Assembly: GCA_964016885.1 (NCBI GenBank)
Contig: OZ024742.1
Coordinates: 53,320,001 to 53,384,000 of the forward strand
Source of the DNA: Eledone cirrhosa
Lineage: Eukaryota
Length of the DNA stretch: 64,000 nucleotides
Reading direction: 5' to 3'
Shown here: positions 1 through 64,000 of the stretch, piece by piece
Position numbering within the stretch: the first letter of the stretch is position 1
Layout of the letters: every line of letters starts with the position of its first letter
Notes under the pieces: model-generated
Databases searched by the model: none
What the model was told of the DNA's origin: nothing
The model's input: only the letters and a program-made list of their open reading frames with translations
Made by a program: the position numbers and the translations under genes

Positions 1-1169
1 TTCCATGTTTCGCCAGCCTTAACAAACTTCCATATCTGCCCATCATCTCGTAGGCTGAAGCTTTCATGTTCTGCCGAGCTGCGGTTTAAGGAAGCTGCAG
101 CATGCAACTTTGGGCGGACATCAGGTGGAAGACCAGGGCGTGTTCGGAAAGCAATCCGACTTTCACGCCTAGCTTTATCAGAGGCTACAAGGTATGAACG
201 TGCCTCAGTTGAGTTTGAAAACGACAGTCTAATTAGCCTGGGTTTCGGGCCTGGTCGGCCAAGGCGTAGAGCACCCTTTGCGGGAGCACCCTTTGCGGGA
301 GCACAGCCCAAGTCTTTGGATGAACTGGCAGCAAATGCCTGAAGATCACTATGTCTTCTGGTACACCAATGGCAATCACTTCGTGGTTTGCAGATTCAGT
401 GGCATTCTCAATGTGTCTAGGTTCAACATGAGGTACGCAGAGATTTTTTAACAAGGCACTCCGGTAAGATCCCTCATTGTGGGGTTCTACACGAACGCTT
501 GATTTTATTCCCGCTATTTCTCGGCTTAAAGCGGAAATCATTTGCCGTATTTTCCTCAAACTCCGTATTGATGGTCGGTTTTTGTTGTTGTGCTTCTCCT
601 TCAACAGGCATGGTAGAAGACACAGTCGTCGGTTGTTGTTGTTGAAAAGTAACAGGTGAGGAAGACATGGGATGATGTTGTTGATGAAGTCCTTCAACGG
701 GGGTAGTAGCAGAAGCTACGGTCGTTGGTTTTTGCTGTTGTTCAGGAACAATGGTAGAGGAAGACACGATCCTCGGTTTTTGTTGTTGTTGTTCGGGAAC
801 AATGGTAGAAGAAGACACGATCTTCGGTTTTTGTTGTTGTTCCGCAGCAATGGGAGAGGCAGGCATACAGTCCAGGCACTGAAAGGACCAGTTTGTTAGC
901 TGGACCATCTCCCAGAGTCTATCCATCGTAGCAATATGATGTTTCTTGTTTTGGCCTGGGATCTTCCGGAAGCCTGTGGCGCATTGAAGGCAGACAGAGA
1001 TGTGACAGGTTCCACATTCAACCCAACGATTACGGAACAAGTTTTCGGGTTCCGTACAGATATGGCAGATGTGATCTTCTGGGCAATGTTCTATTTTGGA
1101 ACATCGACCAGTTTTGTCGCATACTTCATCGATGGATATCACCATGGCAATTTTGTTATTTCTGCCCAT
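1..1169 (-). pseudogene. Frameshifted ORF1 of a CR1/L2-type LINE (PHD finger + ORF1 core), running off the window start
   Basis: ORF 474-1196 has a PHD-like Cys cluster (CHIC..WVECGTC..CLQC..FQCLDC). Downstream frames give HEVIAIGVPE and LRLGRPGPKPRLIRLSF, typical CR1/L2 ORF1 motifs. Q-rich tandem repeats lie at ~630-850. Confidence 0.65.
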
Positions 1170-1465
1170 CTGTAGAAAAACACAGAATGTAAACAATATA
1201 GGTTTAGTGCACTTGATTACGATAGAAATAAAATGTCTGTTTTTTGTTTTGTTTTTTTTGTGTATTTTGTTTCTGTTTTCCTAAATGTTGTGTGTGTACA
1301 GAAGAGTCTGCGCATGAAACAAATAAATATGCTGCGTAAGTTAAATGAAACGTACTGTAGAAGGCAACAGTTTATTAACAGCGAAATAACATTTTTATCC
1401 TGATACTGCTTCTTTATAATAAACTTTCAATAATATTTTTCAAATTATTAACTTTCAGCTGCTAG

Positions 1466-1545
1466 TATATATATATAATTAAAAGGTGTATGTGGGTTAG
1501 AAGTATATATATATAATTAAAAGGTGTATGTGGGTTAGAATCATA
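1466..1545. repeat. 37-bp direct duplication
   Basis: tatatatataattaaaaggtgtatgtgggttagaa occurs twice in tandem. Confidence 0.8.
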
Positions 1546-1589
1546 TATATAATATATATATATATATATAATATATATATATATATTTG

Positions 1590-3575
1590 CAACGTGAGGA
1601 TCAAAACATGAAGTGTTCAGGATCGCTAGACAGTGAGTCAAGGAAAATTGTGATGTCAGTGGAGAGAAGTGTGTCAGAAATGATTTTGGTGAACTTGCCT
1701 TCACTGACGTTGAAAAGAAGGTAGTATGGAAGTGTTACTATGGAAGATTACTGAATGAAGAGAATCAGACTCAGAAGCTCCCGCGTCTTGCGACGCATGA
1801 GGCAATCATGGTGTTCCATCACGTTCGGTCAGCAGCCAGTTTCACAGCGTCCCGCCATTGTCTGTTTGTCGCTCGCAGGTCCCTCTCAACTGTCTGGCGC
1901 TAGTTCATATTGGGTCGCCCTCTCCGTCTGCTTCCCTGCGGGCTCCATTTAAGTACTTGGTTCGCCAGTCTCTCCGGGGGAAGTCTCAAAGCGTGTCCAA
2001 ACTAGCCCAGGCGTCGCCTGCAGATGGTAGAAGAGACTAGCTGCTGGTTGGTACGGTTCCTGACTTCCTGGTTTGTTACATGGTCACTCCATTTAATCCC
2101 CAGGATCTTTCGCAGACACCTGGAATCGAATGCGTCCAACTTCTTCTGCATGGGATAAAGACAGTCTGTCACATGTCAACCCAACAGATGGACTGGCTGT
2201 ACAAGTTAGCAGTAGTATAGTAAGTAAGGCAATCAAGGATATGAAGTGAGGCAGGGCAGCTGGCTCCTCAGGGATAGTTGCTAAGATGCTGAAAACTTCA
2301 AGTATGGTGGGCCACACCATAGGCTCCCACATTGTCATACAAAATGACTGGTGTAGCAGCATCATCGTAAACTGCTACAAGGTCAAAGGAGATACTCTAG
2401 ATAGAGAAAACTATAGAGGTATTAAGTTGGTTGACCAGGTTATAAAAATCACTGAAAGAGTCTTAGCTCAGCTGATTAGAGAATGTGTTAACATATATGA
2501 GGTGCAGTTTGGATTTGTCACAGGTAAGAGTACCACAGATGCCCTCTTCCTTGTAAGATACTTGCAGGAGAAGTATCTAGCTAAGAGTAAGCCCCTCTAC
2601 CTGGCTTTTGTCGACTTTGAGAAAGTTTTTGACAGAGTCCCCCATTTTGGAAACTAGGAGTTGATGAATGGCTTGTGAGGGAAATTCAAGCAATGTATAG
2701 AAGAACAGCCAGTAAGGTTAGAATTAACAATGACTATAGTGAAGAATTTAGTGTGCAGGCTGGTATCTATCAGAGCTCTGTTCTTAGCCCTATTCTGTTT
2801 ATTATCATTCTGCAGGCTATAACAGAAGAGTTTAAGACCGTCTGCCCTTGGGAACTTCTGTATGCTGATGACCTAACCCTTATAGCCGAATCTATAGCTG
2901 AACTAGAGATGAAATTCCAAACCTAGAAGCAAGGCCTAGAATCTAAAGGTCTTAAAGTCAACCTGGCAAAGACTAAAGTCCTAGTATGTAGAAGGGATAA
3001 CAGGTCCCAGATCTCCTCTGAGAAATGGTCCTGCTCAGTGTGCAGAAACGGAGTAGGTAGAAATTTCATTCTATGTACCAAATGCAACCAATGGATATAC
3101 AATAGATGTAGTGGGATCTCAAGCAGGCTAACATGTAGGTTTTACATGTGGCCAATGCACAGGTACAGTAAGTAGCAAGAATCCTCAGGATACAACCACC
3201 TTCAAATGCTTAGAGCGCTCGGTTGAAGTGGTAGATAGCTTCCGTTACCTGGGTGACCAAATCAGTAGTGGGGGAGGGTGTTCTGAAAGCACAGTAACTA
3301 GAGTGAGACTGGGCTGGAGAAAATTCAGGGAGTTACTACTGTTACTAACTACAAAAGGTTTTCTCCTCAAAATAAAAGGCAGACTGTATGATGCATGTAT
3401 ACTAACAACAATGTTGCACAGCAGCGAGACCTTGGACCTGTATGCTGAGGACCTGCAAAGATTGGAAAGAAATGAAGCCTCTATGCTTCGCTGGATGTGC
3501 AATAGCAATATATGCGAATGGCAAAGTATGAATATACTGTGTGAGAATTAGGCATAAGAGGGATCAGTAGTTGCA
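1590..3575 (+). mobile_element. Degenerate RTE-clade LINE (RT and C-terminal part of ORF2)
   Basis: Motifs ENYRGIKL, VQFGFVTGKSTTDALF, LAFVDFEKVFDRVP, LLYADDL, FRYLGDQI, MLHSSET, RNEASMLRWMC across several frames with stops. Confidence 0.9.
1766..2147 (-). mobile_element. 5'-truncated 3' end of a different RTE LINE nested antisense in the above
   Basis: Minus strand reads KKLDAFDSRCLRKILGIKWSDHVTNQEV..FGHALRLPPERLANQVLKWSPQGSRRRGRP. Removing it restores the host frame NEEN|AWDKDSL. Confidence 0.85.
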
Positions 3576-3835
3576 TGCAGCTGTAGAAAGCAAGCCAAAA
3601 TCTGCCCCGAGTGAGCTAAACATGGTTCTCAGACCTGTTTTTTTCTTCTAAGGGTCAATCTGTCCTACCCATGAATGATGGACGCTAATCACCAAGGTTG
3701 ATGATATATTTATGTGTATATATATATATGAAGTCTGTATGTATATGTACATGTGTGTGTATATTGCATATATATATGGTATATGTATATGCATGCAAAT
3801 ATATATATATATGTGTGTGTATTATCATTATCATA

Positions 3836-3879
<44 letters not shown>

Positions 3880-4157
3880 GCTGGTACCACAAAACATCCA
3901 GCCCACACTGTAAAGTGATTGTGTAGGTGTCATGACAAAAAGCACCTAGCCCACACTGTAAAGTGGATGTGTAAAAGACATGGCAAAAAGCACCCAGCAC
4001 ACACTGTAAATGTGGTTGGTGTTAGGAAGGGCATCCAGCTAGAAACACTCCTATATGAGCAAGACACGGTCACCCGACCCAGCTTACCTCTAAATGGGAC
4101 AAACCTGTCTAACCCATGCTAGCGTGGAAGATAGACGTTAATCGATGATGATGATGA
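3880..4157 (+). mobile_element. SINE body with RTE-type 3' tail and (GAT)n end (family also at ~13780-14020 -, 18160-18670 +, 37670-37930 +, 45680-46030 -, 54970-55310 -, 60770-61065 -)
   Basis: Repeated units cacactgtaaagtgg/aaaaagcacccag, then gttggtgttaggaagggcatccagct..aacccatgctagcgtggaag..gatgatgat. Confidence 0.75.
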
Positions 4158-4169
4158 TTGATATATATA

Positions 4170-4395
4170 TATATTTGATATTGTAGTACTGGGACCGGGA
4201 ATACTACATATCAAAGAGGTACTCGATGTATAGTAAGATGCAGAGTGAGTATATTATTGAAAGTAGAGGATCTACCTTGACCTCAGTGGTTTCGGCCAGT
4301 TACCACTTTGAAGTGGTAACTGGCAGAAACCTCTTTGAAGAGGTTAATTAGCTGAAACAGCCGAGTTCATGGTAGATCCTCTACTTTCACAAATA
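4170..4395. mobile_element. Fold-back Penelope-type pLTR remnant in (TA)n with degenerate hammerhead cores
   Basis: Arms tgaaagtagaggatctacc (4258-4276) / ggtagatcctctactttca (4371-4389), inner hairpin 4288-4331, and TTGAAGA-ggttaattagct-GAAACAG motif. Confidence 0.55.
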
Positions 4396-5374
4396 TATAT
4401 ATATATGTAAATAAGACCATTGACTGCCCTAACTCATAAATAAAACACTCAGAAAATACCATTAAACCCATCACTGACCTGTACTCATGAGTCCCATTAA
4501 ACCAACCACAGACCCACATTCCTATATTCTGTAAACCAACCACAGACCTGCACTAGTCACCGGTATGGGAAAGACAGACTTTATCAATCTGCTGGTGTTG
4601 TATTACATATGAACATATGCATGGACATGTAACTCCCGATAGAGTTGTAGGGGTGCCATAGTGGCATACAATATGTCTTGGGCATTTTTAACTTGACAGA
4701 GCCCATCCCTCTCCTGATCTGAACACAGTAAATTTCTTCCAGAGTAGGAGAAAGATAGAGTTGAGAGGAAGTGAGAAAAAGATATAGACTATTAATTTTA
4801 CTTCAAAATAAAGCATATACATTTACTATTTCTAATACAATTCCAAAACTTATCACACATAAAATAAAAAATGAAATAAGCTTTTTTTTTTTCATCAAAT
4901 GGTTATGGGGATCCACCAAAACAAATTAAGAGTAAAAGTGGTCCATGGGTAAAACTGGGTTGAGAACCAATGATATAGAGGAAGTATTAATCCCAGTACT
5001 AGGCTGGTAATTTTTTAAATATTTTTATCAATCTTTAGAGGATGAAAGGCAAAGTTGACTTGAATGGGGTTTAAACTCAGAACGCAGAAAGTCGGTATGA
5101 ATACTGCAAAACATCCTATCAGACATTCTAATGACTCTGCCAATTCACGGTCTATAATTATTGATTAGAAACTGGTAAATCAAACGTGGCGATGAAACTG
5201 CAATGCCACTTAAATATCAACTAATCTTTGATAATAGTTGGCATTATATGTACTTAACACATCTTCACTTGACTCTTCAATATAGCTGTTGTTTTTGTTG
5301 AGCTATTAATTGTTAGTATTTCATTGGCTCTAATGTAAATGGAGTGTCTTGTTGTGATGAGGAAGCTAATTCTG

Positions 5375-5680
5375 GTGATAGTGTGGTGATGGTGGTGGTG
5401 GTGTAGTAGCGGTGGTATAATGGCAGTGTGGTAGTGGTGGTTTGATAGTGGCAGTAGTGGTAGTGTGATAATGGTTGTGTAGTAGTGGTGATGTTGGTGA
5501 TATAATAGCACTGTAGTAGTAGTAGTGTAGTAATGGTGGTGGTCATGATATGTGGTAGTGGTGGTGTAATGGTAGTGTAGTAGTGGTGATGGTGGAAGTG
5601 GTGATCTGATAACTGTGGTAGTGGCAATATAGTAGTTGTGGTAGTGGTAGCAATAGTTGTATGATAGCAATGTAATAGTG
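5375..5680. repeat. (GTG/GTA)n low-complexity trinucleotide tract
   Basis: Degenerate gtggtagtagtg repeats. Confidence 0.85.
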
Positions 5681-5781
5681 GTCTTGCTACAACATAGTCA
5701 GCTTAACCCTGTTCAGCCTCATTAATTTTGATGCTTTCATCCATCTTTCATAAAATACACGACCACCAACAATAATAATAA

Positions 5782-6910
5782 TGGTTTCTGATTTAGGCAC
5801 AAGGCGAACAATTAGGGGGTGGGGAAAGTCAATTAAATTGACCCCAGCACATTATTGGTATATTATTTTATCGACCCCATAAGGATGAAAGACAAAGTGA
5901 ACTCTGTTGGGATTTTAATACAGACTGTAAAGGGTCGTAACTTTATGCCACAAAGCATGTTGTCTGATGCTTTACTGATGCTGCCAATTTACTCAATAAT
6001 AATAATTGTTTCTACTTTTGGCACAAGGCCAGCAGTTACCCAGTGCATTACTGGTACTTTATTTTATCGACCCCGTAAGGATGAAAGACAAAGTGAACTC
6101 TGTTGGGATTTTAATACAGACTGTAAAGGGTCGTAACTTTATGCCACAAAGCATGTTGTCTGATGCTCTACTGATGCTGCCAATTTACTCAATAATAATA
6201 ATTGTTTCTACTTTTGGCACAAGGCCAGCAGTTACCCAGTGCATTACTGGTACTTTATTTTATCGACCCCGTAAGGATGAAAGGCAAAGTTAACCTCGGT
6301 GGGATTTGAACTCAGAATGGCAAGGGCAGTAACTCTAAGCTGCAAAGCATGGCGTCCAACCCTCTACCGATACTGCCAATCCACCGCCCTTACTCAATAT
6401 TAATAATGATTTCTGATTTAGGCACAAGGCCAGCAATTAAATCAACCACAGTATTTGACTGGTACTTTATTGTATCCACCTCAGAAGGGTGAAAGGTAAA
6501 GTTTACTTGGCGGGATCTGAACTCAGAATGGAGTAAGTCATAACTAAATATCACAAAGTGCTTTTTTCAATGTTTTACCAATACTGCTGAATAATAATGG
6601 TTTCTGATTTAGGCACAAGGCCAGCAATCAACCCCAGTGAAAGACTGGTACTTTATTGTATTGACCCCCGTAAGGATGAAAGGCAAAGCTGACCTCAGCA
6701 AGATTTGAACTCAGAACGTAAAGAGCCGTAACTCTATGCTGTGAACAAGTGTGCCCAACGCTCTACCGATACTGCCAAATAATGATAATAATAATAATAA
6801 TTGTTTCTACTTTTGGCACAAGGCCAGCAATTACCCAGTGTATTACTGGTACTTTATTTTATCGACCCCGTAAGGATGAAAGGCAAAGTTAACCTCGGCG
6901 GGATTTGATA
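5782..6910 (-). mobile_element. Head-to-tail cluster of ~6 tRNA-derived Nin/Deu-domain SINEs separated by (AAT)n
   Basis: Reverse strand shows B-box gagttcaaatcc followed by tttgcctttcatccttacggggtcgataaaataaagtaccag (Deu/Nin-like core). 196-bp periodicity at 5881/6077/6273. Confidence 0.8.
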
Positions 6911-7454
6911 ATAATAATAATAATAATAAAGTGTCTCATGAAGGAGAACTACTGTGACTTTATGTGTCTGTAGAAAATGTTAAATAATGTTCACCTTGGT
7001 TTTGGTGAGGCCTTCATCATTCAGTTGCAGTATGGTGATGTCATCTAGTAAGACATCCTGTAAGAGGGCATGTCTTCCAGGTCGATATCGGGCTGAAGTC
7101 ATTGAGGATACATTACAAGACTTATAAAAAATGCACAGATAAGAATACTGTTGATTTGCTGCTGCTGTTGACATTTGTCTGATCAGAGATCAGTCTTGGG
7201 CCCAGTTCAAATCCAACCAAGGTCGATAAAACAAAAATTACCAGCCTAGTACTGAGGTTGATACTTCCTTGATATCTCTATATCTTTCTCCTCATACTCT
7301 GAAAGAAATCTGCTGTCATCAGATATGGTGAGGAATAGTGCTTGGATCTCTGCCCACCTGAGAATGTGGACCTCATGCATCTTAATCCCATTACTGTCAG
7401 CTGGTTGCAGTGCCTGGGGGATGTCACATGATTACTGTCTCATACATAAGAAGA

Positions 7455-8495
7455 TGATCATGATAAGAAGAGGAAGAGGACTGAGAGGGTGTGAAGACGG
7501 CATTAGAACAGAAGAAAATAAATTGGTGTGGTACATAAAAAATTCTACAGAAGCACTGTTGGTGGAAGTAAGAAGGTCAGGGATGTGCAAAATAGAAGAT
7601 TGTAAAGAAAAAACACAGTACAAGCATTTGAAAAAGGATGAAACTGAAAGTAGACAGACAGAAAAAAAGTTTGTATGGACAATTCCATAGTGATGTTGAA
7701 GATTGGACAGACAGAGAAAAAAGATGGTTATTGATGGTTAAAAGTGATCTAAATCCGGAAACAGAAGCCTTAATCTGCGCTGCTCAAGTACAAGGACTAA
7801 GAACTAACTACATCAAGCATAGAGTAGACCACACAACAGAAAATGATAAGTGTAGAATTTGTGGCATGAATGGAGAAGCTGTATTATCAGCCAATGCACA
7901 CCTCTAGCTCAGAAAGAATATGAGACACCACAACAACATAGCAAGGATAGTCCATTGGGCACTTTGTGGCAAATATGCACTTGACAGAGCAGAAAAGTGG
8001 TATGAATATAACCCTAAGGGTGTTATAAAAAATGATGATGCAAATATCCCGTGGGAATTTGTGATACAGTGTGACCATGAGATTGAGCATAGGAGATCAG
8101 ATATGGTACTAATTGAGAAAGAAAACAAACTGTTGGATTATAGATATAGCCTGTCCAGCTGATAACAAGGTATGCAATAAAGAAGGAAAAAATGATAGAT
8201 GTGGCAGGTTAGTTTAGGAGATTAAGCAGTTATGGTCACTAAGAAAAGATGGTGGTAATATCAATAATAGTTGGAGTCTTGGGAACAGTGAGTAGAGATC
8301 TTGAGAAGTACATTAAATAAATATGGATTGCAATATGAATGGAACACTACAAAAATTAGCATTGCTTAGAACAGCTCAAATACTCTTGAGGGTACTTGGA
8401 AAATAAGGGGTGTTACCTCAGTTCACTGGTAGGGAACAGCTAATACTGTTATACATCTCAAGCATTAAAAGCTGAGCGAAGAAACAATAATAATA
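7455..8495 (+). mobile_element. 3' part of an R4/Dong-like RLE-type LINE, degenerate
   Basis: LYGQFH, LNPETEALICAAQVQGLRT, KCRICG, RHNNIARIVHWALC, EIEHRRSDMVLIEK, IDIACP (zinc knuckle + PD-D/ExK endonuclease). Ends in (AAT)n. Confidence 0.8.
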
Positions 8496-8509
8496 ATATA
8501 TGATAATAT

Positions 8510-8840
8510 ATCTACCAAGGAAATGGAGTAATTATCCAGATATAAAGATCTAGAGATAGAAATAACCTGAATGTTGATTATGAAAACACAAACAATATCT
8601 GTAATAATAAGTGCTCTGGGGATGATAAAAAACACACTGATAGATACACAACCAAAACCCTATATGTTCAAATATATTCAGCACACAAAAAATAGCACTG
8701 CTAGGCACTGCAGACATATTACAAAGAGTACTCTAAGTACAATAGAAACAACACCACAAAAAACCATACTGTACATTCCCAAGGTCCATAGAACTATGCT
8801 TGCTAATGCAGTGACAACACACAATAAAAATAAGACTACT
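8510..8840 (+). mobile_element. Second R4/Dong-like 3' fragment
   Basis: KEME.LSRYKDLEIEIT..MKTQTISVIISALGMIK..TALLGTA resembles the RLE C-terminus. Confidence 0.6.
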
Positions 8841-8844
8841 AATA

Positions 8845-9400
8845 ATGGTTTCTGATATAGGCACAAGGCCAAAGTGTTAGGGGACAGGAAAGTCAATTAA
8901 ATCAACCCCAGTGTGTTACTGGTACTTTATTTTATCGACCCTGTAAGGATAAAAGGCCAAGCTAATTTCAGCAAGATTTGATCTCAGAATGTAAAGAGAT
9001 GTAACTATATTCCACAAAGCATGTCGGATGCTCCACTGATACTGCCAATCCTCAGTCACTCTTTTCTTGTGTTTTTCTCTCCTCTCACTTTCTGTCCCCC
9101 TCTTTCTTTCTGCCTGTCTCTCATTTCTCTATCTCTTCCTTCTCTCTTCTTCCACCCTCTCATCATCTTTTCTCTCCCTCTCTCCACCCTAATAGTAATA
9201 ATAATATAATTGTTTCTACTTTTGCCACAAGGCCAGCAATTATCCCAGTGCATTACTGGTACTTTATTTTATTGACCCCGTAAGGATGAAAGGCAAAGTG
9301 AACCTCGGCGGGATTTGAACTCACACCATAAAGGGGCGTAACTCTATGCTGCAAATCATGGCGTCCGACGTTCTACTGATACTGCCAATCCCCCGCCCTT
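8845..9400 (-). mobile_element. Two Nin/Deu-type SINEs flanking a CT-rich tract (other copies ~4990-5150, 11415-11678, 26155-26316, 26836-26950, 41043-41262, 48480-48610, 51490-51670, 53840-53995)
   Basis: Same core as the 5782-6910 cluster. Confidence 0.75.
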
Positions 9401-9599
9401 AGTAATAGTAATAATAATATAATGATGATTACTTTTATTCACCAGTGTGGGCGAAAATATTGAGGACAATACAATAAACAAGGTTATTTGGGATTTTATA
9501 TATGAAGATGTAAAGAGAAAAAGAAAACAGCAAAAAACAAATTGAAAGCAACAGAATTCCCCAATAGGAGGGAGAACCACCTACAAGTAATTATCACAG

Positions 9600-9990
9600 A
9601 TCTCTCTCTTTCTCTTCTCCTTTTTCTCTTCTTGCTTCTTCTTTCTCTCTCTCCTCTCTTTTCTTTCATTTCTTTCCCTTTTTTCCCTCTCTCTCTCTTG
9701 CCTTTTTCCTCCTCTTCATACTCTCTGCCCTCCTCTTTCTACTTTTCTCTTTCTTCTCTCGCTCTTCTTCCTCTCCTTTCCTCTTCCTCTCTCTTTCTCC
9801 CTCCCCTTTCTTCATCTCACTCTCCTCTTTCTCTGTCTCTAGCTACTTACTCTCTTTCCTTCTCTATCTCCTTTCCTTCTCATAATTTCTCCTCTCCCTC
9901 TGGCTCCTCTCACTGTCATTTCCCCTCTCCTTTCTCCTCTCACGTCTTCTCCCCCCCTTCCTCTCCACCTCTCCTTCTCTCACTCTTATT
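9600..9990. repeat. CT-rich low-complexity polypyrimidine tract
   Basis: Almost exclusively C/T for ~390 bp. Confidence 0.9.
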
Positions 9991-10389
9991 CAATACTAAT
10001 CAACTCTTTTTGTTTGGGAAGGGGTAAGCTAGCTTGTAAGTAATCTGAAAAACAATAATCTCTATTTCAAATATACATTAATTCAAATGGAGATTCTTTT
10101 GGCTTGAATCAATATCTTCAAAAGTAGAACTGTCGAATTCTGGACAACTTTTGTATATACTTTAGTATAAATCTCATTTTGCAAATATTGGCTTTGTTTG
10201 GGGTTTTGAGATTTACATTAAATTCTCTTGGTCTTTTATCAAGATCTGAATGTTGTGCCAATGGTGGGCAGTTTGCCATCTGGTCTGATCTGGTTGGCTA
10301 GTTTACTGTGGTAAGGGCAGGTAGCCAACGGATCTCATTATTATTTTTATATTTCATCTGTTATTTTTTTCATGCTTACATAATTTAGA

Positions 10390-11040
10390 TGGGTCTTGTT
10401 CAGCACTGTCCCTTGTCATCTTTTCTGGGAAGTTCAGGCTCTTAAGGTCAGCCTTAACCACCTCTCCCTATCTCTCCCTTGGTCTTCATCTCCTGCAATT
10501 ATCTTCCATTTTATTTGACACTACTTTAACCAACGGTCTATCATTTTCCATACAGATCGCATATCCGAACGTTTTTTTTACCTGCTTCTTAGTCTGGCTA
10601 CTATGCTTTCAGAACATCTACCTCCACTGCTAATTAGATCATTTAGATAACAGAAGTTATTAACTATTTTTAAGGTGGCTTCAATGTTGTTGAATGTATT
10701 TATTTCAAGAATGTTCTTTTAGATAACTACTCCTACATGCAAAGTCCTTTTTTGTCAGCCTTCTTGCGATCCCATTACGTATCTTGTGCATCCATAGTTT
10801 ATATTAGGTACACAGTGAAGAATTCCTACCAACACTTTTCTTGCATATTGAGTGCAGCCACTTCTTAGATGGCAGTAGAATTTTCTATTCTTAATGGTTA
10901 ACTTTTTTATTTATTACATTTACTTTAGACCTCTCAGCTACATTATTTTGCTTCCACATTCGAAATGTTCCTATAAATATTTGACAGATTCACCTATGAG
11001 AACTAGGTCATTGGCATACAGAAATTTCTACTGATAGCTG
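10390..11040 (-). mobile_element. Highly degenerate RTE LINE fragment
   Basis: Reverse strand resembles LYANDLVLIGES, FCYLNDLISSGGRCSESIVAR and the RTE 3' region seen at 2850-3550. Confidence 0.6.
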
Positions 11041-11046
11041 TCTTAA

Positions 11047-11267
11047 CCCTTTAGCATTTACATTATTCTGTATTTGCTATTGTATTTTCATGGTAAACGC
11101 TTTATTTTACATAATTATCTCACATAATATCGAATCTATGAGATTTTGGTATTATTTATGTTGAGAACAATACTTTAACATAAGTATGAGCAGCTGGTTA
11201 TGGCTAGTTTGAACAGAAAGAGGTGAAAGGATTCTGGCTGGATACAGCCAGTTTAAATGCTATAGCG
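11047..11267. mobile_element. piggyBac-like MITE (TTAA TSD)
   Basis: TTAA|ccctttagcattt...aaatgctatagcg|TTAA, with homologous copies at 40687-40891 and 48658-48861. Confidence 0.75.
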
Positions 11268-13129
11268 TTAAATTTCTGATATGAACTGGAAAGCTATAAT
11301 AAACAGGTAAGGGATGTGAACTGAACCGTGAATAACACTTACCTGAATATTTAATACCTTGATGAACTTATCGCTAACTCTCACCTCTTAGTTATTCATA
11401 TTTTTAGCAGAAAATGTGGGTGGTGGATTGGTAGAATCGTTAGAGCATTCAACAAAATGCTTTGCAGGATTTAGTTATGGTTCTTTATGTTCTGAGTTCA
11501 AATCTTGCTTTGCCTTTCATTTTTCAGGGGTCAATAAATTAAAAGTACCAGTCATGAACTAGGGTCAATATTGTGGTCAGCAAAAAAAAAAAAAAAAAAA
11601 ATAGTTCCCATCACATACTGGGCCAACAATTTTCTCCTTGAAAATCGCTGGTCTTGTACCTAAATTAAAAACCATTATTTATAGGAAAACATTTTTTCGT
11701 TGCTTTATGCTGGTATTTTATTTTATTAAGTTCAAAAGGATATAAAAGGCAGAGTTGACCTCAGCATGACTTGAACAGAGTGTGACAAGGTATTTTTTCT
11801 GGTGCTTTAACAATTCTGCCAATCCACTACCCTCTAACTTCAGATAAATAATGAGAAAGTTAGTCATATTACTAAATCACTCCAAATTCATGATTATTTT
11901 TCAAATGATTTGAAAATTATAGGCAGTTTGTTTCATTAGAAATATGATAACAAAAGGGTTAAACTTAACATTAATCATTCAGCTTGTATTTTCTTCTCAC
12001 TGCTTAAGTAATATTAATTAATAAGATTTTCCCCTTCACTACACAAAGTACAACATTAAACTTGACTTTTTTCTTCCATGTTATAACATCTCTGGGTAAT
12101 TTCCATCAATCATTATCTTATCTGGAGTTTATTTTCTTTATTATGCTTTTGTGTTAACACTTGATCTCTATCATGTCAAAATAAACATGCTGCTACTTCA
12201 AATGTCAATTATGGTAGTAGTGGCAGTAACTATCCTATTAAATATCTTCAACATATTTGTTTTATTTTTGTTCTATATAGACTGATCCAACATACCTTTA
12301 CATTGCTAATAATAATCATTCATTTTGGAGATATACGGAAGTTTAATAAAAGAAAGAGAGAAGAATCTATTGTAAGGAATCAACTGTAATCAATGTATTT
12401 CATCAGATGGAAACAATGGACTTAGAATCACTGCATAGAAAAAACATTAGAGCACCATTCATCTCTCTTTCTCTCTCTCTCCTTCTCTTTTTCTCTCTCT
12501 CTCCTCTTTCTCTCTTTCCTTCTCTTTCTCTCCTCATCTCTCTCTTTTCAACCAACTCTCTATTTCACTTTCGCTCTCTCCTCATCTCTCTTTCTCACCC
12601 CTCTCACCTCTTTTTTCTCCCCCGCTCACCTCTCTCCCACTTCTCCTTTCTCCCATCACTCTCTGTATTTCACTTACATTATGTTTCTGTAATCTAACAA
12701 TTACTCAAGCAGGTTGGTGTGTGTGTGGTGGTTGAGGGGCTACATTTACCCTACATTCTTTCTTGTACTCTAAGTGCATCTTATAATGGCACCAGCACTA
12801 GGGAGGTTGTCATGTTTTTAACACAACTGAAGAGTCCCACAAACCCAAACCAACAATTTTGAAAGATCCCTATATAAATTATGACTTTGCAACATATTTT
12901 CATATAAGAACCTTTAGTTAAGTTCCTCTATATTTACCTTCTTGATAATGAAACAATTATTTTAGTAAATCACACCATTCTGTCTGCTGGGACCATGTGT
13001 GTGGGCTCCTGCATGCCAGAGAATGCTCCCTTCCACCGTTTGAATACATATTTGGGACTTAAGCATTTTCATTATTACAACTATTGGATTTTTTTCTTTT
13101 TAATTAATTGAAATACAATGTATTTCATC

Positions 13130-13380
13130 AGAAATATGGTCAATAAATGGTTAACAAATTTATGTCTTGTTCACTATTTCTAACCTCTGTATAAAATATG
13201 GTCACTTAACGGTTAACAAATTTATTTGACTCGTTCTCTACATCTAACCTCTGTATGAAATATGGTCACTTAACAGTTAACAAATATATTTGTCCTATTC
13301 ACTATATCTAACTTCTGTATGAAATATGGTTACTAAAGAGTTAACAAATTAATCTACTTTCTCACTATATCTAACCCAGT
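13130..13380. repeat. ~63-bp minisatellite, ~4 copies
   Basis: aaatatggtcacttaacggttaacaaatttat...tctaacctctgtatg repeated. Confidence 0.8.
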
Positions 13381-14029
13381 TTAATCAATATCTTATTCAA
13401 AATCCAGCCTTGTTTTGTTAATAGTTTCTCCTTATTTTTATGATGTTTCAATTCAAATGGATATTAAACAGGTTGCAGTGACAGGTTTCTGATGTGTTTT
13501 CAGGTTTTGCCACATTTTCTAGTTCAGTCTTAGATATTGAATAAGGCTGAATAATTGGATGTAAAAGTGAACTTTATCTATCAACATCTGGAATTGATAA
13601 TTCTCTGGTGAACTTTGAAGTTTTCAGAACAGAATTACAAAATTTCAATTGAAATTATATATACCATCTATCATCAGTAATCCGATGTATAATGCTGATA
13701 TTAATAATGCTTTGAAACATATATAAAGAAGTAAAAATGACTTAAAACTAATTTTTCCACCTAAGTATTTGATTATATATATCATCATCATCTTTGTTTT
13801 ACGTCCATTCTTCCACGCTAGCATGGGTTTAGACGGGTTGTCCCATTGTAGGCAATGTCAGACCAGGTGACCATGTCTTGCTGATACAGAATTGATTTTC
13901 GCTTGATTTCTACAGCTGGATGCCCTTCCTAACACCAACTTCATTTACAGTGAGTACTGGGTGCTTTTTACCATGGCGCCTACATGACCACTTTACAGTG
14001 TGGACTGGGTGCTTTTTTCACCTGATCCC

Positions 14030-14630
14030 AAGTCTTCTTTGGTCTCCCCACTGCAAGGCTTCCATGGATTTTTAGTGCTTAGCACCATTTTATGCAGCTG
14101 TCATCCTTCATACGCATCACAATATCCATACCAACGTATTCTCCTCTCCTGCACACAACATTTGATTCCTCTTATGCTTAGTCTCTCTCTCAAGTTGTTT
14201 ATGCTTTGCCATTTGCATATATTACTATTACACATCCAACAGAGCATGCAAGCTTCATTGCTTTCTAGTCTACACAAGTCTTCTGCACACAACACCCAGG
14301 TCTCACTACCATGCAGCATTGCTGTTTATATGCACGCATCATATAGTCTCCCTTTCATTTTGAGGGAAAAGCCTTTTGCAGCTAGCAGTGGTAGTATCTC
14401 CCTGAACTTCTTCCATCCCATTCTTACCCTGGTTACTGTACTTTCAGAGCACCCACCTCCACTGCTAATTCAATCATCTAGGTAGCAGCAAAAACTGTCT
14501 ACAGTTTCTACCAAGCCCTCCCAGAATTTTGTAGTGCTTGTTTCCTGTGGTCATTTGCTGCTTACTGTCCCGGTGCAACTGCTACATGTAAAGTCTACAT
14601 TCTTAGCTAAACTTCCTGCGATGCCACTAT
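14030..14630 (-). mobile_element. RTE LINE 3' fragment (same family as 1590-3575)
   Basis: MLHGSETWVLCAEDLCRLESNEACMLCWMC..RRIRWYG. Confidence 0.85.
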
Positions 14631-15355
14631 ATATATATGACAACTTCCCTAGTGATGGTGTCATGATAATTAGCACTTGGTAGGGCAAGGGAACTTATGT
14701 AAGCAAGATGCGAACCCTCAGCCTGTTTGAACACTTGGTAGAATCAGAAACATAATGTAAGCAAGATGCAGGCCTCTCAACAATGCTGAAGAAAAGGGGT
14801 CTTACCTACCAAGGCTGAGAGGCAAAAGACTGAAGAATAATCAAGAATGATAGTGAGTGAAAGCGAGTAGTAGAGAGAAAGGAAACGGGGAGAGAACAAA
14901 GGGGAAATAGAACAGATAGGGGTGTTACACAAATAAAAAAAAAAGAGGTAGCGAGACACTTTTCTTCAGCTCTGCAATCCAACCACATAGTTCAGATGAA
15001 TTCTAACAAAAGTCAATTTTTTTCAAATTTCTATTCTTCCTAATTTTACCATGTTGTACATTTTGCATGCTAAGAACATTGTCTATTTATTTCTAGTTGT
15101 AATTATTTACATACTTATCTCAGTTTTTGTCAAAAGCACCCCTAAAATTTCCTGTTCATTCTTTCTTTAGTTACCATCTCACATGCATCTTAACAACAGA
15201 GCAGTTTTACAATCTGCTGTGCAAACTGACATCACATGTGTAATATCACATTAATGCACAAAATTGCACTTCTGCAAGATGGCTGATTAGGTAATTATGC
15301 AGCTGTCTGTACATCTTATGTAACTGTGTGCATTTTCTGCTGACACAACACACAC

Positions 15356-15419
<64 letters not shown>

Positions 15420-15421
<2 letters not shown>

Positions 15422-15692
15422 ATTTCATCATCATCATTTCATTTTACGTCCGCTTTTCCCTGCTTGCAAGGGTGAGACGGGAACTGATTCTGGTTTGATT
15501 TCTACAGCTGGATGCCCTTCCTAACACCAACCTCATTTACAGTGAGTGCTTTTTTGCCGTGGCACCTCCACGACCTCATTTCTATAGCTGAGTAAACTGG
15601 AGCAATGTGAAATAAAGTGTCTTGCTCAAGGAAACAACGCATCACCCGGTCTTGCAAGGCCAATGCTCTAACCACTAAGCCATGTGCCTCCA
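15420..15692 (-). mobile_element. tRNA-derived CORE-like SINE with RTE tail
   Basis: Reverse complement ggaggcacatggcttagtggttagagcattgg..ccttgagcaagacactttatttcacattgctccag..gcaagcagggaaaagcggacgtaaaatg(gat)n. Confidence 0.8.
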
Positions 15693-16146
15693 TATATATA
15701 TATATATATATATATATCAACAAGGAAAAATAACATGTATGAATACATAGAAGCCCACACACCTACATACACTTATATAATATATGGTTATTTAAAAAAA
15801 TCATGAAGCTTCCCCAATAAAATAACACTTTCATTGTTGTTATTGAAAAAAAAATATATATATATATGTGTATATAATAAAACAAAGCCCAATTTCCAAT
15901 GGAGAATGACTAGAAAAATCTTAAGTAAGGATTCTTCACATTGATAAAATTGCATCACAATCTATTTCTTTTCTTGATTTTATTGCAAGAATTATTATTT
16001 ATTTACTTCAATTTCTTCTTATCTACACAGTTGCTCTTCAATTATTTAGTGGAATTTACTATTTTATTGAGTTGGTTTTTCACAACAAGGAAGGTCTGTG
16101 GTGCTTCTTTACTTTGTATTCTCTGTGAAAAAACAAAACAAATGGA

Positions 16147-16148
<2 letters not shown>

Positions 16149-16232
<84 letters not shown>
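16149..16232. repeat. (CT)n microsatellite
   Basis: Perfect dinucleotide run. Confidence 0.95.
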
Positions 16233-16235
<3 letters not shown>

Positions 16236-16319
16236 CAAAGTAGTATCATTATGTTACACTAACCTATCCTATACTACACCTGATTGTGTAGTATTGATAC
16301 AACACTTAACTATGTAGTA

Positions 16320-16490
16320 ATAGTCTTACACCTTGCTGTCTAGTAATGGTTCTAAACCTGATTGTATGGTAACAGTCTACACCTTGCTGTATAGTAATGG
16401 TTCTAAACCTGATTGTATGGTAACAGTCTACACCTTGCTGTATAGTAATGGTTCTAAACCTGATTGTATGGTAGCAGTCTACACCTGACT
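16320..16490. repeat. 52-bp minisatellite, ~3 copies
   Basis: acaccttgctgtatagtaatggttctaaacctgattgtatggtaacagtct repeated. Confidence 0.85.
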
Positions 16491-17813
16491 GTTTAGATGT
16501 TGTACAGCCAACTGTAGAACCATTTTTACTGTAAACACATATTTAGATATGTTTGTGTAGAGGTATTTTACATTTGTCTGTGTAGAGATATTTTGCATCT
16601 GTGTTTATTTGGAAAATGGTCTTTACTTTGAAATATCTTGAAGAAATATATTGGGTAAAAATATTATTTTGTTTTGTTTTGTTATCTTTTTATCTCGGTA
16701 CCATCATTATATTTCTATCCACATTGAACCAGCTTTCTGAACACTCTATTTATTTTTATATGAAATTATGATGGAAGTTTTTAATTGAGAGATGAACATT
16801 TAAAAGTTGATTGTTTTATCACAGAACCAGAGGTGGTTTCAAGTGTGTTGGTATTGAAAGGGTTAAATGGAAATGTCATAAGCAAGAGAGGTATGTTAAT
16901 TGTGCTTGTTAACTTTGAGGAAAAAGAATACAAAAATCAACATGGAGTGGACCAAGATATTTGTTGGGGTGAAGTGTCTTGACATTTCGTGTTGTACAGC
17001 GTCAATGATGGATATGATCAGGGGACATTTTAATCAATAATCTTACCTTTTGTCAATTTAGATGGCTATAGCTCTCAAATAATGCATGAGTTGTTGTTGA
17101 TATTGTTGTTAATGTTATAGGTCTAGTGGATGCAACATGGCCGAATTGTTGAGGAGTTTGTTTCTCAATCATTACATCCTGGTTCCATCCCACTTCTTTA
17201 CATCTTAGGCAAGTGTTATTTACTTGGGTCAACCTATTCCTTGTGAGGGAAATTAGGCAGACAGAAGCTGATTGGAAGCTACTCAAATAGACTGTACCTG
17301 TAATTCAAAGGGCCAGACTTGTCACACTGTCATGCTAAATCTCCTTGAGAATTATGTTAAAGGAATATGTCTGCAGAATGCTCAGTCACTTACACTACAA
17401 TACAAGATGGAATGTACCTGTAATTCAAAGGACCAACCTTGTCACACACTGTCATGCTGAGTCTCTTTGAGAATTACATTAAAGGTACATATGTCTGTGG
17501 AATGCTCAGCCACTTAAATTTTAATTTCACTAACAGACTGTTCTGTTAATGGAACAACTAAAACACTCATCATCGAAACCGCTGGAGGTTCATTGAGTTA
17601 TATACTTCAAATAATAACCTGTACTTAAAATATCTCTTACAATTTCGGTATTAAATATATCTTGCAAAAACTTACAATTTATTGCCATAATCGCAACAGA
17701 CACATAAGTGTTATCTATCAGAACATATTCAGAATATATCATGTTAATAAGTGGTGTCAGTATTAGACTATCTTTTAAATAATAGGCTTATATTTTCTTT
17801 AACTTATACATAG

Positions 17814-17871
<58 letters not shown>

Positions 17872-18899
17872 CTATATATGTGTGTATATATATGTGTGTC
17901 TATATGTGTGTGTATATATATGTGTGTATATATATATATGTGTATATATATATGTGTGTGTGTGTGATTATATGTGTGTGTTTATATAAATATGTGTATA
18001 TGTGTGTATGTATGTATATATATATGTGTGAGTGTGTATGTATATATTTATATGTAGAAGACCTGACTTCCCACGGGCAGAAGCTGAAGCACCCCACCCC
18101 ACCTCTCTCACTCCCATACACCTTTCATGATGACAAGCTGAAGTATGCATCTAGTGAAGCCTCCAGCCCACACTGTAAAGTAGAAGACCCAACTTCTCAC
18201 AGGCACTGGCTAAAGCTGAAGCATATATATAATATGCACCACCTGACCCCTCCCACTTCTTTACATCTTCCATGTGGACAAACTGAAGTATACATCCAGT
18301 GAAGCCTTTAGCTCACACTGTAAAGTGGTCATGATGGCAACACAGCAAAAAAGCTTCCAGCCCACACTATAAAGTGGTTATGTAGGTGTCACTGCAAAAA
18401 GCACCCATCCCACACTGTAAAGTGGTCGTGTAGTTATCACTGCAAAAAGCACCCATCTCACGCTGTAAAGTGGTCATGTAGGTGTCACAACAAAAAGTAC
18501 ACAGTACTCACTATAAATGAGATTGCTGCTAGGAAGGGCATCCAGCTGTAGAAACCAAGCCAGAAATCGGTTCTATATGAGCAAAACATGGTCACCTGAC
18601 CTGGCATTTCTCACAATAAGATAACTCGTCTAACCCATGCTAGCGTGGAAATGGGTGTTAAATGGGGATGATATATATATATGTATATATATGTGTGTGT
18701 ATATATATATATCATTGTAGTTAATATGAAGTATTGTGAGGTATGTAGTAAAAGGCTGATAGTTTTTTTTTAAAGCTTTTACAATGCAGTAGAAAATATG
18801 AAAGGTAAATGATAACAAATAAAAAACAAAAAAACAAAGTTACATTTTACCTAATGTATATTTCAGGGCTATTAACCTATTAACAGATGCAAAACTGAA

Positions 18900-19100
18900 A
18901 CAGTTCCAAACAAAACAAAATGAGCTACACATACGGATCAAGGATCATGTCACAATGAGAGACCTATCCGTTAAAAACATCTTGACAGATGCCGTAGTCA
19001 AGACATTGAGGAATATAGGCAATTTACGGATTAAAGAGGCCATTTTCATCAGCCGAATAAAACCAAGGATAAATAATAGGTCAGAAATGCACGAGACAGA
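18900..19100 (+). mobile_element. C-terminal GIY-YIG fragment of a Penelope-like element
   Basis: ELHIRIKDHV...NLRIKEAIFISRIKPRINNRSE matches the L..R..EH / L.I.EA..I...P.IN pattern. Confidence 0.55.
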
Positions 19101-19204
19101 ATGGTTTTTGTATCAACCTCACACATGCGTTTTGCAGATACATAGACCAGTTAGGGAAGAATACTTTGATCACTTGTTTTGTTATGTTTTGGACGGTTTC
19201 AGCT

Positions 19205-19960
19205 TCACATAACATTCCACATGATTATGGAATCGAAGCCATCAAATACTGGCTGGACTAATTCCCTTATGAACTACCAGACTGCTTCAATAAGAATTTC
19301 ATTGAAGATGGACTTAAATTCATTTAAAAAACAATTATTTCATATTTGATGAAATAGCCTATTGACAGAAACCAGAAATAGCCATGGGGACAAAAGTTGC
19401 ACCAATATATGCTTACCTACTCATGAGATACCAGGAATTACAAATTTACAAAAAAAAAAAAAAATCAGAACAAATTAATGGGAATAATTTTCGGCATCTA
19501 CATAAAGAAAAATGGAAGAGGTACTTGGACGACTGCTTCATATTGTGGAGGGAGAATTTGACCAACTAAAGGAATTTCAAACCCTCATCAATGATAAAAG
19601 CCAGAATACCCAATTCACTATGGATTTTAGCAATATAAATCTTCCATTTTTAGATATCCTCAATGACTTCTTGTGCAACTCGGAGAATCTAATATACATT
19701 ATGACACGTAAAGGCTGCCACGAACATTATATTGGACAAAGTGGTACTTCACTCCAAAGATGAATGACAGTTCACTGTCAACAAATCAGGGACCCACACA
19801 CCAGAAAGATCCCGCTAAGCCAACATATAAAGGAATGTGGAGGACGAATTCTGCCAAATTTTAATTTCTTTCCGTTCTACAAGTGTAGCAAAAGTTTTCC
19901 CACAGGAAAAACCTATTTATAAGGAAAGATCTTCATAAGTAGATTCAAGTCAAAACTCGT
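19205..19960 (+). mobile_element. Degenerate Penelope-like element: RT + GIY-YIG endonuclease (Neptune-type Cys motif), internally deleted
   Basis: NIPHDYGIEAIKYWLD, NNYFIFD, AMGTKVAPIYA, WKRYLDDCFILW, LPFLDI, then CNSENLIYIMT.KGCHEHYIGQSG..L..RMTVH. Multiple stops. Confidence 0.85.
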
Positions 19961-20988
19961 TTTTATGCACATAAAAAATATTAAAAATGCCTGAATTATG
20001 TCCCTTGTTATGAACCATATTCACCTCGATATAATCGACAAAGATAAAACCAGTTGTCTTCAGCAAAAACGTAAGTGACCAACCATATGAGATAAACAGA
20101 ACCGAGAAACATTTTTCGAAAGACTGCAACAAAAATCTCTATGAAAAGACTGTAAACACAGCTAAAACCTGTAAAAGTAAACAAAAGTATATAAATAATC
20201 ATCAAATTACTTGGCACATTAATATAGAAACCTTCTAAATAACTAAAAGGTCAGTCATTGCACTGTTCAAACATTATATATATGTATTCATGAGTGAATA
20301 ACAATAATATTATCATGATATTATTAATATTTAGTTTGTTTACAAGTAAGCAGCCTCATAAAACACCATGTTGTAGTTGACAACTTCATCCTTTTGTTCC
20401 AGCGGTAGCTGAGAGAAAACAATCAACAATATTCTTTCGGAGTGTTTTGCTCCTTATTAAAATTGTGTATTCTTCTGTCTGCTATCCCTTGGAACTACTG
20501 AGAATGCATAGTATTCTCAAATGTATACATTGGCTGATTAACCTCATTTGTATACCAAGTGGTTTTACTGCTGGCTTTGCCAAAAACTAAAAACAAAATT
20601 TGTTTACGCTTTTAACATGGTGGATAATAATATTATTGTTATTCATTCACGAATACATTTAGATATCCACCATGTTAAGAGCGAAAACAAATTTTGTCCA
20701 GAATGGTCTGGCAGCTCCTTTATGTAGTTAACTGAAGCGAAAAGTAGAAGAATTAAGTTTCCAACAATTCACCTGCATATGTGAATTTATAATCTTCTAA
20801 ACTGAGGAAACAAACTATTACCTCTCCACTTGGCCATTGTAGTTCTCCAACTTCACACACATTCACAAAATATTCTAAACATTGTCATCATTATTAACAA
20901 TGTTTTTATTGTCATTACTAGCACCACCATGACCATCACAACCACTAAAACTAATAATAACACCAAAATAATATTAACCACACTACCA

Positions 20989-21019
<31 letters not shown>

Positions 21020-22039
21020 CAACAACAACGCTATCAATATTAATCTCACAATTCTTCATTTGAATAAAATTAGTCTCTTTAGTGAAGAAATCAATCAATT
21101 TTCAGCGGCAAACTTCCAACTGTATTTCAAAATGGTAGATTACTTTGGGGAATCAGAAGCAATCAAATTCAATTTTCTAAGCTACAGGAATTGGGGGATA
21201 GAGAGAGCAGGAGAGTGTGAGTGAGAGAGAGTGAGAGAAGGAAGAAGTGTATGTACATATATATAGAGAGAGATAGAAAGAGTGAGAGAAAGATAAGTGT
21301 ATATATATATATAAATATATAAGAGAGAGAGAGCAATGAAAACTTAGTATCCAAGATTTTTATCTTAAGAAAGTTAATTGCCACTTTAAAGCTTCAAACA
21401 CTTTTGACTTTCCATGGAATTTTTCTTCATTCTTTGAATTATTAACCCTTCTCTAACTGTTCTTAAGAAATGTCCCAGCAGAATATTGCAGAATATTCCA
21501 GTCTTAGAGCCAATAATTGGTATATATTGTAAACAGTGAATATTGAGAAGGAGAAGATTAGAGGATGAGGGGGAGGGGGGGGGGAGAAGAAAATAAAAGC
21601 AACAATAAAAACAGTAAATGAATAGATTTATATAATGTGTGACACTACTGGAGACCATTCTAATGTAAATGGAGCAAAAGACCAAGCGAGGAGAGGTGAG
21701 AGGAAGAGAAAACAGATGGTGTGAGACAGAAGAGAGTGAGTGAGAGAAGAGAGGGAGGAAGAGCAAGTGAGTGTGAAGAGGCAGAGAAAGACAGAAAAGA
21801 GGGTGAGTGAGAAATAAAATGTTTCTGGCATATTTCCAAGCAATAGTCATATGACAACTTTAACTCTTAACATTCTATGTTTTTCATCTTCTTCAGCATT
21901 TTCTCAGCCATAGCCTTTCTATTTGTATAATCAGCTACAGTAAGCTTTTGTTTAGTCTGTATTCTGTTGAGGTACTTCTTAAGAGCCTCTTTGAAAACCC
22001 TTCTGCAAGTTTCTGTAAAGAAACCCAAGGGTTGGCTTC

Positions 22040-22300
22040 TGCACAGTGATCATCTGGGCTCTGTTCAACAGATTCTTGGACCATATCCATAATTTCCTGT
22101 GTATGCTTCCTATGTAGAATGGTCCTCAAACATTGTATTGATGTTCTCCACTATCCCATAGGTCTCAAAATTCTTTGCCCAGTTTTGTATATTGGTTTTG
22201 AAGGGAGTTTTTTCTGTTCCAAAAAATGCATGAAATTGCTTGTATGAGCCATACTTATAATAGTATTTCACACAGAAAATCTGGTGGTGCTGGAACTCCT
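22040..22300 (-). mobile_element. N-terminal remnant of a Tc1/mariner transposase (DUF4817-type HTH)
   Basis: Reverse strand QHHQIFCVKYYYKYGSYKQFHAFFG..TNIQNWAKNFETYGIV..RKHTQEIMDMVQESVEQSP. Confidence 0.55.
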
Positions 22301-22457
22301 GTTGTGGTTGTGTTTTCTTCTCAGATATTCTATCTACTATGTTCTGAAATTGAAGGTTGATTGGTTAGAAAATGAATATTCTGTGATACAAAACATGTGC
22401 AGTGCCAATGTTTTTTTTTAGTAATTCTGTATATGTGTGCATATATATATATATATA

Positions 22458-22670
22458 TATATTAGTAAAAAGGAAAAGAAAATGCTGACAAATTTTTCCC
22501 AGTGAAAAATAGTTTAATTAGGAATAAGTATAAATTAGTAATAAGTATTAGTTTACTAATTTATACTTATTCCTAATTAAACTATTTTTCACTGGGAAAA
22601 ATTTGTCAGCATTTTCTTTTTCTCTTTTTACTAATATATTACAACTCGTGTGTCACACCTCTATTTCTTT
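22458..22670. mobile_element. Fold-back element (~82-bp arms, ~11-bp spacer, short tail) next to (TA)n
   Basis: 22461-22541 is the near-perfect reverse complement of 22553-22636. Confidence 0.75.
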
Positions 22671-24123
22671 TAAGCAGGGAAAAGTGGACGTAAAATGAAA
22701 TGATGATGATAATGATGATATATATATATATATATTATTAGTAGAGCTTAAAAGTTTAAAACTTTTAATTTGTACTAATAATAAATATTTGCTCTATGGG
22801 TTTATCCAACCCTCCATTTTTTATTGTGGCACCAAAACGACCATCTAACAGAGTGGACTGGATGCTTATTCATCGTGTCACCAGCATGATCACCTTACAA
22901 GGTGGACTGGGTGCTTTTGCATGTCACCAACACAACTTACAGGTATGATGGATTCGGTGCTTTTGTTGTTATAGTACCAGCTCACCATACTGAGGTGAAC
23001 TTTGTTATTTGTTGGCATAGTGTGGCAGGAGAGATGTATGAGAGGCAAGGAATGAACATGCGGGGATGGAGAAAGGAGGAGAATAAGTTCTCAGGTTTGA
23101 CATGGGTGAGCTGTAAGGGTTATTTAGCTGGTGAGGAGTGGATGGGAGGTATTAAGATTGGGGAGGGCTAAAGAGCAGAAGATTGGTACAGATTAGTGCC
23201 CTCTGCATATTTGTTTCATCCTGTGCACATGGGAGGGTGGGTCTCCTTCAGTACCGCACAATGCCAGTGATCTCAATCCTGTGTCATCTCCTTTGTGAGA
23301 TTTAATTAAGCCAGGTCAGTTTTAATCCCTTCATCTCAAACTTTACTAGGTTTTCCTCTTCCATAGTTTCCGTCGACTTTATGTGCTTTGTATCTTTTGG
23401 TAATTATTTTGGTCTTAATTTATGTTGCCATAGCAGTTTATTGATATTGTTGCTTTTATTTTGTTTTTTTTTGTTGTATTGCTTACATATGTTTTAATTA
23501 TTTTATTTTATTTTATTTATTTATTTTTTCCTCTATTTATTTATTCATTTACTTTTGTTCTTTTTATTTAGTTTTAATTTATTTAATTTTTTTTTGTTTT
23601 GCTTTTTTTAATTTATTTTTTTGGCAACAGAAATTTGGAAGAGTTTATAACAGAAAGCTTTTGATAAGCAGCCACTGTCAATGGCATGCATGTAAGTGAT
23701 CATTAGATGCAGGAACTGTTATTTTGGTAAGCAGTTTTTTTTTTTGTTTTTCTGTTTATTATATTTTTATTTCTATCTGGAAAATAAACCAAACTTATTT
23801 TAAAAAAAGGTTCTTTTTAAAATTCTTGTCTATGCAATCATTATAAAGGTGAGGTCTTTTATTCAACAGTTTCTATGGTTGAATGGGAATCTTTCCGAAT
23901 GATTATCTATACATGTCTTGAATAAAACAACAACATTGATGAAGAGGAATTAAATAGCTGTTAAATCTAGTTAGATCTCAAGCAGCTGTTTTACTTCTAG
24001 TGATATGTGTGTGTGTGTGTGTGTGTATAAGTATGTATATATTATACAGGACTAGAAGTGTTTCATTCTTATGAAATCATCAGGATTTCATATATTTATA
24101 TATTTTCATTGGGAATCCACCCA

Positions 24124-24165
<42 letters not shown>

Positions 24166-24380
24166 TATGTATGTATGTATACGTACATACATATATGTAT
24201 ACAGACGTACAGTAGTATGTATATATATACATACATGCACACATATATATATGCACGTATTGGTTTACCGAACATTTATTATAATGCTCGGTTTGTTTGT
24301 AAACAAACAAACAGCCCGAATTGCGCGGTACAGTGTTTAGGCAGCCACGTCACCTTTTTGTTCAACACTGACACTGGAAC

Positions 24381-24419
24381 GATGTACTAGTTTCAAGCTT
24401 ATTAGCTATCGTCAGCATC
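24381..24419 (-). ncRNA. Minimal type I hammerhead ribozyme (inverted copy, CUGACGA core)
   Basis: Reverse complement gatg-CTGACGA-tagctaataagctt-GAAACTAGTA-catc. Confidence 0.8.
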
Positions 24420-24639
24420 GTATTCCTTCCTGCCAGATGGTTGAACGTCTGAAAGTATATACTTTCCTTATGCATATTAACGGCTGAGCAGCCTAATTTG
24501 TCATTCTATTCCATTTATCGTTTTCGGTGTGCCCGGCCGACTGAACTCACTCGATATGCAAATTAGGCCGCTCAGCCGTTAATATGCATAAGGAAAGTAT
24601 ATACTTTCAGACGTTCAACCATCTGGCAGGAAGGTATAC

Positions 24640-24678
24640 GATGCTGATGATAGCTAATAAGCTTGAAACTAGTACATC
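24640..24678 (+). ncRNA. Minimal type I hammerhead ribozyme
   Basis: gatg-CTGATGA-t agct aata agct t-GAA-ACTAGT-A-catc: stem I gatg/catc, palindromic stem III, GUA cleavage triplet. Confidence 0.8.
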
Positions 24679-24952
24679 TTCCTGTGTCAGTGTTGAACAA
24701 AAAGGTGACGTGTTGCCTAAACACTGTACCGCGCAATTCGGGCTGTTTGTTTGTTTACAAACAAACAAACCGAGCATTATAATAAATGTTCTGTAAACCG
24801 ATACGTGCATATATATATGTGTGCATGTATGTATATATATACATACTACTGTACGTCTGTATACATATATGTATGTACGTATACATACATACTTACATTT
24901 AAGTAAGTGCCGTACTAAGAGTGAGAAATGAAATTTAGTTTCATTCTATTCC

Positions 24953-24955
<3 letters not shown>

Positions 24956-25050
<95 letters not shown>
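24956..25050. repeat. (TA)n(TAGA)n compound microsatellite
   Basis: Direct reading. Confidence 0.95.
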
Positions 25051-25051
<1 letters not shown>

Positions 25052-25360
25052 TGAAGGCGTGTGGCTGAGTGGTTAGAGAATTGGATTCACAATCTTGAGG
25101 TTGTGTGTTCGATTACTGGACCAGGCGATGCGTTATGTCCTTGAGCAAGACACTTTATATCACGTTGTTCCTTCTACCTGGAGTTGCGACCAATAGATAG
25201 TATCAGCAACTGGAAAGACCGATGGAAACATTGTTTCCTTGGTCCGATTTGACAAAAGTCAATCGAAATATTAGACTGAGACCGACGACGCATCAGAGCT
25301 GGCGCCGTCGCAGTTCGCTGCGTGCGGTCGGCGGCATCGCGCATCAATTCGACTTGCAAA
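25051..25360 (+). mobile_element. tRNA/CORE-like SINE subfamily with a distinct GC-rich 3' part (related copies - strand at ~29050-29263 and ~36015-36223)
   Basis: A-box tggctgagtgg, B-box gttcgattac, core tccttgagcaagacacttta, shared ttgcgaccaatagatagt..aaagacc..ggaaac. Confidence 0.7.
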
Positions 25361-27082
25361 TATATATATATATAATTTATACAATGTACATGACAATCAA
25401 AGAGTGTGTAGCAAGCAATAGTGCTACTTTATTACGTCGGGGTCACCACTTTTGTAATAAGTACTTTTGTTCTAATGGTAGCAGAAAGGTGTTCAAGAGA
25501 GATTTACAATGGTACAATTAATAAAGGTAGCAATTCGATGTTGGACTGATATGTTAGTAGTGATTACTACTTCAGGAAAATGGAGATGTCTTGCAAGCAG
25601 GGAAAAGCGGACGTAAAATGATGATGATGATATTCCATAGTAACGGAAAAGAACAGAAGGCATATTTCAAATCATAATAAAGATTTATTTTCTTCTTCAT
25701 ATTAATACAAGTACAAGGCAAGTGAAGAGCTGCAAACATATTGTATAATCAAATTGAACGATAAATGTAATTCTCCGCAGAGTCATATATCAAGATTACC
25801 CTCGGCTTTAGAGGGCAAGATCGAGAAAATCAGGCAGCGAGTTACACGGTACTGCTCAGTAGAAGATCTCGAACGTAACTGCGGGATGCGCACTTCAGCC
25901 CAGCCTTCGTGCATGAGACACATGGCTTACATCTATCACTCTCATCTACCCTCCCCCACTTCTTTGCCTTGAAAGAACAAAGGTCCAGCTTTCACACATG
26001 CGCTCTTCGATCCAGCCTTTGCGCAAGCACACTTAGAAACAATTAATTACTTACATCTATCTAAACTATAAAAAAGTAAGAGGTGCGGGGCTGCGTACGG
26101 TTTATTTCTTTTAATAGAGTTAGTAAAATAAGTTGGATTACTTTGAATAAATAATTGTTTCTACTTTAGGCACAAGGCCAGCAATTACCCAATGCATTAC
26201 TGGTACTTTATTTTATCGACCCCGTAAGGATGAAAGGCAAAGTTAACCTTGGCGGGATTTGTACTCAGAATGGCAAGGGCTGTAACTCTATATGTCAAAG
26301 CATGGCGTCCGACCCTAATGAATGAATATTACATAATTTATGTACTAAATTGAATTTAATATAAATATTAATATAAATAATTTTATTGCTAATTCAAAAT
26401 TGACTTCTTTTCAAAGTTTCAAATTTCTACACTTCCAGTATATCGCTACCACCACCACCACCTTCAACTACCATATATATAAAAAGAGAGAGTGTGTTAT
26501 GAGAGAGATACAGATAGCATGATTATGATTTTCTACACGTTTTCTACACGTATCTATGTGTATGTGCACATACATACATCTGTATGTATGAGTATATAAC
26601 TATTATGAGTATATAACTATAATCGCGCAAACACAAACTTATAAAAATACATGCTCATGGACATTCACACAAATACGCATACTTTCACACATATACTTTC
26701 ACACAAACGCATTCATCCATCCACACATATACATTTACACAGACACACACATACAGTCAAGATAGCAGTGTTTGGTGAATTGGAAATTGGAGGGTAAAAC
26801 AAGTATAACGTTTTATTATTTATTAACTTCATGATCTAAGTTCAAATCCTGCCAAAGTTAACTTTGCCTTTCATCCTTACGGGGTCCATAAAATAAAGTA
26901 CCAGTAATGTACTGGTTAATTCCTGGCCTTGTGCCAAAAGTAGAAACAATTATTTATTAACTCTTTTTTTTAAAAACTCATTTAATATAATGGTTACAGA
27001 ACGAAAACACTAACAAATATAATATATACAAAGGAAAGAGAAAAAATACACAAGCATGTAATACACACATCTAAGACCACAT

Positions 27083-27333
27083 AATGTAGTTAGGTAACAG
27101 AACACGGTATTTTAGGATTTTGTTCCATTCAGCTGCGGATGCTGTAGCTCTCGCCCTTGCCGCTGCATCCAGGATGTGGGAAGAAGCAAAAGAGTCACTA
27201 ACTGTGACGTCCCAGGTAAGGCACCTGCCTCTTGATCAGGAGCACAGAGTAAGATCGTCAAGTCTTTCCCTATCAATTCAGCACAACCCAGACGGTTCCA
27301 AAATCGAGGGGATGTTTGCCTGGGCCAAAGCTC
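27083..27333 (-). mobile_element. RLE endonuclease fragment of a CRE-like LINE
   Basis: Reverse strand RALAQANIPSILEPSGL..D.ERLDDLTL..GRCLTWDVTVSDSFASSH..AAEWNKILKY. Confidence 0.7.
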
Positions 27334-27559
27334 TTAAGTGGTAATAGGACAGTGTGTGTATGTGCGCGCGCGCGAGTTTGTCGGCGTTCTTAAATTAGAG
27401 ACATGTGTGTGTGTCACTGTTTTTAAGTTAGACATATATATGTGTGTATCCCTATCCTTCCTTTTACACACACAGACATTCACACAAACACTCATACACA
27501 TTGTGTGATGGATGGGTGGACAGAAGTCCCTCAAATTTATATATATCTGAATGAAGTTC

Positions 27560-28180
27560 TACTGAAGTAGTTAGAGAAGTTCAAGTATCTTGGAGCCGTA
27601 TTCATGAGTGATGGAATGCAGGAGGCTGAATTAAGTGCAAGAATTGCAAAAGCTGATGCAGTAATGCGCCAGCCTCAACAATCAGAAGAAGGGGGTAGGT
27701 GTAAAAGCCAAACTCGCTGTCTTCCTGGTATTCCTGCCAACTCTTACCGAGGATCATGAATCTTGAGTAATGACCAAAAGAATACAATTGCAAATAAAAG
27801 TGGCAGAAATGGGATTCCTCCGAAGGGGCTTTGGAGTGACATTACTCGATAAAGTGCATAGCTCAGAGACCAGAGAGTCACTTCTGGTAGAGCTGCTATT
27901 TCTCCGAATTGCGACATCACAATTCCGATATTATGAACATGTGGTTAGAATGTCTCAGTAAAGAATCGCTGGACACATTTTACAGGCAAAACCAACCAGC
28001 AAGAGACCCAGGGGTAGACCCTGAGCAAGATAGTTGTATAATATCCACGAGCTTGGCTGCTCATGCTTTGGGATCCAGCTGGATCAGTTAGAGATGTTTG
28101 CTACTGACAGACTCGCTAGAAGGAGTGCTTGAGAAGGACTCTGCCCCCACGACCCTCTCAGAAATAAGTGGGTGAAGAAG
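27560..28180 (+). mobile_element. RTE LINE 3' fragment
   Basis: EKFKYLG, VAEMGFLRR.FGVTLLDKVHS, RYYEHVVRMSQ, RPRGRP. A related fragment lies on the - strand at ~53330-53510. Confidence 0.75.
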
Positions 28181-28302
28181 ATATTGTCAATTTATTTTTC
28201 AATTTACATATATCTATATGCATATATATTTGCATATAATACCAATATGCACACTACATATGCTAGCAGAAAAACCGCCTGAGGGGCGGTTTTTCTGCTG
28301 GT

Positions 28303-28605
28303 TTAATTAAGAGGCTATCAACATCTATATCCTAATATAAACACAATGATATTATTTCAACAACACGCCTTAAGACTTGGAGTTCTCACCCTTTCATTAG
28401 ATGAGATTTTTTCAATTGTGTATATGTGGGAATTTGTTTTCAATAACTTATGTTAAAAACGGCCATGCTGGGGCACCTCTTTCAAACTTTTTATTCAATA
28501 TATATATATTTTTTTATCCATCCCTGTATCAATCATACTTATGGAATATATAGGGTCATGATAATAAACAATATCAGTTTCTAGACTAAATTAATCAATC
28601 AATCA

Positions 28606-28648
<43 letters not shown>

Positions 28649-29264
28649 TATATATGGAGGCACATGGCTTAGTGGTTAGAGCATTGGCCTTGCAATCGAA
28701 AGGTTGTGAGTTCAATTCTCAGACCGGGTGATGTGTTGTTTCCTTGAGCAAGGCACTTTATTTCACATTGCTCCAGTTTACTCAGCTGTAGAAATGAGAT
28801 GATAGGGACTGGTGTCCCTATCATTCCACTGTAAAGTGGTCGTGGAGGTGCCACGGCAAAAAAGCACCCAGCACTCACTGTAAATGAGGTTGGTGTTAGG
28901 AAGGGCATCCAGCTGTAGAAATCAAGCCAGCATCAGTTCCCATCCCACCCTTGCAAGCAGGGAAAAAGCGGATGTAAAATGAAATGATGATGATGATGAT
29001 GATGATAGTATTTTCTTAGGTACGTATGCATTCTTACACACACACACGACAGTCGATCGGGTTTCGTCAAATGGGACCGTTGGTTTCCGCTGGTCTTTCG
29101 AAGTGCTAATATTATCTATCGGTCGCAACAACAGGTAGACGGAGCAACGTGAAATAAAGTACCTTGCTCACTCAAGGACATAACGCATCGCCCGGTCCAG
29201 GAATCGAACTCACAACCTCACGATTGCGAATCCGATTCTCTAACCACTCGGCCACACACCTTCT

Positions 29265-29302
<38 letters not shown>

Positions 29303-30449
29303 CACACACATACACACACACACAGGTCGTGTAGGGACATTTATACCCCCCACCCCCCCATACATATATATAGGTAAATTATTATTCACACATCGTTTAT
29401 TTAGTATTCATTTATAATCCATATAAGAATCTATATTTATATGGATTTTTATTATTCTATGAATATTCTTAATTGGCTTACTGTCTGTTCTTACCTATCA
29501 TTCTTGGTATTTATTCAATTCCGCAAACTGTAGATGTTCGCTTACCTTCTTCTGGAAATTTCCACACATGAGCATTTGGTCGATACTGGGATTATTGCTA
29601 ATATAAACTTAAGATACTTCTTATTTAATCATATATTTAGAAGCATTTGGAATTTTCTAACAACACATACCTACACACACATATATGTATCATCATAATT
29701 TAATGTCCATTTTCTCTACTAGCAAGGGTTGGATGTATCTTCACAGACTGCCAGCCTCTGAACTGCTGTGGGGAGTGGGTAGCGACAGACGATTGACATA
29801 TTTTTTCATGCTTTACTACTGCATTTTATTGTGGCACCAGCACAACTGATGAGTCCTTCTAGGGCTGGATGCTCTTCCTATCACAAACTACTTTATAGAG
29901 TATATGCTATGTGTTTATCATATAGATCATATATATATATATATGCTCAGTTGTTAGAGTGTTTGGCTCATGAACATAATTGTTTCTAGTTTAGGCACAA
30001 GGCTAGCAATTTCCCAGTGCATTACTGGTACTTTATTTTATCGACCCCGTAAGGATGAAAGGCAAAGTCAACCTCGGCAGGATTTGAACATAATGATGTC
30101 AAGAATTTGATTCCATGACTGGGAAGCACATTGTATCTTTGAGCAAGATATTTTATCTTATTTTGCTCCATTCTCTCTCTCACATACATATGAGACTCTT
30201 AGTTGACAGTTACCACTCACACATACCATCACCCATATCTGCAGATGTCAATCATTCATATCAATATGCAATACATTCTATTGCTATCCATCATTCTCTC
30301 TTCACCATGAGACACATGGCTGACATCTATCACTCTCATTTACCCTACCCCACTTTCTCTCTTCTACCATATAACATTTCTATTGCTATCCTATCACTTT
30401 ACTCAAGTTGTTTTCTATTCAACATCCTACCCATTACCAACAACCATTA
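28303..30449. repeat. Copy 1 of a local mosaic duplication
   Basis: 28303-28630 ~ 35639-35965; 29007-29270 ~ 35966-36230; 29372-30449 ~ 39496-40567; 29913-30249 ~ 34551-34888. Confidence 0.85.
28655..29006 (+). mobile_element. Full-length CORE-like SINE with RTE tail, absent from the paralogous site at ~35965
   Basis: tRNA head, core and (GAT)n tail. Empty paralog reads tatatag|tattttcttagg. Confidence 0.85.
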
Positions 30450-30654
30450 TGCGTCCGACTGCTTAACACCGGGAGCTGCCCAAAACGCGTCCTCACCGTA
30501 TGCTGGTCACCACTAGAGAGAGGCCTTCTCCTGGCCCTTCCGGTCGAGCATCCTTCCGGTCAAAGACCCCTTCCGGTCGAGCACTCAAAAACCCCTTCCG
30601 GTCGAGCACTCCCCCCCCCCGCCCCCGGCCACCGCACTCCACACCATACCCACA
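30450..30654 (-). repeat. 3' LTR
   Basis: Direct repeat of 34337-34550 with a few substitutions and a poly-C length change. Contains 4x ccttccggtc. Confidence 0.95.
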
Positions 30655-30668
30655 CGCCCCCCCTGATC

Positions 30669-33540
30669 TCAAGGATCAATTTCCCCCTCGTCCCTCTGCA
30701 TATGAAAGTCTGCCGTCCAGGTCGGTGGTCTACGACTTTGTTGCGATCTTCGTAGTATTGGGGCAGGGCTCTGGGTTTCCACCTCATCTTGGGTTTCCTC
30801 TTCCTCGGAGTCCGTCGATACAGTGATTCTTCTTACATCCAGGACATGACGTGGTACCCCGTCCACGGACACATTGTTCTTTGAATTTACGGCCGTCACC
30901 GTTCCCCTTCCCCATTGAGATGTGCACCGTGCATCTGGGGGCTTAACCCAGACTTCTTCGCCTACCTGCACGAATGCACTCTCTCCCCACTGGCCGTTGT
31001 GGTAGCGTGCACGGGTGCCGCCACTCGTATTTGAATACTGCTCTGTGTGGCACCGATTCCTCGACCTGTCCAACCCGAGGGGACATATTGTACCAGAACA
31101 CTACCTCCATTGGTGAGATATGGCCCCGCTCCGCCATTGCCTTGATCGTCCGGTGGTGTCGCTCCACGATTACATTCCCGCTCGGCCTGTGCGCCGCTCT
31201 GAAGAAACGGTCCACCTTCCATCCCTCGAGCATCCCCCTCAGTACCTCCGAGCGGAACGCTGCGCTGTTGTCCATCAGCAGTTCATCCACAGGGCCCCGC
31301 TCCAAGAACACCTCTCTCAACGTCCGCACGATTTCCTCGGCCGTTCCAGTCTTCATCTCCCTCCCTATCGCCACTCGACCCGGTCCACAGTCGACCATCG
31401 AGAGGTACGTTCCCTGCCGGTAGTGCGTCACATCCACCGCTAATCGCTTCCAGTCGCGATCCACCGGGAGGCTTCCCGTTTCGTGTACACCCGGGGCGGG
31501 ATCAATGGACTGACATCGGACGCAGCCTCTAACGACCCCCCGAACACTGTGTCTGCTAACGTCCGAGTCGATTCTCCTGGCTAGGAACAGGCTCCTATCC
31601 ACCCCCATGTGGTGCATGTCATGCAACCCCTTCAGGTCTAACTCGGTCAGCCGACACACGGTAGCTATCTCATCCTCTACCTCCTCCGGCGCTTCCATCC
31701 AGGCTTTCTTCACTCTAGTTAAGATGTCCGCCCTATTTTTCTCTGAAGGCACGAACACTACGCTCAGCTTCAGGTCGAACTCGGTGGCCAGCTCTCCTAA
31801 CGTTCCCAGGCGGCGCTTTATCAGCATCTCCGCCGCGCCTCTCGTTCGCACTCTCTTCTCACTGGTGAGCACTGATCTTACCCATCCGAGTACGGTAGCC
31901 GAGTCGGTGCGTATCTCGATGGTGCGCAGCCCCCACCGCAGGGCGAGGTTCACCCCTCTCAACACCGCGTCCAGCTCGGCCACATTGATGTGGCTGCACT
32001 CGTCCTTCTTTCTAAGCCAGGCTGCATCCTCGACCTCAACACCTCCTATCTCCAACGTGACACCCAGCGCTATGCTGCTGGCATCGCACCATGCGGTCCC
32101 GCTCCGTGATTTGGGAACGTACCAGCGTCCCCGCACTGGGTCGTCGGCCTTCACCCTCCCCATGATCTCCTGCATCATGGCCACCATTCTCTCTCCCACT
32201 CTGTCACTCCAAGTCACCCCTCCCGCTCGTCTCTTGACATAGCTGCATGCCGTCCGGAGCCACCCAGCGATCGGGTAGTGACCCACCAGCTTTCCACACA
32301 CCGAGAAAAGCTCCCGCCTATTCATACTTGGGCCCAGTTCCGGAACTTCGTTTCCCCTCTGGAACACCAAAACGCCCGTCTTATCTCGCCGTAGCCTAAG
32401 TCCCAGCGCGACTCCTCCCTCCAATGCTTCTGATGGCTTCGCAGTCAGTCCATACCTCCGCAAATGGCTCGTGACCTCCGCCGTCGACACCACCGACTCG
32501 TCCACTAGGATGTCGTCAATGTAGGAGTTAGTAGCCCTCTTTATCTTGTCGGCCCTCCCCAGAGCGGTCTTGAGGACCGCCGCCATGATCTTCGGTGCGG
32601 AGCTCAGCCCAAAACCGAGCCTGGTCAGGCAATATGTCCGGCCCTTATACCTGACTAGCTGATACCGCCAGAGCTTCTCATCTATATGCAACTGCAAGTA
32701 AGCCGACTTTAGATCCACGATCGCTGAACCCCCCGTCATGCGTCTCCACTCACGCAGGGTTTCCCCACAGACATCCGTGACCTCGCCACCCGTGTGGCAT
32801 GACACGTGCTCGTTCAGCTCTCGATAGTCCAGCACCGGCCTCACCTTGCTCTTTGTGGGTTGCACCACCGCCATCAACGGCAATACTCCGCACTTCACCT
32901 CCTCCTTCCAGGGAAGCAGTATGCCCTCTTCGATCCATCTCTCTACTTCTCGCTCGAACTCGCCCCTAGCGTTTCCCTTCAATGTGTGTTGATAGCAGCC
33001 CACTTTGGTCTTCAGTGTTGGTGGTTCTCCCTTCCAGTACCACTCAACAACCCATCGCTGCCCATCAAACACGGCCTTGAAGTCCTTGTCCTGTACAGTG
33101 TAAGCGGGGTATTGCTCCTCGTGGGCCTTCTGGTTCTCATGACGTGCACTCACAGCGCATACCGATGCAGCAGCGCCAAACGACACACCAACATTGTTCA
33201 CCGTGACGCCCCCTAGACGGCCAATCGCGTCCATGCCCATAACCACGCCGATCCCATCCACCACACTGTCTACCACGATGGCGGAAAGCCTTATCGTCCT
33301 TCCCCGTACCGCTATTTCCATCTCGCTGCGACCTCGGCATTCAATTTTCCTGCCGTCGACTGCCCTTACGCTGCTCTTCCCTCCCCACCTCTGCGCCACC
33401 CCCGCGGTCACCAGTGTCGTCGTACAGCCCCTATCCACGAGGGCTCGCTGTGGCTCCCCCCTCACGAAGACTTCCACCACAGGCAGCGCCGCTACTCGTA
33501 AGGGGCAACTACCGGCGCAGTAGTTCCCCTTGGACCGTTT
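30669..33540 (-). CDS. pol: Pol polyprotein (protease, RT, RNase H, integrase), with one frameshift near 31000 in the integrase C-terminus
   Basis: ALVDRGCT (protease DTG altered), PVLDYRELN, DLKSAYLQ, GFGLSSAP, YIDDILV, WCDAS, VAELDAV, RTDS, HHCC, LAVDV..LLMDN..VERHHRTIK. VGEEVWVK continues in ORF 30669-31073. Confidence 0.9.
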
Positions 33541-33543
33541 CCC
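33486..33543 (-). promoter_or_regulatory. -1 programmed ribosomal frameshift signal (G GGA AAC + H-type pseudoknot)
   Basis: In-phase slippery heptamer at 33537-33543. Stem ggggaactac/gtagttgcccc, loop gcgccg pairs with downstream cggcgc, and the -1 frame runs into pol. Confidence 0.75.
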
Positions 33544-34186
33544 TGGTCGCAGTTAGTAGCGATGTGGCCTGGTCGCTTACACCGGTAGCAAATTATATCC
33601 GGCTTCGACTCTCTACAGTCTCTAGCCATATGCGGGCCGTGACACCTAAATTCTCGCGAACGGCCGCGTGCCGAGGTTGCCTCCCTTTGACCATTTCGCT
33701 GCCAGGTGTCCTGAGCCTCCGTAGTCGCTATCGCCGCGACACTCTTTTTGGCATCTTCCCCGGGACTTGTTGCAGTTTCACCGCTATGTCGTTCGGAAAT
33801 CCATTGATGAATGCCAACCGCACCGTGCGTTCGCATTCCGCCTGGTAACCCGCCAACATAGCCAACCGCCTTATTTCCGCTGCGAAAATGTCGACGCGCT
33901 CACCATTCCACCTGATTCTCGCCAGCTTAGCAAAAGCCGCCAACGGTCCCTCGGCGAATGCATCCATCAGACGCCTCTCGATCTTCTGCACATCTCTTTG
34001 GCTGTGCTCGTCCAACTCAAGGAAGAGTACCAACGCGTCGCCCTCGAGGTACAATGCAATGAGACCGGCCACATCTTCTATCTTCTGCAAGCCCGCGACC
34101 AGCCGAACCTTCCGCAGCCAAGCGACAACATCACCTTCCCCGGTGAATGGCCTGATAGCTTCGTTCATCCGTAGTCTTGTCGCCAT
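33492..34186 (-). CDS. gag: Gag (frameshifted near 33770) with C-terminal zinc knuckles
   Basis: IRPFTGEGDVVAWL..LYLEGDA..AFINGFP, then RCHGPHMARDC and CYRCKRPGHIATNC. Confidence 0.85.
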
Positions 34187-34336
34187 CTTTTGATTTGTTT
34201 TGCGGCAAGTGTTTTCTTTTTCTTTCTTTTTTTTTTTTTTTTAGTCGCCGAAATAGCTTGTGGTTAGAAAAAGCTATCTCACTTACCGCTTTTCACAGGC
34301 GCCGCTAAATTCCACTGCAGGTACTCCTCTTCCACG

Positions 34337-34550
34337 TGCGTCCGACTGCTTAACACCGGGAGCTGCCCAAAACGCGTCCTCACCGTATGCTGGTCACCAC
34401 TAGAGAGAGGCCCTCTCCTGGCCCTTCCGGTCGAGCATCCTTCCGGTCAAAGACCCCTTCCGGTCGAGCACTCAAAAACCCCTTCCGGTCGAGCACTACC
34501 CCCCCCCCCCCCCCCCTCCCCCGGCCACCGCACGCCACATCATACCCACA
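34337..34550 (-). repeat. 5' LTR
   Basis: TGTGGGTATG...GGACGCA on the - strand, followed by TGG-starting putative PBS. Confidence 0.95.
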
Positions 34551-34894
34551 TGTTTATCATATAGATCATATATATATATATATGCTCAGTTGTTAGAGTG
34601 TTTGGCTCATGAACATAACTGTTTCTACTTTAGGCACAAGGCCAGCAATTACCCAGTGCATTACTGGTACTTTATTTTATCGACCCCGTAAGGATGAAAG
34701 GCAAAGTCAACCTCGGCGGGATTTGAACATAATGATGTCAAGAATTTGATTCCATGACTGGGAAGCACATTGTGTCTTTGAGCAAGATATTTTATCTTAT
34801 TTTGCTCCATTCTCTCTCTCACACACATATGAGACTCTTAGTTGACAGTTACCACTCACACATACCATCACCCATATCTGCAGATGTCACCGCA

Positions 34895-35612
34895 AATCGG
34901 TCCAGCCCTCACCATTGGCACTTTGGTCCAGCCCTCACCCATTGGCACTTTGGTCCAGCCCTCACCCATTGGCACTTTGGTCCAGCCTCCGTCCATGCGT
35001 GAATCGGTCCAGCCCTCACCCATGCGCACTTTGGTCTAGCCTCCGTGCATGCGCACTTTGTTCCTTCGTCGTGCATGCGCACTTCAGTTCATCCCTTGTA
35101 CGTGCACACTTTGGTCGTGCCTCCACGCATGCGCACTTTGGTCCAGCTTTCGCGCATGCGCACTTCGGTTCTCCCTTCGCGCATGCGCACTTCGGTTCTC
35201 CCTTCGCGCATGCGCACTTCGGTTCTCCCTTCGCGCATGCGCAGTTTGGTCCAGCCCTGCGCATGCGCACTTCAGTCTTGCCTCCACGCATGCGTACTTT
35301 GGTCCTCCCTTCGCCCATTTCGGTCCACCTCGCACATGTGCACTCCATCCTCCCTTCACGCATGCGCACTTCGGTCCAGCCTTGTGCATGCACACTTCGG
35401 TCCAGCCTTGCGCATGCGCACTTAAGTCCATTCCTTGCGCATGCGCACTCCGGTCCAGCCTCCATGCATGCGCACTTCGGTCCTCCCTCCGCGCATGCAC
35501 ACTTCGGTCCGCCCTTCATGCATGTGCACTTCAGTCCAGCCGCTGCGCATGCGCACTTAGGTCCTCCCTTCGCGCATGCACACTTTGGTGCTTCCTTTGC
35601 ACATGCACACTC
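34895..35612. repeat. GC-rich ~22-23-bp minisatellite (gcgcatgcgcacttcggtccagccct-like), ~30 units
   Basis: Direct reading. Short degenerate version at ~25885-25912 and ~25981-26035. Confidence 0.9.
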
Positions 35613-36253
35613 AGAAACAATTATTTACTTACATCTATTTAATTAAGAGGCTATCAACATCTATATCCTAATATATACACAATGATATTATTTCAACAAC
35701 ACACCTTAAGACTTGGAGTTCTCACCCTTTCATTAGATGAGATTTTTTCAATTGTGTATGTGTGGGAATTTGTTTTCAATAACTTATGTTAAAAACGGCC
35801 ATGCTGGGGCACCTCTTTCAAACTTTTTATTCAATATATATATATTTTTTATCCATCCCTGTATCAATCATACTTATGGAATATATAGGGTCATGATAAT
35901 AAACAATATCAGCTTCTAGACTAAATTAATCAATCAATCATAATTATATATATATATATATATATAGTATTTTCTTAGGTACGTATGCATTCTTACACAC
36001 ACACACATATATCAACAGTCCATATATCAACGGACCGAGGAAATAATGTTTCCGCTGATCTTTAAAATTGCTAATACTATCTATCAGTCGCAACTCCAGG
36101 TAGAAGGAGCAACATGATATAAAGTCTTGCTCAAGGACATAACGCATCGCCCGGTCCAGGAATGAAACTCACAACCTCACAATTGCAAATCCAATTCTCT
36201 AACCACTCGGCCACGCACCTTCACACACACACAAATATATATATATATATATA

Positions 36254-37132
36254 CAGGGTGAGGACGATATTTGTTCGCAATTTTCAATTGCTAATTTTAT
36301 GCAAATTTTTTTTACTTCCATTGTCACTCTTGTCTTCATAAAAACAGTGACTATATTTTCAGAATAATTGATTATGAATAATTTTGAACCTCCAAATTTG
36401 TGGAAGAGTCATGGAGTTCTTCTTGGAATCCGCGCCGGGAGGACAAATAAGGAAATTTCAGACTTTCTCAGCGTCAGCAGGAGAATGGTGTCTCATCCAA
36501 AGACGTGCCCAGAGTCATGCAGACAAAGTTTCCAGTGACAACATTGGTCTTAGGTGTCATCAGCAGTCAAGGTGACGTCATGCCACCTCACTTCTTCCCT
36601 GAGTGCCTCAAGCTGAACACCGATGGCTACATCCGCATTCTGAGTGAGGTAGTAAAGCCCTGGATCGACCAGATTGCTGCAGGTAGGCCGTACGTGTGGC
36701 AGCAAGGCTCAACGCCCTGTCATACCAGCCGAAAGACCCAAGCCTGGCTGTCAGAGAACTTCGTCAACCACACTTTATCTGACATCTGGCCTCCCGGCTC
36801 GCCTGACTGCAACCCCCTCGACTTCTTTGTGTGGGGCGCAGTGAAACGAGACACCAACAGATCTAGCTGCAATACGAAAGACGATCTGAAGGCCAAGATC
36901 ACAAGTGCCTTTAGGGGCCTAAGTCGGGGGACAGTGACGAAGGCCTGTAGCCGGTTCCGAGGCCGCCTTGAGGCCGTCATCAAAGCCAATGGTGGGTTTA
37001 TCGAGTGAGATCGAAAGAAAAAGTCATGGAGACAAACCGACCCAAGTTTGATAAATATATCTTAAAAAATAAAACTACTGTGTTATTTTTTCCTAGACAG
37101 TAATCTTGCGAACAAATATCGCCCGCACCCTG
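36254..37132 (+). mobile_element. Internally deleted DD37D (maT) transposon
   Basis: TA|cagggtgaggacgatatttgttcgcaa...ttgcgaacaaatatcgcccgcaccctg|TA. Lacks ~415 bp relative to the 38030 copy. Confidence 0.9.
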
Positions 37133-37140
37133 TATATATA

Positions 37141-37623
37141 TAGTGAAAGAGTGAAGAATAACTTGGCCGGTTGTACAAAAAGGGTTTTATTTACAGTATT
37201 AACAATTGTTTCATTGATCAGGTGAGTCTAAAGGTCGATAATCACTCAAAGCTGCGTTTCTCGACCTTAAATACAGTGTGTGTCTCTGATCAAATCATCA
37301 TGAGTATTCCGATGATTTGATCTGAGACACACATTGTATTTAAGGTTGAGTGATGCAATTTTGAGTGATCAGTAGCCTTTAGACTCACCTGATCAATGAA
37401 ACAATTGTTAATACTGTAAATAAAACCCTTTTTGTACAGCCCACCATGTTATTCTTCCCTCTTTCACTACTATTACTCCAAGAATAACCTGCATGAGAAT
37501 TCTTGCAAACTTGTTACCTAACTATGGAAACCTTGTTGAGTCAAACAACGCCGTACGTTAAAACTATCCATAGTACAGAGTACTCACAACCTCTAACTGG
37601 ATTACCTAAAACGATAACTTGTT
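37141..37623 (+). mobile_element. Fold-back hammerhead element (159-bp arms + 154-bp tail) in (TA)n
   Basis: 37141-37299 inverted versus 37311-37469. Hammerhead-like 37303-37415, with AATAAA at ~37419. Confidence 0.75.
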
Positions 37624-37974
37624 ATATATATATATTTGTATATATATATACACACACATACAAACACACAGTTCTTGTAGGTGTCACAACAAAAAAAGAC
37701 CCAGTCCACACTGTAAAGTGGTCGTGTAGAGGACATGGTAAAACGCTCCCAGTCCACACTGTAAATGTGGTTGGTGTTAAGAAGTGCATCCAACTGTAGA
37801 AAACCTTCCAGATACAGTACTATGTGAGTGAGACACGGTCACCCAATCAATCTTGCCTCAAGTGGGACAATTCCCGTCTAACCCATGCTAGCATGGAAGA
37901 TAGACGTGAAACGATGTTGATGATGATGATATATTTATATACATACATATATGTATATACATATATTTATAAAC

Positions 37975-38029
<55 letters not shown>

Positions 38030-38032
<3 letters not shown>

Positions 38033-39336
38033 GGTGTGGACGATATTTGTTCGCAATTTTCAACTGCTAATTTTATGCAAATTTTTTTTACTTCTGTTGT
38101 CACTCTTGTCTTCCTAAAAACAGTGACTATATTTCCATTATTTATTTTCAGAATAATTGATTATGAATAATTTTGAACCTTCAAATTTGTGGAAGAGACA
38201 CAGAGTTCTTCTTGGAATCCACACCGGGAGGACAAATAAGGAAATTTCAGACTTTCTCAGCGTCAGCAGGAGAATGGTGGAAAAGGTCAGAAAGGAATTG
38301 GAAGATTCAGGATTCGACTACGAAGCAACATCAGAGAGGAAAACACATGATCGACGATCTGACGCCTTCAGAATGCCCGAGTTCGTCGCTGAAGTTCAGG
38401 ATATCATCAACAATGAACCTAGCAAGTCGATGCGTGCCATTGCAAGGGAGAAAGGTGTGGATGAAAAGCTCATTAGGCTGGTGGTACATGAAGACATTCG
38501 CTACGTTTCATACAAGATGAGGAAAGGACAATTTCTGTCAAAGGCGATGCAAGAAAAGCGACTGAAGCACGCAAAGAAGCTGATCAACAAGTTGAAACAC
38601 CCACTGGAGCCAGACATGCTGTGGATTTTCTCCGATGAGAAAACCTTCTGCCAAGACCAGAAGATCAACTCCCACAACAACAGGTGGCTCACTGTCTCAT
38701 CCAAAGTCGCGCCCAGAGTCATGCAGACAAAGTTTCCAGTGACAACATTGGTCTTAGGTGTTGTCAGCAGTCAAGGTGACGTCATGCCACCTCACTTTTT
38801 CCCTGAGGGCCTCAAGCTGAACACCGAATGCTATATCCGCATTCTGAGCGAGGTAGTAAAGCCCTGGATCGACCAGGTAGCTGCAGGTAGGCCGTACGTG
38901 TGGCAGCAAGACTCAGCGCCCTACCATACCAGCTGAAAGACCCAAGCCTGGCTGTCAGAGAACTTTGTCGACCACACTTCACCTGACATCTGGCCTCCCA
39001 GCTCGCCTGACTGCAACCCCCTCGACTTCTTTGTGTGGAGTGCAGTTGAACGTGACACCAACAGATCTAGCTGCAATACGAAAGACGATCTGAAGGCCAG
39101 GATCACAAATGACTTCAGGGGCCTAAGTCAGGGGACAGTGACGAAGGCCTGTAGCCAGTTCTGAGGCCGCCTTGAGGCCGTCATCAAAGCCAATGGCGGG
39201 TTTATCGAGTGAGATCGAAAGAACAAGTCATGAAGACAAACTGACCCAAGTTTGATAAATATATCTTAAAAAATAAAACTACTGTGTTACTTTTTCCTAG
39301 ACAGTAATCTTGCGAACAAATATCATCCGCACCCTG
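38030..39336 (+). mobile_element. Full-length Tc1/mariner DD37D (maT) transposon
   Basis: ~27-bp TIRs, TA flanks, 1307 bp. WIFSDEK, VWQQDSAP, SPDCNPLD with 37 aa between the second and third Asp. Confidence 0.92.
38163..39212 (+). pseudogene. DD37D transposase with two premature TGA stops
   Basis: Stops at 38934-38936 and 39162-39164, both CGA in the 36254 copy. Confidence 0.88.
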
Positions 39337-39415
39337 TATATATATATATGTATATATAAATATATATATATATATATGTATATATAAATATATATATATA
39401 TATATGTATATATAA

Positions 39416-39495
<80 letters not shown>

Positions 39496-39498
<3 letters not shown>

Positions 39499-40567
39499 TA
39501 AATTATTGACACATCGTTTATTTAGTATTCATTTATAATCCAGATAAGAATCTATATTTATATTGATTTTTATTCTATGAATATTCTTAATTGGCTTACT
39601 GTCTGTTCTTACCTATCATTCTTGGTATTTATTCAATTCCGCAAACTGTAGATGTTCGCTTACCTTCTTCTGGAAATTTCCACACATGAGCATTTGGTCG
39701 ATACTGGGATTATTGCTAATATAAACTTAAGATACTTCTTATTTAATCATATATTTAGAAGCATTTGGAATTTTCTAACAACACATACCTACACACACAT
39801 ATATGTATCATCATAATTTAATGTCCATTTTCTCTACTAGCAAGGGTTGGATGTATCTTCACAGACTGCCAGCCTCTGAACTGCTGTGGGGAGTGGGTAG
39901 CGACAGACGATTGACATATTTTTTCATGCTTTACTACTGCATTTTATTGTGGCACCAGCACAACTGATGAGTCCTTCTAGGGCTGGATGCTCTTCCTATC
40001 ACAAACTACTTTATAGAGTATATGCTATGTGTTTATCATATAGATCATATATATATATATATGCTCAGTTGTTAGAGTGTTTGGCTCATGAACATAATTG
40101 TTTCTAGTTTAGGCACAAGGCTAGCAATTTCCCAGTGCATTACTGGTACTTTATTTTATCGACCCCGTAAGGATGAAAGGCAAAGTCAACCTCGGCAGGA
40201 TTTGAACATAATGATGTCAAGAATTTGATTCCATGACTGGGAAGCACATTGTATCTTTGAGCAAGATATTTTATCTTATTTTGCTCCATTCTCTCTCTCA
40301 CATACATATGAGACTCTTAGTTGACAGTTACCACTCACACATACCATCACCCATATCTGCAGATGTCAATCATTCATATCAATATGCAATACATTCTATT
40401 GCTATCCATCATTCTCTCTTCACCATGAGACACATGGCTGACATCTATCACTCTCATTTACCCTACCCCACTTTCTCTCTTCTACCATATAACATTTCTA
40501 TTGCTATCCTATCACTTTACTCAAGTTGTTTTCTATTCAACATCCTACCCATTACCAACAACCATTA
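39496..40567. repeat. Near-identical copy of 29372-30449
   Basis: Direct comparison. This copy continues past catta into tgctgctact with no LTR element. Confidence 0.9.
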
Positions 40568-40686
40568 TGCTGCTACTACTGTCTCTCTCCCTCCCTACCT
40601 ACCATTTGTCCCAATCAAATTCACATTCTTGGCCATATTTGCCTTGAAAGAAGCAGTTCAGGATGTTAAGAGTTAAAGTAGTTTAA

Positions 40687-40891
40687 CCCTTTAGCATTTA
40701 CATTACTCTATATATACTATTGTATTTTCATAGTAAAGGTTTTATCTCATATAATATCAAATCTACAAGATTTTGATATTTATTTTGAGAACAATACCTT
40801 AACATCATTATGAATGACTGGTATTAGCCGGTTTGAACAGAAAGTGGTGAGAGTATTCTGACCGGATATGGCCAGTTTAAAATCTAAAGTG
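40687..40891. mobile_element. piggyBac-like MITE
   Basis: TTAA flanks, homologous to 11047-11267. Confidence 0.75.
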
Positions 40892-41302
40892 TTAATACAA
40901 GCATATGAAAATAAAATATGTTTGATTGTATAATTCATTTGACCACATGGTGAATTGGCACAAAGGTTTGTAAAACTGGATTTTACCATGTAAATATAAT
41001 CAGAATACTGAGATTGACATAATTGACTCTCCCCTCCCCAGAAGGCAGTGGATTGATAGAATCATTTGAGTGTCAAATAAAATGTTTTGCAAGATTTAAT
41101 TATGGCTCTTTATGTTCTGTGTTTAAATTCCACTGAGGTCAGCCTTGCCTTTCATCCTCTCAGGGTCAATAAAATAAAGTACTAGTCATGTACTGGGGTC
41201 AATGTAATCGATTACTCCCTTCCCACAAATTGCTGACCTTGTGCCTAAATTAGAAATCAATATTATTTATTTGCTTATTTATTGTTTATTTATTGTTTTC
41301 AG

Positions 41303-41411
41303 GTTTCCACATTGATGGCTGCTTGAGTAGACGCATGAGAATATGGAAGGACATCTGTGTAATAAATATAAATATAAACTTTGATGGAACTCTCAAATCA
41401 GATATATAGAA
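41303..41411 (+). other. Putative 5'UTR exon of host gene
   Basis: ttattgttttcag| acceptor and |gtaagt donor flank a non-repetitive 109-bp block. Confidence 0.4.
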
Positions 41412-41914
41412 GTAAGTTTTAATTTTTTGTTTGTTAGTCATTTACTATAAGTACCTTGCTTGCTGGTTCTGGTTAGTTTGTTAGTTCTGAGAAACAGATG
41501 CCAATATAGTAGCAGTATTAAAGGCAAAGAGAAGACAAAGCAGACCTATGAGCCAGTGATTGTGATATATTGGTGAATGAGTCTTTGGTAGTTGACTAAA
41601 TTGAGTTCTTCTGAATGAGATCTCAGATATTTTTTATGTGCAAGCAGCATCAGTATTCCCACATACTCTCAGATCATAAATAATAGGAGGAGGGGTTGGA
41701 AAATCGATAATTTATTTGGGTTCTCTCCTTTATTTAAAAAAAAAACACAATTAGTCGTTTAGTTTACATACTGAGACCCCAACCCATCCTATTCATTGTC
41801 AGGTATACATTTTTTTAATATCTAAAGAAAATTAATTGTTGTAGAAATACTACTATTTAAAATAAAATTATTTAATAAGTAGGGGGGAGGGCATTCAACA
41901 CATGAGAGTATGTG

Positions 41915-42708
41915 ACCAATACTTCAATGTTTTCCTAATTTGGACATTGTAGAGGATTAACCACTGACCAAAGTCAATATGTTTTTACATCTTAAAGTTT
42001 CCTTTGGGATGTTGTATTGGTAATGTGATATATATATATATATATATACAAATGAATATATGATAGGGATAAACACTGATACAAGTATACATGTGTTCGC
42101 ATTGCAAATGACCAAGTTAGCTAGATTGAAAAATACTAATTAAAATAATACGGTTTGCCTGTCTCGATTTAAAATAATAAATCAATAAAAACAAACCTAT
42201 ATTGGCTGCTATTTTTAGTGGCACAAGTATGGGACGTGCTAGACACTGTGACACATGTGCTTTCAAAACATTTCTCTCAATCTTCTTAAGTATTTTGAAG
42301 TGAAACTTACCAATACTTCAATGTTTTCCTAATTTGGACATTGTAGAGGATTAACCACTGACCAAAGTCAATATGTTTTTACATCTTAAAGTTTCCTTTG
42401 GGATGTTGTATTGGTAATGTGATATATATATATATATATATACAAATGAATATATGATAGGGATAAACACTGATACAAGTATACATGTGTTCGCATTGCA
42501 AATGACCAAGTTAGCTAGATTGAAAAATACTAATTAAAATAATACGGTTTGCCTGTCTCGATTTAAAATAATAAATCAATAAAAACAAACCTATATTGGC
42601 TGCTATTTTTAGTGGCACAAGTATGGGACGTGCTAGACACTGTGACACATGTGCTTTCAAAACATTTCTCTCAATTTTCTTAAGTATTTTGAAGTGAAAC
42701 TTACCAAT
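41915..42708. repeat. 394-bp tandem duplication
   Basis: 41915-42308 = 42309-42702, with accaat microhomology at the junctions. Confidence 0.9.
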
Positions 42709-43023
42709 TTCTGGATACCTGCAGAAGAGCACAGGAATAGGAAATTTCACTTAATTGTTGCAAAACAAATTTAAAATTTGTCCAGGTATCACGGCTATTG
42801 CCAATATAGTTTTTATTGATTTATTATTTTAAATCGAGACAGGCAAACCGTATTATTTTAATTAGTATTTTTCAACCTAGCTAACTTGGTCATTTGCAAT
42901 GCGAACACATGTATACTTATATCAGTGTTTATCCCTATCATATATTCATTTGTATTACACGGCTCAGAAATATTCCTTTCTTTGAGCTATTTAATTGTAA
43001 AAGACTATTTGAGTTTATAACTC

Positions 43024-43028
<5 letters not shown>
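42441..43028 (+). mobile_element. Fold-back hammerhead element (~157-bp arms + 75-bp tail) in (TA)n
   Basis: 42441-42600 inverted versus ~42800-42954. Degenerate hammerhead at 42714-42790 in the spacer. Confidence 0.75.
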
Positions 43029-43055
<27 letters not shown>

Positions 43056-43753
43056 TGAAATCAACAGTTATAAGGTCAAAAAAGCAAGCATGATGATGAA
43101 AAATGGTAAAGTTGCAGTACTGTCAGAGATAGTTGGTGTGATGCTGAAAGCATCTGGAGAAGTAGAAGCTGAACAAGTAACCTGCATAGTCAATCAGGTG
43201 ACACAGAACGGAGTCATATCCAATGACTGGTACAGTACTATTGCTGAAATTCAGAGATGATGATGAAGGAATTCAATGAAGGAAGAGATGATGCATTGAA
43301 AGGACCCGACCAACCCATTCAAGCCTGGAAAAGCAGAAGAAAAAACTATGATGATGATATATAATGATGTTAGCTTGAGAAATTATGCACAAATAGCTTC
43401 TACTGGAAATCAAAACTAAATTCACATAATTTACATAACATCATCTCTCATAATTTACTCAACTTAATCTATCATAATTTACATAATATCCTCTATCATA
43501 ATTTACATATCATGTATCATAATTTACATAACATCAGCTGTATATTAAAGCTAGTACATCTGTGGTGTAAAGAGTATATCACACTATGAAAAGGCGATGA
43601 TAAAAGCATGTGCCTGCCAGTGCATGTGTGATGAATTAGCTAGCTTATGTGAAAACAAAGTCCCACATTGTATTGAAATATTCAAGTGTGTTCTGCCTGT
43701 TTGTTTTATTCATCAGTTTACTACTATCCTGATGGCTGGGGCCATACCAAGCC

Positions 43754-44067
43754 ATGAAAATGCAAGATCTCCACGTGGTAGGACGCAACTCTGATATTCC
43801 AACCCATCACCATCAGTACCGCAACCGAGAACTCCTGGAAGCCGTTCTGCAGAAGAAGGACGGGGAACCAAACAAAAGTGAGACAGGTTCACGTATCTCA
43901 GCTCTCATCAGCCGCCAAAATGGCAACTTAAGCCGTCCGTCAAGCTTCTCTCGTCGAAGCATCAACCTGTCCCGCCAAAGTCTTACGGAAACACAGTCAC
44001 ATGACTCGGAGAGTGACCTGTTCAATGAAGAACGATGTTATTCTGGGACCGAAAAAAGCATATTCAG
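43754..44067 (+). CDS. Probable first coding exon of an unidentified host gene (Ser/Arg-rich N-terminus)
   Basis: Acceptor ttttattcatcag|43717, gccATGa start, GC-richer open frame MKMQDLHVV...SGTEKSIF, donor cag|gtaaat at 44067/44068. Confidence 0.65.
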
Positions 44068-45099
44068 GTAAATCCAAGATTTGATTTTATAATTTATGTT
44101 GTCAAATTTGGGTGGGAAGAAATTCTTTATCAATTTTGAAAATATTAAAAAAAAAAATCTGAAATTGAATTCTTACTAAGGCACAAGGCTACAAATTTAA
44201 AGTGGTGATGGGAATGGGTTGTGTGATACGCATACCTTTCTGAAGTTGTATAAATCGCTTCAACCTAAAACCAAAGCAGCTAGCAGACTTGGTGTTCCAA
44301 ATACTTTTTTTTTCTCTCCAAAGAAATCCCAAATTTATTTTTGTTAAATATATTTTTTCATCAATACAATACATACAATTTAATATCCTTATCTTAATTT
44401 TTTGTGCAAGAGTATTTTAGCTACTGTATTCTCCCTCTGATTAAGCCTCTTTCTTAAGTAGTTATCAATAGTAAGAGTATATTGCTATAAAAATAATTTG
44501 TTCCTCCAGTGCAAATATACAAATTTACACAAACCATCCCAACCATGATAACATGGAAAAGAGAACGCCAGAAAAAAATAAATAAAAAATTAAAGAATAA
44601 TAATGATATACCCATCATATTCTGGGTGCCATATGTATCAGAATTCCCAAATCTCAAATTCTAGGGCAATGATTCGTGTTTCCAGAATAATCATAATTGA
44701 ATGAAACCTGGGCACTTATCCAGAGTTATAGACTTCCTGTCCACTGTGTTGAGAAGGGAGGTGGGATGGAGCATAAGGCCAGTAACCCTACTTCCATTAA
44801 TCATAATTGCTATAGAAATGAACAGATACCTAGCCTAGAAGCAGGCCTGTAACAAGTCTTGTAACTGTATGGAATGGAGATCTCCATAGAGAGCAAAAGG
44901 AACTAAAGATCTTATTAAAAAAGACAAATCCTTGTGTGTGATTGTTTTTCTTCTTCTTTCTTATTCTGTTTGACACACTCCAGTGTTTTTCTAGAAGGGT
45001 TGTCAATAATATTCATTTCATAACAATACCAGAACAGAATGTATGCAAGAGAGAGTAGGAATACTAGAATTCATATCATTGAGTTTAAAGTCAATCTCT

Positions 45100-45300
45100 A
45101 TGATAACTTTTATGTGGGTAGCTAGATTTGACTGTTAGGGTTAGGATTAGGGATAGGGTTAGGGTTTGGGTAACTTTTATGTAGGGCTACCAGATTTGAT
45201 AGTTAGGGTTAGGGTTAAAGGATTGAATTTGGATTAGATCTAGTGTTAGGGATAGGGAAAGGGTTAGGTTAGGGTAACTTTTATGCTGGGTTGCCAGATT
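45100..45300. repeat. Interstitial TTAGGG-containing tandem array
   Basis: 3 units taacttttatg..gctaccagattt interleaved with ttaggg runs. Confidence 0.75.
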
Positions 45301-46663
45301 TAACTGGAATGGACCTCTGCACAGTCTGCTCTTGAAATTAACATTTAAGTGACTGAACATTCCACAGATATGTGTACCCTTAATGTAATTCTCAAAGAGT
45401 TTCAGCATGGCACAGTGTGTAACTAGGCTGGTTCTTTGAATTATAAGTATAGTACATCTGATGGGCTTCCAAACAGGTTCCATCTACTCAATTTCACTCT
45501 CAAGACATGGGTCAACCCAATAATTTATTAAATGTTACTTGTCCAAGATGCCAGACTGGGATCGAACCCAGGATCTAATACTTGTGAAACAAACACTTTA
45601 ACTATTTTTCCATGCTTCATCAATAAGTAGATTGAGTTATAAGTGCCAGGTTACATTATTTTTCAACACTGTACATCACCGTCATCATCATCATCATCAT
45701 TGACATTTAATGTCACTTTCCATGCATGGGTTAGACTCTCATATTACATGGCTAGACAGGTCAGATGACCACACCTTGCTTGTACACTCTATTTTTGGCA
45801 TGGTTATTACAGCCCTTCCTAATGGCAACTACATTACAGCATGGCCTTGGTGCTTTTATTGTGGCATCAGCACTACCATCTGACAGAAGGGACTGGGTGA
45901 TTTTTATTGTGGCACTAGCACTACCCCCTTATTGAATGGATTGTGTGCTTTTTATCATGGTACTAGCACTATGACCTTACAAAGTGGACAGGGTGCTTTT
46001 TATTGTGGCACCAGCAGTACCACCTCATAGAATAGGCTTTTCTTCATTTGAGCTACTTACTATTTAAAAATTTTTGTTTTTACAAGTAAAAATCCTCTTG
46101 AATATTAAATTAATCTTTTTGTAAATATGATATTCAATAGGATATAAAACTACCCATTTTCAAATATTCTTGTTTAATTTAATATCTTCCAACATAATTT
46201 GATACCGCTTTTTAGTTATCTTACAAATATCATCTTAATTAATATTCTGAGTAAATTTGTCATTAATTAATTGAAATACTGCATATTTCATTAGTAATAA
46301 TTGTTTCTACTTTAGGCACAAGGCCAGCAATTACCCAGTGCATTACTGGTACTTTATTTAGTAATAATATGATAATTTTAGTGTCCAGTGGTCTTTAGAA
46401 TAGATAGACCATATCCCTGCTAGTTGTATGAGGCAACTAAAAGGTAAGTCATTCAGTTGTGAAACGTGGTTTCAAAACATCTCATCCAACCCATGCCAGC
46501 ATGGAAAAGTAGAAGTAAAAATAATGTTGATGATGATGATGATGATGTCTGCAACCTGGTCACAGTTGCAGTTGAACTGTCAGTGACCAGGTTACAGACA
46601 GTGCAGCAAATATTTTGACACAAGGAAATAACAATTCACACAAAATAAAGTTTTTGTGTTTTT

Positions 46664-46925
46664 AAATGACTCTTCCACAATGTAATTACTTTAGTTTCAA
46701 CACAGTCTCAGATCAAGTCACTTGCCAGACATGTACAACTGTGGCTAAAATGACTCTTCCACAATGTAATTGCTTTAGTTTCAACACAGTCTCAGATCAA
46801 GTCACTTACCAGATACTTACCAGATATGTACAACTGTGGCTAAAATAACTCTTCCTCAATTTAATTGCTTTAGTTTCAACTTACAGAGTCTCAGATCAGA
46901 TTATTTGCCAGACAAGTACAACTCT
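46664..46925. repeat. ~84-95-bp tandem repeat, 3 copies
   Basis: aaatgactcttccacaatgtaatt..ttcaacacagtctcagatcaagtcactt..gtacaactgtggct repeated. Confidence 0.8.
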
Positions 46926-48657
46926 GAAATTAATAGTTATTCTTTAGAAAAATTGTGACAACATACATAACATAATGAAATTACTTTGTCGAAAGGAACA
47001 ACAAGATATCTGCAATGAAGTGGAGTATTTACTCATGATCTATAGGACGACTGGTCAATATTTCAACTCCTTGAATAATTTTAGATTTTTTCCCTCACAT
47101 AAGCTGTCTTATCTCTCTGACTCTGTCTCTCCTCACTCCGCTTCTCTCTCTATCTCTGCCTGTTCTATTTCTGCTAATATGACTTCTGGCTCTTGCACCT
47201 TTCCCAACATGCTAGCTGTATACCAATTCCACTCAGATCTATCACATTTCTCCTTCTTTCATCACTTCTACCATGTCTCGCTTAGAACCACAGATTCCAC
47301 ACTCATCACTTCTCCAATCTTTTTTCCATGGAATTTTATCCACCCTGCGGATTTCTTCCCCACCTCCACTTTTTAGACATTAACATACAAATGATCAAAC
47401 TAAACACCAACTGTAACAATATCACCCACCAGTCACAAAGCACCTGTGAAGGTAAAACTCATAGCCACTGCCTCTCTTCTTCTCATTAAATCATAAAACA
47501 AAATCCAGGCTTAAGGTTCTCTTTCAGTTCAACATAATCCTGTGTTTGATCGTGGCAAGGTCATATGTTAGTTTAATGATTTCAAATTTATACACATATC
47601 TCACAGATCATCCTGAATTTACCCACTAACTCAGTCTAGCAGTATATCTTTACCATCTCCTCAGTAATACAGCAGAGCTGGGAATTTCATCTTTGTTGTT
47701 CATTTGTTGTTTAGAATCAGTTGCTTTTTCTATTGTGAATTAAACTGTGAATTAATTTGTCCAATACCCAAAACATTTCAAGTCTGTTGATCTATTTGAA
47801 GTATTAATAATGAAATATATGTAAAATCCTATTTTTACAATCACACCATTATTTGTCAGATTCTCTCTCTCTCTCTCTCCATCACTTTCCTAACATACCT
47901 CTCTCACACTTGCTCTCTCTCTTTCTCTCAATCTATCTTTATCTCTATCTCTCTCTATCTCTATCTCTCAATTCTCCTTCCTTCACTCTTATTTAACATA
48001 CATATCTCTCTCTCCCTCCTGCTCTTGCCCTCCATCCCTCTCATTCTCTTTCTCCTCCCTTTCCTCTCACTCTCTGTCTCTCTCCTTCTCACTCTTTCTC
48101 TCATTTTCTCTGATATTTTTGCACTATTTAGTTTTCAGTTCAAGTTCCAACTAAGATAGCTACTAAGCTCTTTATTTGACATCAATTGATAAAATAAGCA
48201 ACAAGTAATAATGTATACCAAGGTATAGGAGAGGAGAATTAAATTCTGTATATTCTTCTCTGACAAAAATAGGGCCAATGTTTAGTTGAAATAAAATATT
48301 CATTGCACTTTGTTATGTATAAGGTGAGAAATTTAATATGAAAATTGGTAGGATTTAATATTACATGTATATACTTGTAACTCCTGAACACACCTGATTT
48401 CTTTCTGAGAAGTAGAGAAAGAGAGACAGAGTATGATAGGAAATAAGTAAGAAAGAGATATAGAAGAAGACTCAAGCCCTGTACTGGACTGGTACTTTTT
48501 TTTATTGACCTTGAAAGGCAAAGCTAACCTCAGCCGGGTTTAAATGCAGAGAGTTGGAATAAATACTACAAAGCATTTAATCTGACATTCTAATGATTCT
48601 GACAATTCACTGTTAGTTAATATACTTGAGTGTAAAAAACTAAGATACTTCCCTTAA

Positions 48658-48861
48658 CCCTTTAACATTTACATTACTCTATATATATTATTATATTTTT
48701 GTGGGAAAGGCTTAATCTGACAAATATCTCACATCATATTGAATCTATGATATTTTGAGAAAAATACTTTAACAGCAGTATAAGCGGCCAGTTACAGCCA
48801 GTTTGAACAGAAAGAGGTGAGAGAATTCTGGCCGGATATGGCCAGTTTAAATGTTAAAGAG
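48658..48861. mobile_element. piggyBac-like MITE
   Basis: TTAA|ccctttaacattt...aaatgttaaagag|TTAA. Confidence 0.75.
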
Positions 48862-49804
48862 TTAAGTATATAGTACTAAGTTGAATATTGGTCTTACTTG
48901 TATTAAATAGTAACAGATTCTCCATATGTATTAAGCAGTGGTATTGATAAATATTGGTTGCCAGATGGATTTGTTCATTTGTGGTAGAAGTGATGAAGTG
49001 TGAAGATGATAAGTGAGTAACTTGTTGGTCGAATATTGGCAAGTGAATAAGTGAAGTATGTTTTAGTGAGTTAAGAGGAATTTTGCCTTGTTTGAGGAAA
49101 CAAGTAGTTGTACTCAATTGTGGTGTTAAGTGATATTACCATGGGGAAGATGATTTTCCTGAATCACATGGATAAGAATTTACAAATAAACAAGACATTG
49201 CTAATTTAAATGTCTTTATGTATAATATGATTTACTTTGAAATTATGTGCAGCAAGAACAAGAGAAATAATAGATGCAGTATGTTATGTGTGCACATATA
49301 GAAAACCATTGGTAATATTTACTAACCTGTGTTGATAGTAATCTCAGCCAGTGTAGATCCAAGCAGGGCTGGCTAGCAAGTACGTCTGTGTGTGGCTACA
49401 TTGCTAGGCTGACTAAATAAACTATCTGATGTAAAGTCAGGAAGCAGACTGTATTTTGCAGAGTAAAAAATCAGATTATCGTTGGGGTTCAAAGTCTCTT
49501 GTATATATAATATTTAGGTTGCGCAGAAACATTAAACAGATGGCCATTTCAACTGTCCTCGTTTTGGTTCCTCTGGCACTGAAAGACCCCTTCAAGTCAA
49601 TATTATCTAGGATTTGGGCTCTGAGGTCATAGGTTAGTCTTTTGGTGGTCGTGTGTGGCAGACTAAGAAAACCATTGTAGGGAAAAACATGTTGAGGTTT
49701 CACTACACACACACACATATATAAATGAACACATATATAAATGAACACAAGTAGAAATACTACTACTACACACTGGAGTAGCTTATATATAAATATATAT
49801 ATCA

Positions 49805-50435
49805 AAAGTATATATTGAGTTAGAAACTCAGAATAGTCTTTTACAATTAAAATAGCTCAAGGAAAAAATTATCCGAGCCGTATAATATAATTAAATATAA
49901 TAAAGAGAGATAAACACAGATATATTTGTTCAAATCATAAGGGACCAAAGTCGCTAGGGTGAATAGGGCGACTTTGATTCCTGAAGGTAACAGTACGCAT
50001 CCTTGACAGAGTCCAACTCCCACATTGAACAGTTTAAATTTAGCACCATTTATCTGAACTCAAATACTCGGGCATTCATATAGAGACATCAGGGCAGCAA
50101 GAAGCTCACCATCGATCCCAATATTTGGTTGGCTGTGCTACATCCGGGGCGAAAACTACTAAGTCTGTCTGTGCGTGGTTCTGATGAATGCCAACCAGCG
50201 TGAAACAGGCTGTCAACCTCTCTCTCTCTTTTGCCAAAAATAAGTAAGTGACATAATCACTACTTTAAAACTGATAGCGTATGGTCTTATAAATGTTTTC
50301 AATAAAAAATATGGTATATTGCCAAATATACTAAACATACATTCATGTATACATCGCTATTTCAGAGCACCAATCCTAATTCCACATATATGTATATATC
50401 TGTGCTTATCTCTCTTTATTATATTAAATTATATA
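49805..50435. mobile_element. Fold-back hammerhead element (short ~41-bp arms, tail shared with the 42441 element)
   Basis: 49885-49925 inverted versus ~50395-50434. Tail 49812-49885 is the reverse complement of ~42954-43028. Confidence 0.7.
50177..50218 (+). ncRNA. Minimal type I hammerhead ribozyme
   Basis: ggtt-CTGATGA-atgc caacca gcgt-GAA-ACAG G CTGT-C-aacc, with GUC cleavage triplet. Confidence 0.82.
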
Positions 50436-50459
50436 TATATATATATATATGGCTTAGCA

Positions 50460-50873
50460 TGAGGGCACATGGCTTAGTGGTTAGAGCATTGGGCTTGCAA
50501 TCGAAAGGTTGTGAGTTCAATTCTCGAACCGGGTGATGTGTTGTTTCCTTGAGCAAGAGACTTTATTTCATATTGCTCCAGTTTGCTAAGTGGTCGTGGA
50601 GGTGCCATGGAAAAAAAAGCCACAGCAAAAAAAGCACCCAGCCCACACTGTAAAGTGGACGTGTAGGCGCCATGGAAAAAAAAGCACCCAGCACTCACTG
50701 TAAATGAGGTTGGTGTTAGGAAGGGCATCCAGCTGTATAAATCATGCCAGAATCAGTTCCAGTATGAGCAAGACAAGGTCAGCCGACTGGACACTGCCCA
50801 CAACAGGACAACCCGTCTAACCCATGCTAGCGTGGAAGAACAGACATAAAACGGTGATGATGATGATGATGAT
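50460..50873 (+). mobile_element. Full-length CORE-like SINE with RTE tail
   Basis: Same head, core and tail as 28655-29006. Confidence 0.85.
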
Positions 50874-53216
50874 AACAAGCTACTCCAGCATTTAGTAGTA
50901 GTATTTCTACTTGTTCATTTGGTAGAGCTTGATAATATTACAGTCTTAGTCTTTCTAAATGTTCCAGTCAAGTTCTAGTAGGAACCTCTTTTGTCTTCTT
51001 TTTTTGTTTATTTTATAGCTGGTCCATAATATTTTCTCAGGTCAACTGTAATGCAACATCTTAAAATATCAAAACTACGATGATAAAGATGAGATTTTAA
51101 GAGTTTAATATGAAAGGATTGACATATTCTACATTAAACAGAAGTGACATTTCATATTTGCCTTTGTTTAACATTCCTTTAGTATCTAAGAATCTGTTCA
51201 ACCCATATGACAACATCCTGTATATCCTATTGATTAATGATCTCACCATATTTTTATGACTGTTTAGATGGATAATTTTCATGGTTTATTTTCCGATTTG
51301 TCAAACCACAGAGAAATTCATTCTCTGCAACCAAAATAGTTTGTCTAATGTTATTTGCCAAAAACACTTAAATTTATTGATTGACTTTTAGCCTATTTTG
51401 CTAAATTGTATGAGCTGTATTTGTATTTGAATGAGTAGAATTATAGTGTAAGATGGTTTAACAGCTTCCAATATTTGTAACATTTTGCTGCATTGTTGGA
51501 CAAAATTGCTGTATTTATTTAGGCTCTTCACATTCTGAGTTCAAATCCTACTGAAGTTAGCTTTTCCTTTCATCTTTCCTAGGTTGATAAAATAAAGTAT
51601 CAAATAAGTATTGGTCTCAAATTAATCGAATTTCTCTTCTCCCAATTGTTCCTAAATTAGTAAACCATATTTTACAGCATTGTGCTGTATCATGGGGCCA
51701 TACATAATTGGGTGGTTTCATTAGCGTGACAGTTTTTCTATGAGAAAGAGGTACTAACCCTTTGCTCAACCCTTCTCTATTTCTGAAGAAAGGGACACTG
51801 TGAGCTGTCACCCCAAACCCTGAATGATTCTTCTTATAGTGCAACATAGCTGATTTTGAGAAAGATGGGGGAGTGAGAGAAAAGAATTGAACTCAGTATT
51901 TGACTATTATATTTCTCAACATTGGAAGGATGAAATTCAAATTTAACCTCAGTTAGAAACTGGAGCATTTTAACAAATACTACAAGGTATTCTACTTGAT
52001 GCCTTAACAACTCTTACAATTTACTCTGATTCTAATATTTTGTAGAATTTGTGAGTCAAAAAGGGAGCCTTAATGTGTTTCCTCATTCTGTTAGAAGTAA
52101 CAACCAAATTTCTCTAAAATCAGAATTTACTGTTTCAAAAAAAGAAGAGTACTTTGTATAACATAATCTTAAATTGTTGTTTTCAATGTAGTTTAGTCAC
52201 AAAGCAGCACTGATGAAACTTTTCATGGCTTCCAAGACTATTGGGAGAAAATAGCAAAGGTATCTTCAAACCAGAGCCCTGATCCAAAAGCTTGTAAGAG
52301 AAGACTTTGCTAAATATATTCAATGGCTAGATATTAGAGTTAAACTGGGTGATGGAATAAGTCTACAACTCAAACCAATTGAAATAGAAAACCTTTTATG
52401 TATCTTTACCTACAGCTGCTGAAATATAATTGGTTATAAAGATACAATTAGCTCTTTTTTTTTTTTTTTTATTCCAATCTATCTAAGGTCACATCACATT
52501 CTATGATAGAAGGCTGCCTGTTTTAAAGGGTTCATATTTGAATTTAAAACTTTCCATCATAAATTTATGTTTGAATCTTTTATGTTCCAATCAGCAGCTT
52601 AATATTAATTATATTACTAAAACCTTATTAATTTTGGTTATTTACAAAATTAATTGAAATACAGGAAGTGTGTTTTGTGAGAAGTATTGTCCTGAAAATG
52701 TTAAGATACCAAGCGATGCTGGTTGCTCTCTGATAGGTTTGTGGTCAAACCTGATGTCGTGAAGACTTCTTACATTCTTGGTCTCTGGACCACCACTCTA
52801 CTCACTACTATTGGAGTAGAGTTGACCACCCACAGGAACAAGCCCTGTCAGTTGGAAGTGTCTCCCTCACCATCCTCCAGGACCATGTTTTCTCGAGTCT
52901 GCTAGGACCATGAAGTAGCCAGCACATGGGATCCTGCATGCTAGAGTATGCTCCTCGACACTACCTGGGCCTGCATCACTGGGCTAATGATGTTAAGTTG
53001 TACTGTTGTCGAAAGAGTTACATATATACATTGAAATTCTTATACTAAAACCAGCTGACCATTTCAAATTGTCATGAGTTCTGGTATTTACTAAAACTAT
53101 TGTGTTTTCTTCATTTGGTAATAATCTCAGCCTGCCTGACTGATAAACAGGTTCCAATTCTATTTTATTGATTCATTGATTATTCAGAGAATTGGGATGA
53201 GAGTGATAAATATTTG

Positions 53217-53324
53217 TTTCTTCTTCTTCTTCTTCTTCTTCTTCTTCTTCTTCTTCTTCTTCTTCTTCTTCTTCTTCTTCTTCTTCTTCTTCTTCTTCTT
53301 CTTCGTTAATAGCAACCCTCTCCA
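53217..53324. repeat. (TTC)n microsatellite
   Basis: Perfect trinucleotide run. Confidence 0.95.
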
Positions 53325-53514
53325 GGTGAATCCCCAAGTGATATCAACTGAGATCATGGATGTTATCCAATCATCTTGCTCGGGAACTACCCCTGGATCG
53401 CCTGCCGGCTGGTTTTGCTTATAAAAATTTGTCCAGTGATTCTTTTCTGAGACATTCTAACAACATGTCCATAGTATCGAAGCTGTGATCTCTCAAGATA
53501 TGCTAAGTGTCTGG

Positions 53515-53830
53515 CAAAGAGATGTAAGGAGATTGTCAATTCCAAGCTAGCTGATGACCAGTGTGATTTTCACCCCAGATGCAGCACATTTGACCAAATA
53601 TTCACACTGTAGCAGGTCTTTGAGAAATTGTTGTAGTACTGCCAAGAGGTATATTCTTGCTTTGTAGACCACAGAAAGGCTTATCACCTTATTCTATTGG
53701 ACCTGCTGTGGAAGGTTCTGCAGGAGTATGGGATCAATGATCAACTTCTTACTGCCCTTAATGCCCGTGTATTTGCGTTTGGATAAATGGGTCTAAATCA
53801 AAACCATTTAATGTGGGAGTCAGAAAGTTG
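53515..53830 (+). mobile_element. RTE RT fragment
   Basis: DQCDF..STFDQIFTL..CFVD.RKAY..LWKVLQEYGI..FNVGV. Confidence 0.65.
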
Positions 53831-55399
53831 ATTATATTGACACCAGTAATTAACTAGTACTTTTTTATTGATCCCGGAAGTGTGAAAGGCAAAGTTGATT
53901 TCAGTAGGATTCAAACTCAGAATATAGAAATTCATAACTAAATGCTGCAATGCATTTTATCAGATGCTCTACCAACTCTGCCAATCCACTGCCCTATATA
54001 CTACAATAATAATGGTTATAAGAATTTTTAGGATTGGTTTGCTATTTTATTGATTAGCTTCAGATAGTTATTCTTAGCACTGCTCACACTTGCTTTAAAC
54101 ATGAGATAAAACATGATTTGATGATCTGTGTTTGTTTTGTTTTGGTTTTTGTATTTGTTATTTTTTTTAAAGTTGAGCTACTTGTAATGGAGCAATTAAA
54201 AAACATAGCTATTGATCTATAAATATATAATTTAATTGTGGAAATAAGGTTTTAAGTATTTTAGATCTGCTTTTAAATTCTTCCATTAAAAGTTACATGT
54301 TACATACTATTGATATGATCACTGTGTATTTTATGTATCGATCTACAAGTTTATATCTACTTGTCTATCGATCTATTTGTTTATCCATCAAGCTTATCAT
54401 ATTGTTTCAACAATCTGTCTGATGTACCAACACGTATACACTCACTTACCTGCCTACCAATGTACCCACACATACCTATCTACCCTCCCACTCACCTATC
54501 TACTCTCAGATGAAAACAAGCATTGTCAACAAATACACTCACCTACCCACCCATATACTCACACATTCACTCACCCACCTATTCATTCTCAGATGAAAAC
54601 AAGCACTGTCATGTAATTACATGTCAAATCCCAGATGAGGGGTTTAGCACTACAGAAGAGGAAGATTGTGATGCCATCTGACCTTTTGCAATCTGCTCGG
54701 TTAAACTCCAAAGCTTTGAGCTGTGATGGGAGGCCAGCAGTGTCCAAGACATGCTTAAATCTTCTGTTTTCTTTCCATTATATATTTCATATTTCCTATG
54801 GGGAAATGAAGATTTTCCAAAAATGCTGACATAACAAATTGAAATATGAGAGAGTAAGGAGCTGGTTAAAAATAAGTCTAAACTAACATCATTTTATGGG
54901 GATAGGGGTGGAATATGTATATATCTACGTATATATACATATGTGTTTCTGTGTATATTCCTATATATCTATCATCATCATCATCATTACCATTTAACAT
55001 CTATTTTCCATGCTCATATAGAATAGATGGGCTGTCATGTTATGAGGTTAGCCAGATCTGGCAAGCATGTCTTGCTCATACAGATCTGCTTTTAAGTTGG
55101 TTTTCTATAGCTGGATACCCTTCCTAATGCCAACAACATTACAGCTTATACTGGGAGATTTTCTCATGATGCCAACACTATCACTTTACCGGTTGGATTG
55201 GGTGCTTTTCATGGTGGCACCAGAACAAGGTTGATTGGGTACTTTTTTGTCATGGTACCAGCATGACCACATAACAGGGTGGACTGGGTGCTTTTTGATG
55301 TGTCACTAGTTTGTTTCATCTTGTATGTATGAGAAGAGAAGTCTTCTGCAGTATTGCATATAGCCAGAAACTCGATTCTGCATAATTCCGTTAGTAAGA

Positions 55400-56005
55400 T
55401 TTAATAGCTTTTACCACATCATCCAAAAATTTCCTAGGTCTTCCATAATTTCCAATAACTTCAAGCACCCTGCACCTTTTTAAGCAGCTGTCATACTCCA
55501 TACAGATCAAACAATCATACCATTACAGTCTCCTCTTCTGCACAATACATCTGACTCCTCTTATGCCCAGTTTCTTTCAGTTCGGTGATGTTTCGTTGTT
55601 CATGTATGCTTCTATTACATATCCATCTGAGCATGCTTACCTTATTTCTTTCTTCATAGGTCCTCTTCACACAGAGTTCAAGTTTTACTTTCATGTAGCA
55701 TTGCTATTTGCACACAAGCTTTATACAATCTGCCTTTCATTTAGAGGGAAAAACCTTTTGTAGCTAGCAGTGGCAGTAGCTCTCTGAACCTTTTCTACTC
55801 CATTCTGGTTGCTGTACTTACAGAACACCCACCTCTACTGCTAATTTGGCCACTCAGATAACAGAAGCTCTCAGTTACTTCTAGTAAGCCCTCTGAGCAT
55901 TTGATACAGCTTGTTTCATATGGGCTGCTAACTGCTCCTGTGAATCTATCATACACGAAACCTACATTCTTTGTTAGCATGCCTGAGATCTCGCTACATC
56001 TCATG
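55400..56005 (-). mobile_element. Degenerate RTE LINE 3' fragment
   Basis: Homologous to 3100-3560 (ESFCYLSGQISSRGGCS). Confidence 0.7.
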
Positions 56006-56919
56006 TATATAACTCACAGCTAGTTTTAGTTGTTGTTGTAGCTGTTGAGATTTTTGTTGTAATTGTTATGGTAGTTGTAGTTATTATTGTTGCCATTGCT
56101 GTTGACATTGTTATAGTTGTTGTGGTAGTTATAGTTGTTGCTGTTGTTATAATTGTTGTGGTTGTTGTAGCTGCTGTTGTGATTGTTGTTGTAGTTGTAA
56201 ATATCTCAGCTGCATTCCGTGGACAAATTAGGAAAGGTATTGCTGTGAGGAACAGCCAGAAACACCTGCTGCATCAGCCACTCCACTTAATGGTGTTATT
56301 TTCTTAGAAAGGATACACTCATCTCAATTTTGCAGAGGAAAACGGCATTTCAGTGACTGACCAGAGATCTTGATGGTAACCATCATAAAAAGGAAGAGGT
56401 TAGTCAAGACCCATTATTGGACTATCACTGATCCTCAAGTGACAACCTTGGAGATGGAGAATTTGTCACAGCAAGTGGTGTTCTAGATTAGAAATTTATT
56501 TCTCTCAAACAGGGAAAGGGTTATCTTGTCTATACTAGACAATTTAAATCTAAATATGAAGATTTTAAAGAGGGCAGTTTAATTATAGTGGGTTATGTCA
56601 AAGGGATTTTGACTGTGAAGGTTTTAATGAGGGTAGTTTTATCATAGTGAGTTGGTATCCAAAGGGTTAATACTATGAATGTTTTAAAGAGAACAGTTTT
56701 ATTATAGAACTTGAGATGGTTGTGGACAGTTTGGTATCAAATAAGATTGTAGGATGTATTTCAAGTGAAATTTGGATACTACCTTCAGCAGGTCAAGTGA
56801 CCACATACAGGAGCTTTCATTAGCATATAGCAATTATGTGTGATCTTGTTATTATTGTGATGATGGTTGATGATGTTGCTGTTGTTGATGTGGTTTATAT
56901 ACTTTTGGTTAGAGCTGAA

Positions 56920-57175
56920 GTGTTGATTTTGTTGTGGTTGTTGTTGTTATTATGATTGCTGTTGTTATTATAGTTTTTGTGGTTATTGTGGTTTTGGTTG
57001 TTGTTGTTATGGTTGTTGTTATTATAATTGTTGTGGTTATTGTTGTTTTGGTTGTTGTTGTGGCTGTTGTTAAGGTTATTGTTGTTATTATTGTTGCTAT
57101 TATCTTTGTTGTTGTTGTTGCTGTCATTATGTTTATTGTGATTGTTATTATTGTTGTTGAGGTTGTGATGATTTA
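56920..57175. repeat. (GTT)n low-complexity tract (also 56025-56200)
   Basis: Direct reading. Confidence 0.85.
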
Positions 57176-57981
57176 GCTGAAAATATCTAAAAACAGGTTT
57201 GTTAATTCCAATATTTGCACTATCTTTATTAAGGGACAGATAATTGTCAACATTCGCAGTAAACTAAAGTAAAGACTTTAATATATCACATGATGCGGTC
57301 ATAATGCTGTTTTGTAGTTTTTCAAGGCTGTCTTGTTAATGTGGTTTGATGTGGTACAGGATGTTAAGAGTTAAGCTCTGGTTATTGTTGTTGATGTGTT
57401 TTATGTCATTTCTATCGATATGACTGATGTGTTGATATTGTTGTTCTTATAGTTGTTGTGGTTGTTGTTATGGCTGTTATTGTGGTTGATGCAAGGCCAT
57501 ATTAAGTCCTTTTGAAGCCCTAAACACTGTAATGGTTATGATGTGCACTACACACACACATATGCACTGCCGCCGCCGCTGCCACCACCTCCATCCTCCC
57601 TTAAATATAAAGTCTGCAAATCATTGGGGTTTTTTTCAAGGGGAAATGTTAGGAAATGACAAACACTATGAATAAAATGGCACCCCTCTTCCTTTGATGG
57701 CCTCTTATGGAGACTTCTGGCATTGTTGGTCCCTGGACCACTTCCCTACTTGATACTATTGGAGCAGAGTTGGCCACTCCCAAGAGTGAGCCCCACCAGT
57801 TGGAATGGCTATTCCAATGCATCTCCCTCACCATCCTCCAGGGCAAAGTTTTACCCATTCTGTCCTCCATTGGGACCATGTGATGGCCTGCACATGGGCT
57901 CCCACTCACCCGCATCATTGATATAGCCGTAATCAGTTGTACTCTTGTTGAATTACACCTATTACTTAACAAAGGTTCCTA

Positions 57982-58190
57982 CGAGGGTTGGCTGAAAAGT
58001 TCATAGGCTGACCAAGATACTCTCATGGAATGACCAAATGAGGTTTATTTTGCAACATAATCCTTAGAAAAAAAAACAAAAAAAACAATGCAGTTATTAA
58101 TTAGAATAGTTGAAATTAATGCATGCAAGATTTCACAGCCCTAGCATCACTCTTTCATAGTCAGCCTATGAAATGTTCAGCTGACCCTTG
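57982..58190. mobile_element. Mariner-derived MITE
   Basis: TA|cgagggttggctgaaaagttcataggctgac...gtcagcctatgaaatgttcagctgacccttg|TA, ~31-bp TIRs. Confidence 0.8.
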
Positions 58191-59199
58191 TATATAAAAC
58201 ATTAAAATTGTTTTCTACTAACAGCAAAGAGCAAACAAATGCATAAGTCCACTTTTGTAAGTTATCCACTTTTGTAAGTTATCTTACTAAGTCTCTCTAC
58301 CCTGTAGGTATTGCTGTAGGTATTGTCTGGCTTAATAGTTGATCCAGCCTCAGCCCTCTATATAAATTTTATCAGTTAAATCTCTTTCAAATTTAACTCT
58401 TTCTTTCTTAAAACTGGATGACTAGATAGGATAAAGCAGTCATTGATGGGATTGATGTTAGTAGCAGTTAGTAATGGTAGTTATTCAACTTTTTTAGGGT
58501 TTCGTTGTTGATGTTTAGCCAGATGTCAATGAAAAGAACATTTTACTGTAAATATACTTTTCTGACTATGTAAATGTTCAAACTCAATGTTTTCCCAACC
58601 AAAATATTATATGTATGTATGTCAGGTCGCTCTCGGGTGCTACTAGTAACATGTAACCCAGTACAATCTGTCTCATGGTCAGGTCATCGGTGACTAAACC
58701 GGCAACCCCACCAAACTTGCTTGGTGTGAAGTGTGATATTTGGACACCCTGCAGGATGAAATACAAGACCCGGCAAAGGGTGGAGGAACCAGCAGATTCA
58801 ATGGCCATCCAAATAGTACTTTTTTTTTTTTTCACTTGGGAGTGAAAGGCCCCCAATTGTTGTCACAACACCTTTCTAAGAGAGGGAATCTTTGAAAAAA
58901 AAAACCTGCAGCTTCAGAAGCATTCGATGATGTTGACCAGTTCTCCTTTTCGGGTACTATTTTTGATGCTCAGAGAGTGGCATTGGTCAAGTGCAAGGCC
59001 TTTTCCCACTTAAAAAACCTTCAAAGCACAGGCATTGCTTGTTCAGGATCTGTTACAGGTTTGTGTGGCTGGCGGTAGCCTAAAAGTGCACCAAACTCTA
59101 TAATCTGACAAGCGATTGCAATACAGAGTTTGAAGCCATCACGTATGTAAGCATGCATGTATACATGCATGCATTCATAAATCTTTGAAGGGAGTGGGG

Positions 59200-59345
59200 A
59201 AAAGAGTGTCTCAGTTGGTGAATGAAAACGCCATTTAAAAGTGCACCAAAACAGCACTGTATTTCTTACCATGGGAGGCCCCCATCGTTGCAACGTTTGT
59301 GCAAGAGTGTGCAAGTCCCTAACAGATCTAAAAAGCCAAGTCCAT
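59200..59345 (+). mobile_element. LINE C-terminal C2H2-like fragment
   Basis: PHRCNVCARVCKSLTDLKS resembles the terminal zinc finger of RTE-like ORF2. Confidence 0.4.
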
Positions 59346-59617
59346 GTTACTCATGTTTAAGTATCAAGCAATAGCATTATTCAAAATCGATTTACAGCCA
59401 TTATGTATGTATGTGTGTGTGTGTAGGTATGTATGTGTGTGTATGTGAATGTACGTATGGATGTGTGTGTATGCATGTATGTGTGTGTATGTTAGTATGT
59501 GTATGTGTGTGTATGTTGGTATGTGTATGTGTGTGTATATATATAAATATAATTATTATTTTTATATATAATGCCACAAGGTAGCACTGGAATGAGTCTT
59601 AATAGATTACTAAGCCA

Positions 59618-59672
59618 GCATACTAACGTTTCAACCAGTTGCAGAGCTCTACAACTAGTTAACAGAACACGC
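59618..59672 (-). ncRNA. Degenerate hammerhead motif
   Basis: gcgtgtt-CTGTTAA-ctagttgtag agct ctgcaactgg tt-GAA-ACGT-T-agtatgc, with two core mismatches. Confidence 0.45.
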
Positions 59673-60177
59673 CTGCATACCAACGACTAGTAAAACCCCA
59701 TATTATATAAAGGAATAAAAACTGCATAATATAATGTAAATCAGCCTGTAAGGCAGTTCATCAAACTAGAGAAATCTCTTATCATGCAACTTAAGAAATA
59801 ATATAGATGAGAAAGAAATATCTCTTTGTAGAATAAAAATAATGAAAAGGAGCTTTAGAAAAAATATATGTCCTAATCATTCTTTCAAGAAAAGAAGAAA
59901 AGAATAGCTCCAAGGTATTGTCTTACCTGATCAAATCTTGTTTGCTTTCAATTTTAGTCTTCCTCTACATTCTTCTTTCTTTTGATGCAAGTTGCAATAG
60001 GATTAGCAGTCATATTGAAATTGTGTGTGTGTGTGTGTATATATGTGTATGTATGCATGTCTGTATGTCTGTATATTATGTGTGTATATATATATACACA
60101 CACACACACACATATATACATACATAAACCTGTATAAATACATAGTATCATCATTTACCATGTTTCTCGATATATAT

Positions 60178-60594
60178 AAGGTGGAACACTGGAAGGTAAT
60201 ATCCGTAGTGGTAGAGCACTCAGTCCATGGGACGAGTTAGATAGAAGTGGTTACACAACAGTTAGTTCACCATACCGCGAACAATTGTTTCACCTTCGCG
60301 GATCTTCAGCTCGGGATGTATATGGTTATAGGAACAGGAAGGACAACCGTACGAACGCGCATGCACAGAAACTCGGTCACTTCACACAGGCAATAGTAGA
60401 CTGCGTGCAGTTATCTTCCTTACACCCCCAGCATGCAGTCTACTATTGCCTGTGTGAAGTGACCGAGTTTCTGCGCATGCGCGTTTGTACGGTTGTCCTT
60501 CCTGTTCCTGTAACCATATACATCCCAAGCTGAAGATCCGCGAAGGTGAAACAATTGTTCTTGGTATGGTGAACTAACTGTTGTGTAACCACTT
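60178..60594 (-). mobile_element. Fold-back hammerhead element (164-bp arms + ~67-bp tail) in (TA)n
   Basis: 60245-60408 inverted versus 60431-60594, hammerhead in each arm. Confidence 0.8.
60525..60564 (+). ncRNA. Minimal type I hammerhead ribozyme
   Basis: ccaag-CTGAAGA-t cc gcgaa gg t-GAA-ACAATTGT-T-cttgg. Confidence 0.75.
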
Positions 60595-62127
60595 ATATAT
60601 ATATATATATATATAAAGGCTTTTTAGATAAAATATTAAACATGTTTACTTTTCTCATTAAACAATATGGAGACATTTTCTACTTTGTTTTACTTCAACA
60701 TTTCTGTAAACATCAGTCTGTTATATCAAGAAATAAAATAAGTATGTTATATATAGTTTACTATATAATATCATCATCACAACTGTTTAACGTCGATTTT
60801 TCCATACTAGCATGGGTTATATGAGTTGTCCCATTGTGAGACAAGCCAGATCAGATGACCATGTCTTGTTCATACAGAAATGATTTTGGCTTGGTTTCTA
60901 TGGCTGGATGCCCTTCTTAACACCAACCAGATTTACAGTGAGTACTGGGTGCTTTTTGTCGTGACACCTGCATGACCACATTACAGTGTGGGCTGGGTGT
61001 TTTTTGTCATGACACCTACATGATCACTTTACAGTGTGGACTGGGTATTTTTTGTTGTGGCACCAAAATGCCCACTTATGTTGGGAAATTCAAGCTAATT
61101 ACCTAATTACTCTAGCGTAAGTTGAAGCTTACTCACGTATTGGTTTTTGTACTAGGAGCTTATCATTTTGAAGAAACAGTTGAAGTTTCAATATTCCATC
61201 AATACTGTAACATTTAACAATATATCAATCCTATTTGCAACATTCTTGGAAGTTTAACCCTTTTACTACGAAACTGCCTAAAACACCCTGCATTTATGGT
61301 ACTAAACTGCTCATTTAAAAATGTTTATAATTATAGTGTTTTGTTTGAAGTACTACAGTGTGAATTGGACAGTAGATGTTAAAAATATGATAAGAATGAT
61401 GTTGGGTGTTACCTTGCAGTTCTTTATAGGTCCTTATATTTCTGAATAAAGTTCCTTCATAAAAAGATTAATTCATTTGGAGCTGTATTTTTGTTGTTGC
61501 TCGTAAGACCCAGTAGCTGCTGTTCCAACAGCACTGCTGGTCAAAACTCATAACCTAATCCTTGATCCCAGAAGGTGACCATAAAATCGAATGACATTCT
61601 TCCTTCTTCATAGCCAACAGTAACAGTGAGGCGAAAATTGAAGAAGAGTGAACAACATCATGCAGTACTAACCCAGAATCCACAAGGAGTCAAAGTACCT
61701 GTTTTGCCTTTAGTTTCAGAGATCAATACACAGAAGCCCTGCTTTCCAACGACCTCCAACACTACCTCCACTACCCCATCATGTTGTGACAATGTAGATA
61801 CAACTGAGGCTAGTGAGGTAGGAGAGAAAAGTACCCCAGAGAAATGTAGAGAAGAAGAAGAGAACCTGAATGAAAGACAGATAAAATATAACCAAATGAG
61901 GAAGACGAAGACAATACACACTTCTCAGAGGGAAAAAAATGATGTGGTACAATAGATATTGTAGAAATGTCTTTGTAAATGAAGATCAATTAAACAAAGA
62001 GTTCAGGAAGACCTCAAGCGATAGACTTCTGATAGAAGTAATCCTTACTTATTCTCATGCACTAATGAAGGGCAGTGAATTGGCAGAATTATTTGAAATA
62101 AAACTTGATTATTATCATGCACTAAAG

Positions 62128-62336
62128 AAGGATGGTGGATTGGCAGAATCTTTATAGCATTGGACTACATGTTTATCAGTATTTGTCCTGAGTTCAAATC
62201 CTATCGATGTCAACTTTGCCTTTCATTCCTTTTAGGTCAATAAAATAAAGTACTAGTAAAGTACTAGGATTGTTAAAATAGACTCCAAGTTTCTTCTCCC
62301 CAGAAATTGTTGACTTTGTGCCTAAATTAAAAATCC
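62128..62336 (+). mobile_element. Nin/Deu-type SINE with 16-bp TSD
   Basis: TSD ttatcatgcactaaag at ~62112-62127 and 62337-62352. Confidence 0.75.
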
Positions 62337-63232
62337 TTATCATGCACTAAAGGAAAGTATCTAGAAGACATGGGAATCTTTTTCATTTGTCCCCACAAAG
62401 GATGCTAATGAGTACTTTTGGATGGCCAAGACTACACTACAAACAAGAGATAGTGGACAAAGATATGAGGGTCCTTAAATGCAACCTAAGTAGTCAGTTC
62501 TCATCTTTGTTTGGGTGGAAACTTTATTATTTTTTTTTTATTATGTACCTTTCTTAAATAATATCCTGTTTTATTTATTATGTATTTCCTCCAGAGTTAT
62601 ATGTAAACACTCCTTTCAGACATGAAGGATCTTGGGTTTTGTATCTAGAAACTTCCCTTCTGAAGCACAAATCTGGGCTAGGTGTTTCTTGAGAAAGACC
62701 TACAGTCACCCATGCATACCAGTCTCTCCTCTCTACACCAGAAACGTTGATGCAGCTTGGCACCAGAAACGTTGCAACTCGTTTCTGCAGCTGAGTAGAC
62801 AGCCCAAGAGGGATAAGGTTTTGAGTTCAAATCCTATTGAGGTCAACCTTGCCTTTCATTTTTTTGGGTCACTAAAATAAAGTAGCAGTCAGGTAGTTTA
62901 GTTTGACAGTCAGGGACGATTTAACCAATAGTATTTTTAATGCCCTCCCTCTCCCTCTCTCCGCCTCTCTTCTCTCTCACTTTCTCACACTCTCTTTCTC
63001 TGTCTCCTTATCTCTCACTCTCTCTTTCACCTCACAATGTCTATGGCCTTCTGCCTGAACTAGATGGAACAACAGAGTACAAAACTAAATGCCGTCTGTT
63101 ACCTGGTTACTGAGCCTTTATGTTCAGAGTTCAAATTCTATTGGGATCAATTGAATTCACTTATAGCAATCCCACAAGATTTGTGGCCTTGTGCCTTAAT
63201 GTTAGAAACCATTATTAATATTAATTATCATA

Positions 63233-63281
<49 letters not shown>
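63233..63281. repeat. (TAT)n microsatellite
   Basis: Direct reading. Confidence 0.95.
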
Positions 63282-63282
<1 letters not shown>

Positions 63283-63699
63283 GAATGGTTTGCACAGTAA
63301 ATATGATAATTACTGGGTCTTCTACTGCCTATCAGGTCTCAACAAGGACCTTAGACAGACAGTACATTCCTGAGTATATGTGCACTGACCAATTATTATT
63401 ATTTGTTTCTTTCTTTCTTTTTTTATTATTTTTTATTACATATTTCCTTTTGTTTTCAAACCGATTTAAAAAAAAATATATATCTAACTTCTAAAACCTG
63501 GTCAATACAGGCGACCTTCGGTGCACTGGTTGACCTTTGATTTTGGCTGCTCTGCTGCTTATTGGTGTGAGACAGATTCTGAGACTGACCATTGTTTTAA
63601 AATGATTTAGGAGAACATGAAGAAATCTGAGAATTATGAGTCACCAACTTGCTTGAAGTCAGATCCTTTACCCAGGTAATCCCACCTCCCTAACTCCCT

Positions 63700-64000
63700 C
63701 CCTACATACCTACCTACTTATCTATATACTTATCTATCTACCTAACAACCTACCTACCTGCCTACCTACCTACCTGCCTGCCTACCTGCCTACCTATCAA
63801 CCTACCTACATACCTCCCTATCTCTCTACCTACCTGCTTACCTGCCTACATACCTACCTGACTGCATTCTTACCTATCTAACTACTTGCCTACCTATCAA
63901 CCTACCTATGTGCCTGCCTGTCTACCTGCCTGCCTACCTACCTACCTATCTACCTCCCAATTAACCTACTTACCAGCTTAACCAACTACCAATGTACCTA
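63700..64000. repeat. (CCTA/CCTG)n degenerate tetranucleotide tract
   Basis: Direct reading. Confidence 0.9.

Follow-up and report, generated by a model that had tools for sequence, protein, structure and literature searches.

Fold-back insertions in (TA)n tracts of the Eledone cirrhosa genome: 5'-truncated Penelope-like and hammerhead elements, probably primed from both target strands

Elements of the window and their (TA)n flanks

We analysed a 64-kb stretch of the Eledone cirrhosa genome (assembly GCA_964016885.1, contig OZ024742.1, positions 53,320,001 to 53,384,000), here called the window, and positions are counted from its first letter. An earlier note, made from the letters alone, had described in it about eight mostly fold-back elements, all at (TA)n tracts and seven of them with an intact or degenerate hammerhead core. 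The features, with strand in brackets, are as follows.

E1, 4175..4397 (-): old fold-back; arms ~4250-4320 and 4335-4397, tail 4175-4249
E2, 22457..22673 (+): fold-back; arms 22457-22553 (-, short-ended) and 22553-22673 (+, long-ended), tail ~35 nt
E3, 24165..24955 (+): fold-back from a retrozyme-type tandem family of 446 nt; arms 24165-24500 (-, short-ended) and 24501-24955 (+, long-ended), tail ~24897-24955
E4, 37141..37625 (+): fold-back; arms 37141-37299 (-, short-ended) and 37305-37625 (+, long-ended), tail 161 nt
E5, 42440..43023 (+): fold-back from a tandem family of ~490 nt; arms 42440-42600 (-, short-ended) and 42598-43023 (+, long-ended), tail 67 nt
Jiraiya-family host gene, 43754..44068 (+): first coding exon
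E6, 49803..50439 (no strand assigned): composite of outer arms, a LINE-like RT fragment and a separate hammerhead element
E7, 59570..59705 (-): solitary remnant; decayed hammerhead-like motif at 59665
E8, 60180..60597 (no strand assigned): Hydra-clade Penelope-like element, 3' end only, as a fold-back; arms 60180-60408 (-, long-ended) and 60407-60597 (+, short-ended)

The next exon of the Jiraiya-family gene lies ~41 kb downstream, so that E6, E7 and E8 stand within its first coding intron. Self-BLAST and a repeat finder, with which the fold-backs in the window were checked, show true arm-spacer-arm-tail fold-backs at six of the eight sites, with arm identities of 77% (E1, 4250-4397), 93% (E2, 22457-22639), 91% (E3, 24165-24896), 87% (E4, 37141-37469), 96% (E5, 42440-42955) and 90% (E8, 60238-60601). 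The E8 tail is 63 nt long (60180-60240), and the short-ended arm of this element extends 24 nt further 5' than the long-ended one. E7 is a remnant, as had been noted, and a genome search for further copies of it returned itself alone. The site at 49805-50435, in contrast, had been taken for a single element and is a three-part composite: its outer arms are only 46 nt long (49881-49925 and 50394-50439) and, like the tail, come from a sister family of E5 (49803-~49965 and 50394-50439). The hammerhead unit does not belong with them but forms an element of its own, truncated at the 5' end (50170-50391, plus strand); the LINE-like RT fragment (~49985-50120) lies between the E5-like arm and that element. 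A 394-bp duplication with one mismatch, which could be an assembly error, adjoins E5.

Six elements have (TA)n flanks on both sides; ~45 nt of another repeat intervene before the TA at the right end of E2, and the flanks of E7 are short and imperfect. Family copies were found elsewhere in the 3.0-Gb genome for each of the other seven elements, and the alignment majorities of all seven families end in (TA)n.

Fold-backs of this kind might be assembly artefacts, or palindromic MITE-like DNA transposons; indeed, none of the short-read contigs listed spans the window's own E8 junction, and the near-identical duplication beside E5 could itself have arisen in assembly. However, the arms are 4-23% apart and have diverged independently, each with its own departures from the family majority (3 and 8 in E8, 9 and 13 in E4). 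Fold-back points differ between loci while the outer ends stay fixed, and most family copies are monomers whose 5'-truncation gradient continues into an RT gene. We regard both of these origins as hardly credible, and the arms noted earlier stand as genomic.

Hammerhead ribozymes and the parent elements

The eight sites comprise four with an intact type I hammerhead and one each with a point-mutated copy, half a core, a decayed core and none. The full type I descriptor is satisfied at 24415(-) and 24644(+) in E3, at 50181(+) in E6 (intact, with GUC), at 37309(+) in E4 (CCGAUGA core, stem II of ~80 nt) and at 60530(+) in E8, where a second motif at 60309(-) has a broken stem I. The hammerhead of the E5 family lies at ~42714-42790 and has a CAGAAGA core; GAAA has become AAAA in the window copy. 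E1 retains only the GAAA/stem III half of its family's hammerhead. The CUGANGA half was found in longer relatives (5 pattern matches against 0 for a reversed control), in which the core and stem II are present and stem I is unclear; the "degenerate core" reported for E1 consists of GAAA together with the family motif's stem II loop and is not a CUGANGA. In E7, the motif at 59665(-) fits a 2-mismatch descriptor that was composed after the motif had been seen and that gives one match in the window and one in 20 shuffles. In E2, the 300-420 nt over which family sequence could be followed contain no hammerhead, for which a hammerhead-less parent or a motif further 5' would both account; the earlier note, too, had seen none at 22458-22670.

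A strict descriptor gave 3 matches in the window and 1 in 10 shuffles. An Rfam scan of the window returned zero hammerhead families among 107 matches at E<=10; these matches are microRNA-like hairpin noise under the gathering scores, and the window's hammerheads went unrecognised. The type I hammerhead is present in the terminal repeat of the E3, E4, E5, E6 and E8 families, stem I changes are paired in the E5 and E6 families, and the hammerheads form at least 31 clusters. As in the minimal hammerheads of Penelope-like elements described by Cervera and de la Pena (2014, PMC4209133), helix III is small and palindromic, an extra base stands at the 5' end of stem II, many unrelated families occur in one genome, mostly as single motifs of truncated copies, and opposite-strand pairs lie 100-700 bp apart. 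Here, unlike there, three families have an invariant A or C at core position 4, and U-U is frequent at 10.1-11.1.

Only E8 is connected to an open reading frame. An element of 2.5 kb with RT and GIY-YIG domains has left its 3' end at 60178-60594; its family has, in two loci (L023 and L152), a 462-residue open C-terminal part of the frame that stops ~300 nt short of the E8 3' end and, at locus L153, a frameshifted 2493-nt copy accompanied by a 1059-bp inverted 5' copy. A Pfam search with the parent protein found no family, and its domains were assigned from motifs: RWR, DKT, FDIVDFYP, YRDD, a CxCx5C linker (CSCRKPEAC) and a GIY-YIG endonuclease (VIYEA...YVGM) without internal CxxC, in which CxxC (CGLC) and CxH (RCPH) surround the catalytic E and N. 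The Hydra clade is defined by RWK, DKT, the CxCx5C linker and an endonuclease that lacks CCHH and has CxxC and CxH around E/N (PMC8557442); the E8 parent conforms, with RWR in place of RWK, and is assigned to the Hydra clade of Penelope-like elements on these motifs. The same paper (Craig et al. 2021) describes this clade of C-terminal EN+ elements as <3 kb long, with a single RT + GIY-YIG frame, a 3' type I hammerhead, insertion into (TA)n, an inverted 5'-truncated copy and a one-sided tail, all of which recur here. It includes Hydra-1_Obim of Octopus bimaculoides (2507 bp, (TA)n, hammerhead), which the E8 family resembles as judged by eye from printed rows, not by computation. Tails are 35-161 nt here, compared with the 30-40 bp described there for the clade.

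The E3 family forms tandem units 442-446 nt apart with one hammerhead each, the E5 family tandem units of ~490 nt and the E6 family partial tandems of ~345 nt. All three fit the type of the metazoan non-LTR retrozymes, in which short non-coding units stand in tandem and each holds a single type I hammerhead (units of 150-450 bp; Cervera and de la Pena 2020, PMC7229834; bioRxiv 10.64898/2026.07.22.740005), although the E5 unit is longer. Mobilisation by Penelope-like elements has been proposed for such retrozymes, of which axolotl has as many as 120,000 copies (same sources). Unlike retrozymes as described there, the E3, E5 and E6 families resemble Penelope-like insertions in having two fixed ends, inverted copies and a TA target, and these non-coding hammerhead repeats likely use the same enzymes as Penelope-like elements. 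Partial tandems, an inverted 5'-truncated copy and a one-sided tail are found in the E2, E3, E4, E5, E6 and E8 families, and in the E1 family from 3 pairs. For E1, E2 and E4, shared sequence was traced 300-700 nt from the 3' end and no ORF was met within that stretch; since no coding parent was reached, these three are assigned by end structure alone, E2 also without a hammerhead. The window's elements are ordinary members of a described class, in which the inverted truncated copy, tail, (TA)n and hammerheads have all been published, and the diversified (TA)n-targeting Penelope-like/retrozyme system proposed earlier is supported and now connected to a coding element.

Two fixed ends and the origin of the fold-backs

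TA-terminated ends fall at 0 and 63 in the E8 family, 0 and 161 in E4, 0, 67 and 129 in E5, and 0 and 37 in both E6 and E2; at the two E8 points, TA loose ends occur in 21 and 42 short-read contigs of run X1. Of 27 one-sided fold-backs, 12 have the hairpin motif RCTC...GAGY beyond the end of the arm, whereas 2.7% of random places have it. The motif is absent or different beyond the E8 long end and in E2, E3 and E6, and the same hairpin after both ends, which we considered as a general rule, held for E5 alone.

The arms abut 5' to 5', with a gap of -25 to +25 nt and no TA in between. Of 51 head-to-head junctions, taken from family loci that were best matches to queries containing the tail and hence biased towards long ends, 35 join a long end to a short one, none joins two short ends, 4 join two long ends (each of these having one end not in TA) and 12 have an end outside the two bins. 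Two independent insertions in opposite directions into one TA tract could mimic a fold-back, since copy numbers are high and different families do stack at shared TA tracts (the E6 composite; nests in L154). However, the 5'-to-5' joints without intervening TA, the membership of both arms in one family, out of at least 31 hammerhead clusters, and the divergent orientation with long+short pairing all tell against this origin, which is largely refuted by the junctions and which we consider very unlikely.

Among the 35 long+short pairs, the short-ended arm reaches further 5' in 16, with an excess of up to 630 nt, the long-ended arm in 15, and the two are level in 4. In the 16 pairs whose short-ended arm reaches further 5', each arm has private sequence, so that neither can have been copied from the other. 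This bears on a second alternative, in which a single cDNA folds back and copies itself and the endonuclease or repair then cuts the second arm back to a fixed point, so that the tail stays on one side. Such snap-back predicts a long-ended arm that reaches further 5' or is level, as in 15 and 4 of the pairs, and Craig et al. (PMC8557442) attribute the tail to endonuclease-mediated resolution of an intermediate. The other 16 pairs would each need an extra deletion, though, and in four of these loci (L060, L082, L160 and L178) the short-ended excess is 130-630 nt and the long-ended arm hardly more than the tail. In addition, the tail bounds are two RT start sites in vitro (PMC11167929, parts concerned), and we consider snap-back unlikely. 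A later asymmetric deletion at the centre of a palindrome could imitate a short-ended arm that reaches further 5'.

We think it probable that the inserts are 5'-truncated Penelope-like 3' ends and hammerhead repeats, likely sharing enzymes, placed in (TA)n, and that the fold-back arises when both cut strands prime reverse transcription. The element's protein would nick both strands of the TA tract, and copying would start from one 3'-OH at the long site of the RNA and from the other at the short site. Both cDNAs would end at variable 5' points and then be joined head to head, so that the tail would be the stretch separating the two start sites and the spacer the part that one cDNA copied beyond the other. 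A monomer would result if one side aborted early or was lost. The hammerhead would process a multimeric precursor RNA, play no part in making the hairpin, and appear in the insert only where copying got that far. Fold-backs make up 32 of 122 family loci, about a quarter, and the earlier statement that integration routinely produces hairpins was too strong.

Steps of this scheme have been seen in vitro with the Poseidon element of Anolis (Frangieh et al. 2024, PMC11167929), whose protein cleaves AT-rich target, cleaves and extends both strands and uses two internal RNA start sites that bound the tail, hammerhead cleavage being unnecessary; Poseidon belongs to a clade other than Hydra, and inverted genomic copies and (TA)n microsatellites are not treated in the parts concerned. 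How Penelope-like elements make tandem and inverted copies, and why microsatellites are favoured, are named as open questions in PMC8557442. The long+short pairing and the private sequence of the arms provide a specific test of two start sites and two target strands in one insertion. What is added to published work is this pairing, the lack of short+short junctions and the unshared sequence held by each arm; the pairing rule and the numbers of families and copies come from the present data and are absent from the parts of PMC8557442 concerned.

L1 twin priming, in which the target primes two cDNAs on a single RNA and the 5' part comes out inverted, offers a comparison: there the cDNAs copy different parts of the RNA, whereas here they overlap nearly fully and give a hairpin. 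Our literature search, with most subscription papers outside its scope, returned no paper that ascribes Penelope-like fold-backs to twin priming.

Genome scale and double-stranded RNA

A systematic sample of 600 kb was searched for local inverted repeats, TA ends and the hammerhead descriptor. Fold-backs ending in TA number 31 of 57, where random placement would give 7.3, and distant inverted pairs ending in TA number 11 of 63, which bears out the association of inverted repeats with TA flanks. Enrichment for hammerheads is weak, at 5 of 57 fold-backs against a mean of 1.5 and a maximum of 6 over 200 random placements, and only 3 of the 31 TA-anchored fold-backs contain an intact one. The sample holds one TA-anchored fold-back per 19 kb, so the density of one per 8 kb taken from the window was too high, and one hammerhead motif per 26 kb. 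For the genome we estimate roughly 100,000-220,000 tight hairpins and 73,000-172,000 hammerhead motifs, the latter compared with 2,000-9,000 per genome in the parts of PMC4209133 concerned, where the descriptors differ. This scale matters for cephalopod RNA biology, and many of the elements would lie in introns if the window is typical.

It is reasonable to suppose that fold-backs may serve as ADAR substrates, but the present data show no editing signal and lend the idea no support. Octopus is reported to have unusually many long, near-perfect dsRNA loci, the repeat responsible being unnamed in the passages concerned (PMC5625713). We put forward, as a tentative and rather doubtful proposal, that Penelope-like elements insert by both-strand priming at two hairpin-marked start sites and that the resulting hairpins are the main near-perfect dsRNA source of the exceptional A-to-I hyper-editing in octopods. 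No paper naming Penelope-like fold-backs as the octopus dsRNA source was met in the literature search, which left most subscription papers outside its scope. A comparison of E8 with assembled contigs of four runs, whose kinds are not on record and whose contigs do not report on expression, gave three A>G places in the large runs X1 and X2 and also in X4, and these are family variants. Fossil A>G or T>C skew was seen in 0 of 326 genomic alignments, and arm-versus-arm mismatches of the six window fold-backs show no A-to-G skew (smallest p 0.15). Among 17 sampled fold-backs with enough mismatches, 2 were skewed at p<0.05, in opposite directions, and we treat these as chance or mis-alignment. Finally, TA-anchored fold-backs account for 18 of the 24 local inverted repeats in the sample with arms of at least 50 nt and identity of at least 90%, and their arms cover ~1.3% of the sampled DNA.

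Fold-backs and hammerheads at the eight window sites

Self-alignment of the window, G000:C3:53,320,001-53,384,000, gave long fold-backs, with arm identities of 77-96%, at six of the eight sites (E1 to E8) that an earlier note had read as mostly fold-back hammerhead elements; E6 proved to be a short-armed composite and E7 a lone remnant.

E1, 4175..4397: long fold-back; GAAA half of a hammerhead alone
E2, 22457..22673: long fold-back; no hammerhead found with type I descriptors in the window
E3, 24165..24955: long fold-back; complete type I hammerhead in both arms
E4, 37141..37625: long fold-back; complete type I hammerhead
E5, 42440..43023: long fold-back; family ribozyme with GAAA changed to AAAA
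E6, 49803..50439: arms of 46 nt each, from a sister family of E5; complete type I hammerhead in a separate 5'-truncated element, with a LINE-like RT fragment in between
E7, 59570..59705: single remnant when other copies were searched for
E8, 60180..60597: long fold-back; complete type I hammerhead in the right arm

The hammerhead core, intact or degenerate, that the note gave for seven of eight sites is a complete ribozyme in E3, E4, E6 and E8, located with custom descriptors (for E3 and E6, 3 matches vs 1 in 10 shuffles); E5 is mutated, E1 has half (the CUGANGA half occurs in its longer relatives, 5 matches vs 0 for the reversed pattern), and E7 matches a loose descriptor drawn up after its motif had been seen (1 match vs 1 in 20 shuffles). 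E2 was rightly described as lacking one. Rfam returned no hammerheads among 107 matches in the window. As for the possibility that the arms are assembly artefacts, departures from the family majority number 3 and 8 in the two arms of E8, and 9 and 13 in those of E4; since each arm differs on its own, the window arms are not assembly echoes. The junction of E8 itself is spanned by no short-read contig among those listed. E4, E5 and a 12-copy cluster (L160, L182, L193, L200 and L215, loci elsewhere in the genome) each have an invariant C or A at core position 4, and stem II of the E4 hammerhead is 80 nt long.

Families, parents and density in the genome

Searching the 3.0-Gb genome with seven elements gave 237-8025 first-look candidates each, of which 39-40 were scored. 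The family alignments (15-26 loci each) have a sharp boundary at (TA)n and lose similarity towards the opposite side, which on sequence grounds is the pattern of 5'-truncated retroposition. In the E8 family the shared sequence continues into a 462-residue open frame, and the motifs of this parent agree point by point with the definition of the Hydra clade of Penelope-like elements in PMC8557442, which describes the clade as short, hammerhead-bearing and (TA)n-inserted and whose supplement lists a member from Octopus; by eye, the parent resembles Hydra-1_Obim, from Octopus bimaculoides (PMC8557442), a likeness that points to an octopod host. On its 5' side, the longest E8-family copy (L153, 2493 nt) repeats 1059 bp of its 3' end in inverted orientation; the inverted copy in L154 is 583 bp. 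In L154 (G000:C6:29,552,500-29,560,500), Hydra-like elements of two or more families are also nested together, with endonucleases about 48% identical and several inverted blocks. The E3, E5 and E6 families occur as tandem units of 446 nt, about 490 nt and (partial tandem) about 345 nt, with one hammerhead each and no ORF seen in the units; they match retrozyme-type repeats as described in PMC7229834. Tracing E1, E2 and E4 to an ORF was unsuccessful. A frame at window 18823-19212 (+), without Pfam support, ends by eye like the GIY-YIG endonuclease C-terminus of another Penelope-like clade.

Sixty evenly spaced 10-kb stretches served as a genome sample. A relaxed descriptor found 23 hammerheads in them vs 0 in each of 5 shuffles, or one per 26 kb, and a genome of which this sample is representative would hold 73,000-172,000; Hydra-like ORF pieces occur in 7 of the 60 stretches. 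All loci pooled (1.13 Mb) hold 177 hammerhead motifs in 31 clusters, five of which were sought on purpose. The proposed coincidence of inverted repeats, hammerheads and TA flanks was clear for TA: 31 of 57 sampled local fold-backs are TA-ended, where random placement gives 7.3 (at most 14 in 200 placements); among distant inverted pairs the figure is 11 of 63 (p 2e-5). It was weak for hammerheads: intact ones lie at only 5 of the 57 (random mean 1.5, maximum 6) and in 3 of the 31 TA-anchored ones. That integration routinely yields fold-backs was not borne out: direct fold-backs (junction gap ≤25 nt, arms ≥40 nt, three duplicate loci removed) account for 32 of 122 family loci (E8 6/26, E3 10/21, E4 1/23, E5 3/15, E6 8/23, E2 4/14), and 16 of the 23 sampled hammerheads lie away from any fold-back.

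Pairing of long and short ends

Each family has fixed 3' stop points, a long and a short end, with the tail between them. The short end lies inside the long one by 63 nt in E8, 161 in E4, 67 or 129 in E5 and 37 in E6 and E2, and both E8 stop points show TA in short-read contigs. Among 51 head-to-head junctions from six families, 35 join long to short, none short to short and 4 long to long, one end in each of these four running on into a tandem; the other 12 have an end that fits neither bin, and for 8 of these the cause is E3's blurred short end or the second of E5's short ends. The short-ended arm extends further 5' in 16 of the 35 long-short pairs, window E2 and E8 included. Because one arm then holds the tail and the other the spacer (sequence present in one arm only), neither arm duplicates the other. 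Snap-back followed by later deletion is a possible origin of fold-backs. We infer instead priming from both target strands: reverse transcription would start from each, and the two products would then be joined head to head. In PMC11167929, a Penelope-like protein in vitro nicks AT-rich DNA and extends both strands, with two internal start sites bounding the tail and a dispensable ribozyme. In the E3 family, L160:2467-2792 and L178:4128-4779 set a long short-ended copy opposite little more than an inverted tail, as extreme unequal twin arms.

TA stands at exactly one arm end in 27 sampled fold-backs, the tail reaching TA within 140 nt in 17 of them. RCTC...GAGY occurs just past the arm end in 12 of these 27, vs 3 of 50 other fold-back ends and 2.7% of random places; its E1, E5 and E8 copies fold into hairpins, and a second copy past the long end is found in E5 only.

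Inverted 5'-truncated copies with a one-sided tail, and (TA)n targeting with hammerheads in the Hydra clade, already appear in PMC8557442, as do hammerhead pairs on opposite strands 100-700 bp apart in PMC4209133. The window elements add members to a described Penelope-like class, and the earlier count was partly too high. Neither the pairing rule nor such density was found stated in the literature searched; these are what is added, the rule making an unexplained inverted structure testable.

Predicted RNA duplex, host gene and neighboring features

RNA transcribed across each of the six fold-backs would, by prediction, pair into a long duplex, and the antisense arm should then bury the ribozyme. 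Among the sample's 24 tight local inverted repeats, 18 are TA-anchored fold-backs, which contribute 2895 of the 5011 arm bases. Octopus is rich in tight inverted-repeat dsRNA loci and in hyper-editing, and lizard Penelope repeats are heavily edited, according to PMC5625713. The window and its families gave no evidence of editing: a skew was seen in none of 326 genomic alignments, and three A>G places on E8 recur in each of the three organism A runs and are variants within the family.

A Jiraiya-family gene has these exons:

43754-44068 (+): first coding exon, 93% identity with P0001 across 104 residues
G000:C3:53,405,128: further exon
G000:C3:53,407,923: further exon
G000:C3:53,421,994: further exon

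Since the next exon lies about 41 kb beyond the first, E6, E7 and E8 are intronic. The intact GUC hammerhead at window 50170-50391 (+) is sense to the intron and free of an antisense arm. If able to act as a monomer, it could cleave Jiraiya pre-mRNA, though such activity is doubtful because stem III is short.

Other features of the window are:

474-1280 (-): 268-residue frame with cysteine/histidine-rich motifs, then 17-residue repeats; no Pfam family
5843-6908, 8869-9400, 26150, 29975, 34614, 40093, 46288: abundant SINE-like repeat
29912-34850 (minus): LTR-type retroelement, 300-nt direct repeats either side; Pfam matches of its 869-residue frame are protease, RNase H and integrase-like
40030-40329: third copy of its 300-nt repeat
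34897-35611: GC-rich minisatellite, 27-bp unit, 27 copies
36451-37008 and 38157-38936: Tc1/mariner-like transposase pieces

The SINE-like repeat forms a 196-bp tandem at 5.8-6.9 kb, and its inverted pairs (window 26146-26958) are a second class of local hairpins. A 394-bp tandem duplication with 1 mismatch (window 41915-42702), either a very recent event or an assembly error, spans flank, TA tract, E5 left arm and part of the spacer. E4 is located in the TA tract that ends the 36451-37008 Tc1/mariner-like piece.

Follow-up and report, generated by a model that had tools for sequence, protein, structure and literature searches.

The window analysed here, a 64,000-nt stretch of Eledone cirrhosa contig OZ024742.1, contains one copy of a dispersed family of non-coding hammerhead repeats that is very probably mobilised by the enzymes of Penelope-like elements (PLEs). 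Taken singly, this copy is ordinary junk; the weight of the case lies with the family, whose insertions contain no open reading frame (ORF) of such an enzyme and still carry the mechanical signature of PLEs, namely two priming sites, the pairing of a tailed with a tail-less arm in 50 of 53 head-to-head insertions, and TA targets.

Anatomy of the window copy

The window copy is a head-to-head pair of arms, with an arm that ends at a short 3' site (S) on the left and an arm that ends at a long 3' site (L) on the right. Its features, in window coordinates, are the following.

24128..24161, no strand: (TA)n target tract on the left
24162..24500, minus: inverted arm of 339 nt, truncated at its 5' end, with its 3' end at the S (short, tail-less) site against (TA)n
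24379..24421, minus: type I hammerhead of the inverted arm, stem I of 6 bp, intact
24500/24501: arm-to-arm junction
24501..24955, plus: direct arm, 455 nt, made of one 440-nt unit preceded by 15 nt of the unit before it, with its 3' end at the L (long, tailed) site
24501..24515, plus: 15-nt overshoot past one full unit ('terminal redundancy')
24638..24678, plus: type I hammerhead of the direct arm, with its core at 24644-24674 and a predicted cut after 24674
24781..24786, plus: AATAAA
24802..24882, plus: TA-rich stretch with a long predicted hairpin immediately upstream of the S site
24896..24955, plus: tail of 60 nt, from just after the S site (24895) to the L site (24955)
24956..25050, no strand: right flank, (TA)n and then (GATA)n

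An earlier, sequence-only reading had described this locus as a terminally redundant monomer without an ORF that follows an inverted copy of itself in a (TA)n setting, and this description holds. The redundant 15-mer occurs at 24501 and 24941 only in the whole window, with a period of 440 and a repeat that extends neither way; the inverted arm (24165-24500) matches 24559-24896 at 95.9% identity over 340 columns; (TA)n lies on both sides; and the longest ATG ORF is 47-112 aa in trimers of four representative units. Identity is ~97.5% between the two arms, and likewise between the arms and further copies of subfamily A. The same reading counted one hammerhead, which was right for the direct arm but overlooked the second, intact one on the minus strand of the inverted arm. 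The AATAAA that it placed near 24781 is present at 24781-24786; as a poly(A) signal this hexamer was dropped, since it is not conserved, being missing in part of the subfamily C units and in the family D copies examined, and no poly(A) was found at the family ends examined.

The hammerhead of the direct arm has a 4-bp helix II with a U-U at its base and a 2-bp helix III with a palindromic loop, and its stem I is 4 bp long, from a 1-nt deletion, where the family norm is 6 bp. A 6-bp helix I, a 4-bp helix II and a 2-bp palindromic helix III make up what is described as the canonical metazoan type I form, which cleaves as a dimer (PMC4209133), and a U-U at the base of helix II is also described for the axolotl hammerhead HHR_Amex2 (PMC7229834). 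The assignment as a hammerhead is based on the core motif and covariation, and an Rfam scan of the window at E<=1 matched no hammerhead family. Over the unit the scan gave no tRNA or 5S match, and its matches over the TA-rich hairpin, which is predicted in all three subfamilies A, B and C, were to microRNA models far below their gathering scores. The unit has neither the poly(A) or LINE-type 3' tail nor the tRNA or 5S head of a SINE.

The transcript of the window copy is predicted to fold back on itself with 92% of its positions paired, burying the plus-strand hammerhead. The copy holds one hammerhead per strand and is thus below two consecutive units on one strand, so that it could not by itself give a monomer running from cut to cut. 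Because of this single hammerhead per strand, the deletion in stem I and the buried plus-strand hammerhead, the window copy is likely a dead end. Elsewhere in the family there are arrays in which two or more hammerhead units follow one another on the same strand, the property by which a 2026 preprint (10.64898/2026.07.22.740005) defines an active retrozyme.

The repeat family and its RNA fold

When a 300-nt query was compared with the species' own 3.0-Gb genome, 3,495 first-look candidates were obtained, and the 40 that were scored were 97-98% identical. Exact patterns, whose counts tally arms and units rather than insertions, matched the genome 10,478 times for the hammerhead core, 26,224 times for the 28 nt after the cut site, 12,091 times for the tail and 2,485 times for the unit end joined exactly to the unit start, with 0 matches for each reversed control. 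The family is therefore dispersed, non-coding and, given the first three of these counts against their controls, not a chance motif.

Among the sequences listed, the family divides into subfamilies A (~442 nt, the window's own), B (420-430 nt) and C (466-516 nt); representative units have a GC content of 0.36-0.39, and there is no ORF with reverse transcriptase (RT) and GIY-YIG inside the unit. Arrays span 2 to 45+ units of 420-516 nt, and they include very young arrays of 3-9 units with 0-0.7% internal difference as well as some young arrays that hold non-identical units (L141). At two loci (G000:C1:51774500-51800000 and G000:C1:70056000-70077000) there are satellite arrays of at least 45 units each, inside which higher-order repeats of 4 and 6 units occur, and the array at 70 Mb of C1 keeps an inverted S arm at one end. 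With 2,038 candidates and 66% identity, family D (L271-L295, for example G000:C2:358316994-358317230) is an older sister family of the same layout. Family sequence is also present in contigs of four sequencing runs, which are not recorded as RNA or DNA and whose contigs show neither ends nor circles; in one of these runs (X6) a contig goes back 422 nt, which tandem DNA gives too.

The hammerhead core and stems are kept in 229 of the 254 instances tallied, all of which were anchored outside the core, and core positions are 96-100% constant, a conservation that is inflated because many loci were picked by the core pattern. In the same tally (229 of 254 instances), one position of stem I varies among U-G, A-U and G-U pairs. 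When subfamilies A-C are compared with family D, the core is identical, the helix III loop is palindromic in both, the U-U at the base of helix II is replaced by A-A, and the hammerhead of family D is fully covarying, with U at the cleavage position. Pairs altered on both sides number 5 of 24 in the hammerhead region in this comparison. Over the whole unit, with its 118 predicted pairs, they number 7, among them a long-range helix that reaches into the tail and is compensated also in family D. Both counts are inflated by the relatedness of the sequences, which do not represent independent events. Circular folds of representative units are 64-69% paired and have z-scores of -6.4 to -8.0 against 25 dinucleotide shuffles each, values which may derive largely from the TA-rich hairpin. 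Judged from such comparisons, the fold of the unit RNA appears to be under selection, and the type I hammerhead is predicted to cut itself.

Insertion ends and the link to Penelope-like elements

Copies of the family end at either of two fixed 3' sites that lie 60 nt apart, S (24895 in the phase of the window) or L (24955). In a first set of 98 clusters, 38 were head-to-head, of which 35 paired L with S, 2 were SS and 1 was LL; the remainder comprised 52 single-stranded clusters (26 L, 22 S and 4 unresolved) and 8 that were unclassified. An independent set of 60 clusters, 6 of them unclassified, contained 15 inverted ones, every one of which was L+S, and with both sets pooled a tailed arm is paired with a tail-less arm in 50 of 53 head-to-head insertions. 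In the replicate set a TA run follows 71 of 79 terminal ends; as the insertion ends abut (TA)n, a target site duplication, which is >4 bp in non-LTR retrozymes when present, is not readable. The 5' ends are spread over the whole unit, with 175 mapped starts that fill all ten bins at 8-27 per tenth, some of which are false in the TA-rich part, where mapping is poor. The 5' flanks of 55 loci have, among the matches listed, only other repeats in common.

These ends revise part of the sequence-only reading, which had seen the direct arm as a permuted monomer taken from a circle and the left arm as its fold-back. Circular permutation was rejected, since the 3' ends of copies are fixed at two sites, and the inverted arm is a second, tail-less arm with a 3' end of its own that is likewise fixed. 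That reading had also expected other copies to be circular permutations or tandem multimers without an ORF, and only the multimers were found elsewhere in the genome. Its placement of the locus among non-autonomous PLE-type insertions in TA microsatellites is supported by the end anatomy, by the TA runs (71/79) and by the L+S pairing (50/53).

The ends bear as well on the view that the family is a satellite or fold-back repeat that spread as DNA, with an incidental hammerhead. Long arrays with higher-order repeats and the lack of an Rfam hammerhead match in the window would suit such a history, but fixed 3' ends combined with variable 5' ends, L+S pairing in 50/53, TA targets and RNA covariation do not; this very improbable view is largely refuted by end polarity.

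PLE insertions are described as truncated at the 5' end, as forming partial tandems, as carrying an inverted copy on the 5' side and a tail on one end, and as biased towards microsatellites (PMC8557442, PMC3846280). In addition, the purified protein of a Poseidon PLE is reported to nick and extend both strands of AT-rich DNA and to begin copying at two internal positions of the RNA, between which the tail lies (PMC11167929). The family described here shows 5' truncation, partial tandems and a head-to-head inverted copy, two fixed 3' ends with a tail on one end only, and a bias towards (TA)n targets, and it fits all non-coding features of PLE insertions.

The E. cirrhosa genome itself holds 10,595 GIY-YIG candidates. 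Both RT and GIY-YIG are found in four of five scanned PLE ORFs, the fifth being RT alone, and most PLE translations of this genome contain a cysteine linker, which suggests that its PLEs are Neptune-type. Two ORF-bearing PLE families of this genome have two ends of their own, with tails of ~40 and ~64 nt, and also inverted insertions that pair L with S, and it is because the unit family shares such fixed ends and such tailed and tail-less pairing that it is regarded as a non-autonomous, PLE-mobilised non-LTR retrozyme. Another PLE family (L251-L270), which is young and abundant, with many intact ORFs of ~900 aa, is not homologous to the unit; its pLTR carries a hammerhead-like core, its tail is ~45 nt long, and it is a candidate for the active enzyme source. 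The PLE-type hammerheads at L060, L064, L065, L068, L074 and L078 have a U-U that replaces G-C at the base of helix II. Within the window, 22467-22665 is a short head-to-head 3' fragment of the ORF-bearing PLE family B, with its tail-less end on the left and its tailed end on the right.

The unit could instead be the pLTR or 3' end of an ORF-bearing PLE and its copies the truncated insertions of that element, an outcome which the sequence-only reading had named as contrary to its own proposal. All of the insertion hallmarks are those of PLE ends; no element with the unit as its pLTR was found among 70 PLE loci (30 + 20 + 20) of about eight families, a sample so small beside >10,000 GIY-YIG candidates that a rare parent may be missed. 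This explanation is nevertheless improbable given the 2,485 exact joins of the unit to its own start, the 5' junctions without common upstream sequence, and the arrangement of the copies that lie near PLE sequences. Among the 70 PLE loci, three (L055, L071 and L252) have a unit relative nearby, and these were rejected as unit-ORF fusions, the two being nested neighbours that are separated by TA tracts or oppositely oriented. PLE protein matches are found at 25 of 200 unit loci (overlapping loci included), and the 8 of these that were viewed are not fusions, with TA tracts or inversion junctions in between and start points that vary. Two particular partners were also set aside: PLE family G lies near many copies, yet in each of the 8 viewed a TA tract or another junction stands between the two, and a likeness of 12-14 nt to the end of family B appeared to fit both priming sites, but the ends of family B itself lie elsewhere.

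Circular and linear templates

On balance, we favour an account in which a PLE RT/GIY-YIG protein acting in trans made the 5'-truncated head-to-head insertion from a ribozyme-cut and re-ligated circular RNA. Tandem loci of the unit would be transcribed, adjacent hammerheads, paired as dimers by way of their palindromic helix III, would cut, and the resulting monomer would be closed; the PLE protein would nick (TA)n and use the S site to prime on one strand of the target and the L site to prime on the other, and the two truncated cDNAs would be joined head to head. The L-primed enzyme would often stall 9-44 nt after a full turn, which would give the 455 nt of the window copy.

Of 30 matches just downstream of the cut, several of them from one array, 29 retain the complete upstream hammerhead and none starts at the cut, which points to a template that was continuous across this site, whether uncut or re-ligated. 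The cDNA-like arms read through the boundaries between units as well. A linear monomer cut by the hammerhead was rejected as the template, as 5' ends do not pile up at the cut: 7 of the 175 mapped starts lie within 5 nt of it, and 4 of these 7 are mapping artefacts.

The lengths of the tailed arms also bear on the template. Among L arms of at least 300 nt, 10 of 29 (one locus duplicated) stop 0-44 nt past a whole unit, a class into which the 455-nt L arm of the window falls, and the same was found for 8 of 27 in a replicate of loci fetched afterwards as a test (10% expected, p=0.004). The S arms that start in the same zone number 2/35 and 2/26 (L vs S, Fisher p=6e-4), and S arms have no matching one-turn excess (4/35 and 3/26). 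A stop 9-44 nt past a whole unit is about three times as frequent among tailed arms as expected by chance, in a tally that is small, excludes 43 arms with unclassified ends and includes one duplicated locus. This excess of L arms hints at a circular template, and a circular RNA is in our estimate a moderately probable one; the lack of an excess among S arms is not accounted for by a simple circle.

The proposal that the window copy was reverse transcribed once around a circle is helped by the replicated excess of L arms past a whole unit, but not by the 15-nt redundancy that had suggested it. This redundancy is the truncation point of the direct arm and not proof of a circle, since a linear tandem precursor gives an identical one. 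A dimer-circle reading of ABAB arrays (L143, L142) was likewise set aside as non-diagnostic once higher-order satellite repeats were seen, because amplification at the DNA level can explain such arrays. The satellite arrays of at least 45 units imply that DNA-level amplification happens and that long linear templates are available.

It is possible, though in our view less probable, that this same PLE-mobilised family uses uncut linear read-through of tandem or satellite loci as its template, with the hammerhead acting at another step or yielding only by-product circles. Insertion by the Poseidon protein in vitro works without hammerhead cleavage, unprocessed RNA being its main template (PMC11167929), and arrays of 45+ units exist in this genome, where non-identical units recur inside young arrays; the fixed 3' ends, the tail pairing and the reading across the cut site would fit equally. 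Under linear read-through it is hard to see why L arms, and not S arms, stop just past whole units, or why compensatory changes would have preserved a ribozyme across 34% divergence in a sequence without another job. In favour of a circle, circular RNAs of such units are reported from coral, mussel and axolotl (PMC7229834), and in the present family the ribozyme is conserved although cDNA reads through its cut; against it, 8 of 9 predicted Xenopus retrozyme dimers are reported as uncut in vitro (10.64898/2026.07.22.740005).

A more specific form of the circular account can be offered tentatively, in which the family is an active retrozyme and its copies record rolling-circle reverse transcription of a ribozyme-made circle by a Penelope-like dimer. 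Each subunit might prime one of the two target strands from a fixed site of its own, and the subunit primed at the tail might stall after one, two or three turns, on meeting the complex at the place where it had started. If this were true, the genome itself would count the turns around the circle.

Known retrozymes and neighbouring repeats

The type of element is known already, as a non-LTR retrozyme, and the specific unit family is an addition to it. In the features tested the family fits this class, as it is ORF-less and tandem, with a type I hammerhead and a self-paired predicted circle. Like the metazoan non-LTR retrozymes described by Cervera and de la Pena (2020, PMC7229834), which include units of 350-390 nt in mussel and the axolotl Rtz_353 with HHR_Amex2, it consists of non-coding tandem units of a few hundred nt with a GC content <50% and one type I hammerhead per unit, a short palindromic helix III, a highly self-paired predicted circle and the U-U helix II base of HHR_Amex2. 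Its units are slightly longer (422-516 nt) than those described there, its circles and cleavage are only predicted, and most of its copies are dispersed insertions of 1-2 units, 5'-truncated or inverted in (TA)n with a PLE tail.

That animal retrozymes descend from PLEs has been put forward before, in the 2026 preprint (10.64898/2026.07.22.740005). As in the vertebrate retrozymes described there, monomers of the present family are dispersed, multimers are clustered and both co-occur with PLEs, whose machinery was proposed to be borrowed. In the literature consulted, the use of PLE enzymes is suggested, and not shown, from shared hammerheads, co-occurrence and pLTR trees; the vertebrate link consists of co-occurrence and pLTR similarity, whereas here it consists of insertion anatomy, and no homologous pLTR was found among the 70 PLE loci.

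The family also resembles the EN+ PLEs as described for Penelope/Poseidon, Neptune, Nematis and Hydra (PMC8557442, PMC3846280, PMC11167929) in its 5' truncation, partial tandems and inverted arms, and in its optional tail at one end, (TA)n bias and type I hammerhead upstream of the priming sites; unlike them, it has no RT/GIY-YIG ORF, a tail of 60 nt rather than 30-40 nt, and a unit that repeats on itself. Derivatives of PLEs in Chlamys such as MRC1 are likewise ORF-less, with multicopy head-to-tail insertions made by PLE enzymes, but they are described as usually resembling an autonomous family at the 3' end and as mostly being without canonical hammerheads (PMC8557442), whereas the present unit has a conserved hammerhead, and no autonomous family that matches its 3' end was found.

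In the retrozyme literature, consulted mostly at the level of titles, no report was found of the tail pairing, the one-turn stall or this unit family, and a word search of the available text of an octopus repeat annotation (PMC13282606) gave no mention of ribozymes or retrozymes; the family may already be catalogued in Repbase or Dfam as a Penelope or unknown repeat. Because it combines a PLE signature without an ORF with near-identical young arrays, it is a good test system for the action of PLE RT on circular RNA.

Several other repeats lie in the same window. At 24040-24095 on the minus strand, 70 nt to the left of the locus, there is a degenerate hammerhead of another small family, with similar sequences in 15 fetched loci, several of them inverted pairs. 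A third hammerhead family is represented at 60238-60601 by a head-to-head insertion with arms of 90% identity that ends in (TA)n; its arms each carry a hammerhead-like core (60530, plus; 60309, minus), and related sequences occur in 7 fetched loci. Other repeats comprise a common inverted repeat at 26146-26958, with 124-nt arms 565 nt apart and similar sequences in 70 fetched loci, and a tandem pair of 394-nt copies at 41915-42708 with 99% identity. The minus-strand stretch 30535-34497 is presumably a Gypsy-like LTR retrotransposon, its 869-aa frame being protease-, RT- and integrase-like by its motifs, and, on the same basis, two fragments at 36451-38936 are taken to be of mariner-like transposases.
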